Shown here: one piece after another, positions 1 through 64,000 of the stretch
Layout: the number at the start of each line of letters is the position of its first letter
How positions within the stretch are numbered: the first letter of the stretch is position 1
Virus record (IMG/VR): IMGVR_UViG_3300025137_005088
Location: 3,066 to 67,065 of that record
From: a virus
Direction: 5' to 3' (one strand)
Length of the DNA stretch: 64,000 bases
Translations under genes and position numbers: made by a program
Notes under the pieces: generated by a model
Database searches by the model: none
What the model saw: only the letters and a program-made list of their open reading frames with translations
Told to the model about the DNA's origin: nothing

Positions 1-469
1 CATTATCAAAGTTTGTTTGACGTTTTGTATCATTGTGCAAATCTAAACTTTCATACTCATGTTTAACTGCACTCCAATCTTTCATCCATGTTGTACTCAG
101 CTCAGGCTTGCATGTTCTACATCTGAAGTTACACAAGTTACTCATTTTTAATTCTAATACTGGAACAACAAACGGCATCTCCGTTGTACATGTTGTAGGG
201 ATCATGTGTTGTCTAGTCTTGTTCATGCTTTGTCGCATACTAACTGAACCTTGGTCTTCCATATCCCAACACTGAAAACAATGTTTATTGCGTACACCTG
301 TTAATAAATCTTTTCTTAGTTGCTGTTGACGCTCACTGTTCCATGCTTGCTCGAAAGTTATGTCTTTTATATTGCCTAATGTATCTCTACTACGACAACA
401 AGGAGTTATATCACCATTGGGTCTGGTGCTTAGGTGTGTAAATGGTAATGCACAAAATGTATCAGTCAT
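1..469 (-). CDS. N-terminal twitch-domain radical SAM protein (3' end outside window)
   Basis: Not in the ORF track; translated by hand from ATG at 469 (ATGA overlap with the stop of 466..1440): MTDTFCALPFTHLSTRPNGDITPCC...HCFQCW...LELKMSNLCNFRCRTC. CxxxCxxC motif present; frame open to position 1. Confidence 0.88.
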   Translation of the reverse strand, partial: MTDTFCALPFTHLSTRPNGDITPCCRSRDTLGNIKDITFEQAWNSERQQQLRKDLLTGVRNKHCFQCWDMEDQGSVSMRQSMNKTRQHMIPTTCTTEMPFVVPVLELKMSNLCNFRCRTCKPELSTTWMKDWSAVKHEYESLDLHNDTKRQTNFDN

Positions 470-1440
470 GCTGTTTCCAACCATTTAGTTGTATTAAGGT
501 CAGCCGCACAGTTGCACCATTGTTTTGCACATATAACAGGATCATTTTCAAGTGCGAATCCAGTTTCAATATTACCTAGTACTCCGCCTTGCTTGCACGT
601 TGCTCTATATACACTACCGTCATTGTCTATCATCAGTGTTTCAATACCAGCCATGCACTTCCATTTTTTAAATGTATTCCATTTGTTTTTGGTTAGTGTA
701 TTAACATTGTCTAACCATTGTTCTTCTTTGGTAAACAATTCACAATTTAATTCTGCTGTACCTGCACGATTAAAACTTTCCATATAGTCTAGCTCAGCTT
801 GATTATAATAATTCTCTGCTCCAGCGTATTGTATACCAGCAAACTTCATACCACTGCTATAAGGTTTATTCATTTCACCTGTCTGTAGATTGGTCATTGG
901 TCTAATACGTCTTATATTAAATTGAATTTCATTTGCATTGAGCCATTCAACTACTGAATGTATCTCTTGTAATTTTCCAGGCAAGTACATTAAATGTACT
1001 TTTACTTGCTTGCGATTTAAATTACTGAGTACATGTTTCATATGATCTACACGCAAATATTCAAAGTGCCAACTGAATATCAAACTGTCAATTAACTCTA
1101 ATGCACGTTGATATTTTTCCAATGGTAAACTACCATTTGTTATAGTACTGCATTCTTCTACTCCGTAACGACTAAACAATTCTAATATATCTAGTATACG
1201 CGGGTGTACAAAAGGCTCACCACCAGTTATGCTCATGCGTATTTTTTTGTCAGCATAAAACTCACGCATTGTTTTCACAGCATATTCGAACTTTTCAAAA
1301 GGCAAGTGCTTGCTTTTGTTGTCGTGTAGGTCTGCACCACAATAACTGCAATCAAAGTTACAGCGTCTACCCATGTTCCATTCAATGCGTACCCACTCTT
1401 TATACTTTTTATTGCTGTGTTCTACTCTTACTAATTGCAC
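466..1440 (-). CDS. radical SAM protein with C-terminal twitch/SPASM-like domain
   Basis: CNFDCSYC, ITGGEPF, TITNGS; C-terminal WKCMAG...ATC...CAKQWCNC. Confidence 0.9.
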   Translation of the reverse strand: MQLVRVEHSNKKYKEWVRIEWNMGRRCNFDCSYCGADLHDNKSKHLPFEKFEYAVKTMREFYADKKIRMSITGGEPFVHPRILDILELFSRYGVEECSTITNGSLPLEKYQRALELIDSLIFSWHFEYLRVDHMKHVLSNLNRKQVKVHLMYLPGKLQEIHSVVEWLNANEIQFNIRRIRPMTNLQTGEMNKPYSSGMKFAGIQYAGAENYYNQAELDYMESFNRAGTAELNCELFTKEEQWLDNVNTLTKNKWNTFKKWKCMAGIETLMIDNDGSVYRATCKQGGVLGNIETGFALENDPVICAKQWCNCAADLNTTKWLETA

Positions 1441-2711
1441 TAAAACTCACCTTCCAGTTCAGGTATATAATCTAGTACATTTGTTCCTCTTATATGATCT
1501 AGTTCTCTAGTAAAATGTTTGAATAATTCCCATTCTTTTTCTTTGTATTTGGGATTTTCAAGTGCCGTTCTTATGCGATCCATGGCATGATAGTTTTTAT
1601 CCCATTTATCTAATACACGTTGTTTGATATGAGGTGGCATATTATTGATGTCTAGATAAGCAGGCTTTGATACTAGATCTGCAAAATTATTTGGTCTTTC
1701 ATATCTAGTTGGACTGTCACTGGTTCTGTCGGCTACCAAATGCAACCAATGATCTAAATCTCCAGTAACTTGGTCTATCCAGTCAGATAAATTTTGTAGA
1801 TCAAATATATTATATGTGCTGATTGCAATACTAAAATGTCCTTTTACATTATCAAATTGATCATACCATTTTAAGTTTTGTTCCAACTGTTCTATTGTTT
1901 GTACATTACTACCTCTGATATACTGATAAAGATTACCAGTTGCTTCTATGCTGATATTGAGTATAATTTGTTTGAAATGAGGCCATAACTTTTTAAGTTT
2001 CTCAGGCACCCTTGTTCCGTTTGTGGTGTATCCTAATATAACATTACTAGCACTGCCATTTGCAATCAATATCTCTAGCACTTCGTACATACCGTCCTGC
2101 ATCAGAGGTTCACCGCCTTTGAAGTCAATGCGTTCCATTTGACTAAGTTTGTCTTCCATGTTTCTATACAAACTAGGATCTATACTCCTAGCTGTCGAAT
2201 CGCCTACATGCCTGTTAAACTGTGGATTTATTTCTTGTAACTTTTTATCTTCTTTGAACCAATGTGTGCTTCCCCAACTGCCACACATTCTACACTTTAA
2301 ATTACAGGTATTACCGAAGTTTAAGTCCATGTGTTTTAAGTTCATTGGAGGATTATCTAGGTAAGCGTCAGGTCTATTGTTTATTTTTGACAACATCCAT
2401 TGTCGTCTACTAATACCTGCGGTGCTTTCATTTTTCCAACAATCTTCACACTCCGGTGGTTTTTCTTTTTTTAACATTGCTTGTCTTAGGTTTCCCATTC
2501 CTTCCCAAGCATCTTCTAGTGTATGACCTTTATATATATTCATATGTTCAGTTCCAGCTTGCAGTCCAAGCCGATTGCTAGAAGTAAACTTACAACAAGG
2601 TTTGATATCTCCATTGGCGCCGAGTGTAATACTGGTCCATGGCACTATACAAGTAGGAAGATCACTAGGCCAAGCATCACCTATCCTATAATCTTTATTA
2701 ATACGGGTCAC
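1440..2711 (-). CDS. N-terminal twitch-domain radical SAM protein
   Basis: TCIVPW...KPCC...ECEDCW, then GNTCNLKCRMC, FKGGEP, TTNGT. Confidence 0.9.
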   Translation of the reverse strand: MTRINKDYRIGDAWPSDLPTCIVPWTSITLGANGDIKPCCKFTSSNRLGLQAGTEHMNIYKGHTLEDAWEGMGNLRQAMLKKEKPPECEDCWKNESTAGISRRQWMLSKINNRPDAYLDNPPMNLKHMDLNFGNTCNLKCRMCGSWGSTHWFKEDKKLQEINPQFNRHVGDSTARSIDPSLYRNMEDKLSQMERIDFKGGEPLMQDGMYEVLEILIANGSASNVILGYTTNGTRVPEKLKKLWPHFKQIILNISIEATGNLYQYIRGSNVQTIEQLEQNLKWYDQFDNVKGHFSIAISTYNIFDLQNLSDWIDQVTGDLDHWLHLVADRTSDSPTRYERPNNFADLVSKPAYLDINNMPPHIKQRVLDKWDKNYHAMDRIRTALENPKYKEKEWELFKHFTRELDHIRGTNVLDYIPELEGEF

Positions 2712-4114
2712 AGTAATTCTGCCAATATAGGAAACACCTCCGGAAACTTGTTCCCCCAGTTGCGTTGTTTATTAATTAAATTTAACCATTGTTTGGTTTC
2801 AGGAAGTCTAGCACTCCAGTCTTCTTGATTCATAAAGTTAATGATACCTTTATAACGTTTAATACCATATGGATTATCTAAAAATGTTTCTTTATCAATA
2901 CCAGCTTCTTGAACACCAGTAAATCTATGCCAGTTTTCATCTATCCAAGGATAAAACTCTTGTTCATATTTGTCAGTTACCTGCTGTTTAATGTGTTGGG
3001 GTAATACTTTTAGGTTAAGTTGTGGTGGCCAATAAGCAAAATGCATGTTAATTCCACCTGCACCCAAGGGCCATTTGTTTATTTTCTTAAACCCTTGATC
3101 AACTTTCCACTTGACAAACTCTGGTATATAATGTACATTAAGAGCCATAATGGTAGTAGCTGTGGTAACTTCTACTTGCGGAGCAGTTTCATCCAGTTTC
3201 CAAAACACTTCTTCTTGATGTTGCCACACACTGGGATAGCGTATATAATCGTTGTGTTCACCATGTGCATCTATGCTGTAGTGGAAACGTACACGTTTAA
3301 ACTCTGCCCACAGATCAAATAGATCATCACGCCATTCAACTGCATTTGAGTTGTAGCGTAGTTCTATATTCTTGGCATAACCTTGTTTAATACATTCTTC
3401 TAATAGATCGTAGTGTTGATCAATAATTAAACTTTCACCGCCAGCAAAGTATAGTTGATACATGTGTGGAACTTGTTCCATAAGCTCTTTCCAAAAGCGT
3501 GGATTGTTCATGTGCCAGTTGTATGTTGCTCCGTGATTCTTTCCTTTGTTTTGCCAACCTTGACTATTTTTTAATTTTTCATTATCTATTTGTGGATAAA
3601 TGCTGTTCCATTCTTTTACCCAACCACTTGAATCATGTGGGCTACACATAACACACGCTAGCTGACACTTTGTTCCCATACGCAAATCAATATAGCGTAT
3701 TTTAGGCTCTACTCTGCCGTCAGCTTCTGTAGCTTTGGCTAGGTCAAATAGGTCATATCTATTGCCCCAATAGTCTGTCTCCCAGTTGCGTTTGCTTAGA
3801 TGCCCAGCTTCCTCCTCTTTGTAACACTTTAAACAAGGTGCTGGCTTCTCTCCACGCAACATCATTTTGCGAACATTACGCATGTAATCCGAATTCCATG
3901 CATCAGTTAAACTGGTGTGATTGAAGTTAGCGGGAACACCGTCGTCGTTTTTAACTACGCCAACTTCACCGCCGCCAACTTTTTTACTACTATCTGGGTC
4001 TTGAACACTGCTGGCATTACTTGTACAGCATGTTCGCATTTTGCCATCTGGTCTACTTGATAAGTGTAACCAAGGTAACGCACAAAATGTTGGGCTAATT
4101 TTGTCTGTTTTCAT
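2708..4114 (-). CDS. N-terminal twitch-domain radical SAM protein
   Basis: FCALPWLH...RTCC...PCLKCY, then GTKCQLACVMC, FAGGE, YNSN, YIRYP. Confidence 0.9.
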   Translation of the reverse strand: MKTDKISPTFCALPWLHLSSRPDGKMRTCCTSNASSVQDPDSSKKVGGGEVGVVKNDDGVPANFNHTSLTDAWNSDYMRNVRKMMLRGEKPAPCLKCYKEEEAGHLSKRNWETDYWGNRYDLFDLAKATEADGRVEPKIRYIDLRMGTKCQLACVMCSPHDSSGWVKEWNSIYPQIDNEKLKNSQGWQNKGKNHGATYNWHMNNPRFWKELMEQVPHMYQLYFAGGESLIIDQHYDLLEECIKQGYAKNIELRYNSNAVEWRDDLFDLWAEFKRVRFHYSIDAHGEHNDYIRYPSVWQHQEEVFWKLDETAPQVEVTTATTIMALNVHYIPEFVKWKVDQGFKKINKWPLGAGGINMHFAYWPPQLNLKVLPQHIKQQVTDKYEQEFYPWIDENWHRFTGVQEAGIDKETFLDNPYGIKRYKGIINFMNQEDWSARLPETKQWLNLINKQRNWGNKFPEVFPILAELL

Positions 4115-4129
4115 ATATGTATTTAACTA

Positions 4130-5212
4130 CTATGTAAATTGTTCAGCAAAGGGATCAAATTCTGTTCCGCACTTCATAGCACATACACCTAATTTTCCTT
4201 GCTTTACACTGGGTAAATTCCAACTATTTTCAATATTATTTAACAATGATCCTTGCATAACTGTGTGTAGATCATTGTTTATTACATCAATTCCCTCTTT
4301 CCCGCCGGCGAGATCAATATGTTCCCACACTTGTTCTATACGATAATCTTTGTGCCACCACTTGTACATACGACCAGCAACCCAACAACAAGGCATTAAT
4401 AATCCTTCTGCCGTAATAAAGATTGATTTTTCTTCAGCTACTTTGCATTTTATATCACAACTATCATAATATTCACGCATACTTCCATAAGTTTTTTCTA
4501 TTTCTTTTTGTTTTAATAGTGCTAGGTTTTGATTGCTTAATTGTTTGGGCTTTTCTAATAGCTGTGTTTCAATACCTTTTCTATTTTTTGCCTGGTGCGT
4601 GTCTTTCTTTTGACTATTAGCATTAAAGAATCTGCCTGACTTTTTCTTTTGAAAACGTTCTACACCCCATGATTTAGCAAGTGCTTCAGCTTCATCAACC
4701 TGATGTTCATTATGTCCAAATATAATGTAGTCCCAACGTGCTCTACCGCCAGCATCAACGAATGCTCGCATGTTGCGTTCTACTATATCCCATACAACAT
4801 TTTGCCTATACAGATGATTAGTGTCGCTAAGACCGTCAACTGAGAATATAACGGTACCTTTCTTTCCAATTGTTTTAGCAAGTGCTTGCCACCATTTAAC
4901 ATCTTTTGCTCCAGCGTTTGTGTTCATACTTAGCCACATATCTTTATTGTGACTTCTAAAATATTCAAATACTTCCAGCGTATCCTTGGCTACTATAGGA
5001 TCGCCCAGGTTACCACACATGTACATGGTGTTTAATTGTTTAATAAAGTCAGGTGTAAAGATCGCTTGACAGTCTTGTAAACTTAATTCACTATTATCTA
5101 TGTGGCGGTTGTCTACACCACCATTTTCATTTCTATCACACATTGGACATGCCGCCTGACACTTTTGCGTAATTTCCAAATGCACTGATCTAATATCTTC
5201 ATAGCTATACAT
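4130..5212 (-). CDS. radical SAM protein with C-terminal SPASM/twitch domain
   Basis: CQAACPMC, GNLGDP, NTNAG, FSVDG; C-terminal KC...LMPCC...CAMKC. Confidence 0.88.
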   Translation of the reverse strand: MYSYEDIRSVHLEITQKCQAACPMCDRNENGGVDNRHIDNSELSLQDCQAIFTPDFIKQLNTMYMCGNLGDPIVAKDTLEVFEYFRSHNKDMWLSMNTNAGAKDVKWWQALAKTIGKKGTVIFSVDGLSDTNHLYRQNVVWDIVERNMRAFVDAGGRARWDYIIFGHNEHQVDEAEALAKSWGVERFQKKKSGRFFNANSQKKDTHQAKNRKGIETQLLEKPKQLSNQNLALLKQKEIEKTYGSMREYYDSCDIKCKVAEEKSIFITAEGLLMPCCWVAGRMYKWWHKDYRIEQVWEHIDLAGGKEGIDVINNDLHTVMQGSLLNNIENSWNLPSVKQGKLGVCAMKCGTEFDPFAEQFT

Positions 5213-5429
5213 CTAATATCAGTTTTACATCCTTGCCAGGACCTACACGACTGGGCAGGTCTCCGTATGTATTTACATACCATTCAATCACTGCACGGTA
5301 CCATAGTTGACTGTTGTGATGTGCTTGTTTGTTGAATTGATGAATATTGTTGTTGGTTGCCGCCATAGCACTCAATGCCCTAGCACTTTCTATTTGTAGA
5401 TCTCTCAGTTTTAGATCGTCTAAATTCAT
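5205..5429 (-). CDS. hypothetical protein (74 aa)
   Basis: Tiles between neighbours with short overlaps; no recognisable motif. Confidence 0.7.
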   Translation of the reverse strand: MNLDDLKLRDLQIESARALSAMAATNNNIHQFNKQAHHNSQLWYRAVIEWYVNTYGDLPSRVGPGKDVKLILDV

Positions 5430-6457
5430 TTCTTTCCAATCAACATAAACCTATTATAAAGTTGCGTATCCAATTCACCTTCATAGTATATTGTACGCAT
5501 TGGATATTTCTTTTTTGCTTCTTTAACGTTTTTTACACAATTAATATGTTGTGGATTGCTAAAATAATCATTTGTTTGTAAACACACTAAAGTATCCTTA
5601 GGCAAACGCTCAAACCAAGTTTCGTTCATGTGTTCACAACTGGTGTTTATAACTAGGTCAGGCTGAACCCAAATTTCTACGTTGTTGCCTTCCATATTTT
5701 TGGTTCCTACTATAAAGCTAGCTTCATCGTCGTAGGTAATATCATCAACATCTTGCCATACACTCTTAAACTGCCACTGGTTATTAGTTTGTATATAGTT
5801 AAAATCATCTGCCATTTGTATGCACTGAACATCTTTTTCAAGACTTAAATATTTTTTAATATCAAAATTTTGAAAAAATAACTGTGCAACAGTAGCATAC
5901 CAGCCTCCGTATTGTACTACTGTGCCTAACTTAGGAGGGTGTGCTATTCCTGTTTGTTCTGTTACAATTTTTTTAAGTTCATCTACCATCCATAACTTGC
6001 TACACATTTGTCCTCTGCTGAAATGCTCATTCAGACTTGCCTGTGTTTCCCATTTAATGCACCAACTGCTGATTCTTCTAATATATTCGTCGTCGATGCA
6101 GTGTGCGATATAACGAGCTATCTTTCTATGCGTGACATATTTCCAGCCTATATGATGTGACATTAGTATGTTAATAAATTCTTCACTGAATTCGATTCGT
6201 CCTCTGTTTATTTCACCAACTATTAATCTTTTTATTTTCCAAATATTACCATGTAATACTGCTTTTTTAATATTCATAAACATATCAAGTTGAGGATGAT
6301 CAATATGTGTAAGATATTCTTCAATTCCGTGTATCCAAAAGAAGTCTAACGTGGGTTTGTATATTATTAATTGTTCCCCGTCTTCACCTTTAATTACCTT
6401 TTCTTCACCTATTAGGAGTTTACCGTCTTCGTTTATTTCGTCAAGTTGCGGCATCAA
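5426..6457 (-). CDS. putative class I SAM-dependent methyltransferase-like protein with N-terminal extension
   Basis: VVQYGGWYA glycine loop, acidic residue after the next strand (SLEKD), DLVINTSCEH. Confidence 0.6.
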   Translation of the reverse strand: MMPQLDEINEDGKLLIGEEKVIKGEDGEQLIIYKPTLDFFWIHGIEEYLTHIDHPQLDMFMNIKKAVLHGNIWKIKRLIVGEINRGRIEFSEEFINILMSHHIGWKYVTHRKIARYIAHCIDDEYIRRISSWCIKWETQASLNEHFSRGQMCSKLWMVDELKKIVTEQTGIAHPPKLGTVVQYGGWYATVAQLFFQNFDIKKYLSLEKDVQCIQMADDFNYIQTNNQWQFKSVWQDVDDITYDDEASFIVGTKNMEGNNVEIWVQPDLVINTSCEHMNETWFERLPKDTLVCLQTNDYFSNPQHINCVKNVKEAKKKYPMRTIYYEGELDTQLYNRFMLIGKK

Positions 6458-7145
6458 ATGTCTCCTTTAACCATTCAAAATCATTAATAAGATTTAATGT
6501 TTTTGCATTATTTTTATATGCTCGACCAAAGTCAGCGCCTTGCTTTGCTCCTAGTATTGCGTATTCACCGTTCTGTCTCGTATCGCCTTTGCTTTGCCAT
6601 ACCTTTAATCTGTACTCATTGTCAGTATTATCACCGTGTTCAATGACAGCACTGGCTAGTTTAGTACATTCTCTAAATGCACTGCGCCATGCATTAAAAG
6701 GATCTGTATTAAATGCTGTAATATTACTCACTTGAAACTTGGGCACAAATGGACAACCTATACTTGTTGTCATATCTACATTCCAATCCTTTGCTTCTAA
6801 TAGTGCTTTGCGTGGGAACAGCTTTGCTCCGCCATATCCATACAATAGATCATTTACTGGATTTTGACTACGCCATACAAACACACAGTCACTTTCATAC
6901 ACTCCGGGCCAATGTTCTTTATTATGTCTCGGTGTAAACTTAAAATTAAACTGTTCGTCTATAATAGCATCAGCATCAATTACATAAAAGTTTCTCGTTT
7001 CTGCTAGTTTAGCCGCGGCTTTGTGTGCCGCAAAAATGCCTTTAACACCCTGTACACGCTTGGCGAGGGGTGCGAACAGTTGTAGTAATTCAAAGTTGTC
7101 ATCAGCATATGGCTCATGATAGCTAATCTGAATAACATCTAACAA
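6441..7145 (-). CDS. GT-A fold glycosyltransferase-like protein
   Basis: ISYHEP, AAHKAAA, FYVIDADA (DxD), YGYGGAKL; paralogous to 29334..30311. Confidence 0.7.
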   Translation of the reverse strand: MLDVIQISYHEPYADDNFELLQLFAPLAKRVQGVKGIFAAHKAAAKLAETRNFYVIDADAIIDEQFNFKFTPRHNKEHWPGVYESDCVFVWRSQNPVNDLLYGYGGAKLFPRKALLEAKDWNVDMTTSIGCPFVPKFQVSNITAFNTDPFNAWRSAFRECTKLASAVIEHGDNTDNEYRLKVWQSKGDTRQNGEYAILGAKQGADFGRAYKNNAKTLNLINDFEWLKETFDAAT

Positions 7146-7168
7146 ATTAAATTCTCCATATATAGTTT

Positions 7169-7196
7169 ATTATACACGTTAATTGCAAAAAGTCAA
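7169..7196 (-). promoter_or_regulatory. sigma70-like promoter
   Basis: Minus strand reads TTGACT-N16-TATAAT, then a GGAG RBS before the TTG start at 7145. Confidence 0.65.
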
Positions 7197-7310
7197 TTAC
7201 TCATATATAAAAGGATCTTTGTCCTTTAGTTCTTTCATTTTCTTTTTACGCCATTTGTACTCTTTGTATTTGGTCCAAGGTAAAAGAATAAAATCGATTA
7301 TTGTTTGCAT
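7197..7310 (-). CDS. small basic protein (37 aa) ending DPFIYE
   Basis: Below the ORF-track cutoff; hand translation MQTIIDFILLPWTKYKEYKWRKKKMKELKDKDPFIYE with AGGAG RBS; fills the intergenic gap. Confidence 0.75.
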   Translation of the reverse strand: MQTIIDFILLPWTKYKEYKWRKKKMKELKDKDPFIYE

Positions 7311-8275
7311 AGTTGCTCCTTTATATATTCTATAGTATAGATTAATCCCAGTCGTCTATCAACAGTGGGACACCATCTTAAAACTTGACTAGCCAGCAAT
7401 ACCTCTGGTTTACGCCTATTAGGATCGTCTACCGCACTGTCTTGATATACTATTTCACTGCTACTACCAGTTAGTTCTATTATTTCTTCAGCTAGCTGTA
7501 ACAGCGTTACTTCATCTGGGTTGCCTATGTTAATTGGGCCTGCATGTCCTGAGTTCATTAAACGTCTCAGTGCCGTTGCTGTGTCTGAAACATAACAAAA
7601 GCTTCTGGTCTGACTTCCGTCGCCATGCATAGTAAGTGGTTCATTTTGTAGTGCTTGTGTAATAAAATTACTAACAGCTCTGCCATCTGTGAGACTCATA
7701 TACGGACCGTATGTGTTGAATATTCTAGCAATACAAGTATCAGCACTGCTGATATTACACATGGTTTCTGCTACACGCTTGCCTTCGTCATAACAAGCAC
7801 GTGGGCCTAGTGTGTTTACATTACCCCAATACGTTTCTTCTTGCGGATGCTTTAGTGGGTCACCGTATACTTCGCTGGTACTGGCTTGTAACATTCTGGC
7901 TCCAGCTTGTTTACTAATGTTTAACATGTTGCGAACACCATCTATATTGGTCATTAGTGTATACCACGGATCTGTTTGATAGTGTACAGGACTAGCTGGG
8001 CAAGCCAAATTATATATTTGTTTAAGAGGATCAAACATGCCCATTGGCTGAGGCCACTCATAACCGTCTCCTATACTGTTGAGAAGATTATCTGTTACAT
8101 CACGTTGTATAAAATAAAAATTATTTCTTCCTCTAAATTGTGCTAAATTAGCGGCACTGCCTGTATAGAAGTTGTCTAGTGCTACTACTGTTTCGCCATG
8201 GGCTAACAGTTGTTTACACAATTCAGTTCCTATTAATCCTGCGGCGCCTGTAACCATTACTGTCATATGTACCAA
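7298..8275 (-). CDS. UDP-glucuronate decarboxylase (UDP-xylose synthase)-like extended SDR; probable start 8266
   Basis: TGAAGLIG, LACPASPVHYQ, ASTSEVYGDP, CYDEGKRVAE, RIFNTYGP, GDGSQTRSFCYV. Confidence 0.88.
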   Translation of the reverse strand: MVHMTVMVTGAAGLIGTELCKQLLAHGETVVALDNFYTGSAANLAQFRGRNNFYFIQRDVTDNLLNSIGDGYEWPQPMGMFDPLKQIYNLACPASPVHYQTDPWYTLMTNIDGVRNMLNISKQAGARMLQASTSEVYGDPLKHPQEETYWGNVNTLGPRACYDEGKRVAETMCNISSADTCIARIFNTYGPYMSLTDGRAVSNFITQALQNEPLTMHGDGSQTRSFCYVSDTATALRRLMNSGHAGPINIGNPDEVTLLQLAEEIIELTGSSSEIVYQDSAVDDPNRRKPEVLLASQVLRWCPTVDRRLGLIYTIEYIKEQLCKQ

Positions 8276-9033
8276 TATCCTAACTTTTTGAGACTAGCTA
8301 TTTTAGCACTGTCTCCTAAATATTCTTTTGTATTATCCCAATCCTCATATGCATAATTTCCAGTAACATGCCATATTGCCCAATCATTTGCTTGTACGAA
8401 GTTGTGTCCAGTGGGAAATTGTATAGGATCTAATAGGTCAACTTGTGTATTTGTTAAATGTTTAATATGAGTATTAACAAATAATTGACAAGTACTTGTG
8501 TAACCGTTAGCATACAAGTAATCTGTATTACACATACTTATGTTAGTTTCAGTTGCTCGCATTCCGTACATACCTGTACCACAGTTATAATCACCATGCG
8601 TCTTCAAAGGATAACCTAACCATGCATATTGTTTTACACTTTGACATAGTTGATCTGCACCCAGGGCAAAGTGTTGTTGTACTGTTTGAGTATAATCTTT
8701 TTGTGCTACACAGTCAACATCAGTATAAAACCAATTTTTGCCTTGTTGCATAATCTGTTGACCAATAATAAATTTATATACAAACACATGATGACTGCCT
8801 TGTGGTATGTGTACTGTGGGAACACGTGACTGCATTGCGTGATAGCTTTGCAAGTCTAATGCTACATACAACATGGGTATACCCAACTGTTTACAACTCT
8901 CTGTCCAATTCATTGTTAGTGGTAATACCGTTTCGTCTCCCATACACCAAAACACTGTGTCTGATTCAACACTATCGCAATAATCTCTAATTGATTCTAG
9001 CACTAGAGTCTCCCTGATAAAATGCTTGCACAC
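8263..9033 (-). CDS. nucleotide-diphospho-sugar transferase (GT77-like); probable GTG start 9003
   Basis: LYVALD, WFYTDVDCV (DxD), CGTGMYGMRAT, LLDPIQFPTG, AIWH. Confidence 0.7.
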   Translation of the reverse strand: MCKHFIRETLVLESIRDYCDSVESDTVFWCMGDETVLPLTMNWTESCKQLGIPMLYVALDLQSYHAMQSRVPTVHIPQGSHHVFVYKFIIGQQIMQQGKNWFYTDVDCVAQKDYTQTVQQHFALGADQLCQSVKQYAWLGYPLKTHGDYNCGTGMYGMRATETNISMCNTDYLYANGYTSTCQLFVNTHIKHLTNTQVDLLDPIQFPTGHNFVQANDWAIWHVTGNYAYEDWDNTKEYLGDSAKIASLKKLGYWYI

Positions 9034-11326
9034 TAACAGTATTCATACTGTGTGCTTTTGCTGTAATAGGACCTAGTGTAGCATCAATACCAAAATCACT
9101 GTCACTCACTGACTGGTTAATAATTAAACTTATTATATGTTCATAACTGTCCATAAACTCTGTATCGCCCGGTTGTATATCGATTGGTTTGCCTTTTGTA
9201 ATCCAATCATTTACTATTTGTTCCAGTGTTGTGTCCTCTGTTACTTGACCAATAATATATCTATCATTATTGTCCCTATCCAAGAACCCTGCTTCTCTGC
9301 AAAGATAAACTAACCCATAAGCATCTACTACAAGATCCACTTGCGGAAAGCCTTTGGGTAACATATTGTGTTCAGTAATGCAATGCATAGTGGGTGCATC
9401 TATACCTTTACTGAGTGCGTTTAGTGCATAACCATAATCAATATGCAGGCGGTTTAAGTTCTCGCTTTTGCGTCTTTGTTCTACTTGTTCAAATATACGC
9501 TTCAGCTTTGTTCTATCTCCGAATGTACTAGCATCAGTTGGCTCTCTAAAGTTTTCTCTCAGTGTAATAAAGTCAAGTTGGTTACCACTTGCTACATTAA
9601 TTTCTTCAATTAAATCTAATACTTCCAACAGGTCTTCCTCTAGTCCTGGAAGTATAACATAATTAAATCCGAATCGCAACTGTTTATTATTGAGCTTTTT
9701 ATATTTTAAAAAGTCAATGGCATTTTGTTTTACTCTAGTAAAGCCTTGTTTGTGTTTGGTTACTTGTGTGTACACATCCTGATTACTTCCGTATAAACTT
9801 ATACGCAATACTTCTAATTTAAACAAGTCTTGGTTAGCTTCAACAAACCGTTCAGTGAGCATAAATCCGTTTGTATACAAACTAAACTTAAATCCTCTTG
9901 CATGTCCAGCACTAATTAATTTCATTAAGTCAGGATTGGTAAGTGTTTCTAATCCTCCACTTAAATAAAATCTATACGGATCGTCTTGTGGACTGGTATT
10001 AATTAAATTTAATAAATGTGGAGTAGCTTCACGCAACTTGGACTTTTTGTAAGAGGCATTTGTATCCATGTTACGACCACAAAACGTACACCAAAACATA
10101 CAGCTTTGTCCAATATGCAATCCTATTCTATGTGGATATCCGTATTCATTTTTTAATACTTTTTGTATTGTACCACTTTGCATCAAGGGTATAATTGTAT
10201 TTTTCCAATATTGACTGTTGCGTATGTCTTCAATAATACACTGTTGTACAAAATCACTACTGCGTAATATTGAATTTATATCTAATAATTTGTGTTGACT
10301 TACCAGTAATTTTTGTTGTATAGTTTGTTGTGTAACAAACGGAGTAGCACTGTAACAATCAATTACTTGTAAACAATGTTCTAACATTTGATATAGCTGT
10401 GGATCATATCTACTGTGTGCATAGCCTGCTGTTATGATACTCTGTGCTAGGTATAATCCAAGTATTTGTACACGATCAAAGTCTGGACTGTGTCTTATAA
10501 TATCTAAATGCTGTTCATACAGTTGTTGTACACTGGTACAAATAGTTTCAGTTATCCAACGAGTGTTGTCTGCGGTGTTGTACAATACAACACCATTTAC
10601 AAATGCGTCCAGTTGTCTATCTAAACTTTTGCCATCATCTTGAGCAAATTCATATATTTTATTATCTATCGTGATTATTCTTTTGTTAGCACTGTCACGT
10701 TCAAAGTCCACACTAACTATAGTTCCTGCAAAGTCCAATAACCAAAATACACCCCGTGGTGTTTGTGTTGTTTGCAATACTTGACAACTGTCTTTTTTAA
10801 TTATTTTTCTTAATATTGTTAATACATGTGGACCTATATCTTCTAGTACACTAATAGTAGGATCACTCACATACAGTTTACCATGTCTTTCAGTATTGTT
10901 TTCACTGTTCCATACGATATTAATTGTTTTAGGTTGTTGATCAGTTTTATCTGCAATTTCTTGTATACGATTGCTGTACTCTAATTCTAAACCAACTACC
11001 AGTTTACAATCGTTTTGTTTTGCAAGTTCTACCAAATGGTCATGCTGTTCAAGTGAGCGAACAAACGGTTTTTCTACAAGTATGTGTCTATGATCAGATA
11101 AAAGTTCTACTGCACTGGCATAATGATCGTCTGGACTATTAGCAATCCAAATATGATCACTGTCTAAACTAAGCAAGTTATCCACACTGCCAATTTGATT
11201 ATTATGAGTATAAAACTGTGTAGTATACTCATTTTTATTTGCAACACGATCTATTATTTGAGCCCAGCGACCGCCGCCTACTATTCCGAGGGTACGCACA
11301 CTTCTACTCCGTACTGCTTGGTCCAA
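8987..11326 (-). CDS. fusion of Gfo/Idh/MocA oxidoreductase and DesII-like radical SAM (NDP-4-amino-4,6-dideoxyglucose ammonia-lyase); probable GTG start 11299
   Basis: N-terminal GIVGGGRWA, HILVEKP, DIGPH; C-terminal CMFWCTFCGR, SGGLETLTNP, YTNGF, LDFITLRE, DYGYAL, VYLCREAGF, which match DesII-family motifs. Confidence 0.85.
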   Translation of the reverse strand: MDQAVRSRSVRTLGIVGGGRWAQIIDRVANKNEYTTQFYTHNNQIGSVDNLLSLDSDHIWIANSPDDHYASAVELLSDHRHILVEKPFVRSLEQHDHLVELAKQNDCKLVVGLELEYSNRIQEIADKTDQQPKTINIVWNSENNTERHGKLYVSDPTISVLEDIGPHVLTILRKIIKKDSCQVLQTTQTPRGVFWLLDFAGTIVSVDFERDSANKRIITIDNKIYEFAQDDGKSLDRQLDAFVNGVVLYNTADNTRWITETICTSVQQLYEQHLDIIRHSPDFDRVQILGLYLAQSIITAGYAHSRYDPQLYQMLEHCLQVIDCYSATPFVTQQTIQQKLLVSQHKLLDINSILRSSDFVQQCIIEDIRNSQYWKNTIIPLMQSGTIQKVLKNEYGYPHRIGLHIGQSCMFWCTFCGRNMDTNASYKKSKLREATPHLLNLINTSPQDDPYRFYLSGGLETLTNPDLMKLISAGHARGFKFSLYTNGFMLTERFVEANQDLFKLEVLRISLYGSNQDVYTQVTKHKQGFTRVKQNAIDFLKYKKLNNKQLRFGFNYVILPGLEEDLLEVLDLIEEINVASGNQLDFITLRENFREPTDASTFGDRTKLKRIFEQVEQRRKSENLNRLHIDYGYALNALSKGIDAPTMHCITEHNMLPKGFPQVDLVVDAYGLVYLCREAGFLDRDNNDRYIIGQVTEDTTLEQIVNDWITKGKPIDIQPGDTEFMDSYEHIISLIINQSVSDSDFGIDATLGPITAKAHSMNTVSVQAFYQGDSSARIN

Positions 11327-12768
11327 CGATCAGCATCTTCTCTTGTGTTAACTAAAGGTTCTCCCTTTATGTTTAAACTTGTATTCAATAGCATAGGGCA
11401 ACCTGTGTCAGCATACCAACGCTCTAGCAGTGTTCTTAGTCCAGGTGAACTTTGTTTAGTTACAGTTTGTACTCTACTTGTATTATCATAATGTATAACG
11501 GCAGGAAATAGGTCAGGATATTTGCATACACTCACGTACTGCATAAAGTCTCCAGTCATTCCTTCAAAGTATTCACTTGCATGTTCTGCAAGGATTGCTG
11601 GTGCAAAGGGTCTGAAACTTTCTCTGTGTTTAATTTTGTTGACCAAGTCCTTAACTCCAGGTCCACGGGGATCAGCAAGAATACTACGGTTGCCAAGAGC
11701 CCTAGGACCAAACTCAGCACGACCTGAGGCCACGGCAGTGATCTTGTTGGAGTGTAACTTTTTGAGTATGCTCTCAGTTGGATATGTGCCTTCAATGTTG
11801 TGTCCTAAGTATACATGCGGCATCTCTAAGAATTGTTTTGTTTGTGCTAGTACACAACCTATTGCATTGCCAGCATCGCCTGGATTAGCTGGTACATGCA
11901 CATTGGTAAAAAACTCTCCTGCCAGTGGATTAGCAACACAATTTAATGCACAACCGCCTGCTATTATTATGTTACTATACTTAGCATCTGTCATAACGTA
12001 TGCACTGCGACATAGCTCTGTGAATATTTCTTCGTATATACGCTGAACTGCGGCGGCAATGTCAGCATAGTCTTGTGGTGTGTTTAGGTCAGGTCTCCAA
12101 TCCAAACAACCTCTGTGGCAGTTGCGTTTGAATATAGTAAATGGATGATAACTTGTTGGTATTTTTTCAATAAAGTCACGTTTGATATCTGCATACAGTC
12201 TGTCTTTGTCGCCTATAGCTGACATACCCATGAGTATGTATTCATGTTCTTGTGGCTTTAGTCCTATACGCTGTGTCATAGCACTGTACCATATACCTAT
12301 ACTGTCTGGATAACTTTGACTCCATAGTTTTTTAAGTTTACCTTTTTCACCTGTCCATATGCTAACAGTATCCCATTCGCCAATTGAATCAACTACTAAT
12401 ATTACTGCACGATCATAAGGACCTGTGTAATATGCATAGGCTGAGTGGCTCAAATGATGACTAGTTGTAGTGCAACTAGGTGCCTTATTGTGGAATTTGC
12501 GTATATATGTAGTAGGTGATTCCTTACCCAGTAGTGCGTATTGCTTTGCGTACAACTGACGAGTCTTTTTAAGCCACGGACGCTCATAATAGCATATTCT
12601 GTCTGGTTTACCGTACTGTAATGCTTCATCGATTATGGATTGATTAAGATGTTTATCATTCTTAACTCTACTGTAACGTTCTGCATGGCCCGCAAACTCT
12701 AGTCCAGTGTCTGTAAACACTGCTAAACTAGCATCATGTGCCATGCCTGTCCAACCCCAAGTAATCAA
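11281..12768 (-). CDS. O-carbamoyltransferase (CmcH/NodU/TobZ family)
   Basis: HDASLA, ERYSRVKND, HHLSHSA, GGCALNC, EFGPRALGNRS, RESFRPFAP, LLNTSLN. Confidence 0.95.
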   Translation of the reverse strand: MITWGWTGMAHDASLAVFTDTGLEFAGHAERYSRVKNDKHLNQSIIDEALQYGKPDRICYYERPWLKKTRQLYAKQYALLGKESPTTYIRKFHNKAPSCTTTSHHLSHSAYAYYTGPYDRAVILVVDSIGEWDTVSIWTGEKGKLKKLWSQSYPDSIGIWYSAMTQRIGLKPQEHEYILMGMSAIGDKDRLYADIKRDFIEKIPTSYHPFTIFKRNCHRGCLDWRPDLNTPQDYADIAAAVQRIYEEIFTELCRSAYVMTDAKYSNIIIAGGCALNCVANPLAGEFFTNVHVPANPGDAGNAIGCVLAQTKQFLEMPHVYLGHNIEGTYPTESILKKLHSNKITAVASGRAEFGPRALGNRSILADPRGPGVKDLVNKIKHRESFRPFAPAILAEHASEYFEGMTGDFMQYVSVCKYPDLFPAVIHYDNTSRVQTVTKQSSPGLRTLLERWYADTGCPMLLNTSLNIKGEPLVNTREDADRWTKQYGVEVCVPSE

Positions 12769-13293
12769 TTAACCGCCTCCTTGAAACATTAAAGGTGCAT
12801 CTCGTGGACAGCTACTCACCAGTAAAGAGAACAACGGATCAGGTGCTTGTTGCGGATCTATATTTTCTAATTTTACAAACTTTTCTTGTATCATGAACGC
12901 ATCTTTTTCTAACTGTTGTCTACATGTAACTTCTTCATATGTACCATCATGGTATTGTAGGAAATGTACTAGTTCATGTACTAGCACTACTTCAAAAAAT
13001 CTATCCTCAACCATATATTGTGTTGGCGAGTTCCGAATGTGTACAGTATTAGTATCATCGTTATAATAACCTGCTACATCACACTCCGGTCTTGGTTCTG
13101 CATATACACCTGCACATATTTCTTTTTGTGTATTGATTATAATGTCAGGATAGGCCCAGCCTCCATATACATAATCAGTATGCTCTTCAATAAAACCTAT
13201 CATATCTGGAACAAGTGCTTGTAGATAATTTACTCGTGCATCTGCTAGCGCCATTGTAGGAAATAACAAAGTAAACAAAAATACTCTAATCAT
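12769..13293 (-). CDS. exported HExxH zincin-like protein
   Basis: N-terminal signal-like MIRVFLFTLLFPTMALA; VAGYY; LVHELVHFLQ; downstream Glu (LEKDA). Confidence 0.65.
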   Translation of the reverse strand: MIRVFLFTLLFPTMALADARVNYLQALVPDMIGFIEEHTDYVYGGWAYPDIIINTQKEICAGVYAEPRPECDVAGYYNDDTNTVHIRNSPTQYMVEDRFFEVVLVHELVHFLQYHDGTYEEVTCRQQLEKDAFMIQEKFVKLENIDPQQAPDPLFSLLVSSCPRDAPLMFQGGG

Positions 13294-13308
13294 AATCCAA
13301 TACCCGCA

Positions 13309-13698
13309 TTATAGTTTACCTTCTTCTCTCATTTTAGCACGAATCTTTGTCGCACTAATGTCGTGTACTGCTTTGCCTAAGTCATGTTCCGTAAATGAAT
13401 ATCCTACACCTCTACCATAACTAATATCAACAATATTAGGTACTAACATAATTTCAAAGTCGTCTCCTATAACATATCCTTTGACATATAAATGTCCTGC
13501 TATATCATTAGTTACTTGATCAAAGTCAAAAGGGTTATCTAAATTACCCATTCCGGCATCAGCACCTTGTACATCTCTGACCATAATCATTACTTGTCCT
13601 GTAATTTCAAGTGCCTTTTCAAAAAGTTTTGAATGCCCTTCGTGCCACGGTTGCCATCTGCCTAACATTTGTACTGTTGGTTTTTTATAATCAAACAT
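13309..13698 (-). CDS. HxGH nucleotidyltransferase (cytidylyltransferase/ATP-sulfurylase-like fold)
   Basis: GRWQPWHEGH, NPF, ISATKIR. Confidence 0.85.
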   Translation of the reverse strand: MFDYKKPTVQMLGRWQPWHEGHSKLFEKALEITGQVMIMVRDVQGADAGMGNLDNPFDFDQVTNDIAGHLYVKGYVIGDDFEIMLVPNIVDISYGRGVGYSFTEHDLGKAVHDISATKIRAKMREEGKL

Positions 13699-14116
13699 TG
13701 TTATTATCCCTGAAACGTTTTAATACTGGTTCTAATTGTTGTGCTGTATCACTAAACCATTCGCTAACATGATAGTCACATTCAGGTGGGTTTTGAAATA
13801 TTTTATTAGTATCCTCAAAACGTCCTTCTTTTATAGTATCCATCCAAACTGTGTAGTCTGGTGCAAATTCTATACGGGCTTGTTCGGTGGGGCACACAAA
13901 GTCAGCAACTGCAATTTTGCCAGCCATCTCTACTCCATCAGCCAAGTGTCGCATACGTTGTGCTTGTCTAATTCTTCCTTCGGGTGTAAAGTCCCAATCG
14001 TCATATTTTTTTCTAACTGTATCGGCGTTTATGTGTACTCCTTCAATTAGTTCTGCAAATGGTTTTGCTAGTGTAGTTTTTCCACTACCCGGCAGACCAA
14101 ATATTAATATTTTCAT
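13691..14116 (-). CDS. adenylyl-sulfate kinase-like P-loop kinase
   Basis: GLPGSGKTTLA, NADTVR, DFTPEGR, DFVCP. Confidence 0.8.
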   Translation of the reverse strand: MKILIFGLPGSGKTTLAKPFAELIEGVHINADTVRKKYDDWDFTPEGRIRQAQRMRHLADGVEMAGKIAVADFVCPTEQARIEFAPDYTVWMDTIKEGRFEDTNKIFQNPPECDYHVSEWFSDTAQQLEPVLKRFRDNNNV

Positions 14117-14627
14117 CTAGTGTATCCTTTATTAATTTATACGGTATTCCAACACTCTCTAATAATCGTATTAGTCTTATCTCACTACCTTTCATTATTG
14201 TGTCCATTGAGTTATTATCTACAAATCTTTCTAAGTAATCTATCTGTTCATTTGTTAAATTCATATCCCATCTTTTTTGTATAGTATCGCCTGTTTTATC
14301 TTTAAACACACCACTGGCCCACAACAAATCATTCTCTACTCCATAGTTGCAGTAGTAGAATTCAAAATTCTCTTGCTCAAGACGCCACAAATGTTCTTTC
14401 CAGTCAAACTTGTAAAAACAAATGTCATTGGCATTTAGACCTTGGACAACAATGTGTTTATACTTGTTTATTATATTGTCTTTATGCAACTGTGTCAAGA
14501 TATCATAATAGTTGATATAGTTTCCGTAATCCAAAGTATATACAGTATATTCATGTTCTTTGGGCAACGTGCTTAGCCATGTTGATCCCGGTTTGCTTTC
14601 ACCGTTGCCAATTACTAACACTTTCAT
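14085..14627 (-). CDS. hypothetical protein, possibly degenerate SGNH-like
   Basis: N-terminal VLVIGNGES and HIVVQ spacing echo the two neighbouring SGNH-like ORFs; no C-terminal catalytic His seen. Confidence 0.5.
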   Translation of the reverse strand: MKVLVIGNGESKPGSTWLSTLPKEHEYTVYTLDYGNYINYYDILTQLHKDNIINKYKHIVVQGLNANDICFYKFDWKEHLWRLEQENFEFYYCNYGVENDLLWASGVFKDKTGDTIQKRWDMNLTNEQIDYLERFVDNNSMDTIMKGSEIRLIRLLESVGIPYKLIKDTLDENINIWSAG

Positions 14628-15469
14628 CTTAGTTTTTCCAATGCTTTGCGTACAGCCTTTCCAACTTTTTTATTACCTGCCTTATTAAAATGTCCGATAA
14701 AAGTATCACTACCGTCTCTGCTTATTTTAGGATCTATAGGAGCAAATATATGATATTTTTTATTAAGGAACAGGTCCATACTACCTTTGCCTACTCCCCA
14801 AGGATAAGGAACATCTAAACGTGTTCCATGTTCAAATTGAGGCGTAACTTGTTCAACTTCATTTACCCATCTAAGGTAATACAATGGTGTCTGAGTTTCT
14901 CTGCATCTTTCGTCTATAAGTGTAGCACAACTTTGTACCACATGCTTGTTAGTCATACCTTGGAACATGTGTTTTCGCCACTCAGTTTCATTATTCATGT
15001 TGCCGCCGAAATCGCCTTTGCCGTTAGCACTGATAAAATTAAAATATTTGGCAGTACCTTTACCCTGATACATATCAATATTTTCTGCTCGCACGTCATA
15101 CTCATGCCAAAATCTGTCACCTATATGTCCTGGTTCATTCCATGTGCATCTAGGTTCATATGTTAATTGTAATAATACATAGTCAAAGTCTTTAAGACGA
15201 TTTTTATTGTAGTAGTGTTCAAGCACTGTAGCATGTTGTACTATGCCTCCGCCACTAACTGTGTAAAGTGTATGATAGTTTTTTGGATCTAAACTTTCAA
15301 CCCAGCCGCCGTTTACATCAAGTGTTTCTCTACCTAATCCGTTGTCTACTTTCTTTGTAGTGCCGTCGGATTGTAGCACATCACTGTACATAATATAGGT
15401 TGGATCGTATGTGTAGCTTCCTGCACTAAAGCTACAACCAAATACCAATACATTTTCATTGTAGTCCAT
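14624..15469 (-). CDS. SGNH/GDSL-fold protein
   Basis: VFGCSFSAG, SGGG, VLLQLTYEPR, GHFNKAGN. Confidence 0.65.
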   Translation of the reverse strand: MDYNENVLVFGCSFSAGSYTYDPTYIMYSDVLQSDGTTKKVDNGLGRETLDVNGGWVESLDPKNYHTLYTVSGGGIVQHATVLEHYYNKNRLKDFDYVLLQLTYEPRCTWNEPGHIGDRFWHEYDVRAENIDMYQGKGTAKYFNFISANGKGDFGGNMNNETEWRKHMFQGMTNKHVVQSCATLIDERCRETQTPLYYLRWVNEVEQVTPQFEHGTRLDVPYPWGVGKGSMDLFLNKKYHIFAPIDPKISRDGSDTFIGHFNKAGNKKVGKAVRKALEKLR

Positions 15470-16115
15470 CGCCTAAACCTTTTTTGATCATCTGTCCTAA
15501 AACAGTGTTTCCTTTTCTTGTAAAGTGTAAATCTGGATTATGTAAATCCTTTTTGTTCCATAGTTGTTCAATTGCGGGCTTTACATCTAAGTACTCAATA
15601 TATTTATATGGGTACTTAACTCCAGTAAAGCTGTAGCTGTATGTGGGCAATCCTGTTTGTTGTGCTAGATGATCCAAGTGACTTGCACATGCTTTAGTTA
15701 GTATATCCCAACTGTTTTCCATTTGCCAAAACCAATCACTCATTCCTTGTTGCCATTTGAAATTATATTGGTTAGCAATTTTGTTTTGCACTTTAGGTAA
15801 TCCTCCTAGTCTATTATGAAATGCATTATCTATTTTCCATGCAAAAACATTGAGTCTAGATGTATAATACTCAAGTTGTTTCTGTATTACAATTCTAGGT
15901 TCCCATGTCTCTTGTATAATTATAGCACTATATTTTTTTATGTCAATTGATTCTAAACATGCACAGTAGCTCATAATGCCACCTCCAGGATGTGCATAAA
16001 CTTGATATGGTTGATCAAGTTCATCATACCAGCAATAGTCTGTGTGTAGTGTTTCTGTTGTGTTGTCGTAGCTGTACCAGCCCATACTAAAACTACAACC
16101 TAATATTAATATCAT
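15456..16115 (-). CDS. SGNH/GDSL-fold protein
   Basis: ILGCSFSMG, PGGG, IIIQETWEPR, DLHFTRKGN; paralogue of 14624..15469. Confidence 0.68.
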   Translation of the reverse strand: MILILGCSFSMGWYSYDNTTETLHTDYCWYDELDQPYQVYAHPGGGIMSYCACLESIDIKKYSAIIIQETWEPRIVIQKQLEYYTSRLNVFAWKIDNAFHNRLGGLPKVQNKIANQYNFKWQQGMSDWFWQMENSWDILTKACASHLDHLAQQTGLPTYSYSFTGVKYPYKYIEYLDVKPAIEQLWNKKDLHNPDLHFTRKGNTVLGQMIKKGLGDGLQ

Positions 16116-17386
16116 GCGTTAGCCTGTTCAACCAGTGTTTTCATATTTCCAAAGTTTACACTTTGATGGTGTGCATTTGCTACTCTAGGATCACGTAGCA
16201 CTTGTAAAAAGTTTTCGTATTCAGGATGATCGGGTTTCCAACAAGCTCTAACTTCAAAGTCAATCATGTGTCCCCAATCAACTATAAGTGTAAATGTTGC
16301 TCTACTATACTTTCCAGGTCCTGACCAACGATCTGTTACCATTTGTATAAAGTCTGGTATCTCTTTATAGTTACATGTTTGTACAACAAAGTTATGACTC
16401 ATTGCTCCGCTGAGTAGATTACTTGTATTGTAACTATTTTTAGTTTTTGTGAAACTAGGTATTTGACTGTAAACATAATCTACATTACTGACTAGTTGAT
16501 CCCAGTGACCTCCTAGTCTTGTTTCTTTTTCATATGTTTCTTTTTTACCAGCATCGAAACTAAAAACAATTTGTTTAATTTGTTTATGAACTTTGCTTAT
16601 ACTATCCCATACCTTTGGAGTAAGCATTACACCGTTTGTTTGAAAATTAAGCCATGTGTTTGGTCTGTCAGTAAGATCCATTTCTTGTAGACGTTCTCTA
16701 AATATCTTACTACCAAAAGGATCACCTCCGCCTGTTATCCATATATCAAATTGATAATCTTTAGGCGCCTTCATTATTTCATCAAATAACTTATCTGTTA
16801 GTGATTTTCTTTGATCATATTTTTCACCCTTAGAATGAATAATTTTACTATTTCTACAGCTAGGACAATATAAGTTACAACTTTCATCTGTACCAACTTG
16901 TATATCGTGTGGCAAGTAATTGGCTTGTGTGCTACGGTTTTTCAATGACTCAACAATAATTGGATCTACATTATATTTTTGAGGATTGTCTATTACATTA
17001 GTTATTAGTGGCAATGCTGTTTCTGCATACTGAATTTTAGGACAAGTGTTGTGTTTGCAATGGGGCCAGTTTGCTCCGTCATACAACTGATTACGAATTT
17101 CTTGTGCTTTAGGTCCATTCCATATCTCTTCCATTGTGCTTACATTTAGATCGCCTATGACTACTGGTAGCCAAAAAGGACAACACATGAAAACTGCACC
17201 CATATTATTAATTTCTGCTCTATTAAAAAAATAACTGCAATATCTTCCGTTAAGATCTTTTTTAGTACCCGCAATAAGACTATCGTCTTGATAGAAACTT
17301 TTAGGTTTCCATCCTTTAGGTTGACCCTTAGGAACAATATCAGGTGTTGAAGACTGCACTGCATCTGCTACAGAGATCGATGTCAC
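16112..17386 (-). CDS. N-terminal twitch-domain radical SAM protein
   Basis: YCSYFF...FMCC...HCKHNTC, then SCNLYCPSC, TGGGDPF, QTNG. Confidence 0.9.
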   Translation of the reverse strand: MTSISVADAVQSSTPDIVPKGQPKGWKPKSFYQDDSLIAGTKKDLNGRYCSYFFNRAEINNMGAVFMCCPFWLPVVIGDLNVSTMEEIWNGPKAQEIRNQLYDGANWPHCKHNTCPKIQYAETALPLITNVIDNPQKYNVDPIIVESLKNRSTQANYLPHDIQVGTDESCNLYCPSCRNSKIIHSKGEKYDQRKSLTDKLFDEIMKAPKDYQFDIWITGGGDPFGSKIFRERLQEMDLTDRPNTWLNFQTNGVMLTPKVWDSISKVHKQIKQIVFSFDAGKKETYEKETRLGGHWDQLVSNVDYVYSQIPSFTKTKNSYNTSNLLSGAMSHNFVVQTCNYKEIPDFIQMVTDRWSGPGKYSRATFTLIVDWGHMIDFEVRACWKPDHPEYENFLQVLRDPRVANAHHQSVNFGNMKTLVEQANA

Positions 17387-18134
17387 AGCGTTTTCCTTTT
17401 GCTAATAATAATTTGTATTTGTTATATTGGCTATTATTCCATACGTCTACAGGACTTGTATTCATATCAACTTTGCCCACAGGATTACGTTTACCAAAGT
17501 CCCACGGACACAAATACATTGTACCGTCAATATATACAAATGCTTCATTTTCTACTTTTTTGCAGGGTAAGTTTAAACTTTCAGTTTGGTCTTCCCATGG
17601 ATGCGAGTACAGTTCAGTAATTTTAGCACATCCTGGTCTTACATTATTCCAATAATCTAAAAACATTTCCTGTTCCGCTTTAGTATCTGGCAAGTTAATC
17701 ATTCTCACCTCACAATCTATCTCAGGGTGATTGTCTACAAATCTTGTAACATTTTCATATACTCTGTCAAAACTTATACCTCTAGTTTCGTCAAAAGTTT
17801 TTTTACTAAAACCATCAACACTAAAACGTATTATATCAACAAACGGAGCAATCTTTCGTTCTGTTTTTATAGTCATAGGTTCGCCGTTACTATTAAGTTC
17901 AACTATAGCAGTAGGATCTTCTTTAATATATCTAGCTATATCAGGCAAACGTGTATCTACTAGAGGTTCGCCTAGTCCAAATGGTCTGTAGACAATACCC
18001 ATATTTCTAGTATCATCTATTATTTTATAGATCAGATCTATATCCATATGCTCTTTAGGGACTAAGTGATTAGGACAAAACCAACAAGTTGCATTACAAA
18101 ATGTTGTTGTTTCTAGTTGTAGGTATTTAAACAT
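17340..18134 (-). CDS. radical SAM protein with C-terminal twitch domain (BtrN-like architecture)
   Basis: CNATCWFC, GLGEP, NSNG, FSVDG; C-terminal PC...YLCPWD...LCSRC. Confidence 0.9.
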   Translation of the reverse strand: MFKYLQLETTTFCNATCWFCPNHLVPKEHMDIDLIYKIIDDTRNMGIVYRPFGLGEPLVDTRLPDIARYIKEDPTAIVELNSNGEPMTIKTERKIAPFVDIIRFSVDGFSKKTFDETRGISFDRVYENVTRFVDNHPEIDCEVRMINLPDTKAEQEMFLDYWNNVRPGCAKITELYSHPWEDQTESLNLPCKKVENEAFVYIDGTMYLCPWDFGKRNPVGKVDMNTSPVDVWNNSQYNKYKLLLAKGKRCDIDLCSRCSAVFNT

Positions 18135-19138
18135 AATAGTTTCTCAAATTGATCCTTCGGTAATGTTGTTAACCTGATAGCTGTACTACTATATTCAGGT
18201 TGCTTACCATACAGTATCTTTTGAGAATCTAATCTATTGATTATATCTTCTGTTGGTTCAAATACAACATGATTAATAGTTGGCTCGCTATATATTTTAC
18301 AATTACTAAAATATTTATGTGCGAACTCAATACCTTCTCTGTTGCGTTGCAAACTCTTATCTACTATATAATGATGTTTATGTAAGTACTCAGCTAATCT
18401 AAGCGTTATACTACTAACACCCATTATGGGTCTAATCTTTGTTATTTGTTCTATAGTATTTTTATGACCTTGAAGTATACCTAATCTAGCACCCGCAAGT
18501 CCCCAACTTTTACTGTAGCTAAATGCCAACAGACAGTTTTCGTATTTGCACAGATCAAAATAACTTTCTGTACAAAAGTGTCTATATGTGTTATCAATAA
18601 GCACAGTCATATTTGGATATGCTCCGCAAATATAATCTATAAATTTTGCACTGTATACTTTACCACTTGGATTATTTGGACTACAAATATAAAATACATT
18701 AGGTCTATGTTTTTCGATAGCTTCTAATATGTCATCTTCATTTTCACTGCATTCAAAAATATTACTTGTAAGATCTACTGCATTAGTCATAGCACCTCTG
18801 TACGTGGGTGTAATAGTTAAAAACTTGCTAGTTTCATCTAGTGTAGCTTCAAATGTTAATCGTATAGCTTCGTCACATCCACAAGTAATTAATATGTTAT
18901 CTAATGTAGTGTTGTAATAATCTGCAAACATTTCATAATAACGATAGTAATCTTCATACTTCATTGAGCTAGACAAATCTAAAAAATGTTTTATAGCTTT
19001 TTGTATATGACCACACAATACTTCGTCTTGATTTTCGTTTCTATCTAAATTAATATACCCAGCTTCAATTTTTTCTACTCTGTTTACTAATCCGCTCCAA
19101 TGTGGTCTATTAAGTTTTTTAATACTATCTCTAATCAT
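18113..19138 (-). CDS. PLP-dependent aminotransferase class I/II (HisC/CobD-like)
   Basis: GCDEAI, CSPNNPSG, IDNTY, SYSKSWGLAGARLG; start moved to ATG 19138 (track gives 19213). Confidence 0.88.
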   Translation of the reverse strand: MIRDSIKKLNRPHWSGLVNRVEKIEAGYINLDRNENQDEVLCGHIQKAIKHFLDLSSSMKYEDYYRYYEMFADYYNTTLDNILITCGCDEAIRLTFEATLDETSKFLTITPTYRGAMTNAVDLTSNIFECSENEDDILEAIEKHRPNVFYICSPNNPSGKVYSAKFIDYICGAYPNMTVLIDNTYRHFCTESYFDLCKYENCLLAFSYSKSWGLAGARLGILQGHKNTIEQITKIRPIMGVSSITLRLAEYLHKHHYIVDKSLQRNREGIEFAHKYFSNCKIYSEPTINHVVFEPTEDIINRLDSQKILYGKQPEYSSTAIRLTTLPKDQFEKLLCLNTYN

Positions 19139-20522
19139 TAAACACAACCTCAGCCTCAGCTTTTTGCTCTTCAGTTCTTTCAAAATAATATTTGTGTTCA
19201 ATGTCTCTACCATAGATAGGATAGTAAAAAATATCTTTGTCTTTAGGTATTATGTTTTGTACTTTTTCAGCAAAAGGTGTATCTTCAAAACTCATACACT
19301 TAACATTGATTTGATCTTGTGGATAGTCTTCAACAAGATTGCTAACCTTTTGCAACACTTTATCTATTGTAAACTCTACATGAAAACTAAATTCCAAGAA
19401 CACACCTTTGTCTAATAGGTCTCTATATTTTTTCTCACCGCCTGTGCCGTTTGTGCTTATTCTAGTTTCATATCCTTTTTCAAACGCTATATCTACCAGG
19501 TCTGCTATCTGTGGATTAAGTGTTGGTTCTCCTCCGGTAATATAAAGTCTTCGACTGGGCTTTTTAGGAACATAAGGATCAACTAAAGTTAATCCATGTG
19601 TAAACTCGTCTGTGGTCATGTGTGGGCTTGCATTATCATGTACACCATTTAGCAACTTGCCTGTGTCATCAAAAGTTGGTCCAGGACAATATGCACAATC
19701 ATAATTGCAACGTAATCCAATATGAAAATGTACTTCAGCCATTGGCATTGCCATACCTCTACCCATTGCTACAATATTATCATCTGCTTTTGAAATTGGT
19801 AATTCTTCTAACTGCCAATGATTAAACTGTTTGTTTGTAACAAAATATTCTAACAATTCTTCTGTTTTTGCTTTTGGTTGTAGCAAGTCAGCATCACAAA
19901 AACATGCTTTGGTTTTACATAAAGTTTCTGTATTAAGTTCTAACTTGTCATAATCTTTCCAATGACCATCGTGACTTGCAATATGTCTCACATTTGCACA
20001 AACACCACTACAAATTTCACCAACTGGATTAATACTAAAGTTGGTTTTGTATATAGGACAATGCCAGCCTCTCATATCCATTTGACGCATTTTTAAGGCT
20101 ACCATGCTTATGCGTTTGTATTCCATTTTGTCTGTTAATACATAAACTGGATTCTCAACATACACAGGTTTTTTATAACCAATACTGCCATCATCTCGTA
20201 TTAGTATGCCAGTATCGTCTGTACCAATCCATACATTGCCATTCATATTTCTTGTTACAAGTTGTTCAACAATTTGTCCATCTTCATAACGGTTAATATT
20301 ACGAGTAACTTTGCTTATGGCATAACCATGTAGTTTGTCGTCTTTATACTGTCCTGCATATGTTTTGTCAATACCTAATCCTTTGCGTTTACCATCAGTA
20401 TATTCAGCAACTGAATCTTCCATCTCGCCTGGACCGGAGTAACCATTTCTCAGCATTTTTTTAGTTACTTTCATGGTACTCGCTTCCTTGTCTAAAAAAA
20501 TCATAATCTGGATATTCTCCAA
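19131..20522 (-). CDS. MORN-like repeat + twitch + radical SAM protein; probable start 20474
   Basis: EYTDGKRKGLG and YAGQYKDDKLHGY; WHC...CKTKACFC; then CNYDCAYC, ITGGEP, STNG, SFHVE. Confidence 0.85.
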   Translation of the reverse strand: MENIQIMIFLDKEASTMKVTKKMLRNGYSGPGEMEDSVAEYTDGKRKGLGIDKTYAGQYKDDKLHGYAISKVTRNINRYEDGQIVEQLVTRNMNGNVWIGTDDTGILIRDDGSIGYKKPVYVENPVYVLTDKMEYKRISMVALKMRQMDMRGWHCPIYKTNFSINPVGEICSGVCANVRHIASHDGHWKDYDKLELNTETLCKTKACFCDADLLQPKAKTEELLEYFVTNKQFNHWQLEELPISKADDNIVAMGRGMAMPMAEVHFHIGLRCNYDCAYCPGPTFDDTGKLLNGVHDNASPHMTTDEFTHGLTLVDPYVPKKPSRRLYITGGEPTLNPQIADLVDIAFEKGYETRISTNGTGGEKKYRDLLDKGVFLEFSFHVEFTIDKVLQKVSNLVEDYPQDQINVKCMSFEDTPFAEKVQNIIPKDKDIFYYPIYGRDIEHKYYFERTEEQKAEAEVVFND

Positions 20523-21126
20523 CTTGAGACATTATAAAATCTTGTTTTCTAAAAACTAAATCAACTTGATGTAAGGCACCATGTTCGTAATCCATGTTTA
20601 CAATATCCCACAGTTTAAATCCGATGTGTTCAATATCAGATATAAGCTCACCCATATATGGTAGTTGTGCTTCTACTATCATTAAATCAAACTGACAACA
20701 GGTAGCAACACCACCTCGTATTATGTCCAGTTCGTATCCGTCAACATCAATTTTAACCAGACTGTTCCCGCCACGCCATCTAGGAGTTATATCTAAACTA
20801 TCCAGTGTTGTTATTTTACTTGTATACCCAAAGGCTTTACCTTCATGTACTAAATTTAAATCTATATTTTCTTTTATTTGATTTCCTAGTGCTACATTTA
20901 TAAGTTCGTAGCTGTATTTTTTATAGTTTTCGTGTATCTCATCATTATGATTTACGTCAGGTTCGATTAATACATGATGTGCTTTTGGAAAACTAAATTG
21001 TAACCAAGGAGTGCCTGTGTGTACTCCAATGTCTAGTATATATTTTATGTCATACCCGCTTTGTTTTAAAAATTGTAAGCTATCTTTTATTCTGGGAATA
21101 CGATGTTTAATCATTGCCAACCTCAT
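20461..21126 (-). CDS. FkbM-family methyltransferase
   Basis: ILDIGVHTG, LIEP, NVALG, VKIDVDGYE, QVDLVF. Confidence 0.88.
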   Translation of the reverse strand: MRLAMIKHRIPRIKDSLQFLKQSGYDIKYILDIGVHTGTPWLQFSFPKAHHVLIEPDVNHNDEIHENYKKYSYELINVALGNQIKENIDLNLVHEGKAFGYTSKITTLDSLDITPRWRGGNSLVKIDVDGYELDIIRGGVATCCQFDLMIVEAQLPYMGELISDIEHIGFKLWDIVNMDYEHGALHQVDLVFRKQDFIMSQVGEYPDYDFFRQGSEYHESN

Positions 21127-22540
21127 ATAGTCCTAATTCGCCAGCTTCGAAGTTTTTAGGCTGTGGCGACCATACTCCTATTAGTGCGTTTTTATATTCC
21201 CAATAGCTTTGTGGACGCATATCCCACACTCGCCAATTACCGTTTCTAGCAATACCCAACTGTGTTTGATCTAATGTTTCATGAGACAATATGTCAGGAG
21301 TGCAACACATTTCTTCACTAACTAAAATACCTCTATCTGGGTGCATTAGATTCTTCACAGCATGTAGTTTTTTCCATGCAGTAGTTCCGTGTGTTGCATC
21401 ATGTATTGCAAAATCTACTGGACCATACTTGTCCATTAATTGTTTACAAGTGTCAGGTTTATAGCAATCTACACCAAGCTCTAGTTTTACTCCTTCAATT
21501 TTGCTAGCAATTTTTAGATCTTCTACTTGCTGTCGCCCTAGTGCATCTTCAGGTATACTGGTTGGTGTTAGCTTATCAACTCCAATTATAGTTGCTTGAG
21601 GGAATAGTTTTTGTAAAAATTGTAAGTGTTCTCCTCTACCAATACCAAGTTCAACAATAGTATAATTTTCATCTAATCCAAATATTTTATTTGTCCTTTT
21701 GAGATGTTTAACTATTAAATCATATATTGCACAGTATCTTCTTTTCATTCTACGTTCAACACTTCTAGTAGGATTGTCTATCATATCAAATGCAATGCTA
21801 CTGTATGTTTCAAAGTCTACCGGAGTACCTAATAAGAAATTGCTTTCGTAATCACCTTGTCCTAGCTGTTTTACCTGAGTCCTTCCGTGTGGTCTGCCAC
21901 TTAAAAAATGTCCACTTGCAGTTCTAATCCAATCACCATAGTGTGTTGTATCTCTTTTTCCTTGTACAAAGTTATATGGCGGCACATGTTTAGTTTCAGT
22001 AACAAAGTTTTTTTCTTCATGCCTAGTTACATTAAACCCTTGCTCGTCTTTATAAGTTGTTGTTTTACCGCCTACTGCATTTACTATTGTACCATCTTCT
22101 AGTGTTCTACACCCTAGTCCATCTATGTTTGCTTCTTCTAATCCACAAGGCACATCATTTAGATACCATTGTCCTTCTCTTGGTTCGGCAATCATTCCAT
22201 CTACACGACCTATAAATTTTACGCCTTTATGTACAGTTTCAAGTATGCCATATCCACAAGGTTTATTATTACTGAACTGTCCATAATACCTAGCACCAGT
22301 GGGCCATACATGCACACCAAACCCTTGTTTTTTATCCAACAAGTTTTGCCCTATATAAGTTTCGCCATGATCCCATTCTTTAGCGGACATGCCGGTAACT
22401 TTATTGTAATCAAACTCAGCCGCACACTTTCCTGTTAATGGCAGATTATAAAATCCTAAGCCATGTTCAAACTGTGTTCCGTGTCGGTCTTGTACGACTT
22501 GTCCAATATATGTTCTGGGTGGCTTATAGTAGTCCCTCAT
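21107..22540 (-). CDS. MORN-repeat + class I SAM methyltransferase fusion
   Basis: YIGQNLLDKKQGFGVHVWPTGARYYGQFSNNKPCGYG; C-terminal VELGIGRG, IIGVD, DFAIHDATH. Confidence 0.8.
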   Translation of the reverse strand: MRDYYKPPRTYIGQVVQDRHGTQFEHGLGFYNLPLTGKCAAEFDYNKVTGMSAKEWDHGETYIGQNLLDKKQGFGVHVWPTGARYYGQFSNNKPCGYGILETVHKGVKFIGRVDGMIAEPREGQWYLNDVPCGLEEANIDGLGCRTLEDGTIVNAVGGKTTTYKDEQGFNVTRHEEKNFVTETKHVPPYNFVQGKRDTTHYGDWIRTASGHFLSGRPHGRTQVKQLGQGDYESNFLLGTPVDFETYSSIAFDMIDNPTRSVERRMKRRYCAIYDLIVKHLKRTNKIFGLDENYTIVELGIGRGEHLQFLQKLFPQATIIGVDKLTPTSIPEDALGRQQVEDLKIASKIEGVKLELGVDCYKPDTCKQLMDKYGPVDFAIHDATHGTTAWKKLHAVKNLMHPDRGILVSEEMCCTPDILSHETLDQTQLGIARNGNWRVWDMRPQSYWEYKNALIGVWSPQPKNFEAGELGLYEVGND

Positions 22541-23283
22541 GCAAACTTTTCCTTGCAGTAATCGTAGAACTCTATATCCTTTGTTGTTGTTTCTTTCACT
22601 AGCTGTTTCTCGATGTTTGTTAGTTCCTCATAATTTAGATAGTCAATACCATGTTGACTTAAATTAAACTTTGTATTATGCTCATAGCTAATACTTAGAT
22701 TGGGTTTTATATCATATTGCTTGGCTACTTTGTCAAACTGTTTTAAGTAATTATCCTCCATAAAAAACATGTGATCTAGTTTTTGTATATTCTCAATAGC
22801 TTGATCATATAGTTCTTGTTCATAATCGGTATCAATTTTCCTTCCGTAATCAATACGCAAACACTGTTCATTACTAAACTTCTGATATTGTGCATACACA
22901 GGAGTTGGATGTAATCTACTACAATTAATAATCCAAGTTGTAAAGTCAATATCAGTAATACAACTATGCACATTAATCATTTCTAATTTGAAATAATTAT
23001 ATGCACTCATGATCCTTTTGATAGGATCTCTAAGTATAGTAGCATACTTTACAGAATTTTGCAAGTGTTTATCTAAGTCAAAGCTAACACCATGTCCAAT
23101 TATCAAACGAACATTTTCATCTTTACAGTTTTCTATTAGAACTTTATGTTGATTGGATTGTTTAAAGTTAAACACCAACTCATGTGGAACACGCTGATAG
23201 GCAAATGTACTATTTGTTCTATACCTGTCTACTAGTGTGGTTCCTCCATTTTTAAGTATGTGAAATACTGCTAGTGTTTCCAT
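22537..23283 (-). CDS. sulfotransferase (family 2-like)
   Basis: 5'-PSB FHILKNGGTT; 3'-PB LRDPIKRIMSAYNY; C-terminal DIEFY. Confidence 0.82.
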   Translation of the reverse strand: METLAVFHILKNGGTTLVDRYRTNSTFAYQRVPHELVFNFKQSNQHKVLIENCKDENVRLIIGHGVSFDLDKHLQNSVKYATILRDPIKRIMSAYNYFKLEMINVHSCITDIDFTTWIINCSRLHPTPVYAQYQKFSNEQCLRIDYGRKIDTDYEQELYDQAIENIQKLDHMFFMEDNYLKQFDKVAKQYDIKPNLSISYEHNTKFNLSQHGIDYLNYEELTNIEKQLVKETTTKDIEFYDYCKEKFA

Positions 23284-24104
23284 TTATCTTCACACCTCTT
23301 ATAAAATTCTATGTCTGCTTGCAAATCTAATTCAACAAGATATTTTAAGTCTTCGTCTAATTCATGATACTTAACATACGCTAAATTGTGTTTGCTTAAA
23401 TCATGTGTTGTTTCATTTGTATAGACCATTTCTTTCCATGCATTTAAGTCTAGTCTATAGTGTGCTAGTAAATCATCAAACCTAGTAACAATATCGTCTT
23501 CTTGAAAAAATACATGATCCATTTTGTTCATTACTCGTTCCCAAGTGATATTCATATTGTGTGTTTCTATTAGATTTTTTTCTTTTATCTTTTGTTGTAT
23601 TTTTGTATTGTCAACATAGCTTGTGTCTTTTTCAACGTCCCATGTAAGCACTGTGTTTAGATACATATCGTTCATTGTAAACATGTTTTTCAATGTTCCA
23701 TCATTAAACCAATCGGTATGATCTACATGTTGATACAAATAGTATTCGTACTGCTTTGTAACTGGCATCGGACGTAGCACATCTTTGTTTATGAACCACA
23801 TATAAAAATCAATATCAGGACTGTCTGGATTCATATAAAGCATTTGTGTACGATAAAAATTATACATGCTCATTATTCTACTGATAGGATCTCTAACACA
23901 AGTAATGTAAATTAAGTTGCTAGCGAGCTGTTCTTCGTAGTATCCTATTTGTACACTGTGTCCGAAAACAACTTTGGATTTGTCTGTAACTGTATCACCA
24001 AGGTCAGTGATTCTGAAACTATCGTTACTATTCCTGTATCTTTCTTTAAGTGTTGTTCCGCCTGTTTTAGGACAATGAGGAAAGATGATAATATTACTTG
24101 TCAT
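23271..24104 (-). CDS. sulfotransferase (family 2-like)
   Basis: HCPKTGGTT; VRDPISRIMSMYNF; DIEFY; paralogue of 22537..23283. Confidence 0.85.
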   Translation of the reverse strand: MTSNIIIFPHCPKTGGTTLKERYRNSNDSFRITDLGDTVTDKSKVVFGHSVQIGYYEEQLASNLIYITCVRDPISRIMSMYNFYRTQMLYMNPDSPDIDFYMWFINKDVLRPMPVTKQYEYYLYQHVDHTDWFNDGTLKNMFTMNDMYLNTVLTWDVEKDTSYVDNTKIQQKIKEKNLIETHNMNITWERVMNKMDHVFFQEDDIVTRFDDLLAHYRLDLNAWKEMVYTNETTHDLSKHNLAYVKYHELDEDLKYLVELDLQADIEFYKRCEDKWKH

Positions 24105-24654
24105 TGTACGTTCCAGTCTGAATTTTTCTTTTACACTTTCTTAAAAAATTGTAATCTATGCTGTTGGCTACTTGATAGTCTCCTCGTAGTGCAGTATCTA
24201 GTTCATTGCTTTCAAATCTAGTGTTAAAATTTATAGTTTTACAATCTGTTTTTAAATACTTGCTAAGTTTCTCTGCAAGAAAGTCTAAAGTAAAATCTTT
24301 ATGATTCATAACTTGTTCTTTTGGGTAAAGCGATCCTTTAGTAGGGTTCCATGTGATATAATTAATAAACCCTATAAATTTGTAATTTTTTTCTACTAGT
24401 TCTTTAGTTTCGCTAGTGTGTATATCTAAACTTTTGGTAATTATATTTCTTTCTTCAAACACTAACTCTTCAAAAGTTTTTCCTTTTGAATCACCATCAC
24501 TATCTAAAAAATCCATTGTTTGTTCTATAGCTCTGTCAAATGGATCTCTTAATATTAAAATGTCAGCATTCTCTGTTACTAGCTCTAAGTTGTATATGTT
24601 AGCAATCTGTTCATGCCAGCAGTTTGGAATATAGTGTAATTTATTCATACTCAT
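24094..24654 (-). CDS. divergent sulfotransferase-like protein
   Basis: ILRDPFDRAIE and ANSIDY resemble the neighbours; the 5'-PSB lysine motif is absent. Confidence 0.5.
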   Translation of the reverse strand: MSMNKLHYIPNCWHEQIANIYNLELVTENADILILRDPFDRAIEQTMDFLDSDGDSKGKTFEELVFEERNIITKSLDIHTSETKELVEKNYKFIGFINYITWNPTKGSLYPKEQVMNHKDFTLDFLAEKLSKYLKTDCKTINFNTRFESNELDTALRGDYQVANSIDYNFLRKCKRKIQTGTYNDK

Positions 24655-25688
24655 ACAGCTACCGCTTCTTTAAACTTGCTTAAAATCAAATCAGTATTGC
24701 AAAAACAACTTGTCTTTTCACATGTGTATGCATAAGCAGGCATTCTAAAAGTCTTAAGGTTCTCTATATGTCCAAGCCACCTTATAGTTCCATTCTCATC
24801 TTTACCTTCAGGTAAACATGCGGCTCCACTAATATATCCAAGTTCATTAACAAACAAACCATCTATACCAGCATTACACTTCCATCCTCTGAATTGATTT
24901 TTCTTTGCACTGTACAGTCCATTTGTATCTAATATAGTTTCTTCTTTGTATCTACCATCAGCCATTTTGTAAACCGCTGTAGCATCAATCGGCATACTGT
25001 ATTGTTCGAAGCTAACATCTGGATTAGCAGTTTTTCTTTTGAATGCCAATTTCTCATCAATCTTTTCTTGTTGTTCTTTTGTATATACATGTGGTCTTTC
25101 TTTTTCAGTTAACCAATCTGCAACAATAGGAACTTTCTCAACAAAAAACTGTCCCATGTATGGTTGTGTCTTTAGCATTTCAAAAAACTCAATACACTTA
25201 TCAAAGTATACTTGTTGTGGATGCATCATAATACGCACTCCTAACAGTGTATAAGGCCATAGTGTATCAATAACTTTAACACAATGTTTTAAACTTGTTT
25301 TTTCACTATGAAAGCTAAAACTTATCCAACGAAAACTTTCCTTGTGTTTTTCCCAAAACTTAAGACTTTTACTTCCGTTTGTAGTCAATCCGACCTGCAC
25401 ATTTTCTTCTACTAACCAAGTTAAGAAATCATCAAACACAGGTAATGCGGTAGGCTCGCCTCCTGTAAAACTTATTACAAGTTCTTCATCCTCATTGAGA
25501 TAGCTTTTAATCTTAATTACAAATTCTTTGTATACTTCCAAGTCAAAAGCAGGACTACTACCTTCGTAGTTGTAAGGGTGGCAGTATGCACAACTGAAGT
25601 TACACTTGTTGGTCAAGTTCCAGTTTATATGAAAGTATTTGTTATACTTTTGCTTAATCTCTATAAGCTCTGCACTATCCGACAGCAT
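24651..25688 (-). CDS. radical SAM protein with C-terminal twitch/SPASM-like domain
   Basis: CNFSCAYC, FTGGEP, TTNGS, SFHSE; WKCNAG...AC...CEKTSCFC; same architecture as 466..1440. Confidence 0.9.
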   Translation of the reverse strand: MLSDSAELIEIKQKYNKYFHINWNLTNKCNFSCAYCHPYNYEGSSPAFDLEVYKEFVIKIKSYLNEDEELVISFTGGEPTALPVFDDFLTWLVEENVQVGLTTNGSKSLKFWEKHKESFRWISFSFHSEKTSLKHCVKVIDTLWPYTLLGVRIMMHPQQVYFDKCIEFFEMLKTQPYMGQFFVEKVPIVADWLTEKERPHVYTKEQQEKIDEKLAFKRKTANPDVSFEQYSMPIDATAVYKMADGRYKEETILDTNGLYSAKKNQFRGWKCNAGIDGLFVNELGYISGAACLPEGKDENGTIRWLGHIENLKTFRMPAYAYTCEKTSCFCNTDLILSKFKEAVAV

Positions 25689-26691
25689 CTACTGTTTTCC
25701 CCTCAGTAAGTTTATAACCAATTGCCTGATTAAATTCTGGATCTGGTACTACGTCAAAACTTCCAACTTTCAGCATTCCCCAAGTTAGCATATCAAATCT
25801 ATTTCGAGTATCAGTCTTTTTAATCTTATAACCGCCCCAGTAGTTGTCTAAACTGTGATTTAAATGATCTAATGCTTCTTCATGTGTTCTCCGATCACCA
25901 CACCAAAACATTAGTTCACCTGCATAACAACATTGTTGTTCTACTAAATCAAAACTACTACTTGTCATTTTTATTGCATTGTACTCATTATCGTCATACA
26001 TTTCAATCATTATGTTATCGTAGTCATACCCAATTTGTGTAGGATATAAAAATATTTCACCTGGATTTCGTTCCATACTAAAACGATCAACCCATTCATC
26101 ATCTAAGTAATGAAACTGATGATTAAACTTTAATCCAAAGTTTTGTAAGTTTGTTTCCTGTGTAACAGTTGTGGTTACATCTCTTAATACTTTAAGTGAA
26201 TGAAAAATATGAACTAACTTTTCAATATGTCTTGTGATTCCTTGGTCATTAAGTACGCGATAGATTAGTATACATTGTGTTTGCATTGGATTAATAATGT
26301 CTTGATGTACTATTAGTCCCCATTGGTGATCTATTTTTCCTGCATCCATTTTATACCAATCTTGTAATGGGACGATCTTTTCTAATGTATTTTCAATTTG
26401 AGTAAATGCCTGTCCATTACTCATTACTGTATGTCCTAAAATTTCACTCAATGGAATGTTAGCAGTGTTATATCCATCGGCAATTTTATTCCATTCTTCT
26501 ATTTTATCATTTAGAATAGGAACGATTTGATATAATCTTTCTAATGCGTGGTGTTTATGATACACATTCCAATGCGTTACTTCCGGAACTCCAACAATAT
26601 CCAACCCTAAATTAAACCAGTCTGCAAATATATCGCATTTGATTAGTTGGTTTTCTTTTTTATCGTTTTGCAATTTAAATTCAAACTTCAT
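25675..26691 (-). CDS. hypothetical protein
   Basis: Long ORF; start moved to ATG 26691 (MKFEFK) to avoid a 128-nt overlap; no family recognised. Confidence 0.7.
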   Translation of the reverse strand: MKFEFKLQNDKKENQLIKCDIFADWFNLGLDIVGVPEVTHWNVYHKHHALERLYQIVPILNDKIEEWNKIADGYNTANIPLSEILGHTVMSNGQAFTQIENTLEKIVPLQDWYKMDAGKIDHQWGLIVHQDIINPMQTQCILIYRVLNDQGITRHIEKLVHIFHSLKVLRDVTTTVTQETNLQNFGLKFNHQFHYLDDEWVDRFSMERNPGEIFLYPTQIGYDYDNIMIEMYDDNEYNAIKMTSSSFDLVEQQCCYAGELMFWCGDRRTHEEALDHLNHSLDNYWGGYKIKKTDTRNRFDMLTWGMLKVGSFDVVPDPEFNQAIGYKLTEGKTVDAVG

Positions 26692-27979
26692 ACTTGTTCC
26701 ATATTTTATAAAGCTCTGCAAAGTCAGAATTAAAATCTGTCTTACGCATTTTATCAATACTGCGAATGTACTTGTTGAGGGGAAGCCACTTGTCGCTCCA
26801 GTCCTCACTGTTCATAAAGTTTGTCATGTGCTTTAATTCTTGCACTTTATTCTTCTCTGGATACTTCAACATGAAGTTATCAATTTTTTCTGTAACAATC
26901 TGTTTCATTTCTTTAGGTAATACTTTAGCACACATGTACTGTGGATAGTGTAACACACCAGGATGAAACATTCCTTGGTGATCATGTATTCCAATTTTTT
27001 TATAGTTTTGGTCAAACAAAAACTGTGCAAAGTCTGGCAAATACCAAATGTTTAATGCACTTACAGTACATAATACTTTACCAACAATATGGTCAGCCGC
27101 GTTTTCTACTTTGTCTAGTGTTTCGTGTACAGTTTGCCAATTAGTTGGATAGCGTAACCATTTGTTCATTTCGCCTATTCCGTCTATACTAAGCATAAGT
27201 TCTACAAACTTAAAGTGACCCCACAGTTCTAATATATCATCTGGCATAATAGTACCGTTGGTATGATAGCGTAGTTCTATATGTTCAGCATGTCCACTTT
27301 CGACACATTTCTTTAAGAAACGTTTATGGTTCTTTAAGTATAAAGGCTCGCCTCCTGCAAATATAAAGTGACGCATGCCAGCTAACAAAGGATCTATCTC
27401 TTGTTCCCAAAACTCGTCATCAGCGGCCCAGTCATATTTGTTGTTGCAATGGTCTTGTATTTTCCAATCCCAGTCACCTTTTACTTCAGGATTGTCGTGA
27501 CTTAGGTCTCTGATCTTTTCTGCATCTTTGACCCACTTACTTGAATCAGTTGGTCTACACATTACACACTGTACGTTACAAGTATTACCTAAACGTAAGT
27601 CTAATGTAATCACATCTTGGTCTAAGTATCCGTCTTCTTTAGTGCTTGTAATTAGTTCGTCAATATATTCTCTGCCAAGTTTTTTAGCCCATAAATTGTT
27701 TTCATTCATTCTGTGACTGCGTATGCCAGCCGCTTCTTCTTTCCAACAATGCTTACAAGCAGGCAATGCTTTACCAGCTATCATATCTTTTCTAGCATTT
27801 TTGAAATAGTAACTATTCCATACTGCATTTATATCAGCATTGTTTAAGTTAATACGTTTATCTTGTGTAGGCTGAGCTAGACAGCAAAGCAAGGCTGTGC
27901 CGTCTGTATAAGTTGCCATGTGCATCCATGGAAGAATACAAAATTTCTTTCCATAGTCTTCTAAAAAATCTTGTGCCAT
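26681..27979 (-). CDS. N-terminal twitch-domain radical SAM protein
   Basis: FCILPWMH...LLCC...ACKHCW, GNTCNVQCVMC, FAGGEP, HTNGT. Confidence 0.92.
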   Translation of the reverse strand: MAQDFLEDYGKKFCILPWMHMATYTDGTALLCCLAQPTQDKRINLNNADINAVWNSYYFKNARKDMIAGKALPACKHCWKEEAAGIRSHRMNENNLWAKKLGREYIDELITSTKEDGYLDQDVITLDLRLGNTCNVQCVMCRPTDSSKWVKDAEKIRDLSHDNPEVKGDWDWKIQDHCNNKYDWAADDEFWEQEIDPLLAGMRHFIFAGGEPLYLKNHKRFLKKCVESGHAEHIELRYHTNGTIMPDDILELWGHFKFVELMLSIDGIGEMNKWLRYPTNWQTVHETLDKVENAADHIVGKVLCTVSALNIWYLPDFAQFLFDQNYKKIGIHDHQGMFHPGVLHYPQYMCAKVLPKEMKQIVTEKIDNFMLKYPEKNKVQELKHMTNFMNSEDWSDKWLPLNKYIRSIDKMRKTDFNSDFAELYKIWNKYEV

Positions 27980-29331
27980 TATTCTACCAACTTTCTAATA
28001 TTTTCATACAACTCGTCATCGACAATACTAAAGTTGGTATTACGTTGCTTGTCCCATACCTGTGTCATCTTTACAAAGTCTTGTAACTGTTCTTTCCAGT
28101 TATCTAACTGCGGTTGTTCTAAATATCCTACAATACCATCTACGCTATTTTTTATCAACCAATTCTTCTCATATAATATATTACACTTTTCTTTGAATTC
28201 GAGCAATCTATTTTTTGCATTGACTCTCATTTCAACAGGTAAATTTCTCACATCTAAATACGGAGGATGTGTATTAATTAATATGTCAACGCCAATACTT
28301 TTCCATTCTAGTTCTGGTTTTCCTGCATAAAATTCTTCACCTAACTCGTGTGCAAGCCATAGTATTTCATGTATTCTGTTCACATTATAAATTTGTAACA
28401 CAGGACTTATATTGCTAGAAACGTTTGGTAAACTTAATATGCTTCTATAGTTTCTCAGTATAACGTCCCAACTCTTGGTGCCTCGTATGAATTCATTTAC
28501 AACACCTATGCCATCTAAACTAGCGTTGATGTCCACGCTTTCGAACTTACCAATACTATCTAAAAACTTTTGGTTTGCATTTGTACAGTTAGTATTCATA
28601 AAAACATTAATGTGCTTGCTGTGACCTTGTTCGGCGGCATAATTCAAAAACTGCATATTATTTTGAATCATAGTAGGCTCGCCTCCGGTCATGTAAACTT
28701 TTCTTAGTTTAGGCATCCAATCGTAAATATCTTTCCAAAAATCATCAGCATCGAACTTTTCTCTATATTCTTTACTATTGATCCAATCTGGACGTTTTCC
28801 ATATGTCTTTTCTTGTATACGAGTATAATCTTCTTCAACATCGGTGAGCTTTACATCTTCTTTAGCAATAGTACTACTGTTAAAACTGTTGCACATTCTA
28901 CAACTAAGATTACACAAATTACCTAAACGCAAGTCTAAATAAAGGGGGTCGTGTTCTGGTAACTCAAAGTCATTGTTATAGCTTGCTTCAATGCGTTCAT
29001 GAATAGCGTCTTCGCCTATACGGCGTTCCCACTCCTCATTGTGCATTTGTCTAAAACTTTTTTTACCTACTTCTTCTTGTAAGTAACAGTGTTTACAACT
29101 ACTAATTTCTTCACCTTGGATCATTGACATGCGTATATCTTTCATGTCTTTTCCGTTCCAGGCTTCTTTTAGTGTTGTACTATTGATGTCCAGTATTTTT
29201 CCATCTTCGCTACGTAGGACACTGGGTTTGGCAATACAACAGAAGTCAATGCTTCCGCTGGTATTGACCATCATGCTCAACCATGGGTAAACACAGAATG
29301 TCTCTCCATACAATTCATCCCAATCTGCCAT
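27979..29331 (-). CDS. N-terminal twitch-domain radical SAM protein
   Basis: FCVYPW...DFCC...SCKHCY, GNLCNLSCRMC, TGGEP, NTNCT. Confidence 0.92.
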   Translation of the reverse strand: MADWDELYGETFCVYPWLSMMVNTSGSIDFCCIAKPSVLRSEDGKILDINSTTLKEAWNGKDMKDIRMSMIQGEEISSCKHCYLQEEVGKKSFRQMHNEEWERRIGEDAIHERIEASYNNDFELPEHDPLYLDLRLGNLCNLSCRMCNSFNSSTIAKEDVKLTDVEEDYTRIQEKTYGKRPDWINSKEYREKFDADDFWKDIYDWMPKLRKVYMTGGEPTMIQNNMQFLNYAAEQGHSKHINVFMNTNCTNANQKFLDSIGKFESVDINASLDGIGVVNEFIRGTKSWDVILRNYRSILSLPNVSSNISPVLQIYNVNRIHEILWLAHELGEEFYAGKPELEWKSIGVDILINTHPPYLDVRNLPVEMRVNAKNRLLEFKEKCNILYEKNWLIKNSVDGIVGYLEQPQLDNWKEQLQDFVKMTQVWDKQRNTNFSIVDDELYENIRKLVE

Positions 29332-29333
29332 GC

Positions 29334-30311
29334 TTACCCAATACTGTCGTCGACTTGGTCTTCTCTAATCATAGCACCCAGTCTATGTGGGTTTTTATAA
29401 ACCGTCTTAAAAAATCTACTTCCTACGTGGTCCATGTCTGTAATTTCAAAATCCAAGTCACTCCTAAGTTTATCACCTAGTTCAATTGTTTTAGCTTTGA
29501 GTTTGTCCCAATTCCAACTTACACCAGTATTTACACACATTTCACCACCGCCTTCAAACTCAGGAAACAGTTCTTCGTTAAACATTTTAGTTAACCAATC
29601 AAAATCTCTAACATTGCGCCAATCCCATTTACGTCTTTCAATATTGGTCATATAGCATCCGAGTCTTGCACCATATATCGCCCATAGTCCATTAACAGCA
29701 TCTTCACCTACTGTCATCCATACTAGCAATCTTTTATAATTTTCGTAGTGTATTCTTTTAATGTCTGCAGGATCAACTACATCACCGCCTTCTAATCCCA
29801 TCTTAACGCCTTCTCGGAAACCGGCACGCCATGCTTGTAATGGTGATCCGTTATTAGCTACATCACAATATACATTGTTCATCTGTATATAACGTATGTT
29901 CCAACAAAAGTCAACCTGTGCGGCTTTATCACTTTCAGGAGCCGCTTCGTGTGTACGCATTCTATTAACTACATCAACGGGCCAACACTTGATGCCGCCA
30001 TTGCCATATACCAATCCGTTTACTGCATTTTTTCCTGCCCAGCTAATCACATCAGTTGGAGTAATTCTATTCATATCTAGTACAGCATTAAAAAAATCTT
30101 CTCTTACAATATTATCTGCATCGACTGTAACAAATCGTTCAGTTTCAGCTAGTGCCGCCGCGGCTTTGTGTGCGGCATCGCTACCCCATACTCCGTGACT
30201 GCGTTTTGCCCACGGACATTTATCTTGTAGGTCTGCCCAATTTTGTTCTGCGTTAGGCTCGTCATAGCTGATATATATTATATCAAATTCTGTAACTGGC
30301 GTTAGTGTCAT
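29334..30311 (-). CDS. GT-A fold glycosyltransferase-like protein
   Basis: ISYDEP, AAHKAAA, FVTVDADN, YGNGGIK, AWRAGFRE; paralogue of 6441..7145. Confidence 0.7.
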   Translation of the reverse strand: MTLTPVTEFDIIYISYDEPNAEQNWADLQDKCPWAKRSHGVWGSDAAHKAAAALAETERFVTVDADNIVREDFFNAVLDMNRITPTDVISWAGKNAVNGLVYGNGGIKCWPVDVVNRMRTHEAAPESDKAAQVDFCWNIRYIQMNNVYCDVANNGSPLQAWRAGFREGVKMGLEGGDVVDPADIKRIHYENYKRLLVWMTVGEDAVNGLWAIYGARLGCYMTNIERRKWDWRNVRDFDWLTKMFNEELFPEFEGGGEMCVNTGVSWNWDKLKAKTIELGDKLRSDLDFEITDMDHVGSRFFKTVYKNPHRLGAMIREDQVDDSIG

Positions 30312-30314
30312 TGT

Positions 30315-31322
30315 TTACTCCGATTGGTTAATGTAGTCAAATGTTAGATCGACATTGGTTTCTCTACATAAAATTCCACATTTAGTTAAGTCTAAATTTG
30401 GTGTAGATATTTCTAAAGTTCTATCCCATCCGATACTTTTCAATGGTAGAACAATATGTTCTAGTAACTGACTTGGATTCACTGGATCTGTTATATATAA
30501 TCCTATATCAGTATATATTTTACTGTCTTGTGGGTTTTGAAAATTACTTCTGAATTGAGTGACCTCACCTTTTTTAATTATTGTAAAGTCTGTCGCAACG
30601 TCTCCAAAAACTTTAGTAGGTTTAGCAAATGATCTTCTTCTGCTATATCTGGTTCTATAATCTATTCCTGTAAAGTTTGCTTTTCTCTGTAGTCTATAAC
30701 TAGAAAATATTTTCTTAGTCATAATACTCATTTCACCTAGTCCGCATATTCTTCTCAGTGGAGCCATATCAAAAATCATATAGCCTTCTTCAATTAATTC
30801 ACCAGGATCAATTTCTATTGTTTTAACTAGATAGTTAGGATCGTTCTCTCTAATAAGAAAAAGTGTTATAGGGTCGTACTTTCCATCTTTTTCTGGATTC
30901 AAACTGATGTTTCTAAAAAAACGTTTACCTGTCATTCTATATAGTGTGTCTTGATTAAAGTTTACTTCCATTTTCCAACTATTAATGTATAGTATAATAT
31001 TAATATCAGCTTTAACTTTTTGATTAACTGGTACCATACTCAGTCGTCTTTCAGCTTCTTTAATTCTCAAAACTGCTGATTTTTCAACTAATCTAAGTTC
31101 GTGGTCAACATCAACTACAGCAAATTTTTTAGGATCAACATGACCCATAAGTATTTGTCTAGCATCGTCACTGTCTGTTACAATAAAAGGACTTTTTATT
31201 TGATCCTTTTCTCTATTTGTAACCGTGACAATATCACCTGCTTCGTCATCATAATAAACACACCACTTGGGTGCAGATTTATCGCTCTTGTAATCTCTGA
31301 GTAAGGTTTGTTCTGAAGACAT
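30315..31322 (-). CDS. hypothetical protein
   Basis: 335-aa ORF coupled to its neighbours; two weakly similar segments (LFLIRENDPNYL and LYITDPVNPSQL). Confidence 0.75.
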   Translation of the reverse strand: MSSEQTLLRDYKSDKSAPKWCVYYDDEAGDIVTVTNREKDQIKSPFIVTDSDDARQILMGHVDPKKFAVVDVDHELRLVEKSAVLRIKEAERRLSMVPVNQKVKADINIILYINSWKMEVNFNQDTLYRMTGKRFFRNISLNPEKDGKYDPITLFLIRENDPNYLVKTIEIDPGELIEEGYMIFDMAPLRRICGLGEMSIMTKKIFSSYRLQRKANFTGIDYRTRYSRRRSFAKPTKVFGDVATDFTIIKKGEVTQFRSNFQNPQDSKIYTDIGLYITDPVNPSQLLEHIVLPLKSIGWDRTLEISTPNLDLTKCGILCRETNVDLTFDYINQSE

Positions 31323-32193
31323 CTACTATTTCATCTGTTAAAAACGTTTCATCACTATAATGAATAATTCCACTGCCGATAACGCTATTTTCTATTTGTA
31401 TTTTCTTGTTATTGGTTACCCAATAATTTAACATATCAGTCCAGTTACCAGGAGCTTCGTCTGGATTGTTAAACACACCATGTGACAGTGTATGCAAATC
31501 GTAATGATTATTAAGTTTTACACCAATATCGTCTGTATGATCAACAAAGTGTGTAATTACATTACCCAAAACATTTTTTTGAAAATACTCTGGCTTTTTA
31601 TTTGGAAACACATGATTGTATACGTCTCTCCAGTTTTGTAATACAGGGTCAGCCATTTTAAACCATTCTGCAACTGTTTTATCCTTTTTATCAAAATACA
31701 TTAAGTTATAAAAATATCTAGGTAATTTGTATTGTGTTTCGTATTCAAATCGCCAAGTTTTGGGAACAGGAAAGTTTCTATAAGCAAGTGCATCAATGGG
31801 AACACTTATACCGTTCCTAGATGACATCACCGACCAAAGATCATTTACATCAACGTTTATGAATAGTGTATCATAATCAACATATATTGTTTCTTCATAA
31901 GGTGTTGCGTGATAAACTTGCCATAAGTTCATTCCGTGGAACCCATCTTTGTGGGCACTGTTTCCGTATGGTAATTCTATCATATAGTCAAATACATGTT
32001 CATAAAAACTTTGTACATTGCCTAGTTGACCTTTATCTACAATCAGTGTAATACTTGCATCTGGATCACATACTTTTATGCTACATGCAAGTGCATAACA
32101 ATATCGAATATTGTCTTCACCTGTATTAATACCTAATGTTACAAAACCTCGTTTAGGTGCATCATTATTTTCAATTTCAATTTCTTCAGACAC
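31279..32193 (-). CDS. GT-A fold (GT8-like) glycosyltransferase
   Basis: YALACSIK, FDYMI, TPYEETIYVDYD (DxD), IIHY. Confidence 0.7.
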   Translation of the reverse strand: MSEEIEIENNDAPKRGFVTLGINTGEDNIRYCYALACSIKVCDPDASITLIVDKGQLGNVQSFYEHVFDYMIELPYGNSAHKDGFHGMNLWQVYHATPYEETIYVDYDTLFINVDVNDLWSVMSSRNGISVPIDALAYRNFPVPKTWRFEYETQYKLPRYFYNLMYFDKKDKTVAEWFKMADPVLQNWRDVYNHVFPNKKPEYFQKNVLGNVITHFVDHTDDIGVKLNNHYDLHTLSHGVFNNPDEAPGNWTDMLNYWVTNNKKIQIENSVIGSGIIHYSDETFLTDEIVDVFRTNLTQRLQER

Positions 32194-33097
32194 TGGCTTT
32201 TTCTTTCGCTAAATCTAATAGAGTTTGGTAGTGCCTATCTAATGCACGTTTATTCATAATATGTAAGTTTTGATCTGTATGTCTGCACAGTATATTTTTC
32301 CATTGCTCTGTTCTATTGTGCTTTAAAAATACAACATCATTTAATCCATTTACTTGTGCAATGTCATCTTTTTGATCCATGTTTAACAACGGCTGGGCCA
32401 TAAAATCATGTACAAAGTCATCGTTATTCATACCATTCATTAGGTGTGTTGCAATGCTAACACAAAAGTCGGTTCTAAATAACATTTTTGGAAATTGGTA
32501 TAGCAAGCTATAATATTCCCAATTATCCTTTACATGACTCCATATATCAAAGAACAATTTGCTTTCTTCACTTTGGTCAAAATAAACTATAGTACTCCAC
32601 CAATGGTGTATACCTGCTTCATTCAAAGTTATTTCGTTTGTATATGGCATATCTCCACCTATATACTGTGCGTATCTATGCATTGCAATAGGCATATCAG
32701 TTTCAAAAATATAATTGTAAAAGTCGTTCATCAACAAATAGTCTGTGTCGAGTAACAGTGTACGCTCATAGGGTGTATGATCGAAAACTGTGTGTTTGTT
32801 ACTATTCCAAAAGGGTGCATTAAATTCGCTCCAAGGACTGTCTTGGTGCCTTCTTATATTAGTTCTTTTTTCAGTTACACTGCCGTCAATGATAATATTA
32901 TCAAATGAATCCTCAATGAGATTTTTGTCGTGACTGGTATTCATCCATTCTAACGTACCATCATCAGTAATAAGTGTAACAGGCATATTTAATTGTTTTT
33001 TTGCATACTGTGATGCTAGTATTGCAAACTTAGCATAATCTAATTCTTCATTGTTATAGCAAAATAAACAAATGCCATTTCCTTGTTTTTGTGACAT
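32186..33097 (-). CDS. GT-A fold (GT8-like) glycosyltransferase
   Basis: FDNII, TPYERTLLLDTD (DxD), FRTDF, LHIMNK; paralogue of 31279..32193. Confidence 0.72.
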   Translation of the reverse strand: MSQKQGNGICLFCYNNEELDYAKFAILASQYAKKQLNMPVTLITDDGTLEWMNTSHDKNLIEDSFDNIIIDGSVTEKRTNIRRHQDSPWSEFNAPFWNSNKHTVFDHTPYERTLLLDTDYLLMNDFYNYIFETDMPIAMHRYAQYIGGDMPYTNEITLNEAGIHHWWSTIVYFDQSEESKLFFDIWSHVKDNWEYYSLLYQFPKMLFRTDFCVSIATHLMNGMNNDDFVHDFMAQPLLNMDQKDDIAQVNGLNDVVFLKHNRTEQWKNILCRHTDQNLHIMNKRALDRHYQTLLDLAKEKASV

Positions 33098-33100
33098 TCA

Positions 33101-33448
33101 CTACCAATCCATCAGACTTTTAATATTTCGAGCTTTCTTAATTTTTTCTGCTTGTACTTTGTATTCATTACTTGCCTCTGAATAAGCACTTACCATTGTT
33201 TCTAAAAATTCACTCAGATTATCTATTAATATCGGATTCTCTTTAGTGTCTATTAGAATAGCTTCTTTCCTGTCCATGTCAAGTAAAGTTTTTACGAAGC
33301 TAATGGTAACTGCATCAGCAAAAAATACGCCCTTGGCATAATGTACAGTTTGTAAAACTTGAGTTCGTTGTTTTAGAGTGCGTTTCTGATTACCTAGTGT
33401 AATTCGATAATTTGCAAACTCTAGAGCTTTCTCGAGTCTCTCATCCAT
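33101..33448 (-). CDS. hypothetical phage protein (115 aa)
   Basis: AAGGAG RBS; helical ORF MDERLEKALEFANY. Confidence 0.8.
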   Translation of the reverse strand: MDERLEKALEFANYRITLGNQKRTLKQRTQVLQTVHYAKGVFFADAVTISFVKTLLDMDRKEAILIDTKENPILIDNLSEFLETMVSAYSEASNEYKVQAEKIKKARNIKSLMDW

Positions 33449-33473
33449 AGAGTTTCTCCTTTAGTTATATACT

Positions 33474-33503
33474 ACTATAACTTATTTATGTAAGGTTTGT
33501 CAA
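33474..33503 (-). promoter_or_regulatory. nested sigma70-like and late-like promoter
   Basis: TTGACA (33503-33498)-N18-TATAGT, with CATAAATA (33490-33483) inside the spacer. Confidence 0.6.
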
Positions 33504-33511
33504 CTGTTTTT

Positions 33512-34675
33512 TTAATAATCATCTACACTTGTAAAGTCGTTAACAATAGCAAATGTCGGAGCAGGTGTTACATCAAAGCTAGTTGTACCAATAGTGAGTG
33601 TATCTGGCATCAAGTAGCTTACTGTAGGAGTAATTGTTCCGTCGACGAAGTTGTTATGTGTAGTATCGTCTAACACCATCTTAAATTGAACACCAGCTCC
33701 GTTATCAATATACTTGCCGTAGATTCTAAATTTTAACTGTTGATAGGTGCTATAAGCACTGTATGCACTAACATATATTGAGTAACTGTATGATCCGCCA
33801 ATAATTGCAGGATCTGCAAAGCCAGGATAGTTTCCAGGTCCAGAAATATATCCGTAGCCATATCCGTAAGATCCATATCCATATCCGTAAGATCCAACTT
33901 TTCTACCTATTGTAACACCACTAGATGTAAACAATAACCCTTCGTTAGTGTTTGTATCTGATCCATCACCGTAATTTGCAGTGAGATCATAAAAGCCTTT
34001 GCCTTCACTGGTTCCACTTGTTGTTGCGGCGCTTTGTGTCATTGTGTCCCAATTCATAGTAAGAACACCCATTTCGTTAATAACATCACTCCAGTTGTAA
34101 TATCCAGCAGTTGATCCGCCTGTCATGTTTAGTGATACTCTTAATTGTCCGCCGCCATTAAAAAAGTATCTAGCAGAATTATAGTCTGCCCAATTAAATT
34201 TATGTTCACCATTGAGCTGGTTATTCCAAGTTGTTGTTCTTGCATATCCTGTAGAAGTAGCGTTAAAAGCACTTGCATTGGTCGCATCTATTGTTAAATG
34301 TTTGTTGTTTAGTAGGATAGGGCTAAACTTTGTTCTAACTAAGTTTATATCTTCTGCTCTAATAGCTGTGCCCGCGGCTATAGTTGTTCTATTAGTCGGT
34401 ATTGCAAAAACTAAAACATTGTCTGTTAGGTCTGTGTGATTAATACTAATATTTGTTCTAGATACTAGTTCTTGTAATCTTTCTGCTGTAATAAGAGTGC
34501 CGTCAGCTAGTGCATCAGATAAATTAACTGCACCCCAGCCAAATTTATGTGTTGATATTCTATTAGAATCAGTTACAGCCGCAGTTGGATATTTGTCTCC
34601 AAAAACTTTATTAACATCAACAGCAACAAGATTATATTCTTCGTTTGTTGCTAGATCTCCAACAGTACCTACCAT
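33512..34675 (-). CDS. virion structural protein (tail/baseplate-associated) with Gly-Tyr-rich segment
   Basis: Thr/Ser/Gly-rich; ARYFFNGGG; last gene of the structural block. Confidence 0.65.
   Translation of the reverse strand: MVGTVGDLATNEEYNLVAVDVNKVFGDKYPTAAVTDSNRISTHKFGWGAVNLSDALADGTLITAERLQELVSRTNISINHTDLTDNVLVFAIPTNRTTIAAGTAIRAEDINLVRTKFSPILLNNKHLTIDATNASAFNATSTGYARTTTWNNQLNGEHKFNWADYNSARYFFNGGGQLRVSLNMTGGSTAGYYNWSDVINEMGVLTMNWDTMTQSAATTSGTSEGKGFYDLTANYGDGSDTNTNEGLLFTSSGVTIGRKVGSYGYGYGSYGYGYGYISGPGNYPGFADPAIIGGSYSYSIYVSAYSAYSTYQQLKFRIYGKYIDNGAGVQFKMVLDDTTHNNFVDGTITPTVSYLMPDTLTIGTTSFDVTPAPTFAIVNDFTSVDDY
33848..33895 (-). repeat. imperfect tandem repeat encoding GSYGYGYGSYGYGYGY
   Basis: Plus strand ccatatccgtaagatcc occurs twice, among repeated atatcc hexamers. 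Confidence 0.85.
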
Positions 34676-34676
34676 C

Positions 34677-35588
34677 TTACTTTGATCCCACTACTACTTC
34701 TATTGTACCTACTTCATCAGTAGTTTTTTCTTCTAATGATCTACCTATAACTTCTTTCCAACTATAGTCATCTGGTGCTACTATTCCAACTCCGTCTGTT
34801 CCGCTTGACACAACCCTGTCGCCTTTGCCTATTTTTCCAATAATTTTACACGGAACTCTACCTGATAGTGCAACAAATGGATGTGTAGCATCTGTACCTG
34901 CGGCGGCATTCATTTCAAAGCCCGGTGCTGTACTAATAATTCCAAAGGCTTTAATGTCACTGGCTGTAGTTGTTTGTGTAATTTCTTTTGCACCACCAAT
35001 TTTTACTATTGTACCTGCGGTATATTCTGCATCAGCTTCATAACGCTCTGCAAGGTCAGCATATTCTGCACTTGTAGCAATACCTCTAAATTTATAATGT
35101 GTTGTATTGTTCATTGTTACACCAGATTGTATACTAGGAAACTGTGTACTAAGTGCAGTAGTACCGTCTTCTAATTTTTCATCATTGTGTGGTGTCCAAG
35201 CTACAGTATCATCTGTGGTAATTGTTACAATATTTGAATCAACAATCATTTCTATTGTTTTATGGAAATTCCCCCCAGTGTCTTTTCTGTTTCGGAATTC
35301 AATTTTAGTTGTACCTGAACCACTTAACAATATACTCCAAATACCATTGTCGTAAACTTTTAATTGACTGCTAGATGTATCATACCAAAGTTGTCCTTCA
35401 GTTGGATTACTAGGAGCTGTTGCATTTGCAAAATTTTCTAACAAGTGTAACATGTTTTCGTTTAATGTTTCACCGAAGCGTGTAAAGTTTTTACCAATCA
35501 ATCCAATACTAGTACTGGTGTCAACTGTTCCGTCGTTTACAACTATTGCTGTTTTATTATTTTGACTATAATCTATTGTATATGGCAT
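34677..35588 (-). CDS. tail fibre-like protein with C-terminal autoproteolytic chaperone-like (peptidase G2-type) domain
   Basis: LLENFA, PTEGQLWYD..QLKVY; YADLAERY, VALSGRVPCK, GDRVVSS. Confidence 0.65.
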   Translation of the reverse strand: MPYTIDYSQNNKTAIVVNDGTVDTSTSIGLIGKNFTRFGETLNENMLHLLENFANATAPSNPTEGQLWYDTSSSQLKVYDNGIWSILLSGSGTTKIEFRNRKDTGGNFHKTIEMIVDSNIVTITTDDTVAWTPHNDEKLEDGTTALSTQFPSIQSGVTMNNTTHYKFRGIATSAEYADLAERYEADAEYTAGTIVKIGGAKEITQTTTASDIKAFGIISTAPGFEMNAAAGTDATHPFVALSGRVPCKIIGKIGKGDRVVSSGTDGVGIVAPDDYSWKEVIGRSLEEKTTDEVGTIEVVVGSK

Positions 35589-35600
35589 ATCTTATTCCTA

Positions 35601-36203
35601 TTACAAGTCTGCAAAACTTGATCTGATTCTTAATGTATAAATTACCTGTATTTTTCTATTTGCACTTTTCTGTACAGGATGAAAGACTACATGTGTTAAC
35701 AAATCGTTGTTACCACTATAAATTCCAAGCTCGTCGAAAACATATGTATCGTTCATACTTGTAGCTGTATCTGTTGTGTCTTGCCCAGTTACAGTACCGT
35801 AATCTAATGTACATGTTGTTACTACATCAGTGAAAGTGTTAGGTGCAGTATGAGCTATTTCTGTGCCATTTGTAGCACTTCCGCTTACCGACTCATCAAC
35901 TGCTTGACTAAATGTTTGGTTGTATAAAACACCACTAGCACTATTAGTGTTAGTTGCTTTATACGTTACTGTTCCTAATCCGTCAATAGTTGTACCACCG
36001 TTACCAAATCGCATTGTGGCGATATGATGATTACCTGTGTTACCTGCTTCATTTGCTAGTAGACTAGCTAGTGCAACACTCATATTTTCATAGTTGATTG
36101 CATTTCTTCTGCGTACCAATACTTCACCAGATTTGGGATCCCATATTTTAATATGTCCCTCAATTCCTATTAATGATGTATCGTTTAAATTATCTAGACT
36201 CAT
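35601..36203 (-). CDS. baseplate/tail structural protein
   Basis: GHIKIWD, RNAI, FGNGG, FDELGIY, THVVFHPVQKS; start moved to ATG 36203, downstream of the late promoter. Confidence 0.65.
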   Translation of the reverse strand: MSLDNLNDTSLIGIEGHIKIWDPKSGEVLVRRRNAINYENMSVALASLLANEAGNTGNHHIATMRFGNGGTTIDGLGTVTYKATNTNSASGVLYNQTFSQAVDESVSGSATNGTEIAHTAPNTFTDVVTTCTLDYGTVTGQDTTDTATSMNDTYVFDELGIYSGNNDLLTHVVFHPVQKSANRKIQVIYTLRIRSSFADL

Positions 36204-36222
36204 TGCTCTTTCCATTATAATG

Positions 36223-36230
36223 TATTTATA
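36223..36230 (-). promoter_or_regulatory. T4-type late promoter
   Basis: Exact TATAAATA overlapping the stop codon of the 3804-aa gene. Confidence 0.7.
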
Positions 36231-39200
36231 TCGTTCCTTTGCCTGCATTTCTAATGAATGCATGTTCAGGCGAAATTCCTGCGGTACTTAGGCTTGTACC
36301 ACTATCGTTGTATGCTAAACGTAGTCCGTCCCCATAATGTGAGAATTTTTCTAGTGTTGGTATTCGTGTACTTGGTCCTGTGTTCCATATTTCGTCACCT
36401 ATGCTGTGTGCTTTTGGACTAGTTCCTAATGTACCTCTTGTAACTCCAATGAGTTTACATACTGTGCCCGCACCGCCGACTGGTTCAATAGCTAGGTATT
36501 CAATACGTTCTGTTCCTATCCATGCAACGCCTGGCACTAAATTATTATTATCACCTACACCAACTGTTAATGCATCATCAAATGCAGTTATATCATGAAC
36601 TGTAATTTCATTACTTGATACTGTAATATTAGCAAATAATTCAGCTTTCTTTAAATCTATAATAGCATTACTTGAATGTATCCCTTGTGGTTCGTACATA
36701 TTAATCCTAAACGCTCTACTGTCAGATGTCACTGTACTACCACTAGCATTTGTTTGTACTAGTATGCTTATATTTTCTGTATAGTCTGTTGGTACAAGCT
36801 CTTTGCCCCAGCCTTCTAATACAGTTTGTTGGAATACGTTGCCATTATAATCATCTGTGAAACTTGCATTTGCAGTTATAAATTCTGATGTATCAATATC
36901 ACCTGTAGGTGTACTAGTAAAGTCACCACCAAGTAATACTGTATCACCTTCCCAAGTTCTTGTACTATGATCTTCGTACTTGAGAGTAACAACACTATTT
37001 CTTTCAATATCTTCTATTTCAATATTTGTAGATTCGCCATGTGTGTTACTTTCCATACTGCTTAATAGTTTAGTGTGGAAAGGTTTAATACTGTTTACAT
37101 ATTCTTCTACAACATTTATATCATATGATTGATACTTGTCTTTGTTTGTTAGCAATGGTCTCTTAATTCCTAGATGTGCAAATGTAGTTTTAAAAGCAAA
37201 ATCGTCTGCTGTATTTTGTAATATTGCTGTAAACAATAACTTAAACCATAGTTGATTATACTTAACATGATGTGTTCCAATAAAAATTTCACTTCTAAGC
37301 AAGTCCATTAGTTTGCTTATAACATTATCACTACATGCATCGAATGGTGTTACATCTAATCCAATGGCGTCAAATCCGTTGCCGAACTTCGATTGGTTCC
37401 ATACCTCTTCACTTAGTTGTACAGTTGCTTTTTCTTTAAACACAAGTTTGTCAGCACCATTAATATAATAGTACATCTCGCTTCTATCTATGTCTGCTCC
37501 TGGGCTAGTGCTTTTAACTAAAATGTAACTACCATCAACTGGGTCACCTGCACTAACATAGTCTGTCCTAGTATTGTATACAATGTCAGCTACTGTATTT
37601 GGATTAAATCTAAAAGTTTCATTATCTTCAGAATCTTTTTCAACTAAATGCCAGTCTACTAAGTTAACATAATCTTTAATTTTATAAGTTACTGCTCCTT
37701 CTATAAATGTACTTGAAAATGCATTTTCCCAGTTATTAATTTCATCAACAACATTTACAGTACTTAATAATGAGTTTACACTATGTACAAAGTTTTGTCT
37801 AGCTTCTTTTACATCTCTATACAAACTTTGTCTTGGACGAGTTTGAAATCCATATCTGTTGTATTTGTGCAGTTTGAGATCAGGTAATGGTTGCCCTCTC
37901 CATACGCTGATATCGTCGGCTTGTGTACTTTCAATAAAGTTATAGTCATACACTTTACTCCAGTGACTCATGTCTGTGTCGAGGCTTGGTTGACTATTTT
38001 GATTATTTGCTTGTAGGCTTGTGTAAAAGTTTGCGCCTTCTTTTACTACTTGATCATCAGCGTAAACTGTTGTGTTATTCCAAGTCGTATAAGTTTTGTT
38101 AACACTATGTCTATTAAATCCAGCTAAACTATCTCTAATTTTTATATGCAAATATTCTGGTATAGTTATGTTAGGATCTTTTTCAGCAAGCATTACCCAG
38201 TCTTGCATTGGCAATGCTAGGGCAGTATTCTTTTGATTAAGTTGTGCCACTGTGTCATTGTTAACAAAATTTCTAATATTTGCTAGTAACAAGGTATCAC
38301 TACCTGCTTGTGCCGCCCAACTTAAATCAAATGCATTTGGATTAAGCATTATTTGTGCTAGTTGAAAAACATTATAATTGCTTTTTCTAATACTATTAAT
38401 TTTGTTTTTAATCCAAAAATAGTAAACAGTCTCAGTTTGCTTGCTTGCTTCATTGTAGTAGTTTTCTTCAGTCCAGTTGTATATAGTTTGACCATTTATT
38501 ATAACACTATATGCTTCGCCGCTAGCTTCTTTATTATCAACTATTGCTTTTTGTGTTACTAACTCGCTCCACTGTTCTGGAGGTACAGGACTTGCTGTCC
38601 ATTCGTAAATGTCTATACTCGAGCCATCAAATAGTTTCCCCCAATTATTTTGTTGGTAATCTATTGTACTTTGCTCATAGTCTAAGTATACTGCGGTGCT
38701 AGTATTCCACCATCTTGCACCTAGATACTCTCTTCCCCACTGTTCGTCATTCACAATACTACCATCTATATTATTAAAATTATAATTTGCAATATCGTTT
38801 GTAATTTTATAGTCAATTTCTTTATCAACAAAACCAAATATAATTCCTTTAACTGGATCATAAACTTCTAGTGTTGTAATAGTACTTTGTTTCTCTGCAT
38901 CATACAATTTAATATTTTCTACTAGATCATTTCTTGCTTGTGCAATACCAGTTCTAACTTGCTTCCATTCACCTATATGACCGTTAGCATCACTCCAAGT
39001 ACCAGTCCAACTATATACTGCACTTTGTCCTGTTCCGTCATCATCTACATAAGCATAAATTGGATTTGCTGAAAGTGTTTGCCTAACGCCTGCGAAATTG
39101 TATTTGTAAACATTATTTACTTTCACTTGTCTATCTGCTTCTAGTGCAGTATAAGTTGAGAAACGCATTTCTCTTAAAGGATAAATGTTGCCGGTATTGC

Positions 39201-42200
39201 CGTTTTGCTCAATAAATTCATCAATGAAAAACTTGTTAGTTTGATTTGATACTTTGGTTACTTTGTGTATGCCGTCTATATTAGGAACACTGTTACTTCC
39301 TCTTATTAAAACATAATCTCCAACACTTAGATTGTGTGCTTGTACATCACCTGTTTGTCGATTAATTTTTATTTCAGCATCATCTCCGGCGTCTGGTCCT
39401 GCACATATATCAAATGTATACATACCAAAGTCCATTGTTTGATAAACTTGATAGCCTAGGTTATAACTGCCAAACTCACTATTATCTGCAACCCATATAG
39501 CAAAAATATTTGGATCACTTGTATCTTTTGTAAAAACCGGATTACCATTTGAATCTACCAATGCTTCAAACACTGCACTGGTTGCACTTACCGTTGCACT
39601 CAATGTTTGTGCAGTTATACCTATAGTTATATTTGCTGTTCCTGCTCCAATAACCATTGTACCGTTTGTACTTGAAAGTTTTAGCTTGTTGCTAGCATTT
39701 GTTGCACTTACTCCAGCAATATTTGCATTATTAACCTTCTCTACGATATCAGTAATGCTCAATCCAACATTACTTGTAGCAGTTGTTGTACTTGCTGGTA
39801 CAAGTCCACTTGGTAAACCTATTGAACTATTTGCTGTTCCTGTGCCAATAAACAAGTTAGATAGCGTTGAATTAATTTGTAGTACATTAGTATTACTTGT
39901 TCCTGCCGATGCAGTAATACCTATTAGTCCTGCTTCATTGATTTGATCTATTGTTTGTTGTAGTGATAAAGGTAGTTGTAAGTTTTGTGTATTGGATGAT
40001 GCACCTATGCTTTCAGTTGCTGAACTAAATCCAACATTTGCATTTTCAGTTCCGACACTTATTGTTAATGTAAATGTTACTGCCGGAGTGTTTGTTGTTT
40101 TAGTAATTTTTAGTCTACTGCTAGCATCAGCACTTGCTGTTATATTGCTAATTCCTGCGTCATTTATTTCTTGTACTATATCAGTTAGTGTATACAATTT
40201 AAATGCAGGTGTAGTTATAGTTGCTACTACTGTGCTTGGCGCAAATGTAGTTGAAGCGTTCGCACTATTCTTGAGATATGTTGCAATATCGTCTGTATAT
40301 GTACCGCTGTTCAATGCGGCTTGCGAATCAGTAATATCACTTGGTGCTACAACTTGCGTACCTGCAACAACTTGTGTGCCTGTATAGCTTGTACCTTTTA
40401 TATTATTAATAGTAATTAAGTCCTGGTCTAACAAAAACTCTGCAGGTTGTTGTGTACTACCACCGCCCTGGATAAGTGTAAGTAGATGACTTATGTTCAA
40501 TCCTGCATTGTTTGTATAGTATGTTGTAATCCAAGTTGTCCATGCCGCCACACTATTAGACGCAATGTATGCCGCTCTTAAACCTTCAATTCTACTAATT
40601 CTAGTTGTAGCTGTGCTTGATATAGATGATTGATTTTGTATCCAACTAGTATTAAAACTATTTTCATATGCCTGCTGGGCTGTGATGTTTGTACTTGCAT
40701 TCTGTGAATCATTAAAGTTAATTGTAGTGCCATCAATAATTAATGTAGCAGTTGCACTACCTTGTATAGTTGGATTAATGGTTGTTCCTACCTTATTAAT
40801 GTCTGCAAAAGTAACTGTAGACACAATATTAGAAAAAGTAATTATAGTATTAATAGTAGAACTAGAACCTAGTATTACTGTCGATCCATGTGGTACTATA
40901 TCGGTACTAGCAATGTCTACTATGCCAGCTACTTGAATTACATTTGTAGTTGTACTGGTAGCACTTTTGCTTAGTGTTATAGTGTTTCCATCAATAACTA
41001 ATGTTTGTCCAGTACTCGGAATAACTGGTAATTGTACTGTGCCTGTTAGTTGAATAGGATTGCTAGCAGTTGCTAATCCACTAGCTCCATCTTCATCTAT
41101 CATTGACCAGGTCCTACCTTGATGTAAAACTTTTTCGTTAAATTTGTAACTTATATTGCTATCCCATATACCAATATCTTGCCAATTACCACTGTGGTCA
41201 TATGATGTTTTTACTTCTTCTGGAAACTTTTCAAAATCTTCTTTGTTTATAACTCTATAATCTGCTTCACTTAATAATGGTAAACCAGCAGTTGTGTAAT
41301 CTTGTGCAAATAACTCGTCGCTTGAATCTTTAAAAGTGTTTACTGGTCTTGTTAAAAAGTTGCTTTCAGTACTATCATGTACTTTAAGCGGACTAGTTTG
41401 GTCAATGTCAATTACAATATCGCTGAGTACATCAAACTTTTGTCCTGCACTAATTCTTACAGGTTGTGGACTTGTTTTTAGTAAGTCCGGAGTAATTTGA
41501 AATTCTAATGTGCTTCGTTTGGATGTGTCACCAAAGTCTGCAATTCTTACTGCCCATTGCTCTAATAGCTCTGCACTTGCTTCGCCGTCGAATAATTCTT
41601 GGTTACGCATAAATGCAGTGAGTGCATGATCTGTACCTTTATATTTGTAACTGCCTTTGACAAATTCGTAAAGACTATCATCATCAAAGCCTAAGTTTTC
41701 GCTCCATTTTGGTTTGTTATATCCTGCATTAAACCTTGCAATGTCACTTAATTGTTTGTTACTCAATGTATTTGTTCTACCTAAGTATTGATCTACTTCT
41801 CTAGCTGTAGTATCAAAGTTTGGTATAACTGTGTTATCATTAACTATATAACCCGGTGAATATAATTTACCATTCCAGTCTTTAGTTCTGCTACCACTCC
41901 ACACTATTCTATTGTGTCTTTGTGCAATACTTGAATCGTATATTGTATCATCAAAGTTAGTAATGTTGTCAAATATAAACACATGTTCTAGTTGTACTTT
42001 GTATAATCTTATTCCGTACAATCTAACACTATCTGGATCCTTAATTTGAAATACAGTTTCGCTATCAAGCTCCATGCTCTTCCTATCAATAATTAAATCT
42101 GAACTAGATATTTGCTTACCTGTTTCGTTAATAATATTATACACACCATCATATTTTTTATTGATATTATCAAAGTATCCATCTAATCCATCGTTAACTG

Positions 42201-45200
42201 TTACTTTAGTATCGTCTGGAATAAGCGTAATATCAGTTGTACTGTTTCCTATTGCCCATGTTACAAAGTTAGCCGCCGAACTTCTCCATTGCTGTGTAAA
42301 TCCCAAGTTGTTTAGATAATGACCATATCCATTTATAAAGTTATAAACTTCTTGAATTGATCTAAGTTCTGTATTGTAGTCCAACTGAGTTGTAACTTCG
42401 TCAAACGCTGTGTAACGCAGAACTTCCACAGTATTAGTTCCTTGAAACTGTACACTAATACCTTGAGTTGCTGTATTTGGGCTATTATATGTAAAATATG
42501 ATAGACTGTTATCAAAACCGTTAAGAGTGTATCCGTTTGCTGTTTTACTAATTTTAATACCACCGAAGAAAAACTCCACATCTGGCTTGCTAGTATACAT
42601 CACTGTTGAAATATTTTCCTCAGGAACAAATACTCGACCTTTATCTTGACTGCTTTCTAATATAAACTGATTATTTCTATTTACAAATCCGCCTGCTTTA
42701 ATTATTGGTTGAAAACTTAAATTTTCTAATCTGTTTCTCAGTGTGTCTGCACTGGTTCCATACAAATTACTAAATTCAATAATTGCATTACTAAGTCCAT
42801 TATAATAATGTGTAGCATTTTCAGCAAGTATAGGATCTAGTTCTGCACTTCCTGTTGAGATACTCAGTAGTGGTCTATTAAAATATTGTGTTCCTTGATT
42901 AGTAACACTGGCACTAACAATACTTCCATTTTCTACAAATACTGTTATCTCACCATTAATACCAAAGTTATCATTTACTGTTACAGTAGGTGCAACTGTA
43001 TATCCGCTACCAGGATTAATAATTTTAATGCTTTCAATAATCTTTCCTATTATTGAACTTCCACTGATGTCAGTATTTTTCCAACTATCTAGTTTAAGTT
43101 TATCTGTATCAATTTCTTGTGGATGATCATAACCTATTAAATTTTTAACTTGTCTTCTAGCTGTTCTAAAATAGTTGTTTAGTGCAATTAGTGGTCTTGT
43201 TCTCAAGAATGCAAGTGTTTGTGCTAGTTTACCTGCACTTGATCTGCGCCATACTGCTTCTACCGGACCCCAATCACCATAAACAAAATCCTGAGATGCA
43301 TCTCCTGAAGTAGGAGCTGGTACCACTCCAGCTGTGTCAGGATCGTTCATTATACCACCGGTTGTTACAAGTGTATTATTATTCCAATCATAATTTTTAT
43401 ATGTGTAATTGATGTTATAAGTTTGACTATTAACACCTAACGCAGGATCGCTTGTTTGTCCAAACTCAAGTGCTAATAATAGTGCTGAACGCTTTGTAGC
43501 GTCTGTCCAACTGTAGTTTGCGTCCCACCATGTTGGTTTAGTATTATGACTCAACATCTCCCAAGGATGGGTATGCGGTCTATCTGTATTGAAATAGTAA
43601 ATGTATAGGCCTCTCCAGCCGCCAATGCCGGGTCCTACACTGCTATAGTTCCAAGTCCATTTGTCACTGCCATCGTAGTATGTGCTACTGTTTAACGCTG
43701 TAATATTGTTCTTAGATTTGTATTTGTTAAACTCGCTTCTAATAGAATTATTCACTTCATCCCATGTATATACTGCTGGTCTGTGTGCATTTGGAAGGTA
43801 TGTACTAACATTAAGAGTATTAGGTAAATCTTCTCCTAAGTTATTATAAATTCTATTCTCAAGATCCCATATACCTGCATCAATAGGATTAAATCCTACT
43901 TGCTGTCTATTGTACATTTCTGTACCCAGTCTTACATGCACACTTCCATCATGTCCTAAAATAACATTGTCATTAAATAATTTATCACTATCTTTACTAT
44001 AGTCACTTCTAAGCTCTGGTACATATGGTTTAATCAATCCCAGTTTAGCCGCACTAGGAGGAACAAAACTTACACTATTTCTCTTGTACCATCTTATGTG
44101 TGCATTGTTTAAACCTGAGCCTGGAAAACTATTAATACCTGGTGCAGTAATAGTAACTCTGTTTTGATTAATACGATAATCTAAATCTTTAACAAGTGAT
44201 TTCCATGAGTGATTGCCGTTACTATCTGGAATTTGAATCCAAACTTGTACATGATTAAATGTATCATCATAGTTGTTAATTTCTTCTGGTAATTTAAACG
44301 CTGGTGTTTGATCTAATATCCAACTTACATCTGCACTTTTATAATCTCTATACATAGCCATTTCACTATGAGCAAATGGACTATCTGCATTCTTACCTAA
44401 GTGAAGTGCTTCTAGTGTTTTATCAACTAGAGTATAAATTGGTAGTGTTTGATCTAAACTTTCGTGTAGTTGTACAATTTTAAGTTTAAATTTTTCTTTA
44501 AATTGCTCATAGTTTGAACTTGCAAATTGTAATGCACTGTATGGATTAGTTGATACATCTACTAGTAACTGATTTAGCAATTCAGTACTGTAAGGTTGTT
44601 GTCTAATTGTACCGCCTGTATCACCTACTTTTACTATATTTCTGTAGTTGTTTGTTCCATACCAATTACCAGTGAACAAAGGATTACTGGTCATCTGACT
44701 ACTAAGGTGTTGAATTAAATCACCGTAACTTATTTTGTTAAAATCTAAGTTTTGTGCATTGTGTACTTGTGTAAGTGCCGGTTCAAATTCGCCTTCGCCT
44801 GTTGTTCTATAATCTTTCTTTGAAAAGAAACTAAATTCGTATATATCATCTTTAGTCAATCCACTAGTAATACTAATAACATCTCCAGTGTGACTGAAGT
44901 TTGTAAATGGATCACCATTTTTTAGTACGGTAACATTTGTCTCACTCGGATTATCGCTTAAAAATATTACACCAAAGTTTGCTGGGTCAGCTACAAGTCT
45001 ATACTTTATGCTGTTTACTGTAGGAGTTCCAATTTGTATCTGAAACTGATTATCAGTTCCGGCTGTTCTAACAAGTCCTGTGCCAAGTGCCGAGCCATCC
45101 ATATTCACAAACTCTATTTCAGCTTGTGGAAATAGTGTAGTTATTGCGTAGTTATTGCTGTAGTGAAAAAATAGTGTAGGTAACTTGCCGCCAACTCTTT

Positions 45201-47640
45201 GTACTCTGCCAGATAAAACAGATAAACTTGGTTGACTGCTTACTCCTAACAATCCAAATTCTTTGAATATGTTGTAGCATCTATCACCGACAAAACTTGT
45301 ATGTCCGACATCTACTTTAAGAGGTACACTAGCATCACTTATTACTTTTCTAATTTTTTTGTGTATGGGTTGTCCATTTCTTAAGGGTGTCCAACCATTG
45401 TGATATCTACCTGTGGTTAAGTTAAAACCAAAGAAGTTCTCTGGCGACTCGAAAAAGTCATCATCGCCATTATTGACAGGAGTATCCAAGTATCTATAGT
45501 AGTAATAGCCTTTAATTTCTACTTGGTTACTCTTAGATAAGTCTGTACTTTGATTTACATATGTGAATCTTTTGCTTAGTAAATTTGTAACAAAATTAAG
45601 TCCTGGATTATTTCCATAGTCAACATACTCAGGATTGAACCCTAGTGCATCATCATAATCATTTGTTTCACTGTGTACAAAATCAAATATAGTAGCACCA
45701 AAATAGTCACTGTTTGGATATTTTGTCGAATCATCAATTTTTACAAGATCAGTATCATATAGCTGTACTTTCATACCCTGACTTCTATGTTGCTTTTGTT
45801 GACCGTATACCCAACGTGTACTATTCCAATATATCTCAGCACCGCTAAACGGAAAACTTCTATCACTTATGCCAGCCGCAGTATCTTCTGGTGCATTGTG
45901 TACAAAATTAAATCCATTTAATATTACAACTTTATCACCACTTACCAACTGTGTTGCACTGTTAGTTCCGTCGTCATTATATCTTACCTGTAGAGTAATG
46001 CTTGAACCCACACCAGAAACTTCAAATATTTTATTTTTGTATATATTATTTGTAGATTCTAAAAATAGTACAAAATCACCATTCTCTAATTCAACAGGAG
46101 TAACTTGTTTCCAAAATTCTTTGTTTTCGCCATGTATTGGATTGCGTATTTCGCCATGTGCTTGCACACATTCCCAAAATGTAGTTACCAGATTAGGTGT
46201 TACACCACTAATAACCTTTACTAAAGCCCCAAAGATATAACCTTTATTGGACCATTGTTCTGTAAAGTTACCAGGAAATAAATTGTATGACGATTGTCCA
46301 ACTATGAGTGTTGCTGGATCTATTTTGTCTTCTAGTACATGATCTATATTTAAAATATGTTTTGTACCAGTATTGTATTTTTCTATTCCAGCTCGATATT
46401 CAATAATAGGTCTTACTGCTCTGTATTTGTCTAATGCATAGAGATCATCTTTAACATCTGCATAGCCATCATATATTAAGCTATTAGCAATAGTTTGTTC
46501 ATGTACCCAAAGATTAGAACGTGACCATGCATTTTTATCTAGACCAGTACGCTGTTCACATGTATAATCTCTAGTGGTCATTCTATGTTCTCTGAGATCA
46601 AAATTCTTAAAGTCAAATGCAAACTTATCGCTATCAAATCCAGCTGGTTCTTGACTACTATAAGTTGTTACGTTAGCCCATACTCTTTTTCCTTGTTGCC
46701 CTTCGTACTGACCTGGTTCAAATTGTTTCGTTAGTTGAATACCGGCAGTATCACCTACTCCGTCTACAATAAAAATTGCATCGTTTAAGTAATCACTTGA
46801 CGTAGTATAAGAATAGAATGTGTGTATTTCTATTTCTTCATTAACTGCCGGAGCAGTCGTTAGTGTTACCATACCAGTGACTGAATTATATGTATATGCT
46901 GACGTCAACTGTCTTACATTGTTAACATATACTATGTTTCTAATAGCACCAGTAACTGTAGCTGTAAACATATTGTTGCCAGGTACAGTTTGTGTAAATC
47001 TATCCACTGTGTGCGGAGAAAATCTAACACGCATGCCATTTTCGAATGTAAGTGCTCTACCATTTTTCTGTACAGGAGTTGTGTATGTAGTTTCTCCAAT
47101 AATAGTATCAATATCAAATGCACTTGTATATTTTAGTTCACTAGGAGGAAGGACGTCTAGTACCCAATAGTATCTATGATGATTTATAAACATATCATAG
47201 TTAATTGGTAAATCAAGTGTAAATGCTTGTTCGTTTAGTATTTTACTATGATTATTTGTATTGACTTCATTATACTTTAAACTACGAATTAAATCATCAT
47301 ATGCCAAGGCTTGATCAATACTGTTATCATTATTTTTGTTAACCATACCTGGCGTAAATTGATAAGTGTCGTTACTTCTTCCATCAACCAGATAGCTATC
47401 ATCTAAGCTAGGAGTAAACCTATCATCACCTATAGTTTTTCCAACAAAATGTTTGACAGGTTCTAAGCTACCACTTGACATTAATTGTTCAAGTGTACTA
47501 TCAAAAAACTGATTGTTTACTGTTGTTTGTAAGATATCAGGTAATAGTTCACTTACCCGCCTGCTTCCAGTTTTTTGTAAACTTTCACCTGGTCGATTTA
47601 TTTTAGGAACTATAGTTGGGTTAGTTTTACGTTCACTCAT
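36226..47640 (-). CDS. giant (3804 aa) baseplate/tail structural protein, in the gp7-like position
   Basis: Directly follows the gp6-like gene; N-terminal ELLPDILQT; C-terminal IKPFHTK; GSGYT repeats; Thr/Ser/Asn-rich beta modules. Confidence 0.7.
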   Translation of the reverse strand: MSERKTNPTIVPKINRPGESLQKTGSRRVSELLPDILQTTVNNQFFDSTLEQLMSSGSLEPVKHFVGKTIGDDRFTPSLDDSYLVDGRSNDTYQFTPGMVNKNNDNSIDQALAYDDLIRSLKYNEVNTNNHSKILNEQAFTLDLPINYDMFINHHRYYWVLDVLPPSELKYTSAFDIDTIIGETTYTTPVQKNGRALTFENGMRVRFSPHTVDRFTQTVPGNNMFTATVTGAIRNIVYVNNVRQLTSAYTYNSVTGMVTLTTAPAVNEEIEIHTFYSYTTSSDYLNDAIFIVDGVGDTAGIQLTKQFEPGQYEGQQGKRVWANVTTYSSQEPAGFDSDKFAFDFKNFDLREHRMTTRDYTCEQRTGLDKNAWSRSNLWVHEQTIANSLIYDGYADVKDDLYALDKYRAVRPIIEYRAGIEKYNTGTKHILNIDHVLEDKIDPATLIVGQSSYNLFPGNFTEQWSNKGYIFGALVKVISGVTPNLVTTFWECVQAHGEIRNPIHGENKEFWKQVTPVELENGDFVLFLESTNNIYKNKIFEVSGVGSSITLQVRYNDDGTNSATQLVSGDKVVILNGFNFVHNAPEDTAAGISDRSFPFSGAEIYWNSTRWVYGQQKQHRSQGMKVQLYDTDLVKIDDSTKYPNSDYFGATIFDFVHSETNDYDDALGFNPEYVDYGNNPGLNFVTNLLSKRFTYVNQSTDLSKSNQVEIKGYYYYRYLDTPVNNGDDDFFESPENFFGFNLTTGRYHNGWTPLRNGQPIHKKIRKVISDASVPLKVDVGHTSFVGDRCYNIFKEFGLLGVSSQPSLSVLSGRVQRVGGKLPTLFFHYSNNYAITTLFPQAEIEFVNMDGSALGTGLVRTAGTDNQFQIQIGTPTVNSIKYRLVADPANFGVIFLSDNPSETNVTVLKNGDPFTNFSHTGDVISITSGLTKDDIYEFSFFSKKDYRTTGEGEFEPALTQVHNAQNLDFNKISYGDLIQHLSSQMTSNPLFTGNWYGTNNYRNIVKVGDTGGTIRQQPYSTELLNQLLVDVSTNPYSALQFASSNYEQFKEKFKLKIVQLHESLDQTLPIYTLVDKTLEALHLGKNADSPFAHSEMAMYRDYKSADVSWILDQTPAFKLPEEINNYDDTFNHVQVWIQIPDSNGNHSWKSLVKDLDYRINQNRVTITAPGINSFPGSGLNNAHIRWYKRNSVSFVPPSAAKLGLIKPYVPELRSDYSKDSDKLFNDNVILGHDGSVHVRLGTEMYNRQQVGFNPIDAGIWDLENRIYNNLGEDLPNTLNVSTYLPNAHRPAVYTWDEVNNSIRSEFNKYKSKNNITALNSSTYYDGSDKWTWNYSSVGPGIGGWRGLYIYYFNTDRPHTHPWEMLSHNTKPTWWDANYSWTDATKRSALLLALEFGQTSDPALGVNSQTYNINYTYKNYDWNNNTLVTTGGIMNDPDTAGVVPAPTSGDASQDFVYGDWGPVEAVWRRSSAGKLAQTLAFLRTRPLIALNNYFRTARRQVKNLIGYDHPQEIDTDKLKLDSWKNTDISGSSIIGKIIESIKIINPGSGYTVAPTVTVNDNFGINGEITVFVENGSIVSASVTNQGTQYFNRPLLSISTGSAELDPILAENATHYYNGLSNAIIEFSNLYGTSADTLRNRLENLSFQPIIKAGGFVNRNNQFILESSQDKGRVFVPEENISTVMYTSKPDVEFFFGGIKISKTANGYTLNGFDNSLSYFTYNSPNTATQGISVQFQGTNTVEVLRYTAFDEVTTQLDYNTELRSIQEVYNFINGYGHYLNNLGFTQQWRSSAANFVTWAIGNSTTDITLIPDDTKVTVNDGLDGYFDNINKKYDGVYNIINETGKQISSSDLIIDRKSMELDSETVFQIKDPDSVRLYGIRLYKVQLEHVFIFDNITNFDDTIYDSSIAQRHNRIVWSGSRTKDWNGKLYSPGYIVNDNTVIPNFDTTAREVDQYLGRTNTLSNKQLSDIARFNAGYNKPKWSENLGFDDDSLYEFVKGSYKYKGTDHALTAFMRNQELFDGEASAELLEQWAVRIADFGDTSKRSTLEFQITPDLLKTSPQPVRISAGQKFDVLSDIVIDIDQTSPLKVHDSTESNFLTRPVNTFKDSSDELFAQDYTTAGLPLLSEADYRVINKEDFEKFPEEVKTSYDHSGNWQDIGIWDSNISYKFNEKVLHQGRTWSMIDEDGASGLATASNPIQLTGTVQLPVIPSTGQTLVIDGNTITLSKSATSTTTNVIQVAGIVDIASTDIVPHGSTVILGSSSTINTIITFSNIVSTVTFADINKVGTTINPTIQGSATATLIIDGTTINFNDSQNASTNITAQQAYENSFNTSWIQNQSSISSTATTRISRIEGLRAAYIASNSVAAWTTWITTYYTNNAGLNISHLLTLIQGGGSTQQPAEFLLDQDLITINNIKGTSYTGTQVVAGTQVVAPSDITDSQAALNSGTYTDDIATYLKNSANASTTFAPSTVVATITTPAFKLYTLTDIVQEINDAGISNITASADASSRLKITKTTNTPAVTFTLTISVGTENANVGFSSATESIGASSNTQNLQLPLSLQQTIDQINEAGLIGITASAGTSNTNVLQINSTLSNLFIGTGTANSSIGLPSGLVPASTTTATSNVGLSITDIVEKVNNANIAGVSATNASNKLKLSSTNGTMVIGAGTANITIGITAQTLSATVSATSAVFEALVDSNGNPVFTKDTSDPNIFAIWVADNSEFGSYNLGYQVYQTMDFGMYTFDICAGPDAGDDAEIKINRQTGDVQAHNLSVGDYVLIRGSNSVPNIDGIHKVTKVSNQTNKFFIDEFIEQNGNTGNIYPLREMRFSTYTALEADRQVKVNNVYKYNFAGVRQTLSANPIYAYVDDDGTGQSAVYSWTGTWSDANGHIGEWKQVRTGIAQARNDLVENIKLYDAEKQSTITTLEVYDPVKGIIFGFVDKEIDYKITNDIANYNFNNIDGSIVNDEQWGREYLGARWWNTSTAVYLDYEQSTIDYQQNNWGKLFDGSSIDIYEWTASPVPPEQWSELVTQKAIVDNKEASGEAYSVIINGQTIYNWTEENYYNEASKQTETVYYFWIKNKINSIRKSNYNVFQLAQIMLNPNAFDLSWAAQAGSDTLLLANIRNFVNNDTVAQLNQKNTALALPMQDWVMLAEKDPNITIPEYLHIKIRDSLAGFNRHSVNKTYTTWNNTTVYADDQVVKEGANFYTSLQANNQNSQPSLDTDMSHWSKVYDYNFIESTQADDISVWRGQPLPDLKLHKYNRYGFQTRPRQSLYRDVKEARQNFVHSVNSLLSTVNVVDEINNWENAFSSTFIEGAVTYKIKDYVNLVDWHLVEKDSEDNETFRFNPNTVADIVYNTRTDYVSAGDPVDGSYILVKSTSPGADIDRSEMYYYINGADKLVFKEKATVQLSEEVWNQSKFGNGFDAIGLDVTPFDACSDNVISKLMDLLRSEIFIGTHHVKYNQLWFKLLFTAILQNTADDFAFKTTFAHLGIKRPLLTNKDKYQSYDINVVEEYVNSIKPFHTKLLSSMESNTHGESTNIEIEDIERNSVVTLKYEDHSTRTWEGDTVLLGGDFTSTPTGDIDTSEFITANASFTDDYNGNVFQQTVLEGWGKELVPTDYTENISILVQTNASGSTVTSDSRAFRINMYEPQGIHSSNAIIDLKKAELFANITVSSNEITVHDITAFDDALTVGVGDNNNLVPGVAWIGTERIEYLAIEPVGGAGTVCKLIGVTRGTLGTSPKAHSIGDEIWNTGPSTRIPTLEKFSHYGDGLRLAYNDSGTSLSTAGISPEHAFIRNAGKGTI

Positions 47641-50600
47641 TAGTAGCCTCCGCCGCTAGAACTTGATCCACTGCTTGAACTTGCAGAATTATTACCAGTA
47701 GTATTTTCACCAACTGTTGTTAGGTTTGCTATACTAGTGCCAGTTACTGAAATATTATTTGATTTTACAACTGGAAGAAATAATTCATCACTGCTACTGC
47801 TTATTTCAAATAGTGCAATACTATTTTTTGGATTAGCAACACTTTCGATTGTAATCTGACTTATTTCACCAATCATGTTGTTGTGTATAAACGCCGCCAT
47901 TTCAGTAAAGTAAAAATCTTCACCAAAGTCCCAATTATCAATATTAAAGTATGTATCAATTAAATTTATAACTCGTTGTTTAATCTCTGTGTCACTTAGT
48001 GAGGTATTTGAAGTTTTGGTTACATTAAATTTAGCTTGCAATTCTCCACTTGCTAAATCTCCAAACAATATTTTATACTTAACAGGTCTGTATATCACTT
48101 GATCACTAATACTCTTCTTGCTGTTTAAACTATCAAACGTATCAGTAAGTTCACTTATAGTTGGTGCATTGGGCTTAGTTTCTGGTCTAGTATCATACAA
48201 TGCCCAATTCCTAAATGTAGTATTATAACTGTCTAGTAACACATAGGTATCTATAATATTAGTTGTGCTTGGATCAATCAAATAGTTGATATCAGCTATT
48301 CTATTGTACTGTGTATGTAAACTACCTATACCATTTACAACTGTGGTTCCGTCTGTATCATCCTGTACCGTATAATCAAAACCATTTACAGTTTTAGTGC
48401 CTAACTTAATTGTTTGTGATCCTACGATTCTTTCAAATGCTTCTGGATCATTTGGATATCCGTCGTTATCTGGATCAGCAAGCGTAACCCTCACATTGTG
48501 CGGATCTGAATATCCATCTGCATATATAAAATATCCATATGCATTAAACTGAAAGTCTTTTCCAATTGGATTAGGGTCTGTTTCACTTGTAGGATTGATA
48601 CTTAGAATTTTTACATTGTCTCTGAGAGGTTTAAGTGTTTCACTACTAAATGTTTCTGCAAAATTTAAATTAGTAAATTTAAGTTTCTTAGGACTTCCTA
48701 CAATAAATTGTGTTTTTCTTGTAAGCATTTCCCATTCATTTACACCATAGTTTAATCTAATTATCCAACTATTATCAATGCCTGTACTCGAACCGTCGCC
48801 TGCGTATTGTAAACTAAAGCTAGATACATCGTTTAGTGTTTCGCTGTTAACTGACAAGTTAGCACTTTCAATTACAATCCACTTTTGACTTGCCGCATTA
48901 TAGCGTAGTCCAAAACTATTATTACTGTTAATTTTAGCAATAACGTTTGATCGTGTAGTTTTATCTAAGTCTGTGCTAAGTTTTGGAACTAATCTTCGTA
49001 TTCTACTAGAGCTTCCTACGACACCACTTAAAACTACACTACCTTTTCCTGTATTGTCAATACCTATTGGATTACCAGCACTATTATCGTCTCCTAATCC
49101 ATCTTTATAAAGTCTATCTACTTTAATCCATTGTGTTTTTGCATTAAGTATAATACCTTTTACAGTCGCGCCGGTGCCGCTTCCGCCTGTAATACTAATA
49201 TTAGTACTTTGGTCATATCCACTACCACTATTTGTAATAGCTACTGTAGTTACTGCACCATTTGCTATTGTACAAGTTGCTGTAGCACCTGTACCTTTAC
49301 CTGTGATTACCACAGTTGGTGTGCTAGTATATCCAGTGCCGCCAGTTGTTACGCTAGCACTACTAATATATCCCATTTTATATGGTGAATCAATAAATTC
49401 TACTAATCCATTGATATCTGCTTTTTTAAGTACGCTGGTAGTTGTTTGACCCATTCTTTGAATAATACTATTATAGGTTATATAACCACTACAAGTTCCG
49501 CTTCCTTTTGTAATTTGATTCCATCTGTACACATTTGATTCACTGCCATCTGCGTTAAAAAATATTATACCATCAGTAGTATCATTGAAATCTTTATTAG
49601 CATCATGTGTAGCTGAACTGTACCCTTGTCTATTATAGTAAAAATTAAATATTTCTGGATCAGCTAGAATTGGTTTAACATACTTGTCATATATTTGTGT
49701 GCCGTTTAAACTTGTAGGCAAACTTACAACACTTCTAGATGTTGCTCCATTTTCATAAAGATACACATCATCGGCATACTGTGTTGCATCACTGTATGTT
49801 GCTGTAGGATCATATATGTCACGGAATCTGCTGTGACCACTGTGTACTCTGTTCACACTTTTAATTTTACGAATATTTTCACTAGCTGTTAGAGGTGCAA
49901 TAGCATAGTCATCTGCTGTTACCATTCTATCCTGTGTTGTGAAGAATCGAGGAGCATTCGCTTTGATACTAGCAAGACTTTCTCTTTCACTTGAATTGCT
50001 TACTACACTTTTTAAACTACATCTAAATTTTGCCTGATGTGTGTTTCCGCTTCGGCTAATATATGTAACATTAAAGCCAATACTGTTAAAACCATCTGGT
50101 GTTAAGCTATACGTTCTGTTTAATCCTGTTCTGTACCAAACTCTAATAGTACCACGTGGAATATTACCAAATCTTCCGTCAGCAAAAAGTATACTAATCT
50201 GGTCATTTTCTCTACTACTGATACTGTAAATATCTCTAATTTTATTTTGTTTTGCATTGAACAGTGTATTAGCACCAAATAGTCTATCTACTCTAGTCCA
50301 TGTTTTTAATACTTGACCTACTTCGTCTACAGTTTGAACCCACACTTCACCGTTAGCAACATTATCACTATTAATGTCAACTGCTAAATTTGGTAATCCG
50401 TTGTCGATTTGAAAATCTTTAAAGTTTAGTGTCCCTTGTTTAAATCCTACAAAGAATCCAGTGTTTGGTGAGCCAAATCCACTATTGTCATTTCTATAAA
50501 GTAAATCAACTGCTGTATAAGGATCAGGGTCTTTTTCAATCACTGCATTTATAGTACTGTTAATATTTGGATTGTACAAACTAAATGTTGCATTAGCATT

Positions 50601-51215
50601 ATTAATTTTGTTCGAAAACTCTCTACTAATTTTGTTGTTTGTACTATTTGTTCTATAAATTTCGTTTGAGATACCTTCAATTATTGTTTTGCTAAAAGGC
50701 GATCCAAACTGACTACTACTTTGAAAAATGCTATTCATAATAGCTAAGAAGTTTTGATAGCTTGCAGGGTTTGTTACGTCTTCAAACTGTGTAACAACAT
50801 TTGCAAGACTTTCACCTGTGGCATCAAATACTTGTTCGTCGGTTTGTACACTATCAATCTTTAAAAAGCCATTTGATACAACGTTTCTAGTAGGAGTGTA
50901 ACCTAAGAATTCAGCAATACGCAAGGCGCTTTCTCTGCGTTCTGCTGTACTTAGATAGTTTTCTCTTTGTCCTAGGTCTGCTCTAAATGCTAAGTTATGT
51001 CCTAAGAATGCAATCAATTCAATAAGTGCTATAAATTCACTTGAATTAATGTAATCATTAAAATTTTCTGGATAGTTTGTGCTGATGTAATCAACCATTG
51101 CTGATCTGATTGTTTCAAAATCATATGCTTTTAGATTTGCTTGAGCAAAACTTTCGTATGCTACCGTAAAATCCTCTGCGGCAAATAAACTACTCTGACG
51201 TGCGCCTTGTGCCAT
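47640..51215 (-). CDS. baseplate wedge subunit, T4 gp6-like
   Basis: YDFETIR, ENYLSTAERRES, FADGRFGNIP, ESLASIKANAP, QDRMVTADDY. Confidence 0.88.
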   Translation of the reverse strand: MAQGARQSSLFAAEDFTVAYESFAQANLKAYDFETIRSAMVDYISTNYPENFNDYINSSEFIALIELIAFLGHNLAFRADLGQRENYLSTAERRESALRIAEFLGYTPTRNVVSNGFLKIDSVQTDEQVFDATGESLANVVTQFEDVTNPASYQNFLAIMNSIFQSSSQFGSPFSKTIIEGISNEIYRTNSTNNKISREFSNKINNANATFSLYNPNINSTINAVIEKDPDPYTAVDLLYRNDNSGFGSPNTGFFVGFKQGTLNFKDFQIDNGLPNLAVDINSDNVANGEVWVQTVDEVGQVLKTWTRVDRLFGANTLFNAKQNKIRDIYSISSRENDQISILFADGRFGNIPRGTIRVWYRTGLNRTYSLTPDGFNSIGFNVTYISRSGNTHQAKFRCSLKSVVSNSSERESLASIKANAPRFFTTQDRMVTADDYAIAPLTASENIRKIKSVNRVHSGHSRFRDIYDPTATYSDATQYADDVYLYENGATSRSVVSLPTSLNGTQIYDKYVKPILADPEIFNFYYNRQGYSSATHDANKDFNDTTDGIIFFNADGSESNVYRWNQITKGSGTCSGYITYNSIIQRMGQTTTSVLKKADINGLVEFIDSPYKMGYISSASVTTGGTGYTSTPTVVITGKGTGATATCTIANGAVTTVAITNSGSGYDQSTNISITGGSGTGATVKGIILNAKTQWIKVDRLYKDGLGDDNSAGNPIGIDNTGKGSVVLSGVVGSSSRIRRLVPKLSTDLDKTTRSNVIAKINSNNSFGLRYNAASQKWIVIESANLSVNSETLNDVSSFSLQYAGDGSSTGIDNSWIIRLNYGVNEWEMLTRKTQFIVGSPKKLKFTNLNFAETFSSETLKPLRDNVKILSINPTSETDPNPIGKDFQFNAYGYFIYADGYSDPHNVRVTLADPDNDGYPNDPEAFERIVGSQTIKLGTKTVNGFDYTVQDDTDGTTVVNGIGSLHTQYNRIADINYLIDPSTTNIIDTYVLLDSYNTTFRNWALYDTRPETKPNAPTISELTDTFDSLNSKKSISDQVIYRPVKYKILFGDLASGELQAKFNVTKTSNTSLSDTEIKQRVINLIDTYFNIDNWDFGEDFYFTEMAAFIHNNMIGEISQITIESVANPKNSIALFEISSSSDELFLPVVKSNNISVTGTSIANLTTVGENTTGNNSASSSSGSSSSGGGY

Positions 51216-51577
51216 TATTCTTCACCTGTAAAGTTAAGAAACAGTTCTTCTGCTGTTCCTGTGTCTATGTATTCTAATCTAACCTTTATCTCTAAACTAT
51301 GTTCAGTAGGTTTGCTTAATAGCGTTTCCAACACATTCCAACGTGGATCATTGTTAACTATTTTGTCAACATCATCTCTTGCTTCTTGCTCTGTCGCTTC
51401 ATCTAAAGGCTCAAATACTAATTCAGGTAGTATACTACCAAAAGTAGGATTACCTACTCTTTCTCCACGACGAGTATGAAAATGATTAAGCAAATCACGC
51501 TTTGCAAGATCAGCATCTGTAAGTGTTTTTGCACCGCTAATACTGTCTATTGTGCTATATCCGATATAGGTTACCAT
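51215..51577 (-). CDS. baseplate wedge subunit, T4 gp25-like
   Basis: TRRGERVGNPTFGS, LVFEPLD, NDPRW. Confidence 0.92.
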   Translation of the reverse strand: MVTYIGYSTIDSISGAKTLTDADLAKRDLLNHFHTRRGERVGNPTFGSILPELVFEPLDEATEQEARDDVDKIVNNDPRWNVLETLLSKPTEHSLEIKVRLEYIDTGTAEELFLNFTGEE

Positions 51578-51582
51578 ACTAT

Positions 51583-51590
51583 TATTTATG
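51583..51590 (-). promoter_or_regulatory. late-like promoter variant
   Basis: CATAAATA a few nt upstream of the gp25-like start. Confidence 0.5.
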
Positions 51591-51609
51591 GTAAAATTAA
51601 GTACCCGGT

Positions 51610-52506
51610 TTATATTTTTATTGTAGTTCTTATCAAATCACCTGTTTTCATGGTTTCAGTGATTGTAAGTGTAGTTCCATCAACAGTAAAGTCAAATAAG
51701 TGCTGTTGAATGTTATCATTAATAGTTACTGTAAGTTTTTCCATTGGAGTCATACTAGCAGATTTAGACAGTGTAAACGTATTAGTGCCGCTGTATACGA
51801 AATTTTGTACTATAAGTGTATCATTATAGTCTTTAACTATTTGTCTTTGTTTTCCTTCTGGGGTAAACGATAAAAATTTTAGTGTTTCAGCATAATAGGC
51901 AAATCTTGCTCGACGAAGTTGATCTGTATTGAGTGTACTTTTTTCATTGACCTCTCTGATACTAAAAACGCCTCTACTTCTGTACCAAGTTCTATTTTTT
52001 GGAGTTCCATAGTCTGCTAATCTTAATACAGTTGCAATTTTAATACATAAATCTTTATTAATGGTACTGTTTACTATCATGTTTGCAACTGTCTCATAAT
52101 CAAGTAATCGCAATGGCTTTAATAAATTGTATTCAATGGCACCTTGTATACTTTGAAATAACTTGCCTGTTGCCCAATGATATAGTATTATTGCATCATA
52201 TGCACTTCTACTCATAGTAGTAACATTATTAGCTATTAACTGACTTTTAGCAAGTAACTCTTGTTTATTATATGATTCTTGCCAAAGATCAAATGCTTGC
52301 TGTTCTGTTAGTCCTGTATTATATTCACCTTCGCCATATGCTGTAGTATCAAATCCGCTATAGCTACTAAAAAATCCTAATGCTAACAATCTTGCATTTT
52401 CACTAGAAGTAACATTTTCTAAAGACAGTTGTGTAGTATATGCTGTTTCATCTTTAACAGTAAAATCACTCCATATCTTTTTAAATTTGTTTTCAACTGT
52501 GTCCAT
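51610..52506 (-). CDS. baseplate-associated protein with a degenerate GH24 lysozyme-like domain
   Basis: TTAYG, LTEQQAFDL, SRSAYDAIILYHWATG resemble phage lysozyme motifs; lies between gp5- and gp25-like genes. Confidence 0.45.
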   Translation of the reverse strand: MDTVENKFKKIWSDFTVKDETAYTTQLSLENVTSSENARLLALGFFSSYSGFDTTAYGEGEYNTGLTEQQAFDLWQESYNKQELLAKSQLIANNVTTMSRSAYDAIILYHWATGKLFQSIQGAIEYNLLKPLRLLDYETVANMIVNSTINKDLCIKIATVLRLADYGTPKNRTWYRSRGVFSIREVNEKSTLNTDQLRRARFAYYAETLKFLSFTPEGKQRQIVKDYNDTLIVQNFVYSGTNTFTLSKSASMTPMEKLTVTINDNIQQHLFDFTVDGTTLTITETMKTGDLIRTTIKI

Positions 52507-53912
52507 TACCGTGGTCCTACTTTTCTTGGATTAACTGAACTTGCATTAGAGCTTGTGGCGTTTGCATTTGCATTAGGAGATTGATTATTGTTTATTTTAG
52601 TCATATCTACATCTTTAGCAGTAAATTCGGCAGTAGCACTTGCAACCTGTGGCAACATCTCTTGTTCTTCTGCATGTCCTCCCCACGGTTCAGCTTCTGG
52701 AACTCTTCCGTTTATGCTTTCTTTAACTGAAGTATTCACTGTTAAATTATTTGCTACAGTTTTAGTTGCCGCTGTAGCTTCTGGACCATTCAAATCAATT
52801 AATGTCGCTGTAGTTCTCATATTTCCTTTAGCTCTGATATGTCCATTTAAATCTGTCGTTAATTTAATATCTTTATTGGCATGCAAATTAAACTCACCTG
52901 TTGCGGTTTCTATTGTTGCACCATCTTCTCCTCTTGCTTTCATAGTAATTTTATCTGCATCTAGATTAAAGTTTCCTTCGCAATACAAATTAAAATCTGT
53001 TTTAGTATGCATACTAACAGCTTCTTCGGAGTATATATCTATTTTACCATCATTGCTCATTTGAATCCAACTACTGCCACTTTGATTGATTATATAGATC
53101 ATTCCAGTGCCATCATGCATTAGTATTTGTGCACCGCCTTGACTTGCAAGTCTAACTAAATTACTCAGTCCAGATTTTCTATTTTTGTCTGGTGTTAAAC
53201 AAGTATCGCTATTTGGAAGTGTTCCATCGTCCATAACAAAACTATGTCCGCCGGGTGTATTAAATCCAAACACTTGGGTTGGACTTTCTCTTCGTTGACT
53301 ACTACTGCTTAATCCTCGTAGACTATCTATACCAACACCTTGCCCAGTAAGAGCTTCTCCGTCTTTGCTTTTATCACTGTTCTCTTCACTACCTTTAACA
53401 GTCATCCCAGATGCTCTGGGTCGTTTATTTTTATCTTGTGTTTTTTTAACACTAGGATCTAGTGTAGGTCCTAATGTATCCGCTTCGCTGTCTACAAATG
53501 CCGCCGCATTGCTAGGCACACTAGCATTCCTAGTAACGTCAGGAAGCACACCTACCATTACACCTACATCACTGTTATTAGGAAAAGCTACTAGTATTTG
53601 ACTTCCTGGTGCAGGAGGATGACTGCTCATACCGTAACTATTTGTAGCGTTTGCGTATTGATATGATCCTCCGTATGGAGTTGCACGTCTTATACGATGA
53701 TATTGCTGTCTTTCATCTTTACTATCAACATTACCTGCATAGTTTTCACCGACAAGTTCAACATACATAAACCCTTCATATCTATCATCTACAGTATCAA
53801 TAACTTTTGCGATAAACAAACCTGTGTACTTTTGAAGGCCGTTTACAGATTTAGACATATCATAACCTTTTTCAAAAGTTTGATTTATGTCGTTCATTCC
53901 TTTATATCTCAT
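52506..53912 (-). CDS. baseplate central spike, gp5/VgrG-like (OB fold + beta-helix)
   Basis: TPYGG, PPAPGSQILVAF, TPGGHSFVMDDG, ILMHDGTG, beta-helical repeats. Confidence 0.82.
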   Translation of the reverse strand: MRYKGMNDINQTFEKGYDMSKSVNGLQKYTGLFIAKVIDTVDDRYEGFMYVELVGENYAGNVDSKDERQQYHRIRRATPYGGSYQYANATNSYGMSSHPPAPGSQILVAFPNNSDVGVMVGVLPDVTRNASVPSNAAAFVDSEADTLGPTLDPSVKKTQDKNKRPRASGMTVKGSEENSDKSKDGEALTGQGVGIDSLRGLSSSSQRRESPTQVFGFNTPGGHSFVMDDGTLPNSDTCLTPDKNRKSGLSNLVRLASQGGAQILMHDGTGMIYIINQSGSSWIQMSNDGKIDIYSEEAVSMHTKTDFNLYCEGNFNLDADKITMKARGEDGATIETATGEFNLHANKDIKLTTDLNGHIRAKGNMRTTATLIDLNGPEATAATKTVANNLTVNTSVKESINGRVPEAEPWGGHAEEQEMLPQVASATAEFTAKDVDMTKINNNQSPNANANATSSNASSVNPRKVGPR

Positions 53913-53916
53913 ACTG

Positions 53917-56721
53917 TTATCCTATCATAATATCTTTTAAAAATTGTGGTGCATTTTTAGCTCTTATTCTGCCATTAGCATCAGGTAGTCCTCCCCAATA
54001 AGGACTGCCTCCTTGTGCTTGTCCAAATTGTTTAGCAATATCTACATGAAATCCATTATTTCCCATATAGCCGTTACCAGCACCTATGCCAGTTGCACCT
54101 GCACGTTTAGCTTCAGCTAAAAAGTTTTGTATTAGCGGAACGTCTGCCGGATTGCTTAAACTTAAATTTCTACCAGCGGCATTTTGTATTCTAATATCAG
54201 CCGCCGCACCGTTGTCATGTCGTGTTGTACCTGTTCTATTTCCACCGGAAGCTATATCGGGTTGTCCTCCACTGTATACAACTACACTTAGCCCGCTGTT
54301 ATCAGCCGCAGTTTGTAATATATTTTTAAGTTCAGATTTGATTTCTTGATTTCGTATTGTGCCATTAGAATTAACTTGAGATTCTGTTACACTAGGATTG
54401 GCTACATCACCATCTTCTACTTCACCTAAGTTAGGCCCAGGTTGCTGTTCTGTTTCTGAACCTGGTTGTTCACCTTCGCCTTGCTCTTCTGGGAGTTTCA
54501 ATGCTGGAGATTGTTTTTCTTCTTGCATGTCCATTTGACCAGTACTTAAATACTCCCACATCATACCTACATTTGTATTTGTATCTCTATAACTCTGCAA
54601 TGTCATTGTGAACTGTCCATCAGTATAGCTTACATCTACTGTGTGAACTCTAAATAATCCAACAATACCATAGTTTGCTTCTGGTATCCGCATAAGACCT
54701 GTGTCTGGGTCTGGATAAGTTGGGAAATCTAAATTTAAAAAGTAACTAACACCTCCTCTAGTATAGTTGGCACCCTCTAGTGTTGACTTACGACTTTTAG
54801 GTCTACCTAACCAATAAGGATCTCCTCGTACTGTGATTTGTTGCTGTACTAGATCACCTAAACTTTCTAAATTTAGTTCTACTGCACCCAAGAACACTGC
54901 ACCTGCTGTGTCGCCTTCATCTGGTCCGTTGGTTGCTTTGCTGTTAATAGGCGCAATATCGTGAGTAAGAGGAAAATTATCATATTCATCATTATTTTTG
55001 TTAACACCAAATAGCTCGCTTTGTGTTAAGTATCTTCCAGACTGGTTATTAAATGCTCCGTTGTTTACACGATTTTCTGCTTTTATTTGTTGTTCAAGTA
55101 GTATGACCTGATCTTCTAGAGGACCTTTAGATTGTTCTAGTGTTTTTATTTCTTCTTTTGCGTCTTTGATCCTATTTTGAGATTGTACAACTATACCACT
55201 ATTGTGTGCATCTTCATTTGGATTGAAGTTATCTGCCGAACCGTTGGCTTGCATTGCATTTCTAGCATTCTTAAGATTACCTTCGTTTTCTCTAATGAGA
55301 GCGTTTTGTGCATTAATTTTTTCATTGACCTCTAATAGTGCAGTTTTTTTAATATTAAATTCACTACCAGGTGTACCTTCTCCGCCAAATGTATTAGCTA
55401 CAAATCTACCAGCGCCTTGATTTAATGCTTGTATTTGATAATAAGTTGTGTTAAGATAGATATCTAAGTTTAAAACTTCAGTGTTTAGTCCTGTATGATA
55501 ATAATCAAAACGTTTCTTTAAAAGATCTTTTCTAATAATGCTTTGTAAACGTTCTTTTTGTATTGACCTACTCTTAATAACTTCTTCGTATGAATCAACA
55601 TCATGATGAAGTTCAGGTACAGCAATAGCATGTACGTTAATTGTTATTTCTTTAGCCCAATCTCTTGATATTGGATCGTACATTTGATACACAGTATCGG
55701 TATCGAATACAATCCATTGACTTAAATCTTTCCATGTAGTTGCTTTAGCTTTTGCATCATTGGGATTGTCTTTGTGAAAGCCTCCTTCATCTGTTGGAAG
55801 TTTTCTATATTCTGTTGTTTGAAATAACGCCATTACAATAAGGTCAGTAAGTCTTGTGCCTTTTGGTATAGTAAAAGTTAAATTTCCAGTACCAGTTACA
55901 CTAACATTTCCTAAGTCGACATTACCCGCAGTTGTGTTTTCACCAGTTGGTCTCGATCTGCCAAACTCATCTGGAGTGCTAGTGCTTTGAGACGAGTCTG
56001 GGCTTGATCCAAAAGACCATTCTAAGAATGGGCTAGCTTTTTCAGTAACACCAAATACATAGTCATGTGATAAAGATCTACCTGAGCTATTTGCAACTTG
56101 TTTATCTTCTTGAATATTAACTTGTTTTTGCAGTCCTTGTAAGAATCCTCCAAAAGTACTTGCCGCTACAGTCATGTCTTGTTTTGTAGTAAGTATTAGT
56201 TTTTTGAAAGCATCTTGTGTTGTTTCAATTAAATCTGCTCTGTACTGTGTGGCGCCTTCATTGTATGCAAAGTCTAGAGAGGTCATCGTACACATCCAGT
56301 AATAAGGTGGTGTAATGTTCTGTGTCGGTGCTCCGTCTTGTTCGTATCCTATAAACTTTAGTTCTAACAAGTATGCGGCTTTTAAATGATTTACAATTCC
56401 TAAATCTTGAGCGGCTCGAGCAATTCTTGTATATAGTGTAGCACCACCTGGTTCAACTAAGCTGAAACTAAAAACATTTGCTACTGCTTCTCTGTTAACA
56501 GCTTGTTTGTTAAATGCTAGTTTTAAATTTTGTTGCACACTTTGGATATTAATCTCGGCTTCTACACCGCTTTGAGCAATTATTTTTACATTGTTTGAGT
56601 TAATAACTTGATCGTACTTGTTCACATCTTCTGGACGTACCATATACATAGTCCAGTTATAGGTTACATTGTCATACCCATTGAGTATATTATCTTCATA
56701 GAATTGAACTTTTCTAGCCAT
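53917..56721 (-). CDS. baseplate hub protein with C-terminal peptidase M15-like (LAS) domain
   Basis: YLLELKFIGY, VRGDPYWLG, GQFTMTL; C-terminal RHDNGAAAD and GFHVD. Confidence 0.65.
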   Translation of the reverse strand: MARKVQFYEDNILNGYDNVTYNWTMYMVRPEDVNKYDQVINSNNVKIIAQSGVEAEINIQSVQQNLKLAFNKQAVNREAVANVFSFSLVEPGGATLYTRIARAAQDLGIVNHLKAAYLLELKFIGYEQDGAPTQNITPPYYWMCTMTSLDFAYNEGATQYRADLIETTQDAFKKLILTTKQDMTVAASTFGGFLQGLQKQVNIQEDKQVANSSGRSLSHDYVFGVTEKASPFLEWSFGSSPDSSQSTSTPDEFGRSRPTGENTTAGNVDLGNVSVTGTGNLTFTIPKGTRLTDLIVMALFQTTEYRKLPTDEGGFHKDNPNDAKAKATTWKDLSQWIVFDTDTVYQMYDPISRDWAKEITINVHAIAVPELHHDVDSYEEVIKSRSIQKERLQSIIRKDLLKKRFDYYHTGLNTEVLNLDIYLNTTYYQIQALNQGAGRFVANTFGGEGTPGSEFNIKKTALLEVNEKINAQNALIRENEGNLKNARNAMQANGSADNFNPNEDAHNSGIVVQSQNRIKDAKEEIKTLEQSKGPLEDQVILLEQQIKAENRVNNGAFNNQSGRYLTQSELFGVNKNNDEYDNFPLTHDIAPINSKATNGPDEGDTAGAVFLGAVELNLESLGDLVQQQITVRGDPYWLGRPKSRKSTLEGANYTRGGVSYFLNLDFPTYPDPDTGLMRIPEANYGIVGLFRVHTVDVSYTDGQFTMTLQSYRDTNTNVGMMWEYLSTGQMDMQEEKQSPALKLPEEQGEGEQPGSETEQQPGPNLGEVEDGDVANPSVTESQVNSNGTIRNQEIKSELKNILQTAADNSGLSVVVYSGGQPDIASGGNRTGTTRHDNGAAADIRIQNAAGRNLSLSNPADVPLIQNFLAEAKRAGATGIGAGNGYMGNNGFHVDIAKQFGQAQGGSPYWGGLPDANGRIRAKNAPQFLKDIMIG

Positions 56722-57020
56722 TAGTTTGTCCCGGTAGGTCTGTAATTCTTAGGTGCAACTATCCTAGTTCCTGAGATAAAATCCATTATAGGATCAGTAA
56801 GTGTATCTCTATTGTAATGTGCAAATACCCACCATAGTCTCGAACTTCCGTACATGTCATATGCTAGTAAATCTGGTCGTTTGTTATATTTTGGTTGTAG
56901 TACTAGTGAAGTTGTTTCTTCTGTCAGATTGTCAATGGTCAATGGAGGTTGATACAAGTCTAAGTATTTTTTATTGACAGATGTTGTAACATAGTTACTT
57001 TTATTATCGTATCTCTTCAT
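56721..57020 (-). CDS. baseplate wedge subunit, gp53/LysM-like
   Basis: RPDLLAYDMYGSSRLWWVFAHYN. Confidence 0.85.
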   Translation of the reverse strand: MKRYDNKSNYVTTSVNKKYLDLYQPPLTIDNLTEETTSLVLQPKYNKRPDLLAYDMYGSSRLWWVFAHYNRDTLTDPIMDFISGTRIVAPKNYRPTGTN

Positions 57021-57622
57021 TAAATAAATCCATTTTGATATGCTTTGCCACTAATAAAGTCGTTAGTAGTAAATTCTCTTTTTTGTCTGTCTGGGTTTTG
57101 CTGTACTGCTAATCCAACAAACATGTTCATCATTACTGGTATCTGTGTATCTCCATCAAACAATTTTAGATCTACATTACTATCATATGTTGTACTAAAC
57201 TGTGTTACTACAACAGGAACATTATTAAACTGATTCTGTCCAAATGCACTAAAATTTAATACTGGAGGAGGAGTACCTGCTACAGGTGAGTTTTGATTGA
57301 CTCCAAAAAACATTTTTGAAACACTTCTCAAAAAATGTAATACAGCATATGTATATCTAGCTTCGTCGTCTGTAACACTAGCAAATTGACAAGTCAATTG
57401 TATGTCTGGACTTGGCGTATTTCTATACGCTTGGTATGTATAATTTGTGTGTGTTAGGTCATAAGGCGAGTAACCTACGCTTTGTGAATATGTAATATCG
57501 GGCTGTATAGGAAACATAATGCCTCTATGGACTTGAAGTGGGGCCGCTGGTCCATTGAAGTAAATTGCAGGAGCATTTCTTTTTAAGGTCAGTTTAACAC
57601 GATTTTTACTTAGAACTGTCAT
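57020..57622 (-). CDS. tail tube initiator / baseplate tube-like protein (gp48/gp54-like)
   Basis: FPIQPDI, HFLRSVSKM, PPPVLNFSAFG, NVPVVV; immediately upstream of gp53. Confidence 0.65.
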   Translation of the reverse strand: MTVLSKNRVKLTLKRNAPAIYFNGPAAPLQVHRGIMFPIQPDITYSQSVGYSPYDLTHTNYTYQAYRNTPSPDIQLTCQFASVTDDEARYTYAVLHFLRSVSKMFFGVNQNSPVAGTPPPVLNFSAFGQNQFNNVPVVVTQFSTTYDSNVDLKLFDGDTQIPVMMNMFVGLAVQQNPDRQKREFTTNDFISGKAYQNGFI

Positions 57623-58199
57623 TAATTTTGTCCTTTACAAATCTGTACATATCGGGCTCAATAGTGCCAAAAAATTCTCTGAAAACCATCATCTTTTGAT
57701 TATCATTTAAGCTATCGTTCTTCATTACATCTCTAAAATCAGTAGCACTCATACCACCTTCTTGAATTGGTACTTCAAGCACATACGCTCCTTGGTCACT
57801 AGGTACCATTTCAGCACCTGATTTATAATCTCTGAGAAAACCGCCTCGTTTTAATCTACCCGCATCCTTAGCACTAAACACTAATACCACCGCCGTATCA
57901 TCAGGGTTTTTACCTGTTAGTTTTACATCTGGTCGGTATGGTTGTGTTTGTACAACTTTGTCTATTGGTATGTTAAACATGCCATTCATAATCTGTTTCT
58001 TCTCTTCAAAGCTAAACGGATCACGATCAGATGTTGCAGTCTTGCTAACTGTAGTAGCGATAAATACGTTAGAGGAACCAAACTGTTCCACTAGATTCAT
58101 ATACACTTTGTGATGACCTTTATGCATTGGCTGAAATCTTCCACCATAGAACACAGCAATATCTTTTGCTATGTCTTCTCTCAGTTGTGTTAATCGCAT
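57606..58199 (-). CDS. HxGH nucleotidyltransferase (NMNAT/cytidylyltransferase-like)
   Basis: GGRFQPMHKGH, DPFSFEEK, MSATDFR. Confidence 0.85.
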   Translation of the reverse strand: MRLTQLREDIAKDIAVFYGGRFQPMHKGHHKVYMNLVEQFGSSNVFIATTVSKTATSDRDPFSFEEKKQIMNGMFNIPIDKVVQTQPYRPDVKLTGKNPDDTAVVLVFSAKDAGRLKRGGFLRDYKSGAEMVPSDQGAYVLEVPIQEGGMSATDFRDVMKNDSLNDNQKMMVFREFFGTIEPDMYRFVKDKINDSSK

Positions 58200-58217
58200 G
58201 GTCTTCTCCTATAGTTG

Positions 58218-58225
58218 TATTTATA
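58218..58225 (-). promoter_or_regulatory. T4-type late promoter heading the tail/baseplate operon
   Basis: Exact TATAAATA followed by an AGGAG RBS and ATG 58199. Confidence 0.8.
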
Positions 58226-58246
58226 GGATAATTATATATGTAGTTA

Positions 58247-58275
58247 TTGACAAGCACATGTTAACCATGTATACT
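58247..58275 (+). promoter_or_regulatory. sigma70-like early promoter
   Basis: TTGACA-N17-TATACT upstream of the gp55-like gene. Confidence 0.8.
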
Positions 58276-58297
58276 AAGTTCAAGTAAGGAATTATCA

Positions 58298-59176
58298 ATG
58301 AGAAAACAAAATTATTTAAACAATAAAGACATGCTTAAAGAAATACACAAAAGTAAGTTAAGCTATTGCTATGTGTTAGACGACGAATATAGTAGATTTG
58401 ATGTAATTGTTGAATCAGAAGATGAAATTACTGCTCCAGAAGTTGTACAAACAGCAAAAGAAAGTAGAGCTAGACAATTAAGCATTCAGGCATACGAAAC
58501 TGCTTATTTAGATTGGTATGATAATACCAGTAGAAAACAAAGTCAAAAACCCAAACAAGTAAATTATAAGATCGATCCAAGCACAATAGACGAAAAAAGT
58601 CTAGTGTTTAGAGTAATGACGTTTGAACATGTACCATTAGAACCTGGTAGAAAAAACAAACCCAAAACTGTAGCAGATCATCATAGTAAATGCAACTTTC
58701 CTCCATTTAAACATTTTGCATATGTGGATAACGAAGCTAAAGAATGCTTGCGTAGTCATTGGGAAGGTGGACTAGATAATGGTAAATTTAATGTACAGCA
58801 TGGTACCATTACAAATAATCTAGCTAAGATGTATATTAAACTGTGCGAACGTTACAGTATGCGTAGTAACTGGCGTGGATACACATATGTAGATGAAATG
58901 CGTAGTCATGCACTATTACAATTATCACAAATCGGATTGCAGTTCAATGAGCTAAAAAGTGAAAATCCATTTGCATACTACACAGCCGCAGTTACCAACA
59001 GTTTCACTAGAGTATTAAACTTGGAGAAGCGTAATCAAAACATTAGAGATGACCTATTGCAAGAAGCAGGTCAGATGCCTAGTTGGACACGCCAGATTGA
59101 ACATGAAATGGCAGAACGAGCTAAATGGGACGAAAAAACAGACAAAGAACGTAAAGAACACGGATATAATGTTTAA
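58298..59176 (+). CDS. late-transcription sigma factor, T4 gp55-like
   Basis: NYLNNKDML, NWRGYTYVDEM, KSENPFAYYT; upstream of gp47/gp46 as in T4. Confidence 0.88.
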   Translation: MRKQNYLNNKDMLKEIHKSKLSYCYVLDDEYSRFDVIVESEDEITAPEVVQTAKESRARQLSIQAYETAYLDWYDNTSRKQSQKPKQVNYKIDPSTIDEKSLVFRVMTFEHVPLEPGRKNKPKTVADHHSKCNFPPFKHFAYVDNEAKECLRSHWEGGLDNGKFNVQHGTITNNLAKMYIKLCERYSMRSNWRGYTYVDEMRSHALLQLSQIGLQFNELKSENPFAYYTAAVTNSFTRVLNLEKRNQNIRDDLLQEAGQMPSWTRQIEHEMAERAKWDEKTDKERKEHGYNV

Positions 59177-59179
59177 GTG

Positions 59180-59208
59180 TTGACAAGGTATAGTTATGAA
59201 GCTATACT
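59180..59208 (+). promoter_or_regulatory. sigma70-like early promoter
   Basis: TTGACA-N17-TATACT. Confidence 0.8.
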
Positions 59209-59241
59209 AAGTGAGAGTTTAAACTGAGTGAACGGAAATCC

Positions 59242-60258
59242 ATGACATTTTTTAATCGTGCGGCTTGCTTTACGGACATACACTTTGGAAACAAAAACAA
59301 TAGCAAGCAACACAATCGTGATTGTGAAGAGTTTGTTGATTGGTTTGTAGCACAAGCAAAAGAACAAAACTGTGAAACGTGCATTTTCTTAGGAGACTGG
59401 CACCATCATAGATCCAGTGTAAACGTTAGTACTCTCAACTATAGCGTAGAAAACGTTGCCAAACTAAGCAAAGCATTTAAACAAGTGTATATGATTACTG
59501 GTAATCATGATCTCTATTATAGAGAAAAACGTGACTACAACAGTTTACCATATGCAACACTATTCGACAATGTACAGTTAGTTAATGACCAAACATTAGT
59601 GCAAGATGAAGTTGCACTTGTTCCTTGGTTAGTAGGCGATGAGTGGAAACAGATCAGTAAGACCAAATGTAGATACATGTTTGGACACTTTGAACTTCCT
59701 TACTTTAAAATGAATGCTATGGTAGAGATGCCTGATCATGGAGGTCTTAATGCAGAATATTTGCAAGGACCCGAGTATGTGTTTACAGGACATTTTCACA
59801 AGAGACAAAACAAAGGCAATGTACACTACTTAGGATCACCTTTTCCACATAACTATGCAGATGCATGGGATGACGAACGTGGTATGATGGTACTAGAGTG
59901 GGGTGGCAAACCCGAGTATATAGACTGGGAAGGCCCACGTTACAGAACTGTTGCATTGAGTAGACTTATAGACGAACCAGATTTAATCCTCAATAGTAAA
60001 ACTTATTGTAGAGCTACATTAGATATCAATATCAGTTATGAAGAAGCTAGCTTTATTAAAGAAACTTTCAGTGAGCAGTATGGTGTAAGAGAGATAACAC
60101 TTATGCCTAGCAAAAAAGAAGAACATGCACAGGACTGGAGAGTTGTAGAAGATATAGAAGTTGAAAATGTTGACCAGATAGTGTATAATAGTTTAAATGC
60201 TGTGGATAGTGACATGATTGACAAGAAACTGCTAGTGGATATATATAACAACCTATGA
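59242..60258 (+). CDS. recombination endonuclease subunit, gp47/Mre11/SbcD-like
   Basis: DIHFG, LGDW, GNHD, GHFE, GHFH metallophosphoesterase motifs. Confidence 0.95.
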   Translation: MTFFNRAACFTDIHFGNKNNSKQHNRDCEEFVDWFVAQAKEQNCETCIFLGDWHHHRSSVNVSTLNYSVENVAKLSKAFKQVYMITGNHDLYYREKRDYNSLPYATLFDNVQLVNDQTLVQDEVALVPWLVGDEWKQISKTKCRYMFGHFELPYFKMNAMVEMPDHGGLNAEYLQGPEYVFTGHFHKRQNKGNVHYLGSPFPHNYADAWDDERGMMVLEWGGKPEYIDWEGPRYRTVALSRLIDEPDLILNSKTYCRATLDINISYEEASFIKETFSEQYGVREITLMPSKKEEHAQDWRVVEDIEVENVDQIVYNSLNAVDSDMIDKKLLVDIYNNL

Positions 60259-62024
60259 TTACTATTGAAAACCTAACCGTAAAGAACTTTATGAGTGTCG
60301 GCAATGTTACACAAGCTGTACGTTTCACTGAAAACGGACTGACGCTTGTACTGGGTAACAATGTTGATCTAGGAGGCGACGGCAGTAGAAATGGTACTGG
60401 TAAGACCACTATCATTAATGCACTCAGCTATGTAATATATGGCAATGCACTAACTAATATTAGAAAAGATAATTTAATTAACAAAACTAACGGCAAAAAT
60501 ATGATGGTTACGTTAGATTTTGAGATTGCTGGTAAAAAATACCGTATCGAACGTGGCAGAAAGCCACAAGTGCTTAAATACTATGTCGACGAATTGAATG
60601 TCGAAGAAGATGAAGCACAGGGTGAAAACAGACAGACTCAAGTACAAATAGAAAAACTATTTGGAATGAGCCATGATATGTTTAAACACATTGTTGCACT
60701 TAACACATATACAGAACCTTTTCTCAGTATGCGAGCAAACGATCAGCGAGCAATTATTGAGCAGTTACTAGGTATAACAATGCTTAGTGAAAAATCGGAG
60801 GTTCTTAAAGAACAACAAAGGCTAACGAGAGATGCAATCAAAGAAGAAGAGTATCGAATTAACGCAGTTGAAGAAGCAAATTCCAGAATTGAGAAAAGTA
60901 TCGGTGATTTGGAACGCAGGCAGAAAATTTGGCGGGATCAGCAAAAAATTACTGTCGAAAGTATCCAACAGCAAATCAACACACTAGAAAAAATAGATAT
61001 CCAAATAGAACTTAGTAATCATACATTACTAAGTGATTACCTAGAAAAGAAAAAGCTGAAAGACGAAGCAGAACGTTGGCTATCTAGTATTCAAACTGAT
61101 AATATTAAACAAGAAAAACTTATTACAAAGTTAGATAGAGAACTTGCACTACTAGAAGATCACAAATGTCACAGTTGTGGACAAGATATCCACGATACTA
61201 AACAAGAAGAAATACTGTCTAGTAAGCAAGAGCAACGCACAGAAGCTAACTCACATATACTGTCTAATAAAACACAAGAAGCTGAGTGGATAGAAGCTGT
61301 GTCATCACTAGGTGAACTAGGGCATATGCCAGTCACACATTACACTACAGAAACAGAAGCACATAAGCACAATAATCAACTTGAAACATTGCGTAGTCAA
61401 GTAACTAATAAACAAAGCGAAAGTGACACTTATCAAGAGCAAATAGAAAGTCTGCGTAGTACTGGTGTGCAAACTGTAACTTGGGATAATATGAATGAAC
61501 TTAATAATATAAAAGATCATCAGGACTTTTTGTACAAACTGTTAACAAACAAAGACAGTTTTATCCGCAAACGTATTATTGAACAGAACTTGCAATACTT
61601 GAATAGTAGACTTGCATATTACTTGACAAAACTTGGACTACCACATGAAGTACAGTTCCAGCCTGACCTAACAGTTGAGATAACAGAACTGGGCAGAGAT
61701 TTAGACTTTGATAATCTAAGTAGAGGCGAACGTAATAGACTTATACTAGGATTGAGTTGGAGTTTTAGAGATGTATTTGAAAGTATGAATACACCTATTA
61801 ACTTTATGGCCATTGACGAACTTATTGACAGTGGCATGGACACCAACGGTGTTGATGCAAGTTTAAGTGTACTCAAAAAGATAGAACGTGAACGTGGTAA
61901 AAACATCTTCTTAATCTCACACAGAGATGAACTGGTAGGTCGTGTTAATACTATACTACAAGTTATTAAAGAAGGCGGCTTTACTACATTCAGCACAGAT
62001 ACAGAGTTTATAGATGCAAAATAA
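60255..62024 (+). CDS. recombination ATPase subunit, gp46/Rad50/SbcC-like
   Basis: KNFMSVG, NGTGKTT, coiled coil with CHSC zinc hook, LSRGE, IDELID, ISH. Confidence 0.95.
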   Translation: MITIENLTVKNFMSVGNVTQAVRFTENGLTLVLGNNVDLGGDGSRNGTGKTTIINALSYVIYGNALTNIRKDNLINKTNGKNMMVTLDFEIAGKKYRIERGRKPQVLKYYVDELNVEEDEAQGENRQTQVQIEKLFGMSHDMFKHIVALNTYTEPFLSMRANDQRAIIEQLLGITMLSEKSEVLKEQQRLTRDAIKEEEYRINAVEEANSRIEKSIGDLERRQKIWRDQQKITVESIQQQINTLEKIDIQIELSNHTLLSDYLEKKKLKDEAERWLSSIQTDNIKQEKLITKLDRELALLEDHKCHSCGQDIHDTKQEEILSSKQEQRTEANSHILSNKTQEAEWIEAVSSLGELGHMPVTHYTTETEAHKHNNQLETLRSQVTNKQSESDTYQEQIESLRSTGVQTVTWDNMNELNNIKDHQDFLYKLLTNKDSFIRKRIIEQNLQYLNSRLAYYLTKLGLPHEVQFQPDLTVEITELGRDLDFDNLSRGERNRLILGLSWSFRDVFESMNTPINFMAIDELIDSGMDTNGVDASLSVLKKIERERGKNIFLISHRDELVGRVNTILQVIKEGGFTTFSTDTEFIDAK

Positions 62025-62256
62025 TTGGAAGCAAGAAATATTTTGGGAACATTACTGTGAAAAACAACAAGGTGTTATGGGATTTCCAAAAGGTACAGAG
62101 TGCGATTGGTGTGGGGAAACAGAAGCAACAGGAAATAAGATTCAAACTAAAAAAACTGTTGGTGAAAAACTTTATGGGTATCACCCACAAGAATTATTAA
62201 CAAAGAAAATTTTACCCATTGATGTATTTTATAAACTTTTTGGACAAAAACTATGA
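62014..62256 (+). CDS. small putative zinc-binding protein
   Basis: HYC...CDWCG. Confidence 0.65.
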   Translation: MQNNWKQEIFWEHYCEKQQGVMGFPKGTECDWCGETEATGNKIQTKKTVGEKLYGYHPQELLTKKILPIDVFYKLFGQKL

Positions 62257-62576
62257 GAGATCACGAAGACGATGACTACACAATACACATAGATAGCTTT
62301 AATAATAAAGGTCAAAAAGGAGACGACGACTTCGAAACTTGGTTAGAAACAGAAGCTCCTCTTGTTTCTCCTTCTACTATCACAGCAATTGATAACTCAT
62401 ACACAGTTGATTTATCACAACAGGCTACATGCACAAGTACAATGATATCATCAAATGTTGGAACTATTACTATAACTGGACTAGATCATCATGCATTGAG
62501 TAAGCAAAAAAAATTACCTATTGATATATTATACAAATGGTATCCTAGACAAATGAAAGAGCAAAGCGATGACTAA
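62253..62576 (+). CDS. hypothetical protein (107 aa)
   Basis: ATGA-coupled; acidic N-terminus and Thr/Ser-rich middle. Confidence 0.65.
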   Translation: MRDHEDDDYTIHIDSFNNKGQKGDDDFETWLETEAPLVSPSTITAIDNSYTVDLSQQATCTSTMISSNVGTITITGLDHHALSKQKKLPIDILYKWYPRQMKEQSDD

Positions 62577-63258
62577 TACTTTTATGTTTGATGTTGACGG
62601 AACTCTAACTGACCCTAGAAGACAAATTAATGTAGAATTCGAATACTTTATGAAGCAATTTGTAAACAAGCATAAATGTATGATTGTTACCGGAAGCGAT
62701 AGACCTAAAACTATAGAGCAAATCGGACTAGACTTAACTGTTAGATTTAATAGAGTTTATCACTGTAGTGGAAATCATGTTTTTGAAGATGTAAACGAAG
62801 TTAGACGTAGTGACTGGTCATTATCCAATGATCAAATACAATTCTTAACTGAGTACTTGCACAACGTAAAGTATCCAGAGATGACTGGTAATCACATTGA
62901 ACAACGCACAGGCACAGCTAACTTTAGTTTAGTTGGCAGGAACGCCGATTGGGAACAACGTGAAAGATATGCCCAATGGGACAAATCAAACAAAGGCAGA
63001 GAAACTGTAGCTATGTACTACAATGAACAATTTAGCGACAGTATTGCACAAGTTGCTGGACAAACAAGCATAGACATATTTAAAATAGGCTGTGACAAGA
63101 GTCAAGCTATAAGAGAACAAAAGGGAAAAACAATTTATTTCGGAGACCATTGTCACCCAGGAGGCAACGACTATACAGCCGCCATGGCAAGTACCACATA
63201 TTATAACATAGAAAATGGATATAAAGAAACTTGGGAAATCTTAAAAAAGATGTACTAA
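62569..63258 (+). CDS. HAD-IIB phosphomannomutase (eukaryotic PMM-type)
   Basis: FDVDGTLT, VTGSD, IEQRTG..NFS.VGR, GQTSIDIF, YFGD...GGNDY. Confidence 0.88.
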   Translation: MTNTFMFDVDGTLTDPRRQINVEFEYFMKQFVNKHKCMIVTGSDRPKTIEQIGLDLTVRFNRVYHCSGNHVFEDVNEVRRSDWSLSNDQIQFLTEYLHNVKYPEMTGNHIEQRTGTANFSLVGRNADWEQRERYAQWDKSNKGRETVAMYYNEQFSDSIAQVAGQTSIDIFKIGCDKSQAIREQKGKTIYFGDHCHPGGNDYTAAMASTTYYNIENGYKETWEILKKMY

Positions 63259-63263
63259 ATCGG

Positions 63264-63293
63264 TTGACAAAGGGCTCAGAAGATATATATAAT
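63264..63293 (+). promoter_or_regulatory. sigma70-like promoter
   Basis: TTGACA-N18-TATAAT upstream of the GIY-YIG gene. Confidence 0.65.
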
Positions 63294-63310
63294 TGTTGCA
63301 GTAGACAAAC

Positions 63311-63739
63311 ATGCAATGGACTTATCAAGGCAAACAAGTAGAAGAAATTAGTGAGGAATACATAGGATTTGTATATCTTATTACCAACCTCACAAACGGC
63401 AAAAAATATATTGGCAAAAAACTAGCACAATTTAAAGTAACTAAAAAACCCCTTAAAGGCAAGAAAAACAAAAGACGTTCAACTAAAGAAAGTGACTGGA
63501 GAACCTATTGGGGAAGCAGTGACAAGCTAAATGCAGATGTTGAACATTTAGGCCCAGAAAACTTTACAAGAGAAATACTATTCTACTGCACTAGCAGAGG
63601 CGAACTAAGTTATTTAGAAGCTAAAGAACAGTTTGATCGTAAAGTACTAGAAACTGAAGAATACTACAACGGCATTATAAACGTAAGAGTTGGCAGTTCT
63701 AAGGCACTTATTGAATCACTAAACAGACACCAGTCGTAA
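63311..63739 (+). CDS. stand-alone GIY-YIG nuclease (142 aa)
   Basis: GFVYLITNLTNGKKYIGKK, YWGSS, SYLEAKEQ (Glu), YYNG (Asn). Confidence 0.9.
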   Translation: MQWTYQGKQVEEISEEYIGFVYLITNLTNGKKYIGKKLAQFKVTKKPLKGKKNKRRSTKESDWRTYWGSSDKLNADVEHLGPENFTREILFYCTSRGELSYLEAKEQFDRKVLETEEYYNGIINVRVGSSKALIESLNRHQS

Positions 63740-64000
63740 TATACCCTCTCTATTAGAGCATTGAGGAGTCGCCATTGAATTGGTTAGACAACGGATCTTG
63801 CTGAGGGACACAAACCAAAAGAGTGGGCTCTACTGTGCCATTGTAACCCACGGATAGCTCAAAAGTCGTCGTTATGGCTTAGAGTGTTTCTGCGTTTTTA
63901 GCAGTATGTAAAGGGGTAAAGCAAAACCGCCTCTGCCTAGCAATAGGTTTTACTATAACGGAGCGATTGTAAGCGGGGTAATGACCTTTAGCTTTTTTTT
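63740..64000 (+). ncRNA. candidate structured non-coding RNA
   Basis: No ORF in the track; about 44% GC by hand count, above the AT-rich background; several helices including a GCAA-tetraloop hairpin (63935-63948). Confidence 0.55.
63971..64000 (+). terminator. intrinsic terminator
   Basis: AAGC-GGGGT-AATG-ACCTT-TA-GCTT stem followed by a T run to the window end. Confidence 0.6.

Follow-up and report, generated by a model that had tools for sequence, protein, structure and literature searches.

The window analysed here is the whole stretch of 64,000 nucleotides (positions 3,066 to 67,065 of IMG/VR record IMGVR_UViG_3300025137_005088), in which every gene from 1 to 58199 lies on the minus strand. 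All 12 radical SAM (rSAM) genes proposed in an earlier note were recovered in the window, one at 2-484 and the others starting at 466, 1440, 2708, 4130, 8987, 16112, 17340, 19131, 24651, 26681 and 27979. Of 49 ORFs examined on the 67,065-b viral record, 14 contain CxxxCxxC; the record has 14 rSAM genes, compared with 18 in a collinear relative, the 87-kb viral contig G002. PF04055 also matched 14 times on the record, 13 times above its curated cut-off; the sole gene below it, 2708-4114, scored 24.6 bits against 29.5, yet reached 418 bits with the NCBIfam model NF033640. As the note had described, the block is co-oriented and overlap-coupled, follows fibre and baseplate genes and leaves the window at its left edge. 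Of its 35 junctions, 28 overlap, 6 lie at 0-20 nt and one gap exceeds 20 nt; a giant-protein gene is also part of the tail module before it, and the block continues past the end of the record. The features of the block are as follows.

2..484, minus: N-twitch rSAM, N-terminal 161 aa; SPASM residues 11-73, CxxxCxxC at residue 118; NF033640 340 bits (cut-off 170)
466..1440, minus: small rSAM of 'rsA' type, 324 aa; PF04055 50.8 bits
1440-2711 and 2708-4114, minus: two N-twitch rSAMs; NF033640 294 and 418 bits
4130..5212, minus: canonical rSAM 'rs4130' with C-terminal Cys-rich SPASM-like tail; PF04055 30.4 bits
5205..5429, minus: conserved 74-aa protein without Cys, missing from the earlier list of genes
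5426..6457, minus: C-terminal half a class I SAM-dependent methyltransferase, N-terminal domain helical; AF2 pLDDT 82, Foldseek
6441..7145, minus: GT2-like candidate; 36% identity to paralogue 29334-30311; 'DADAII' DxD motif
7169..7196, minus: sigma-70-type promoter-like site, 11/12 consensus positions, in the only >20-nt gap inside the block
7298-8275, minus: NDP-sugar epimerase/4,6-dehydratase-family SDR; PF01370 145 bits
8263-9033, minus: Nucleotid_trans GT-A transferase; PF03407 34 bits
8987..11326, minus: Gfo/Idh/MocA oxidoreductase-DesII-like rSAM fusion, 779 aa; PF01408 41, PF04055 39.5 bits
11281..12768, minus: NodU/CmcH-type carbamoyltransferase; PF16861 176, PF02543 110 bits
12769..13293, minus: 174-aa protein with signal-peptide-like N-terminus (hydrophobic segment 1-19) and HExxH motif
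13309-13698, minus: short HxGH-type nucleotidyltransferase-like protein; PF01467 22.9 bits, weak NCBIfam match
13691-14116, minus: truncated APS-kinase-like P-loop protein; PF01583 30.8 bits (profile 5-90/152), weak NCBIfam match
14085..16115, minus: three proteins without family match, the last two (14624-15469, 15456-16115) paralogues, E 4.5e-10
16112-17386, minus: distant N-twitch-like rSAM; SPASM residues 50-115 ahead of the rSAM core; NF033640 71 bits
17340-18134, minus: short rSAM with C-terminal SPASM (191-258); PF04055 53 bits
18113..19213, minus: HisC/CobD-like class I/II PLP enzyme; PF00155 94 bits, TIGR01141 138 bits (cut-off 277)
19131-20522, minus: rSAM with ~260-aa N-terminal extension; PF04055 44.6 bits
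20461-21126, minus: FkbM methyltransferase; PF05050 39 bits
21107-22540, minus: MORN-repeat and methyltransferase-like protein; MORN 24.4 bits, weak FtsJ, weak NanM
22537-23283 and 23271-24104, minus: two paralogous sulfotransferase-like proteins (E 1e-28); PF03567 22.3 bits (cut-off 22)
24094-24654, minus: 186-aa protein, function unassigned
24651-25688, minus: small rSAM 'rsA2'; PF04055 43 bits
25675-26808, minus: protein without match in family searches
26681-27979 and 27979-29331, minus: two N-twitch rSAMs, N-terminal SPASM and PF04055; NF033640 385 and 357 bits
29334-30311, minus: GT2-like; Atlas/language-model lead
30315-31322, minus: member of the transferase block, function unassigned
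31279-32193, minus: GT8-like candidate, by motif only
32186-33097, minus: GT8-like by fold; model pLDDT 91.4
33101..33448, minus: conserved 115-aa protein, first gene of the island

Radical SAM and transferase families

Seven proteins of the record match NF033640 (cut-off 170 bits) with scores of 275-418 bits, each with a Cys-rich domain preceding the CxxxCxxC core. By profile score, these seven rSAMs are members of an uncharacterised family, an assignment that is new here; the family is known only by its curated name, 'twitch domain-containing radical SAM protein', and a literature search on NF033640, N-terminal twitch or N-terminal SPASM found no paper. The complete counterpart of the protein at 2..484 has 398 aa (L001:2353-3549). 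Weak best matches link the rsA protein at 466..1440 to viperin and MoaA, and rs4130 weakly matches the maturases MftC and PapB.

The C-terminal 470 aa of the fusion protein (8987-11326) cover nearly the whole model of DesII (TIGR04426), the rSAM of desosamine biosynthesis, and an NDP-sugar SDR gene adjoins it. Unlike DesII, however, this rSAM part is joined to a Gfo/Idh/MocA domain, and at 346 bits it does not reach the equivalog threshold of 450. No match to the fusion turned up among 50,697 phage records. The neighbouring SDR, earlier called UXS, belongs to the NDP-sugar SDRs, while the specific name does not hold: its best NCBIfam match is dTDP-glucose 4,6-dehydratase (TIGR01181, 107 bits vs 365). 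The carbamoyltransferase was correctly recognised and is NodU-like by its two Pfam matches, with 135 bits to the NodU model itself, far under that model's cut-off. The PLP enzyme is likewise upheld, as a HisC-like protein; by its PF00155 and TIGR01141 matches it is no DegT-type sugar aminotransferase, and family searches of the window ORFs detected no DegT-type 4-aminotransferase.

Five glycosyltransferases had been proposed. One is supported by Pfam (8263-9033) and one by fold (32186-33097), while two depend on a language-model lead or paralogy and one on a DxD motif. The language-model lead for GT2 covers 29334-30311, not its paralogue 6441..7145. Throughout 29334..33097, no Pfam or PDB sequence matches were found; by fold, the best PDB matches of 32186-33097 are glycogenin, XXYLT1, LARGE1, UGGT and GlyE, its DxD residues D117 and D119 are invariant, and its BFVD matches include mimivirus and cyanophage GT8 proteins. 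The proposed sulfotransferases amount to one marginal PF03567 match and its paralogue, with an N-terminal K-x-G-G-T-T-L motif supporting the sulfotransferase-like entry (22537..24654). The evidence is weak for three of the five glycosyltransferase candidates and for the sulfation genes. Methyltransferases are present as claimed, with an FkbM match, and the protein at 5426..6457, which has no Pfam or NCBIfam match, was modelled with a fold for which all Foldseek PDB matches listed are methyltransferases (best E 7e-7). Family searches gave no match for the two proteins earlier called SGNH (14624-15469 and 15456-16115).

The 74-aa gene shares bases with both its neighbours, at the methyltransferase stop and at the rs4130 start. 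Its homologues, at 41-96% identity, were found by BLASTP at 24 of 160 loci, and it keeps this place in 6 of 6 compact islands inspected. A methyltransferase, a small ORF and a SPASM rSAM in a row have a RiPP-like look, which counts against a glycan reading. The small ORF directly upstream of a SPASM rSAM resembles the PqqE, MftC and PapB cassettes, and SPASM/twitch rSAMs are typically peptide maturases by their NCBIfam names. The 74-aa protein could be the precursor or scaffold on which the methyltransferase, the transferases and the SPASM and N-twitch rSAMs act; the product would be a peptide or small protein that is both glycosylated and radical-tailored, with a virion destination optional. 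We consider this quite unlikely: the protein is long, Cys-free and conserved over its full length (mean column identity 68%), whereas RiPP precursors usually combine a conserved leader with a variable core. Block scores to named maturase models also reach at most 48 bits, far under cut-off, and family and hydrophobicity searches of the window detected no recognition-element domain, protease or exporter. A PDB sequence search with the protein gave no meaningful match.

A core island shared with other phages

The refuting condition raised earlier, a chimera with a bacterial island, is not what we found. Stop-codon use does differ (TAA in 12 of 12 structural genes; TGA, TAG and TAA mixed in the block), and the closest cellular relatives of the block rSAMs are bacterial, as a misjoined bacterial island or assembly chimera would predict. 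However, the TGA stops are compatible with ATGA-type overlaps, GC content is uniform at 0.32-0.39 throughout, identical junctions occur in independent viral contigs, and for the junction region 28000-37000 a fraction of 0.29-0.99 of the sampled words is present in each of at least 14 DNA runs (about 10 studies). G002 is collinear with the record at 87-89% nucleotide identity; its block stops at about 7.8 kb, adjoining a DUF2201 gene that, among isolates, is matched best by Phosso (43%) and PA5oct (40%), and gp46 on the opposite flank is again best matched by these two jumbo phages. A chimera is therefore barely credible. The best isolate matches are jumbo myoviruses of 290-490 kb (Atu_ph07, Erwinia pEa_SNUABM_47, Serratia BF and PA5oct), and an uncultured marine jumbo myovirus related to the Atu_ph07/PA5oct/Serratia-BF group carries this locus as a genuine accessory island.

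Orthologues in G002 were found for 36 of the 37 block genes, with dN/dS of 0.025-0.30, compared with 0.06-0.23 for 12 structural genes; by these ratios, the block genes are under functional constraint. The remaining gene, 12769..13293, had no tblastn match in G002. The lowest value, 0.025, belongs to the 115-aa gene, which occupies the equivalent position in L109, L141, L150 and L171.

A scan of IMG/VR for relatives of the island confirmed at least 581 among at least 600 stretches. Among the matches listed, core genes are present at 49-69 of 80 viral loci (rs4130 at 69, the 5426..6457 methyltransferase at 63, rsA at 62 and the GT2-like 6441..7145 at 49). Many viral contigs carry a compact core of two GT8-like and two GT2-like transferases, a class I methyltransferase, the 74-aa protein, one SPASM rSAM, several N-twitch rSAMs and small rSAMs; the 2708-type N-twitch rSAM retains 57-59% identity in distant phage islands. 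In the lineage of the record, a ~22-kb insert (7298-29331) divides this core, bringing the NDP-sugar SDR, the DesII-like fusion, the carbamoyltransferase, the PLP enzyme, six more rSAM genes, methyltransferases, and kinase-, nucleotidyltransferase- and sulfotransferase-like proteins. The block is thus an expanded version of an ancestral core common to many large environmental phages, which is shown here for the first time.

Bacterial chromosomes, mostly Bdellovibrionota-labelled, hold tandem arrays of the same rSAM types. These arrays contain no transferases; sugars are thus not necessarily the substrates of the rSAMs. A search for the 74-aa ORF found none in the Bdellovibrionota-labelled arrays, a further point against its being a RiPP-like precursor, and its only bacterial-labelled matches are L017, L018 and L036.

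The earlier statement that well-studied phages carry few rSAM genes needs qualifying, as rSAM-rich T4-like marine phages appear in PMC5332604 and PMC7029224, papers of 2017 and 2020 that mention similar islands without function in the passages concerned. A T4-like environmental viral genome in PMC5332604 is also marine and has 12 rSAM genes; the passage cites it only for Fe-S cluster metabolism and describes no locus. The 'host recognition cluster' of marine T4-like pelagimyophages and cyanomyophages in PMC7029224 resembles the block: it is large and variable, lies downstream of the fibres and a giant structural protein, and is rich in glycosyltransferases (GT8 commonest), with rSAM cassettes gained and lost. 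The present phage, in contrast, is not a pelagimyophage and matches jumbo myoviruses, and those passages neither count the rSAMs nor assign them to families or define a core module. The present analysis describes the 14-18 rSAMs, the 74-aa gene and the DesII-like fusion.

Expression signals and the acceptor

The block adjoins the following upstream features.

33474..33503, minus: sigma-70-type promoter-like site, 11/12 positions, in the gap separating the island from the last fibre-like gene
33512..58199, minus: structural module with fibre-like genes (33512-36263), a 3804-aa virion protein, gp6-like wedge, gp25, hub/lysozyme-like protein and gp53-like protein

PHROGs matches support the wedge (863 bits) and the giant protein (753 bits), gp25 scores 29.9 bits in a separate family search, and the island starts 63 nt past the last fibre-like gene. 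The order wedge, giant protein, fibres, island is found in three of five divergent contigs, the remaining two spanning just 23 and 44 kb; all three testable contigs hence keep the linkage to tail genes that had been proposed for checking, with a baseplate protein merely 39-40% identical. Conserved gene order is usual in phage families, and functional coupling need not follow.

Only two gaps of more than 20 nt lie within or directly before the block on the minus strand, and each holds a near-consensus, conserved sigma-70-type site. Both hexamers of 7169..7196 are retained in G002, as is the 33474..33503 site, which is followed by a Shine-Dalgarno-like AAAGGAG. The motif TATAAATA (58218-58225, by the upstream structural module), which we take to be the T4-type late motif, occurs only three times, at 58218, 36223 and 15601. 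From these sites and the scarcity of late motifs, we predict that the island may be expressed early, unlike the structural genes; the conserved sigma-70-type sites argue against a purely late, structural expression programme.

Early expression would also suit remodelling of the host envelope, in which soluble GT8/GT2 and tailoring enzymes modify the host's lipid-linked intermediates of LPS or capsule on the inner side of the membrane and, via host flippases and ligases, alter the cell surface during infection, e.g. for superinfection exclusion. LPS-core GT8 enzymes are soluble or peripheral, and the Asp/Arg-hydroxylase and Kdo-hydroxylase families, with such genes in the G002 island and in one bacterial array, include LPS-modifying enzymes. 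To our knowledge, rSAM arrays are not used in this way. In the relevant passages of PMC7029224, GT8-rich islands by pelagimyophage tail fibres, in a ~45-kb cluster with rSAM cassettes, are read as modifying the host O-chain. We nevertheless think this unlikely here. Each of the 49 ORFs has at most one hydrophobic segment; accordingly no flippase, polymerase or transporter was found among them, nor an initiating phosphoglycosyl transferase or ligase, and this absence favours a cytoplasmic acceptor. About 40 kb is also a cost hard to account for in a lytic phage, and, as a weaker point, the best GT8 PDB folds are all protein- or glycoprotein-directed, with no LPS enzyme among them.

The early-type sites would also fit hypermodification of phage DNA, in which hydroxymethyl-pyrimidines would receive a complex glycan or an adduct derived from an amino acid to evade restriction. 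Glycosylated DNA is familiar from T4-like phages, and pathways that hypermodify thymidine in phages use P-loop kinases, PLP and rSAM enzymes; besides its rSAMs, the island encodes a PLP enzyme and a P-loop kinase-like protein, and ThyX and a 2OG oxygenase adjoin it in G002. The island is, however, linked to fibre rather than replication genes, and the best GT8 folds act on proteins or protein glycans. Searches of the window detected no dNMP hydroxymethylase, alpha/beta-gt DNA glycosyltransferase or amino-acid:DNA transferase, which is weak evidence because the record covers just 19% of the genome. Overall, DNA hypermodification appears improbable.

We tentatively prefer cytoplasmic glycan building and radical tailoring on a phage-made acceptor, as predicted from gene content. 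The matches of the SDR, GT-A transferase, DesII-like fusion, carbamoyltransferase and FkbM protein, together with the GT8 and methyltransferase folds, support glycan chemistry. The transferases would assemble a short oligosaccharide, methyl-, carbamoyl- and sulfo-transferases would cap it, and each rSAM paralogue would remove one specific hydrogen atom, so that a sugar or a residue of the acceptor is epimerised, oxidised, deoxygenated or cross-linked. Most likely, the product decorates a phage-made protein, the most likely candidate being a tail-fibre or other virion protein encoded directly upstream, or possibly the 74-aa protein. The earlier reading, virion glycosylation or tailoring, thus stands in part, as to a phage-borne, non-chimeric, glycan-related locus linked to the tail module, with a virion protein as the putative acceptor.

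Glycosylation of mycobacteriophage capsids and tails is a precedent cited in PMC12619734. Virus-encoded virion glycosylation and the block share, at the level of genes alone, soluble cytoplasmic GT-A transferases and methyltransferases encoded beside structural genes. Chlorovirus and mimivirus glycosylation machineries are further precedents, and we know of no such system with rSAM enzymes. The rSAM/transferase block is widespread in big environmental phages, and if the preferred reading is true, the tailoring would give the host-recognition apparatus a more diverse surface chemistry.

Phage lineage and integrity of the block

The parent IMG/VR record is linear and 67,065 b long, the window spanning its bases 3066-67065, and its CheckV completeness of 19% implies a genome of roughly 350 kb. 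GC content is even throughout the window (0.32-0.39), and all genes between 1 and 58199 lie on the minus strand. The right part of the window is a myovirus structural module.

Structural features, from PHROG and Pfam matches
33512-58199, minus: myovirus structural module
within the module: baseplate wedge, gp6-like (PHROG, 863 bits)
within the module: virion protein of 3804 aa (753 bits)
within the module: hub/lysozyme-like protein; gp25; gp53 (weak match); fibre-like proteins
beyond the module: divergent gp47/gp46 pair

The best isolate matches of gp46 and the wedge are Phosso, PA5oct, Atu_ph07, Erwinia pEa_SNUABM_47 and Serratia BF (38-48% identity), that is, jumbo myoviruses of 287-490 kb and not pelagimyophages or cyanomyophages. 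Megablast of 20 kb of the structural genes against phage records gave no match. Contigs of 343-347 kb carry orthologues that are 72-73% identical (P0082, P0120). The long late operon opens, just behind a TATAAATA motif, with 57606-58199 (minus), which is cytidylyltransferase-like (34.6 bits) and not structural.

The block of radical SAM (rSAM) and transferase genes at about 1-33448 is densely packed, with 28 of its 35 junctions overlapping and a single gap longer than 20 nt, and the record ends inside it. Stop codons are TAA in all 12 structural genes and a mixture of TGA, TAG and TAA in the block, partly through ATGA-type overlaps. A viral contig of 87 kb, G002, is collinear with the record at 87-89% nucleotide identity and carries 18 PF04055 matches; there the full block measures about 43 kb and ends near G002 base 7,800. 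The additional part holds three further rSAMs of the N-twitch type (NF033640), one other rSAM, an Asp/Arg-hydroxylase-like gene and a PNP_UDP_1 phosphorylase-family gene (L012:11602-12150, minus, 182 aa), which may dispose of 5'-deoxyadenosine, the rSAM by-product. Beyond the block, on the plus strand of G002, stand an AAA ATPase, a 2OG oxygenase, DUF2201, ThyX and a B12-rSAM. The DUF2201 protein is best matched by Phosso (43%) and PA5oct (40%), as gp46 is, so that on either side of the block stand genes whose best matches are in these jumbo phages.

The earlier note had named assembly of phage DNA with a bacterial island as one finding that would overturn its reading. Besides the flanking genes, G002 has orthologues of 36 of the 37 block genes, with dN/dS of 0.025-0.30 (0.06-0.23 for 12 structural genes), and about 10 studies supplied 14 or more DNA runs that contain sampled words of 28000-37000, at fractions of 0.29-0.99. 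Collinearity, flanks and reads all oppose a chimera, which we regard as extremely unlikely. Oxygen-sensitive Fe-S enzymes are encoded, and apparently kept under selection, in phage sequences recurrent in marine and seawater metagenomes.

Within the block, the genes at 7298-14116 and 20461-21126 are 65-84% identical to G002 in amino acids and the others 84-98%, with the others also showing synonymous divergence lower by up to threefold, which suggests recombinational exchange of a sugar-nucleotide/tailoring module. The only block gene lacking an orthologue in the 87%-identical G002, and hence seemingly a recent insertion, is 12769-13293 (minus), a small protein with a signal-peptide-like N-terminus, an HExxH motif and a weak DUF6647 match.

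The T4-type late motif TATAAATA is present at 58218 (the operon start), 36223 and 15601, in each case on the coding strand; these three occurrences compare with a chance expectation of 11. On the minus strand the block and its immediate upstream side have only two gaps longer than 20 nt, one internal (7146-7297) and one ahead of its first gene (33449-33511). Each contains a sigma-70-type promoter-like site matching at 11 of 12 positions, a quality reached only six times in the 40 kb scanned, and both sites are kept in G002, followed by a ribosome-binding site; the block is therefore probably transcribed by unmodified host polymerase too, together with read-through. Promoter and terminator counts overall equal chance, and these conclusions draw on the two gap sites only. 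Four marine metatranscriptome runs yielded contigs with near-identical pieces of 150-400 nt from block and structural genes, which may include DNA carry-over, cannot rank expression and are taken as no evidence on timing, their uncovered parts being uninformative.

Radical SAM classes and partner enzymes

The CxxxCxxC motif is present in 14 of 49 record ORFs, 12 of them in the window, which bears out the 12 rSAM genes counted in the earlier note. PF04055 matched the record at 14 places, 13 above the gathering cut-off, and the fourteenth is a strong NF033640 member. All-against-all BLAST together with NCBIfam scores, a sorting of the kind that note had called for, resolved the genes into classes. 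Seven record proteins are NF033640 N-twitch members (275-418 bits; cut-off 170), and their mutual identity of only 22-31% marks them as old paralogues. In these proteins Pfam SPASM matches fall at residues 11-98, ahead of the core at about 130-310, and an alignment of 25 diverse family members showed the core triad and five N-terminal cysteines to be invariant. No NF033640 member above the cut-off was present in 14 control genomes.

Other rSAM genes of the window
466-1440, 24651-25688 and the core of 19131, minus: three small rSAMs (rsA type; the second is rsA2)
4130-5212 (rs4130) and 17340, minus: two rSAMs with a C-terminal SPASM-type tail
8987-11326, minus: DesII-like domain fused to a Gfo/Idh/MocA domain
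16112-17386: distant N-twitch-like protein, 71 bits to NF033640 and hence a non-member

The substrate of DesII is an NDP-sugar, SPASM enzymes work on peptides, and BtrN and other twitch-domain enzymes work on carbohydrate-like molecules; family precedents of these three kinds are our guide to the putative functions of the rSAMs here. The DesII-like domain scored 345.8 bits against the TIGR04426 equivalog, below its cut-off of 450. No DesI-type (DegT family) 4-aminotransferase was detected by Pfam among the 47 window ORFs scanned, and the only PLP enzyme is HisC/CobD-like, not a DegT sugar aminotransferase.

Further block enzymes, from family matches
minus: Nucleotid_trans GT-A transferase; NodU-like carbamoyltransferase; FkbM methyltransferase
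minus: two sulfotransferase-like paralogues
block: MORN-repeat and methyltransferase-like protein; truncated APS-kinase-like P-loop protein; short HxGH nucleotidyltransferase-like protein

The supposed UXS of the earlier note is indeed an NDP-sugar SDR, a generic one and not specifically UXS. Many block ORFs have no family match at all, and 30315-31322, 14085-16115, 24094-24654 and 25675-26808 stay without annotation. The product of 32186-33097 was modelled (pLDDT 91.4) as a GT-A fold resembling glycogenin (E 3e-7, TM 0.41-0.49), XXYLT1, LARGE1, UGGT and GlyE. The two aspartates of its DxD motif (D117 and D119) do not vary across 41 sequences, and in a viral structure library it matched mimivirus GT8 and cyanophage transferases. 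By sequence profile it has no Pfam match at E 0.01, PF01501 included, and no precomputed Pfam domain appeared among 120 listed homologues. A GT2-like identity for 29334-30311, and through paralogy for 6441-7145, is suggested by language-model leads, and the model of 5426-6457 (pLDDT 82) shows the fold of a class I methyltransferase. Phmmer against the PDB found no match for the four ORFs at 29334-33097, and profile searches with this methyltransferase and with a 74-aa protein encoded beside it found nothing meaningful.

The last fibre-like protein (33512-34675) contains a Gly-Tyr repeat, encoded at 33740-33900. Glycogenin glucosylates tyrosine, and the position of this repeat beside a GT8-like enzyme with glycogenin as its best fold match is a coincidence of possible interest, nothing more.

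Conserved core in viruses and arrays in bacteria

Profile searching of 50%-identity clusters with the N-twitch family retrieved 46,970 representatives at E <=1e-3 and 7,322 at E <=1e-30. Many top-scoring representatives (P0121-P0146) are 770-1466 aa long and match the profile twice, as tandem rSAM fusions. In IMG/VR at least 581 relatives were confirmed among 600 matched stretches, and 80 loci, on contigs of up to 328 kb, were kept for tblastn with the window proteins.

Window proteins detected by tblastn in 80 viral loci
N-twitch rSAM: 80
rs4130: 69
methyltransferase: 63
rsA: 62
rsA2: 62
GT2-like: 49
carbamoyltransferase: 8
GT8-like: 5-6
DesII-like: 1

ORF maps of seven loci revealed a compact island of about 16 kb. 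It runs from fibre-like genes through a 115-aa protein, two GT8-like genes, an ORF of about 190 aa and two GT2-like genes to the methyltransferase, an ORF of about 74 aa, rs4130 (single or duplicated), a 2708-type N-twitch rSAM (identity 57-59% in compact islands), more N-twitch rSAMs and rsA. The window block is this core split by an insert of about 22 kb (7298-29331), which brings in enzymes of sugar-nucleotide, carbamoyl, sulfo and methyl chemistry along with six additional rSAMs. As regards the synteny with tail genes that the earlier note proposed to check, the order wedge, giant protein, fibres, island recurred in three of five divergent contigs (wedge 39-40% identical), the two others being just 23 and 44 kb long.

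The ORF of about 74 aa is present in six of the seven mapped loci (absent from L171). In the window its gene, 5205-5429 (minus), lies below the 80-aa ORF threshold and fills an apparent gap, and was missed in the earlier note. Homologues with 41-96% identity were present at 24 of 160 loci; the protein lacks cysteine and is conserved over its whole length. Across distant phages its gene ranks among the best conserved of the island. Its position upstream of a SPASM rSAM would fit a RiPP-like product built on the 74-aa protein. The protein has no leader/core pattern, and Pfam and NCBIfam detected no recognition element, leader protease or exporter; we consider such a product improbable. A predicted complex of rs4130 with the 74-aa protein, run without controls, scored 0.00, which says nothing either way about binding.

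The nearest cultured relatives of the phage lack the island. Among 50,697 phage records only four have N-twitch homologues: Vibrio K566 and K567, Ralstonia RsoM2USA and a single-cell virus of marine origin. Vibrio phage K566 (cultured, 255 kb) has a three-rSAM mini-cluster among hypothetical genes (L097, record 161548-165950), which could be a tractable model for N-twitch rSAM function.

A genome-per-species scan for cellular relatives found at least 341 among 600 matched stretches. Of the best 80, which were analysed, 54 carry Bdellovibrionota-type labels (Bdellovibrio-, Bacteriovorax-, Oligoflexia-like), a share that may be biased because these 80 are the most similar to the phage query. L017 (a 108-kb contig of a MAG labelled Gammaproteobacteria) and L018 (Crocinitomicaceae) are collinear with the phage at 58-88% protein identity and probably represent phage contigs that ended up in MAG bins, which means that their taxon labels cannot serve as evidence of a host; L026 and L036, which share the core module, may be of the same kind. 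Tandem arrays on chromosomes are a different matter: L025 has nine CxxxCxxC ORFs in 21 kb, L064 has seven adjoining mfd, and L073 and L089 are further examples. These arrays mix N-twitch, rs4130 and rsA types, and the transferases and the 74-aa gene were not found in them. For 10 non-rSAM genes interspersed in two arrays Pfam gave only weak matches (Asp/Arg-hydroxylase, Kdo-hydroxylase-like, QueC-like), from which no substrate can be named. A placement of the bacterial arrays beside fibre-like adhesins was unsupported: the large neighbour in L064 is Mfd, and the Cys-rich neighbour in L048 has no PDB relative.

Candidate targets and significance

Glycan chemistry at the island, a cytoplasmic site of action and a long-term linkage of the island to the fibre module are well supported. 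A crude hydropathy scan of 49 ORFs found none with two or more hydrophobic segments, and the polytopic initiating transferase, flippase, polymerase and exporter of a Wzx/Wzy or ABC polysaccharide cluster were not seen in it. Of the virion glycosylation/tailoring pathway put forward in the earlier note, the glycan chemistry and the fibre linkage are supported; a phage-made protein as the glycan acceptor is the reading we favour, tentatively and at short of even confidence. DNA hypermodification is highly doubtful. Neither a dNMP hydroxymethylase nor a DNA-directed transferase was found in the window, which weighs little because the record represents only about 19% of the genome.

Remodelling of the host envelope, as proposed for pelagimyophages, seems unlikely here. 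Such islands have been noted descriptively before: PMC7029224 describes a host recognition cluster with GT8 transferases and rSAM cassettes, and PMC5332604 mentions a T4-like genome with 12 rSAM genes. Like the pelagimyophage cluster (PMC7029224), the present region is variable, rich in glycosyltransferases and rSAMs, and placed after a giant structural protein and fibres, but its phage falls outside the pelagimyophage/cyanomyophage lineage.

Our literature searches found no paper naming NF033640, an N-terminal twitch or an N-terminal SPASM, nothing joining rSAM, jumbo phage and glycosyltransferase or describing rSAM biosynthetic gene clusters of jumbo phages, and nothing relevant on Bdellovibrio rSAM paralogs; NF033640 is a curated but unstudied family. 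What this analysis adds is the assignment of the rSAMs to a family, a conserved core that includes the 74-aa gene, a jumbo-phage lineage in which the rSAMs have expanded to 14-18, and comparable arrays running in parallel in Bdellovibrionota.

A broader and rather unlikely proposal is that N-twitch arrays perform an undescribed radical tailoring of adhesive host-recognition surfaces, common to large environmental phages and Bdellovibrionota. In phages the arrays would act fused to the GT8/GT2/methyltransferase core beside fibre genes, and in Bdellovibrionota, bacterial predators too, as sets of up to nine rSAM genes within a chromosomal stretch of 21 kb. The paralogues would differ in the radical modification that they install, so that gain or loss of cassettes would retune host range.

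Whatever the target, the island draws attention to a very large family of uncharacterised enzymes (7,322 clusters at E <=1e-30), and its compact, conserved and soluble gene set could be co-expressed, which would make N-twitch rSAM chemistry directly testable. Should the product sit on fibres or virions, it would represent the first virion modification to depend on radical SAM enzymes, and abundant ocean phages would have a new dimension along which host range varies.

What the first reader, a model, noticed from the sequence alone, without database searches (positions are those of the whole stretch)
8987..11326. Gfo/Idh/MocA reductase fused to a DesII-type radical SAM deaminase in a phage
Seen: one uninterrupted ORF carrying both motif sets. 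Known: DesII converts TDP-4-amino-4,6-dideoxyglucose to TDP-3-keto-4,6-dideoxyglucose in desosamine synthesis, and NDP-sugar 3-ketoreductases such as KijD10 and SpnN belong to the Gfo/Idh/MocA family. Inference: the fusion makes an NDP-4,6-dideoxyhexose (chalcose-like if later O-methylated) for the adjacent transferase. No DesI/DegT-type aminotransferase is in the window, so the substrate would come from the host or from elsewhere in the genome.
Basis: partly seen in the sequence, partly recalled or inferred. Interest (0 to 1): 0.8.

Follow-up and report, generated by a model that had tools for sequence, protein, structure and literature searches.

The report
Phage reductase–radical SAM deoxysugar fusion enzyme
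A marine T4-like phage carries one gene that joins a sugar reductase to a DesII-type radical enzyme, probably a two-step machine for removing an oxygen or amino group from a nucleotide sugar; the fusion is real and recurs in other phages and in bacteria, but has not been studied.

Summary
ORF 8987-11326(-) encodes an N-terminal Gfo/Idh/MocA domain and a complete DesII-like radical SAM enzyme (DesII 8hzv: E 1e-77, fold TM 0.91). Every DesII residue named in the structure paper is kept except the β6 pair D323/Y324, which reads N592/F593.

The fusion is not an assembly artefact. Contigs from three other runs bridge the domain junction without indels. 55 of 120 listed homologue clusters carry both domains. 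Fused forms are scattered over the DesII tree. Where the two parts are unfused, a small Gfo gene often sits beside the DesII-like gene.

A DesII-type elimination followed by C3 ketoreduction fits. No locus with a Gfo partner has the two-aminotransferase (desosamine-like) cassette seen in other marine phages.

The proposed TDP-4-amino-4,6-dideoxyglucose substrate has no support in the context:
- The neighbouring SDR is a UDP-glucuronate decarboxylase, not a 4,6-dehydratase.
- No sugar nucleotidyltransferase or DegT gene occurs here or in four related phage fragments.
- A HisC-like aminotransferase and a BtrN-like radical SAM gene are syntenic in all six phage loci and could supply the amine.

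This is a new variant of a known kind. Interest is moderate to high.

The parts
8987..11326 (-). Maximal ORF (779 codons from TTG) of the Gfo/Idh/MocA-DesII-like fusion. The likely CDS is 8987-11299, from GTG (770 aa).
   Evidence: homologue lengths of 765-781 aa
10472..11296 (-). Gfo/Idh/MocA oxidoreductase domain, residues about 11-285: a Rossmann fold with GGGRW and EKP (E85 K86 P87), then a beta-sheet domain with D163-x3-H167.
   Evidence: Pfam; invariant residues; model and Foldseek; profile against PDB
10142..10471 (-). Helical N-terminal domain of the DesII-like part, residues about 286-395.
   Evidence: TIGR04426 match starts at residue 310; helices 285-391 in the model; DesII is described as having an N-terminal domain of six helices (PMC11434129)
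9452..10141 (-). Radical SAM core, residues about 396-625, with the GGE motif G457-E460 and the ribose motif R508/S510/Y512.
10079..10102 (-). CX3CX2C cluster-binding motif (C409, C413, C416).
8990..9451 (-). C-terminal domain of the DesII-like part, residues about 626-779. It holds E678 and D726, the counterparts of DesII E408 and D456.
   Evidence: alignment mapped to residues named in PMC11434129; D726 invariant and E678 at least 90% conserved in 19 fusions
11281..12768 (-). NodU/NolO-like carbamoyltransferase, immediately upstream, overlapping the fusion's start.
   Evidence: present in 4 of 6 loci of the phage clade
8263..9033 (-). Nucleotide-diphospho-sugar transferase (Pfam Nucleotid_trans), immediately downstream.
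   Evidence: syntenic in 6 of 6 loci of the phage clade
7298..8275 (-). UDP-glucuronate decarboxylase (UXS)-like SDR.
   Evidence: human UXS1 4gll, E 2.3e-92, 313 bits; syntenic in 6 of 6 loci at 57-100% identity
18113..19213 (-). HisC-like class I/II PLP aminotransferase, a candidate supplier of the amino sugar.
   Evidence: syntenic in 6 of 6 phage-clade loci and present in 5 Pelagibacteraceae loci
17340..18134 (-). 264-aa radical SAM protein with a SPASM/twitch domain. Its best solved relative is the radical SAM dehydrogenase BtrN.
   Evidence: BtrN 4m7s, E 1.2e-12; syntenic in 6 of 6 phage-clade loci

Best explanation
The gene encodes a bifunctional nucleotide-sugar deoxygenation enzyme. 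The DesII-like radical SAM part abstracts the hydrogen at C3 of an NDP-sugar and eliminates the C4 substituent, giving an NDP-3-keto-4-deoxy sugar. The leaving group is most likely ammonia from a 4-amino sugar, possibly hydroxyl. The fused Gfo/Idh/MocA part then reduces the C3 ketone with NAD(P)H, so the product is an NDP-4-deoxy sugar for the glycosyltransferase encoded next to it.

Shown: both domains are intact with their catalytic residues, and the pairing of the two families recurs, fused or adjacent.

Inferred: the order of the two steps, the regiochemistry and the substrate.

From the conserved neighbours I infer that the sugar is UDP-linked and derived from UDP-glucuronate or UDP-xylose (UXS), not TDP-6-deoxyglucose. 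I also infer that the amine is installed by the BtrN-like radical SAM dehydrogenase and the HisC-like aminotransferase encoded about 6 kb upstream. These two are directly adjacent to the fusion in two related phages.
For: DesII-like part:
- E 1.3e-77 to DesII. TIGR04426 covers 434 of 468 model positions.
- The AF2 model (pLDDT 90.5, pTM 0.89) superposes on 8hzv with target TM 0.91-0.92, rmsd 2.2-2.6 Å and 32% identity.
- The counterparts of C141/C145/C148, G187-E190, R238/S240/Y242, E408 and D456 are present. In 19 fusions all are invariant except E678, which is conserved at 90% or more. D456A is reported inactive in DesII.

Gfo part:
- EKP and H167 are invariant in the 19 fusions of A1 and in the 19 N-domain and GFOb rows of A2. 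In the 63 fusions of A3, E85, P87 and H167 are invariant and K86 is conserved at 90% or more.
- The closest solved relatives act at C3 of sugars: GnnA at E 2.4e-24; GnnA, GenD2, KanD2 and WlbA by fold.

Coupling of the two families:
- 55 of 120 listed homologue clusters carry both Pfam domains.
- 15 of the 109 loci in which I found a DesII-like ORF are fused. A further 19 have a small Gfo gene of the same subfamily within 8 kb.
- Fused rows are not one clade: AU p 2.5e-32, and 5-6 changes of state on a 47-row tree.

Order of steps: marine phage loci with an unfused DesII-like gene carry the cassette SDR-DegT-DES-DegT, like DesI/DesII/DesV. 0 of 40 Gfo-linked loci have two DegT genes, against 9 of 50 others. 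So the Gfo partner stands where the 3-aminotransferase would.

Precedent for a radical SAM lyase with a reductase partner: AprD4/AprD3 (PMC5461906, passages).

Context: UXS, a BtrN-like radical SAM gene, a HisC-like aminotransferase and a glycosyltransferase are syntenic in 6 of 6 phage-clade loci. In L003 and L004 they are contiguous with the fusion.
Against: - No biochemical data exist for any fused member.
- The TIGR04426 score of 345.8 is below the 450-bit equivalog cut-off.
- 23 of 40 Gfo-linked loci have no aminotransferase of either kind within 8 kb. This weakens the idea that an amine is the general leaving group.
- HisC-family enzymes are not known to me as nucleotide-sugar aminotransferases.
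- A human-UXS-like enzyme normally releases UDP-xylose, not the 4-keto intermediate.
- The closest solved Gfo relatives (GnnA, GenD2, KanD2, WlbA) are dehydrogenases that feed aminotransferases, not ketoreductases.
- The locus counts are not phylogenetically independent. My ORF calling is unreliable in high-GC loci: the Streptomyces DesII proxies showed no DegT gene nearby.
- UXS and the glycosyltransferase could form a xylosylation module that has nothing to do with the fusion.
Confidence: 0.5

Rival explanations
1. The Gfo domain acts first, as a GnnA/WlbA-type C3 dehydrogenase. The 3-keto sugar is transaminated by the HisC-like enzyme. The DesII-like domain then removes that 3-amino group by abstracting a neighbouring carbinol hydrogen, giving a 3-deoxy keto sugar. 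The fusion would then hold two non-consecutive steps.
For: The best solved relative of the N-domain is GnnA, UDP-GlcNAc 3-dehydrogenase (E 2.4e-24 over residues 4-255). By fold, GnnA, GenD2, KanD2 and WlbA rank high. By my recall, each of these pairs with an aminotransferase. An aminotransferase is syntenic in 6 of 6 phage-clade loci.
Against: 23 of 40 Gfo-linked loci lack any nearby aminotransferase. A further ketoreductase would be needed and none is evident. The mutual exclusion of Gfo with the second, DesV-like DegT gene is better explained if Gfo acts after the lyase. The counterparts of DesII E408 and D456 are kept, which suggests the same substrate geometry as DesII.
Confidence: 0.17
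2. One reading: TDP-4-amino-4,6-dideoxy-D-glucose is converted to TDP-3-keto-4,6-dideoxyglucose and then to TDP-4,6-dideoxyhexose (chalcose-like). The substrate would come from the host or from an unsequenced part of the phage genome.
For: The DesII family assignment holds. The window's domain shares a clade with Streptomyces DesII proxies. The record is only 19% complete by CheckV, so further genes may exist.
Against: There is no 4,6-dehydratase: the neighbouring SDR is UXS-like, with dTDP-glucose 4,6-dehydratases matching only at E 1e-15 to 1e-20. No NTP_transferase or DegT gene occurs in this record or in four related phage records. Similarity to KijD10 is weak and confined to the NAD-binding part.
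Confidence: 0.12
3. The DesII-like domain is a radical SAM diol dehydratase of AprD4 type, or a dehydrogenase, acting on a plain 3,4-diol sugar such as UDP-xylose. No amine is involved. The Gfo domain is its reductase partner, as AprD3 is for AprD4.
For: AprD4/AprD3 is a described pair of a radical SAM dehydratase and an NADPH-dependent reductase (PMC5461906). DesII oxidises TDP-quinovose and partly dehydrates TDP-fucose (PMC11434129). 23 of 40 Gfo-linked loci have no aminotransferase nearby. UXS would supply UDP-xylose.
Against: In this phage clade an aminotransferase and a BtrN-like dehydrogenase are always syntenic. For DesII itself, dehydration of the 4-hydroxy substrate is computed to be much less favourable than dehydrogenation. 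This reading overlaps the best explanation in everything except the leaving group.
Confidence: 0.15

Closest known systems
DesII (TDP-4-amino-4,6-dideoxy-D-glucose deaminase, Streptomyces venezuelae; PDB 8HZV/8HZY; NCBIfam TIGR04426)
   Same: Same three-domain fold (target TM 0.91, 32% identity). It has the CX3CX2C, GGE and ribose motifs and the counterparts of E408 and D456. No conserved extra cysteines for an auxiliary cluster appear in the alignments.
   Different: A Gfo/Idh/MocA domain is fused to the N terminus. The score is below the equivalog cut-off. It occurs in a T4-like marine phage rather than an actinomycete antibiotic cluster. Its neighbours are UXS, a HisC-like aminotransferase and a BtrN-like radical SAM gene, not DesI, DesIV and DesV. 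The counterparts of the β6 pair D323/Y324 are N592/F593.
AprD4/AprD3 (radical SAM diol dehydratase with an NADPH-dependent reductase partner, apramycin C3' deoxygenation)
   Same: The logic is the same: a radical SAM lyase makes a keto-deoxy sugar and a nicotinamide-dependent reductase completes the deoxygenation (PMC5461906, passages).
   Different: AprD4 and AprD3 are two separate proteins that act on an aminoglycoside pseudodisaccharide. AprD4 did not appear among the sequence matches to the query in PDB. The family of AprD3 was not checked here.
GnnA (UDP-GlcNAc 3-dehydrogenase, PDB 7BVJ/7BVK) and related Gfo/Idh/MocA sugar C3 dehydrogenases (WlbA/WbpB, GenD2, KanD2)
   Same: It is the best solved relative of the N-domain by profile (E 2.4e-24, residues 4-255) and among the best by fold. 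The EKP lysine and the histidine are shared. All of these enzymes carry out redox chemistry at C3 of a sugar.
   Different: They are stand-alone enzymes of 300-340 aa that work in the oxidative direction ahead of an aminotransferase. Identity is only 14-18% in the fold alignments.
KijD10 / SpnN-type NDP-hexose 3-ketoreductases (PDB 3RBV)
   Same: Same superfamily, and the same reaction type as the one proposed here.
   Different: The match is only E 2.4e-10 over residues 22-128, the NAD-binding part. About 40 other Gfo/Idh/MocA chains rank higher. There is no evidence of a specific relationship.
SDR-DegT-DesII-like-DegT cassettes in other marine phage contigs
   Same: They share the DesII family and the same kind of island, with a carbamoyltransferase and N-terminal-twitch radical SAM genes.
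   Different: There the DesII-like gene is unfused and flanked by DegT aminotransferases, a desosamine-like layout. Those sequences lie on the other side of the tree.

Membership tests
DesII family (TIGR04426, radical SAM NDP-sugar ammonia-lyase) | CX3CX2C motif binding a single [4Fe-4S] cluster, plus the GGE and ribose SAM-binding motifs | tested here: met
   C409/C413/C416, G457-E460 and R508/S510/Y512 align to DesII C141/C145/C148, G187-E190 and R238/S240/Y242. They are invariant in 19 fusions.
DesII family (TIGR04426, radical SAM NDP-sugar ammonia-lyase) | Active-site acid residues E408 and D456 (D456A is inactive) | tested here: met
   E678 and D726 align to them. D726 is invariant in 63 fusions, and E678 is conserved at 90% or more in 19.
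DesII family (TIGR04426, radical SAM NDP-sugar ammonia-lyase) | Score at or above NCBIfam's equivalog cut-off (450 bits) | tested here: not met
   345.8 bits. The next radical SAM family scores 47.7 bits. It is therefore a family member, but not a curated equivalog.
DesII family (TIGR04426, radical SAM NDP-sugar ammonia-lyase) | Three-domain fold: N-terminal helical domain, radical SAM core, C-terminal hairpin and helices | tested here: met
   Foldseek to 8hzv: target TM 0.91-0.92, rmsd 2.2-2.6 Å, about 480 columns, on a model with pLDDT 90.5.
DesII family (TIGR04426, radical SAM NDP-sugar ammonia-lyase) | Groups with characterised DesII in a tree of the domain | tested here: met
   In the 47-row IQ-TREE 'quick' tree, the window's clade and two Streptomyces proxies (493 and 562 bits to 8hzv) share a 35-row clade with SH-aLRT 89. 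Support is moderate, and DesII itself was not in the tree.
DesII family (TIGR04426, radical SAM NDP-sugar ammonia-lyase) | Pathway context: TDP-glucose synthase, 4,6-dehydratase and DesI-type 4-aminotransferase | tested here: not met
   No DegT or NTP_transferase gene in the record or in four related records. The neighbouring SDR is UXS-like. All records are fragments.
DesII family (TIGR04426, radical SAM NDP-sugar ammonia-lyase) | Deamination of TDP-4-amino-4,6-dideoxy-D-glucose | not testable with these tools
   Requires an anaerobic enzyme assay.
Gfo/Idh/MocA oxidoreductases | N-terminal Rossmann fold with a glycine-rich loop, the EKP motif and a downstream D/H pair, followed by an alpha/beta sheet domain | tested here: met
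   Pfam PF01408 at 41.2 bits against a cut-off of 24. G17/G19, E85-K86-P87 and D163/H167 are conserved. The model has strands 134-226. The fold matches biliverdin reductase and GnnA with target TM 0.67-0.70.
NDP-hexose 3-ketoreductases of KijD10/SpnN type | Closer to KijD10 than to other Gfo/Idh/MocA enzymes | tested here: not met
   3rbv matches at E 2.4e-10 over residues 22-128 only, against GnnA at 2.4e-24 over residues 4-255.

The most novel reading that the evidence does not exclude
The phage encodes a previously undescribed route to a UDP-4-deoxypentose or a related 4-deoxy sugar. UXS makes the pentose nucleotide. A BtrN-like radical SAM dehydrogenase and a HisC-type aminotransferase, a family not known to me to act on nucleotide sugars, install a C4 amine. 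The fused DesII-like/Gfo enzyme removes that amine and reduces the ketone. A GT77-like transferase and a carbamoyltransferase then place the sugar on a virion or host-surface acceptor. More broadly, DesII-type radical deoxygenation would be a common surface-glycan trait of Pelagibacteraceae and their phages, not a speciality of antibiotic pathways.
Probability: 0.2. Interest if true: 0.8.

Novelty: new variant of a known kind. Interest (0 to 1): 0.6.

Why it matters
To my knowledge, DesII has been characterised only in actinomycete macrolide sugar pathways. My searches found no paper on phage or marine homologues.

The family is rare: 53 representatives at E ≤ 1e-30 among 1.84 billion proteins. 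Here it recurs in marine phages, in genomes labelled Pelagibacteraceae, and in Acidobacteriota and other phyla. It has two alternative downstream partners, an aminotransferase or a Gfo reductase, and the Gfo partner has been fused or split repeatedly.

A natural fusion is a convenient object for enzymology. It gives one polypeptide for both steps and should trap the 3-keto intermediate, which I recall to be labile.

If the substrate is a UDP-pentose, the product would be a sugar class not yet described in phage or bacterioplankton glycans. That bears on phage-host recognition in the open ocean.

Tried and rejected
- tblastn of the protein against the INPHARED phage collection found nothing. 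megablast of 5000-15000 gave one 161-base match. The window's own record may be left out of that collection, so this says little.
- A PDB sequence search with the glycosyltransferase gave only chance-level hits.
- A scan for the T4 late-promoter word TATAAATA found 3 sites against 11 expected by chance. It gives no evidence on timing of expression.
- One RNA run (X16) yielded two short contigs on the gene, 9414-9656 and 10736-10943. They show presence in an RNA library but do not show transcription.
- Monophyly of the fused forms was tested and rejected. I named the group after seeing the tree.
- Paper searches: 'DesII'+'phage' gave 6 papers, and none of the 5 listed is relevant. 'DesII'+'marine' gave 24 papers, and none of the 12 listed is relevant. 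'chalcose'+'3-ketoreductase' gave 0. A badly framed six-term search told nothing. Two reviews by Ruszczycky and Liu are not held.
PDB does title 3rbv 'Sugar 3-ketoreductase'.
- The supplementary files of the DesII structure paper (docking poses, mutant data) could not be seen. They may name further substrate-binding residues.
- ORF-based neighbour counts in high-GC loci were judged unreliable and carry no weight.
Full report
**Observation.** The window has one open frame of 779 codons at 8987-11326 on the minus strand.
- Pfam finds a Gfo/Idh/MocA NAD-binding domain at residues 24-112 and a Radical_SAM domain at 405-573, both above their gathering scores.
- NCBIfam's DesII model TIGR04426 matches residues 310-746, model positions 26-459 of 468, at 345.8 bits. 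The next radical SAM family scores 47.7 bits. The curated equivalog cut-off of 450 is not reached.
- The solved DesII chains 8hzv and 8hzy match at E 1.3e-77 over residues 364-754.
- The frame starts with TTG inside the upstream gene. A GTG at 11299, 7 nt after GGAG, gives 770 aa, the length of the closest homologues.

**Is it an artefact?** No.
- Of 120 listed homologue clusters, 55 carry both Pfam domains. 23 of these are 53-97% identical over the full length.
- Contigs of three other sequencing runs cross the domain junction near 10470 with substitutions only: X2 9944-11361, X3 9644-11390, X4 9497-11188. No insertions, deletions or joints are listed. These are Logan contigs, not raw reads.

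**Is it a phage?** Yes.
- The record is an IMG/VR virus record of 67 kb, 19% complete by CheckV.
- The window holds a T4-type baseplate wedge (863 bits), a baseplate hub, a gp55-like late sigma factor, SbcC- and SbcD-like subunits, and a 3804-aa virion structural protein.

**The DesII-like part.** I read the whole main text of the DesII structure paper (PMC11434129). It names these residues:
- C141/C145/C148;
- the GGE motif G187-E190;
- the ribose motif R238/S240/Y242;
- the β6 residues D323/Y324;
- E408, the proposed general base, although the E408A and E408Q mutants stay active;
- D456, whose D456A mutant is inactive.

By the HMMER alignment these map to C409/C413/C416, G457-E460, R508/S510/Y512, N592/F593, E678 and D726. 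In an alignment of 19 fusion proteins all are invariant except E678 (at least 90%) and the β6 pair. D726 is also invariant in 63 fusions.

An AlphaFold2 model built on those 63 sequences has pLDDT 90.5 and pTM 0.89. Its C-terminal 480 or so residues superpose on DesII with target TM 0.91-0.92, rmsd 2.2-2.6 Å and 32% identity. The N-terminal helical domain of DesII is retained, at residues about 286-395.

**The Gfo part.**
- G17, G19, W21, H68, E85-K86-P87 and H167 are invariant across fused N-domains and the small stand-alone Gfo proteins encoded beside unfused DesII-like genes. D163 is invariant among the fusions.
- A profile of these N-domains finds GnnA first in PDB: 7bvj, E 2.4e-24, residues 4-255. 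The Foldseek listing titles this entry UDP-N-acetylglucosamine 3-dehydrogenase.
- KijD10, titled 'Sugar 3-ketoreductase' (3rbv), matches at E 2.4e-10 over the NAD-binding part only.
- By fold, the N-domain matches biliverdin reductase A, GnnA, GenD2, KanD2 and WlbA.

The domain is therefore an intact Gfo/Idh/MocA enzyme. It is nearest to enzymes that carry out redox chemistry at C3 of sugars, and it has no specific tie to the known 3-ketoreductases.

**Relatives and their contexts.** I fetched 48 viral and 65 genomic loci. I called ORFs, clustered the neighbours and named the main clusters with Pfam. A DesII-like ORF was recognised in 108 loci plus the window. Five loci (L074, L084, L106, L109, L111) were lost at this step. 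Four patterns stand out.

1. The window's own clade (window, L001-L004, L049) always has a HisC-like class I/II aminotransferase, a 264-aa radical SAM/SPASM protein, the fusion, a Nucleotid_trans glycosyltransferase and a UXS-like SDR (6 of 6). It never has a DegT gene (0 of 6). In L003 and L004 these five genes are contiguous.
2. Many other marine phage contigs carry an unfused DesII-like gene in the cassette SDR-DegT-DES-DegT, the layout of DesI/DesII/DesV. It lies in a similar island with a carbamoyltransferase and N-terminal-twitch radical SAM genes.
3. Loci labelled Pelagibacteraceae carry DAO-Gfo-DES. Five of them also have the HisC-like aminotransferase, and three of those five the 264-aa radical SAM gene.
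4. Acidobacteriaceae loci carry DES with WecG, a Bac_transf gene and a larger Gfo gene.

An HMM of the fusion's N-domain hits the small neighbouring Gfo proteins at E 1e-10 to 1e-31.

Among 90 loci with a full-length DesII-like gene, 40 are Gfo-linked (fused, or an HMM hit within 8 kb). Of these 40, none has two DegT genes, 6 have one, 11 have the class I/II aminotransferase and 23 have neither. Of the 50 loci without Gfo, 9 have two DegT genes, 10 have one and 31 have none. These counts are not independent events. In high-GC loci my ORF calls are poor: even the Streptomyces DesII proxies showed no DegT gene nearby.

**Trees.** Two trees of the DesII-like domain were built, a FastTree of 93 rows and an IQ-TREE 'quick' tree of 47 rows.
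- Both place the window in a six-row clade with support 100, then with L005.
- That group lies inside a 35-row clade (SH-aLRT 89). The clade holds all fused forms, the forms with a small Gfo neighbour, and two Streptomyces sequences that score 493 and 562 bits against DesII.
- The phage DegT-cassette forms lie on the other side.
- Fused rows do not form one clade: AU p 2.5e-32, with the group named after the tree was seen, and 5-6 changes of state. Fusion or fission has happened several times, which argues for a functional link between the two proteins.

**Substrate.**
- The SDR at 7298-8275 matches human UDP-glucuronate decarboxylase at E 2e-92 (313 bits). dTDP-glucose 4,6-dehydratases match only at E 1e-15 to 1e-20.
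- No DegT or NTP_transferase gene is found in this record or in four related phage records. All of these records are fragments.
- The best solved relative of the 264-aa radical SAM protein is BtrN (E 1.2e-12). By my recall, BtrN is a radical SAM dehydrogenase that makes a ketone for an aminotransferase.
- The aminotransferase is HisC-like: 138.5 bits on TIGR01141 against a cut-off of 276.55.

These neighbours suggest a UDP-pentose route rather than a TDP-6-deoxyhexose route. This step is inference.

**Mechanism.** The best-supported reading has two steps: a DesII-type radical elimination at C4, then C3 ketoreduction by the fused domain, giving a 4-deoxy nucleotide sugar for the adjacent transferase (confidence 0.5).
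- A precedent for a radical SAM lyase with a nicotinamide-dependent reductase partner is AprD4/AprD3 (PMC5461906, passages).
- Whether the leaving group is ammonia or hydroxyl is open. DesII itself oxidises the 4-hydroxy analogue and partly dehydrates its C4 epimer.
- The main rival reverses the order and makes the Gfo domain a GnnA-like dehydrogenase.

**Novelty.** The family is rare: 53 representatives at E ≤ 1e-30 among 1.84 billion proteins. The fusion already sits in public genomes under automatic names such as 'Gfo/Idh/MocA family oxidoreductase' and 'dTDP-4-amino-4,6-dideoxy-D-glucose ammonia-lyase'. My searches found no paper on it or on phage or marine DesII homologues (search listings only). 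I rate it a new variant of a known kind.

Noticed in passing
window 466-29331, minus strand: Ten further radical SAM ORFs lie within 30 kb: 466-1440, 1440-2711, 2708-4114, 4130-5212, 16112-17386, 17340-18134, 19131-20522, 24651-25688, 26681-27979 and 27979-29331. In five of them (1440-2711, 2708-4114, 16112-17386, 26681-27979, 27979-29331) the SPASM/twitch domain comes before the radical SAM core. 1440-2711 matches NCBIfam NF033640 'twitch domain-containing radical SAM protein' at 293.7 bits. This density of radical SAM genes in a phage is unusual. Their substrates are unknown.
   Followed up: partly
L006-L030 (viral contigs), e.g. L011 about 8900-12600: Other marine phage contigs, some on records of 262-345 kb, carry a desosamine-like cassette SDR-DegT-DesII-like-DegT. 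It sits next to a carbamoyltransferase, a roughly 430-1140-aa unknown protein and DUF2201/VWA genes. This suggests that phages make a 3-amino-3,4-dideoxy sugar.
   Followed up: partly
L009, L010, L012, L014, L031, L048 (viral contigs): Proteins of 573-624 aa beside the DesII-like gene combine a Gfo-like Rossmann start with an FAD-dependent oxidoreductase (DAO) part. In Pelagibacteraceae loci the same two functions are separate genes in the order DAO-Gfo-DES. The role of the DAO enzyme is unexplained.
   Followed up: no
L049 (contig of a genome labelled Gammaproteobacteria MAG): This 108-kb contig shares the whole island with the window, gene for gene, and its fusion protein is 72% identical. 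It is probably a phage contig binned into a MAG, or a prophage. This was not checked.
   Followed up: no
window 13309-14116, minus strand: A 129-aa cytidylyltransferase-like protein with an HxGH-type motif and a 141-aa P-loop kinase resembling APS kinase overlap by 8 nt. They may activate a small phosphorylated substrate. They are present in 4 of 6 loci of the phage clade.
   Followed up: no
window 20461-21126 and 23271-24104, minus strand: An FkbM-type methyltransferase and a weak sulfotransferase-like ORF lie in the same island. They could further decorate a glycan.
   Followed up: no
L078 9677-12515: In an Acidobacteriota MAG the Gfo part and the DesII-like part lie in two overlapping ORFs, 9677-11665 and 11400-12515. 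This is either a frameshifted fusion or a sequencing error.
   Followed up: no

Follow-up and report, generated by a model that had tools for sequence, protein, structure and literature searches.

A portable MORN-like module and its predicted docking on a MORN-methyltransferase in a phage gene island

A small MORN-like module, found at the N-terminus of a radical SAM enzyme in the 64,000-nucleotide stretch of viral DNA analysed here (the window), is an autonomous, exchangeable unit; this is the new finding of the present work. It is found fused to different enzymes and as a free protein, the free form is under purifying selection, and its gene accompanies that of a methyltransferase which carries a larger MORN array. 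We propose that the two MORN parts are a docking pair that couples tailoring enzymes rather than duplicate substrate readers, a reading that we consider about evenly poised between right and wrong. The folds, the domain architectures, the strict co-occurrence and the purifying selection are computed results, whereas the binding, what it is for and the substrate are inferred. The features to which the text refers are the following:

17340..18134 (-): small radical SAM/SPASM enzyme, conserved end of the core cassette (Pfam Radical_SAM and SPASM)
18113..19138 (-): HisC-like class I/II aminotransferase (Pfam Aminotran_1_2, E 1.3e-26)
19131..20474 (-): radical SAM enzyme, 447 aa from the ATG at 20474 (Pfam Radical_SAM, 44.7 bits)
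19215..19775 (-): radical SAM core, residues 234-420 (Pfam)
19785..20084 (-): Cys-rich middle domain of the radical SAM enzyme, residues 131-230 (invariant C139, C159, C186, C191 and C193)
20154..20474 (-): portable MORN-like module, residues 1-107 of the radical SAM enzyme (hairpins, MORN2 match)
20461..21126 (-): FkbM-family methyltransferase without a MORN part (Pfam Methyltransf_21, 39.1 bits against 22.7)
21107..22540 (-): MORN-methyltransferase gene, 477 aa (ORF, relatives, model pLDDT 87.9)
21110..21805 (-): class I SAM methyltransferase domain, metal-dependent O-methyltransferase-like, residues 246-477 (invariant motifs, structure matches)
21818..22066 (-): second β-hairpin (MORN-like) block of the methyltransferase, residues 159-241 (strands in the model)
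22145..22528 (-): first MORN block of the methyltransferase, residues 5-132, predicted docking face (MORN2/MORN4 matches, Pfam MORN)
22537..24104 (-): two sulfotransferase-like genes directly upstream of the MORN-methyltransferase (Pfam)

Two MORN parts of unequal size

The protein encoded at 21107-22540(-) joins a class I methyltransferase to an N-terminal half that is a true MORN array in two blocks. It passes the Pfam MORN cut-off (24.4 bits; threshold 22.5). With the profile of the family (26 members; 25 full-length relatives at 36-90% identity), MORN1 chains are matched at E 5e-18 and another 20 chains of MORN proteins at E≤1e-3; profile positions 203-245 align to MORN1 repeats. The AlphaFold2 model (pLDDT 87.9, pTM 0.78) has β-hairpin arrays at residues 10-132 and 159-241, followed by a Rossmann domain (246-477). 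With this model Foldseek retrieves MORN1 at E 2.9e-11, and VIA-align superposes it on MORN2 (9ijj_3Q) with Z 14.5 and an rmsd of 2.6 Å over 122 aa; for model residues 5-130 the scores are Z 14.5 with MORN2 and 12.6 with MORN4.

The listed frame of the radical SAM enzyme, 19131-20522, opens with TTG, but the true start is probably the ATG at 20474, which is preceded by a GGAAGCGAG stretch: 12 of 14 relatives start at or within the Met-Lys/Arg-Val/Ile-Thr-Lys N-terminus (the other two have a 10-residue extension), and stand-alone modules start at the identical position. From there, the first ~105 aa are predicted to form a small, divergent, four-hairpin MORN-like sheet (model pLDDT 81.7, hairpins at 14-92). 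Residues 11-107 match MORN2 with Z 9.5, a score within reach of repeat folds without kinship, at an rmsd of 2.8 Å over 97 aa, and MORN4 with Z 8.7; four independent MORN structures fit at 2.7-3.1 Å over 90-100 aa. The window's copy stays below the Pfam MORN cut-off (14.8 bits, E 0.027), and the profile of the full-length family finds no MORN match among PDB sequences at E≤1; however, Pfam MORN is detected at E≤0.1 in 13 of the 15 family members (best 3.3e-5), and bona fide MORN proteins are retrieved, at E 1e-5 to 7.5e-4, when a profile of the N-terminal 130 aa is run against 1.84 billion proteins. A preliminary description of this DNA had placed MORN-like units at both N-termini, on either side of an FkbM methyltransferase; both parts are indeed predicted to fold as MORN sheets, and the FkbM assignment of the intervening gene is upheld by Pfam.

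The two parts are not copies of one shared module. The methyltransferase array is canonical and spans ~240 aa, as opposed to ~105 divergent residues in the radical SAM enzyme, and the N-termini resemble each other only weakly, at a BLASTP E of 0.006 over 51 aa and an hhalign probability of 57% over 35 columns. Neither N-terminal profile gives a significant match in the other 302 ORFs of the window (stop-to-stop, at least 50 aa; best E 0.11).

Downstream of its module, the radical SAM enzyme has a Cys-rich domain that is likely an auxiliary Fe-S (twitch/SPASM-like) domain ahead of the core, in which C256-x3-C260-x2-C263 is invariant throughout the family. This middle domain is similar to the C-terminal end of another radical SAM enzyme, encoded at 24651-25688 (E 3e-4), and the twitch enzyme SpeY matches residues 143-416 with Z 10.4. 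For the core, Foldseek returns viperin at E 1.5e-4, and QueE, NifB and EpeE match with Z ~10. The NCBIfam family NF033640 (N_Twi_rSAM), of radical SAM enzymes whose N-terminus is a twitch domain, likewise has a Cys-rich auxiliary domain before its core and aligns over the core at E 5.3e-10, but its 39 bits lie far under the cut-off of 170 and its model has no MORN-like module.

The module as a portable unit and its gene neighbourhood

The search with the N-terminal profile against 1.84 billion proteins gave 15 matches at E≤1e-3. In two of them (P0039 and P0046) the module is fused to a radical SAM enzyme; four (P0043, P0047, P0048 and P0052) are free proteins of 90-109 aa, and two are chimeric-looking fragments. 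P0049 is a fusion to FkbM: its residues 1-107 share 36% identity with the module (E 2e-14), and its residues 120-305 share 38% with the window's FkbM protein (E 2e-36), in agreement with Pfam. Three of the remaining six are canonical MORN proteins by Pfam. The methyltransferase family was found in 36 metagenome loci, 31 of which are informative in that the downstream DNA is present, and in all 31 a gene with the module comes behind the MORN-methyltransferase gene, across methyltransferases that are only 35-97% identical to the window's copy. In 21 of them the radical SAM enzyme carries the module (16 with the FkbM gene between the two MORN genes and 5 with the module-radical SAM gene), in 8 the module is free (102-113 aa), and in 2 it is a short form of 82-90 aa. 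Seven viral loci comprise five with FkbM in between, one with the module-radical SAM gene and one with a free module. Neighbouring genes of this kind would be expected for any partners in an operon, and contact does not follow from adjacency alone. Purifying selection acts on the free module, with dN/dS values of 0.06-0.46 (19 computable of 21 pairs), and one free-module cluster is represented on 8 contigs, with one member's gene call marked complete. Since the module persists under purifying selection without a catalytic domain, steering the radical SAM enzyme is not its sole job.

In each locus whose DNA covers this position, the module gene is followed by the aminotransferase gene. The aminotransferase scores 138.5 bits with TIGR01141 (hisC), under the cut-off of 276.55, and probably starts at the ATG at 19138 rather than at 19213, because orthologues of 341 aa begin at the later Met. 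The small radical SAM/SPASM enzyme is retained at 75-92% identity in all seven viral loci. Both sulfotransferase-like genes are also conserved upstream in all seven; 23271-24104 just passes Sulfotransfer_2 (22.3 bits against 22), and 22537-23283 has sub-threshold matches only. Further genes of the island encode a DesII-like radical SAM enzyme, an NDP-sugar epimerase/dehydratase, a glycosyltransferase, a carbamoyltransferase and an APS-kinase-like protein. The island, which belongs to a marine jumbo-phage, holds many radical SAM/SPASM enzymes and lies directly behind the baseplate genes and a 3804-aa ORF.

Catalytic domain and likely substrate

In the methyltransferase domain E297-x-G299-x-G301-x-G303, D322, H380-D381-A382-x-H384 and E409-E410 are invariant. 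Its top structural matches are MycE (Z 13.8) and SpnK (Z 13.3), over ~169 aa with an rmsd of 3.4-3.6 Å, tied within about 1 Z with TrmR (tRNA) and COMT-like (catechol) O-methyltransferases; no Pfam methyltransferase cut-off is reached by the window's protein. A weak profile alignment to MycE (E 0.0094) covers motif I and the D..H motif, with D381 and H384 falling on the D..H of MycE 'DDGSH', a residue mapping that presumes a 20-residue tag offset in the deposited chain. The accessible part of PMC9275233 names Asp275 and His278 as active-site residues of the MycE-type sugar O-methyltransferases, assigns Mg coordination in MycE to Asp275 and Asp304, with the sugar diol binding the Mg, and has the MycE/SpnK/TylF-type enzymes act on sugars already joined to their scaffold. 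The phage enzyme has in common with them the catalytic fold, motif I, the aligned D..H and an acidic pair 28-29 residues beyond it; it differs in its marginal sequence similarity and in having a MORN array instead of the N-terminal auxiliary domain of MycE. Phage Methyltransf_24 proteins of ~200 aa also look like the domain in their features, as a lead only.

Judged by sequence and model, the enzyme thus resembles a metal-dependent class I O-methyltransferase. Because its catalytic domain resembles MycE and SpnK, and because NDP-sugar and sulfation genes lie nearby, we infer that it tailors a glycoconjugate made by the genes of the island, most likely at a sugar hydroxyl; the sugar may be one that is linked to protein. 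The preliminary description had argued for protein rather than free-sugar substrates, invoking SETD7, and the structural matches, the weak alignment and the sugar-related genes all point away from this. SETD7 (SET7/9) is a protein lysine methyltransferase with MORN repeats N-terminal to a SET domain. It shares with the phage enzyme the order of a MORN array and a SAM-dependent methyltransferase; however, a SET domain acting on lysine and a Rossmann-fold, metal-dependent O-methyltransferase-like domain have no homology, and since the catalytic parts are unrelated, SETD7 is uninformative on the substrate.

Predicted contact between the two MORN parts

When co-folded with the methyltransferase, the module gave an ipSAE of 0.84 in each of 3 runs, against a best value of 0.00 for three controls, which were unrelated proteins and did not include other MORN arrays; by rough counts, for which own alignments were used, 58 of 80 solved complexes come up to the 0.84 mark, as do 2 of 110 mismatched pairs. 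At least 99% of the contacts are common to the runs, and the partner's pLDDT is at least 86. The contacts of the methyltransferase all fall within residues 10-129 and face module residues 1-100; they involve mostly small or aliphatic residues with conservative substitutions. Conservation at the interface is only slightly above that of the other columns: the mean entropy is 1.03 at the interface and 1.12 elsewhere for the methyltransferase, and 1.08 and 1.30, respectively, for the module. Seemingly paired changes, such as Y86 to V in the methyltransferase with V73 to I in the module, track the phylogeny and represent one or two events. The small module probably docks, as modelled, onto the methyltransferase's first MORN block. 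Since the controls were unrelated proteins and not MORN arrays, any two MORN proteins might stack sheet on sheet in this generic way.

Known MORN proteins (MORN1, MORN2, MORN4, junctophilins and the radial-spoke protein RSPH1) share with the phage arrays the 23-aa Gly-rich hairpin repeat and the single antiparallel sheet, and differ in that the phage arrays are fused to a class I methyltransferase or a radical SAM enzyme. MORN repeats are described as protein-protein interaction and dimerisation modules in the accessible part of PMC7725318, where MORN1 dimerises, and in junctophilins they form a peptide-binding groove (PMC8916002, in part); the phage arrays would share this use of the repeat as an interaction surface. 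The MORN1 dimer is tail-to-tail, whereas the phage pair is predicted to lie face-to-face, the long array on the short one. A MORN-MORN heterodimer of RSP1 and RSP10 is not borne out by the accessible part of PMC10774353.

RiPP recognition elements (PqqD-like) are winged helix-turn-helix domains, fused to radical SAM/SPASM maturases or discrete. By analogy with these, the preliminary description had each array read the same peptide or protein, steering both enzymes to a common protein substrate, and one part of that analogy stands: the module is a small N-terminal accessory domain that occurs on a radical SAM enzyme, as a separate protein and on another pathway enzyme, FkbM. MORN grooves can also bind extended peptides, as in the binding of CaV1.1 by junctophilin (accessible part of PMC8916002), and MORN4 with Myo3a is a solved complex; radical SAM/SPASM enzymes, so frequent in the island, are a class rich in peptide maturases, and the 3804-aa ORF is a possible target. 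We nevertheless hold this reading to be unlikely. The module is an all-β hairpin sheet, not a PqqD-like fold, and has no known leader peptide; no precursor peptide was identified, and the arrays are unlike in size and sequence. Loci that lack the catalytic partner still have the module, so that a trans-acting adaptor version would be needed, and the predicted partner of each array is the other. Moreover, the catalytic domain is closer to sugar O-methyltransferases than to protein methyltransferases, and NDP-sugar genes are nearby.

It is rather improbable that there is no specific partnership, the arrays being general oligomerisation or stability domains (for homodimerisation, for example), the heterocomplex an artefact of β-sheet stacking, and the free module in some unrelated role in the cassette. 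MORN1 proteins do homodimerise (PMC7725318, in part), the controls lacked other MORN proteins, and the predicted interface is not markedly more conserved than the remainder; yet the adjacency in 31 of 31 loci despite divergence of the methyltransferases, the purifying selection on the free module, and the separation and reproducibility of the co-folding runs are hard to reconcile with it. We strongly doubt that the arrays hold the enzymes at the host inner membrane, the site of lipid-linked glycan intermediates. MORN repeats are named for, and often presumed to have, lipid-binding activity, and the adjacent glycan-type genes fit lipid-linked substrates, but such targeting explains neither the constant company of a second small MORN-like unit nor the co-folding of the two; in the accessible part of PMC7725318, TbMORN1 bound individual phospholipids but no membranes or vesicles, in vivo or in vitro. 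That the radical SAM N-terminus is not MORN, its Gly-rich hairpins alike by chance, is suggested by the sub-cut-off Pfam score, the full-length profile and the modest Z, but is very improbable in view of the Pfam matches of relatives, the N-terminal profile and the four superposed structures.

In the docking reading, the hydrophobic face of the module's sheet, which in the fused form might instead be buried against the radical SAM body, would pack onto the methyltransferase at its first MORN block; the module would so tie a second tailoring enzyme to the methyltransferase, or supply it with a small obligate subunit. The docked enzymes would work as one complex on one substrate, most likely the sugar hydroxyl of the island-built glycoconjugate. 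Trm112 is a small activator subunit of class I methyltransferases, and PKS/NRPS docking domains order pathway enzymes; with no relation to the phage module in sequence or fold, they may serve as functional analogies for a small partner that stabilises an enzyme or puts enzymes in order. If this is true, MORN repeats are here a means of joining enzymes.

The methyltransferase array and the radical SAM module

Three neighbouring genes are central to the analysis:
21107–22540, minus strand: methyltransferase of 477 aa with an N-terminal MORN region (first MORN block, residues 5–132)
20461–21126, minus strand: FkbM methyltransferase, without a MORN part
19131–20474, minus strand: radical SAM enzyme, 447 aa from ATG; its residues 1–107 (20154–20474) are referred to as the module

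As stated in the preliminary description, the FkbM methyltransferase, recognized by Pfam, is flanked by two MORN-bearing genes; MORN arrays at both N-termini were likewise upheld, in that both models fold as MORN sheets, with a Pfam match above the cut-off only for the methyltransferase. The N-terminus of the methyltransferase is a real MORN array. It matches Pfam PF02493 (MORN; tandem repeats of ~23 aa) with 24.4 bits (gathering cut-off, 22.5), a precomputed PF02493 match is found in 22 of its 25 relatives, and a profile built from 26 family members matches MORN1 in four stretches (E 5e-18). In the AlphaFold2 model (pLDDT 87.9, pTM 0.78), hairpin arrays at residues 10–132 and 159–241 precede the Rossmann domain, and the modelled single antiparallel hairpin sheet superposes on solved MORN arrays: Foldseek retrieved MORN1 (E 2.9e-11), and VIA-align gave MORN2 at Z 14.5 (rmsd 2.6 Å over 122 aa) and MORN4 at Z 12.6 (rmsd 2.3 Å over 114 aa).

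The radical SAM ORF was listed from TTG 20522; ATG 20474 is the likelier start, because 12 of 14 relatives begin at or within the N-terminus that it defines (2 of 14 have a 10-residue extension) and free-standing modules share the same start position. The N-terminus of this enzyme is a weaker MORN case than that of the methyltransferase. In the window copy, PF02493 scores 14.8 bits (E 0.027; cut-off, 22.5), and the full-length family profile found no MORN chain among PDB sequences at E ≤ 1. A Pfam MORN match at E ≤ 0.1 is nevertheless present in 13 of 15 family members (best, 3.3e-5), and a profile of the module alone, run against 1.84 billion proteins, retrieved canonical MORN proteins, with E values from 1e-5 to 7.5e-4. 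The model has N-terminal hairpins at residues 14–92 and is all-beta in the module save for one short N-terminal helix; the predicted sheet superposes on solved MORN arrays (MORN2, Z 9.5, rmsd 2.8 Å, 97 aa; FAP227, Z 9.0; MORN4 and MORN1, Z 8.7), at Z values in a range where unrelated repeats can also match. In a viral structure library, the matches to the N-terminus included MORN proteins of giant viruses (E 5e-4 to 3e-3) and, for the module alone, an uncultured-phage protein of 100 aa (rank 27; TM on the target, 0.73). No entry spanned the module together with the radical SAM core.

The two arrays do not constitute a single module. That of the methyltransferase is canonical and spans about 240 aa, that of the radical SAM enzyme is divergent and spans about 105 aa, and they resemble each other at BLASTP E 0.006 and an hhalign probability of 57%. 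No other ORF in the window matched either N-terminal profile.

Portability of the module

The module is a portable unit, in keeping with the earlier suggestion of a modular accessory domain: it is found fused to a radical SAM enzyme, fused to FkbM, or free. The module profile retrieved 15 proteins at E ≤ 1e-3, namely two radical SAM fusions, four free proteins of 90–109 aa, two chimeric-looking fragments, P0049 and six others, three of which are canonical MORN proteins by Pfam. P0049 (345 aa) joins the module (36% identity, E 2e-14) to an orthologue of the FkbM enzyme in the window (38% identity, E 2e-36). P0049 and P0023, a MORN-methyltransferase, each lie on a contig of 5093 bp, no more than a hint that their genes are neighbours. 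In P0044 and P0045, retrieved by the same search, a perfect module N-terminus is followed by unrelated low-complexity sequence, and both are probably frameshifted or chimeric assemblies. In the related viral locus L007, the gene that separates the MORN-methyltransferase from the aminotransferase is an ORF of 112 aa that consists of the module, without a radical SAM domain.

When metagenomes were scanned with the methyltransferase family, 36 loci were obtained, five of which stop short of the downstream gene. In all 31 informative loci a module-bearing gene follows the methyltransferase, in one of four arrangements.

Arrangement downstream of the methyltransferase in the 31 informative metagenome loci
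FkbM, then the module–radical SAM fusion: 16 loci
Module–radical SAM fusion without FkbM: 5 loci
Free-standing module, 102–113 aa: 8 loci
Short form of 82–90 aa, only the first ~41 residues kept: 2 loci

Some of these loci are identical copies, and the distinct methyltransferase–module pairs number 26, including that of the window. The dN/dS of the free module is 0.06–0.46 (19 computable of 21 pairs), and it is therefore a working gene and not a remnant; its dN/dS, together with its recurrence, rules out that the free module is what is left of a deleted radical SAM gene in decay. The conserved core of the cassette consists of two sulfotransferase-like genes, the MORN-methyltransferase, the module, the HisC-like aminotransferase and a small radical SAM/SPASM enzyme; FkbM and the radical SAM body joined to the module are accessory to it.

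A word-index search for the MORN half of the methyltransferase in other architectures yielded 11 proteins, all of them from the same family; scanning viral loci with the module alignment gave the same seven contigs and no further ones, and scanning them with the FkbM fusion P0049 gave no locus. Among GenBank phages, neither megablast of the region nor tblastn of the methyltransferase produced a match, the radical SAM enzyme had by tblastn only two matches, both confined to the core (about 29% identity), and three remote ones were obtained with the conserved radical SAM/SPASM enzyme. No cultured phage carrying the cassette was found in GenBank searches, which possibly did not cover the closest records.

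A predicted contact between the two MORN parts

Co-folding of the methyltransferase with the module, each with its own alignment, gave an ipSAE of 0.84 in three of three runs, with at least 99% of contacts in common and a partner pLDDT of at least 86. In the calibration of the tool, the mark was reached by 58 of 80 solved complexes and by 2 of 110 mismatched pairs, figures that are approximate here since we used our own alignments. The predicted interface sets residues 10–129, in the first MORN block, against residues 1–100 of the module; the predicted faces include A53, V76 and Y86 of the methyltransferase and I53, I60 and L72 of the module. The residues in predicted contact are mostly small or aliphatic and are replaced conservatively, as expected if two single-layer sheets cover each other's hydrophobic faces; conservation of the interface is barely above that of the rest of the proteins. 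We discounted covariation at the predicted contacts as support, because the paired substitutions follow phylogeny. We give about an even chance to the best explanation, that the MORN parts form a docking pair in which the module would sit on the first MORN block of the methyltransferase. MORN1 is described as dimerizing tail-to-tail (PMC7725318), and a face-to-face MORN pair would thus be a new mode. An RSP1/RSP10 MORN heterodimer, considered as a precedent, was dropped in the light of PMC10774353.

In the preliminary description, both arrays were taken as a shared reader of one peptide, analogous to a RiPP recognition element (RRE). This is unsupported, because the arrays differ, the small one persists with no enzyme attached, and mutual binding of the two is predicted. 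An RRE-like role is doubtful: the module has the portability of an accessory domain, but it is all-beta and lacks the PqqD-like fold (a winged helix-turn-helix of three helices and a three-stranded sheet), and Pfam scans of the radical SAM enzyme and its family found no PqqD family. It is unlikely that the contact reflects generic oligomerization or an artefact of co-folding; the three control partners reached a best ipSAE of 0.00, against the value obtained with the module, although none of these controls was a MORN protein, which leaves that explanation some ground. Membrane targeting by the MORN arrays is improbable. That the radical SAM N-terminus is unrelated to MORN, as its Pfam score below the cut-off might suggest, is very improbable given the family-wide matches and the modelled sheet.

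The tailoring island, its likely chemistry and the possible meaning of the pair

The minus strand carries all genes from position 1 to ~58200 of the window, and the downstream genes include those for T4-type baseplate proteins (gp6-like, gp25-like and gp5-like), a late sigma factor and SbcCD-like nucleases. The jumbo phages with the closest sigma factors have genomes of 285–470 kb. This kinship, together with a CheckV completeness of 19% for the 67-kb viral record that contains the window, suggests an uncultured marine jumbo myovirus as the source. The tailoring island, of about 36 kb, lies behind the baseplate genes and an ORF of 3804 aa. At least 11 of its proteins have radical SAM matches, one of them (2708–4114) under the Pfam Radical_SAM cut-off, and in several a SPASM/twitch domain precedes the core; sulfotransferase-like, APS-kinase-like, cytidylyltransferase-like, carbamoyltransferase, glycosyltransferase and NDP-sugar epimerase/dehydratase genes are also present.

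Features of the island and its surroundings
58298–59176, plus strand: late sigma factor, 46.8% identical to its nearest counterparts, from PA5oct-like and other jumbo phages
36226–47640, minus strand: 3804-aa ORF, between the gene for a 1191-aa gp6-like baseplate wedge protein and the island
1440–2711, 2708–4114, 16112–17386, 26681–27979 and 27979–29331, minus strand: five paralogous radical SAM enzymes
8987–11326, minus strand: fusion (779 aa) of a GFO/IDH/MocA oxidoreductase and a DesII-like radical SAM enzyme (TIGR04426: E 3.7e-103, 345.8 bits, cut-off 450)
22537–24654, minus strand: three consecutive small genes
13691–14116, minus strand: APS-kinase-like gene
18113–19213 as listed, minus strand: HisC-like aminotransferase
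14624–15469 and 15456–16115, minus strand: two adjacent paralogues without a Pfam match, both starting Gly-Cys-Ser-Phe-Ser
6441–7145 and 29334–30311, minus strand: two unannotated genes with the look of distant paralogues, neither with a Pfam match
5213–5425, minus strand: gap of 213 nt between two island genes, with only short open frames inside

In the five radical SAM paralogues the SPASM/twitch Fe-S domain is N-terminal to the core, the reverse of the usual order; 16112–17386, the sole paralogue scanned against NCBIfam NF033640 (N-terminal twitch), scored 70.8 bits (cut-off, 170). In several related loci the cassette closes with the conserved oxidoreductase/DesII-like fusion. The aminotransferase probably starts at ATG 19138 and not at 19213, which gives 341 aa, as in the related viral loci L006 and L007, and an overlap of 8 nt with the radical SAM stop. 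Of the three small genes, 23271–24104 is marginally at a sulfotransferase Pfam cut-off, 22537–23283 is below the threshold and 24094–24654 has no Pfam match; together with the APS-kinase-like gene, they hint, by sequence, at phage-encoded PAPS-dependent sulfation. The common start of 14624–15469 and 15456–16115 is reminiscent of SGNH/GDSL hydrolases, a putative identity. In related loci, 6441–7145 has its match (32–35% identity) at the position of 29334–30311.

The radical SAM enzyme is a member of the radical SAM superfamily, with an invariant CxxxCxxC motif (C256, C260, C263), a PF04055 match of 44.7 bits (cut-off, 29.5) and, preceding the core, a domain with five Cys residues. Its similarity to viperin, QueE, SpeY, NifB and EpeE is at similar levels and uninformative; it resembles NF033640 (N_Twi_rSAM) in its domain order, a Cys-rich domain before the core, at 39 bits, under the cut-off of 170. 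The methyltransferase is a class I SAM-dependent enzyme, with a Rossmann-like seven-strand fold, the Gly-rich motif I and, following strand 2, an acidic residue. Motif I (E297-x-G-x-G-x-G303) and D322 are invariant, as are H380-D381-A382-x-H384 at the end of strand 4 (377–381) and E409-E410 at that of strand 5 (405–409). Metal-dependent sugar O-methyltransferases of the MycE/TylF/SpnK type have a metal-binding Asp and a catalytic His (D-x-x-H) behind strand 4 and two acidic residues behind strand 5, for which D381-x-x-H384 and E409-E410 are candidates. Whereas SETD7-like MORN methyltransferases have a SET catalytic domain, none was detected here by Pfam and the fold is Rossmann. Hundreds of class I chains match the model at Z > 8; the best matches of the catalytic domain are MycE (Z 13.8) and SpnK (Z 13.3), with TrmR and COMT-type enzymes, metal-dependent O-methyltransferases like the former two, within ~1 Z. 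In the Pfam scan no methyltransferase family reached its cut-off for this protein. Stand-alone phage Methyltransf_24 proteins of about 200 aa have look-alike features and serve as a lead only. The profile match to MycE is weak (E 0.0094); it covers motif I and places D381 and H384 on the D and H of 'DDGSH' (chain indices 295 and 298), which would be Asp275 and His278 if, as we infer, the deposited chain has a 20-residue tag. Asp275 and His278 are described as conserved active-site residues of the MycE sugar O-methyltransferase family, with Asp275 and Asp304 as Mg ligands and the sugar diol bound to Mg (PMC9275233).

Taken with the NDP-sugar and sulfation genes nearby, the likeness to MycE and SpnK points to the hydroxyl groups of a sugar as methyl acceptor; the earlier proposal of a protein rather than a sugar substrate is unsupported. 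The sugar is probably on a carrier, possibly a glycosylated virion or host protein. A wider and tentative reading is that, in marine jumbo phages, the long MORN array borne by a core sugar O-methyltransferase may receive a small, exchangeable MORN-like adaptor that bears a radical SAM enzyme, FkbM or nothing, building a modular tailoring complex; the two-sheet sandwich may itself hold a glycosylated protein or peptide.

That MORN repeats are interaction modules is already known. Three things are new: that a phage has them fused to a class I O-methyltransferase and to a radical SAM enzyme, that a small unit of MORN-like type is swapped between enzymes or free, and that a sheet-on-sheet pair is predicted. 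Our literature search found none of the three in print, and no paper that connects MORN repeats to radical SAM or phage tailoring enzymes. MORN repeats are widespread, poorly understood and studied mostly in eukaryotic scaffolds, and the cassette offers a compact, testable case, with a MORN array on an enzyme and a likely partner of ~100 aa that occurs naturally fused, re-fused and free. Provided that the pair binds, it would be a simple system for how MORN sheets recognize partners and a novel kind of docking device that puts tailoring enzymes in order; the cassette also gives a handle on the product of a large unexplored radical SAM/sulfotransferase/sugar island in uncultured marine jumbo phages. 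Exchange of adaptors on a common array, if true, would do with beta sheets what RREs and PKS docking domains do with other folds, and would give MORN repeats their first enzymatic role in a bacterial virus.
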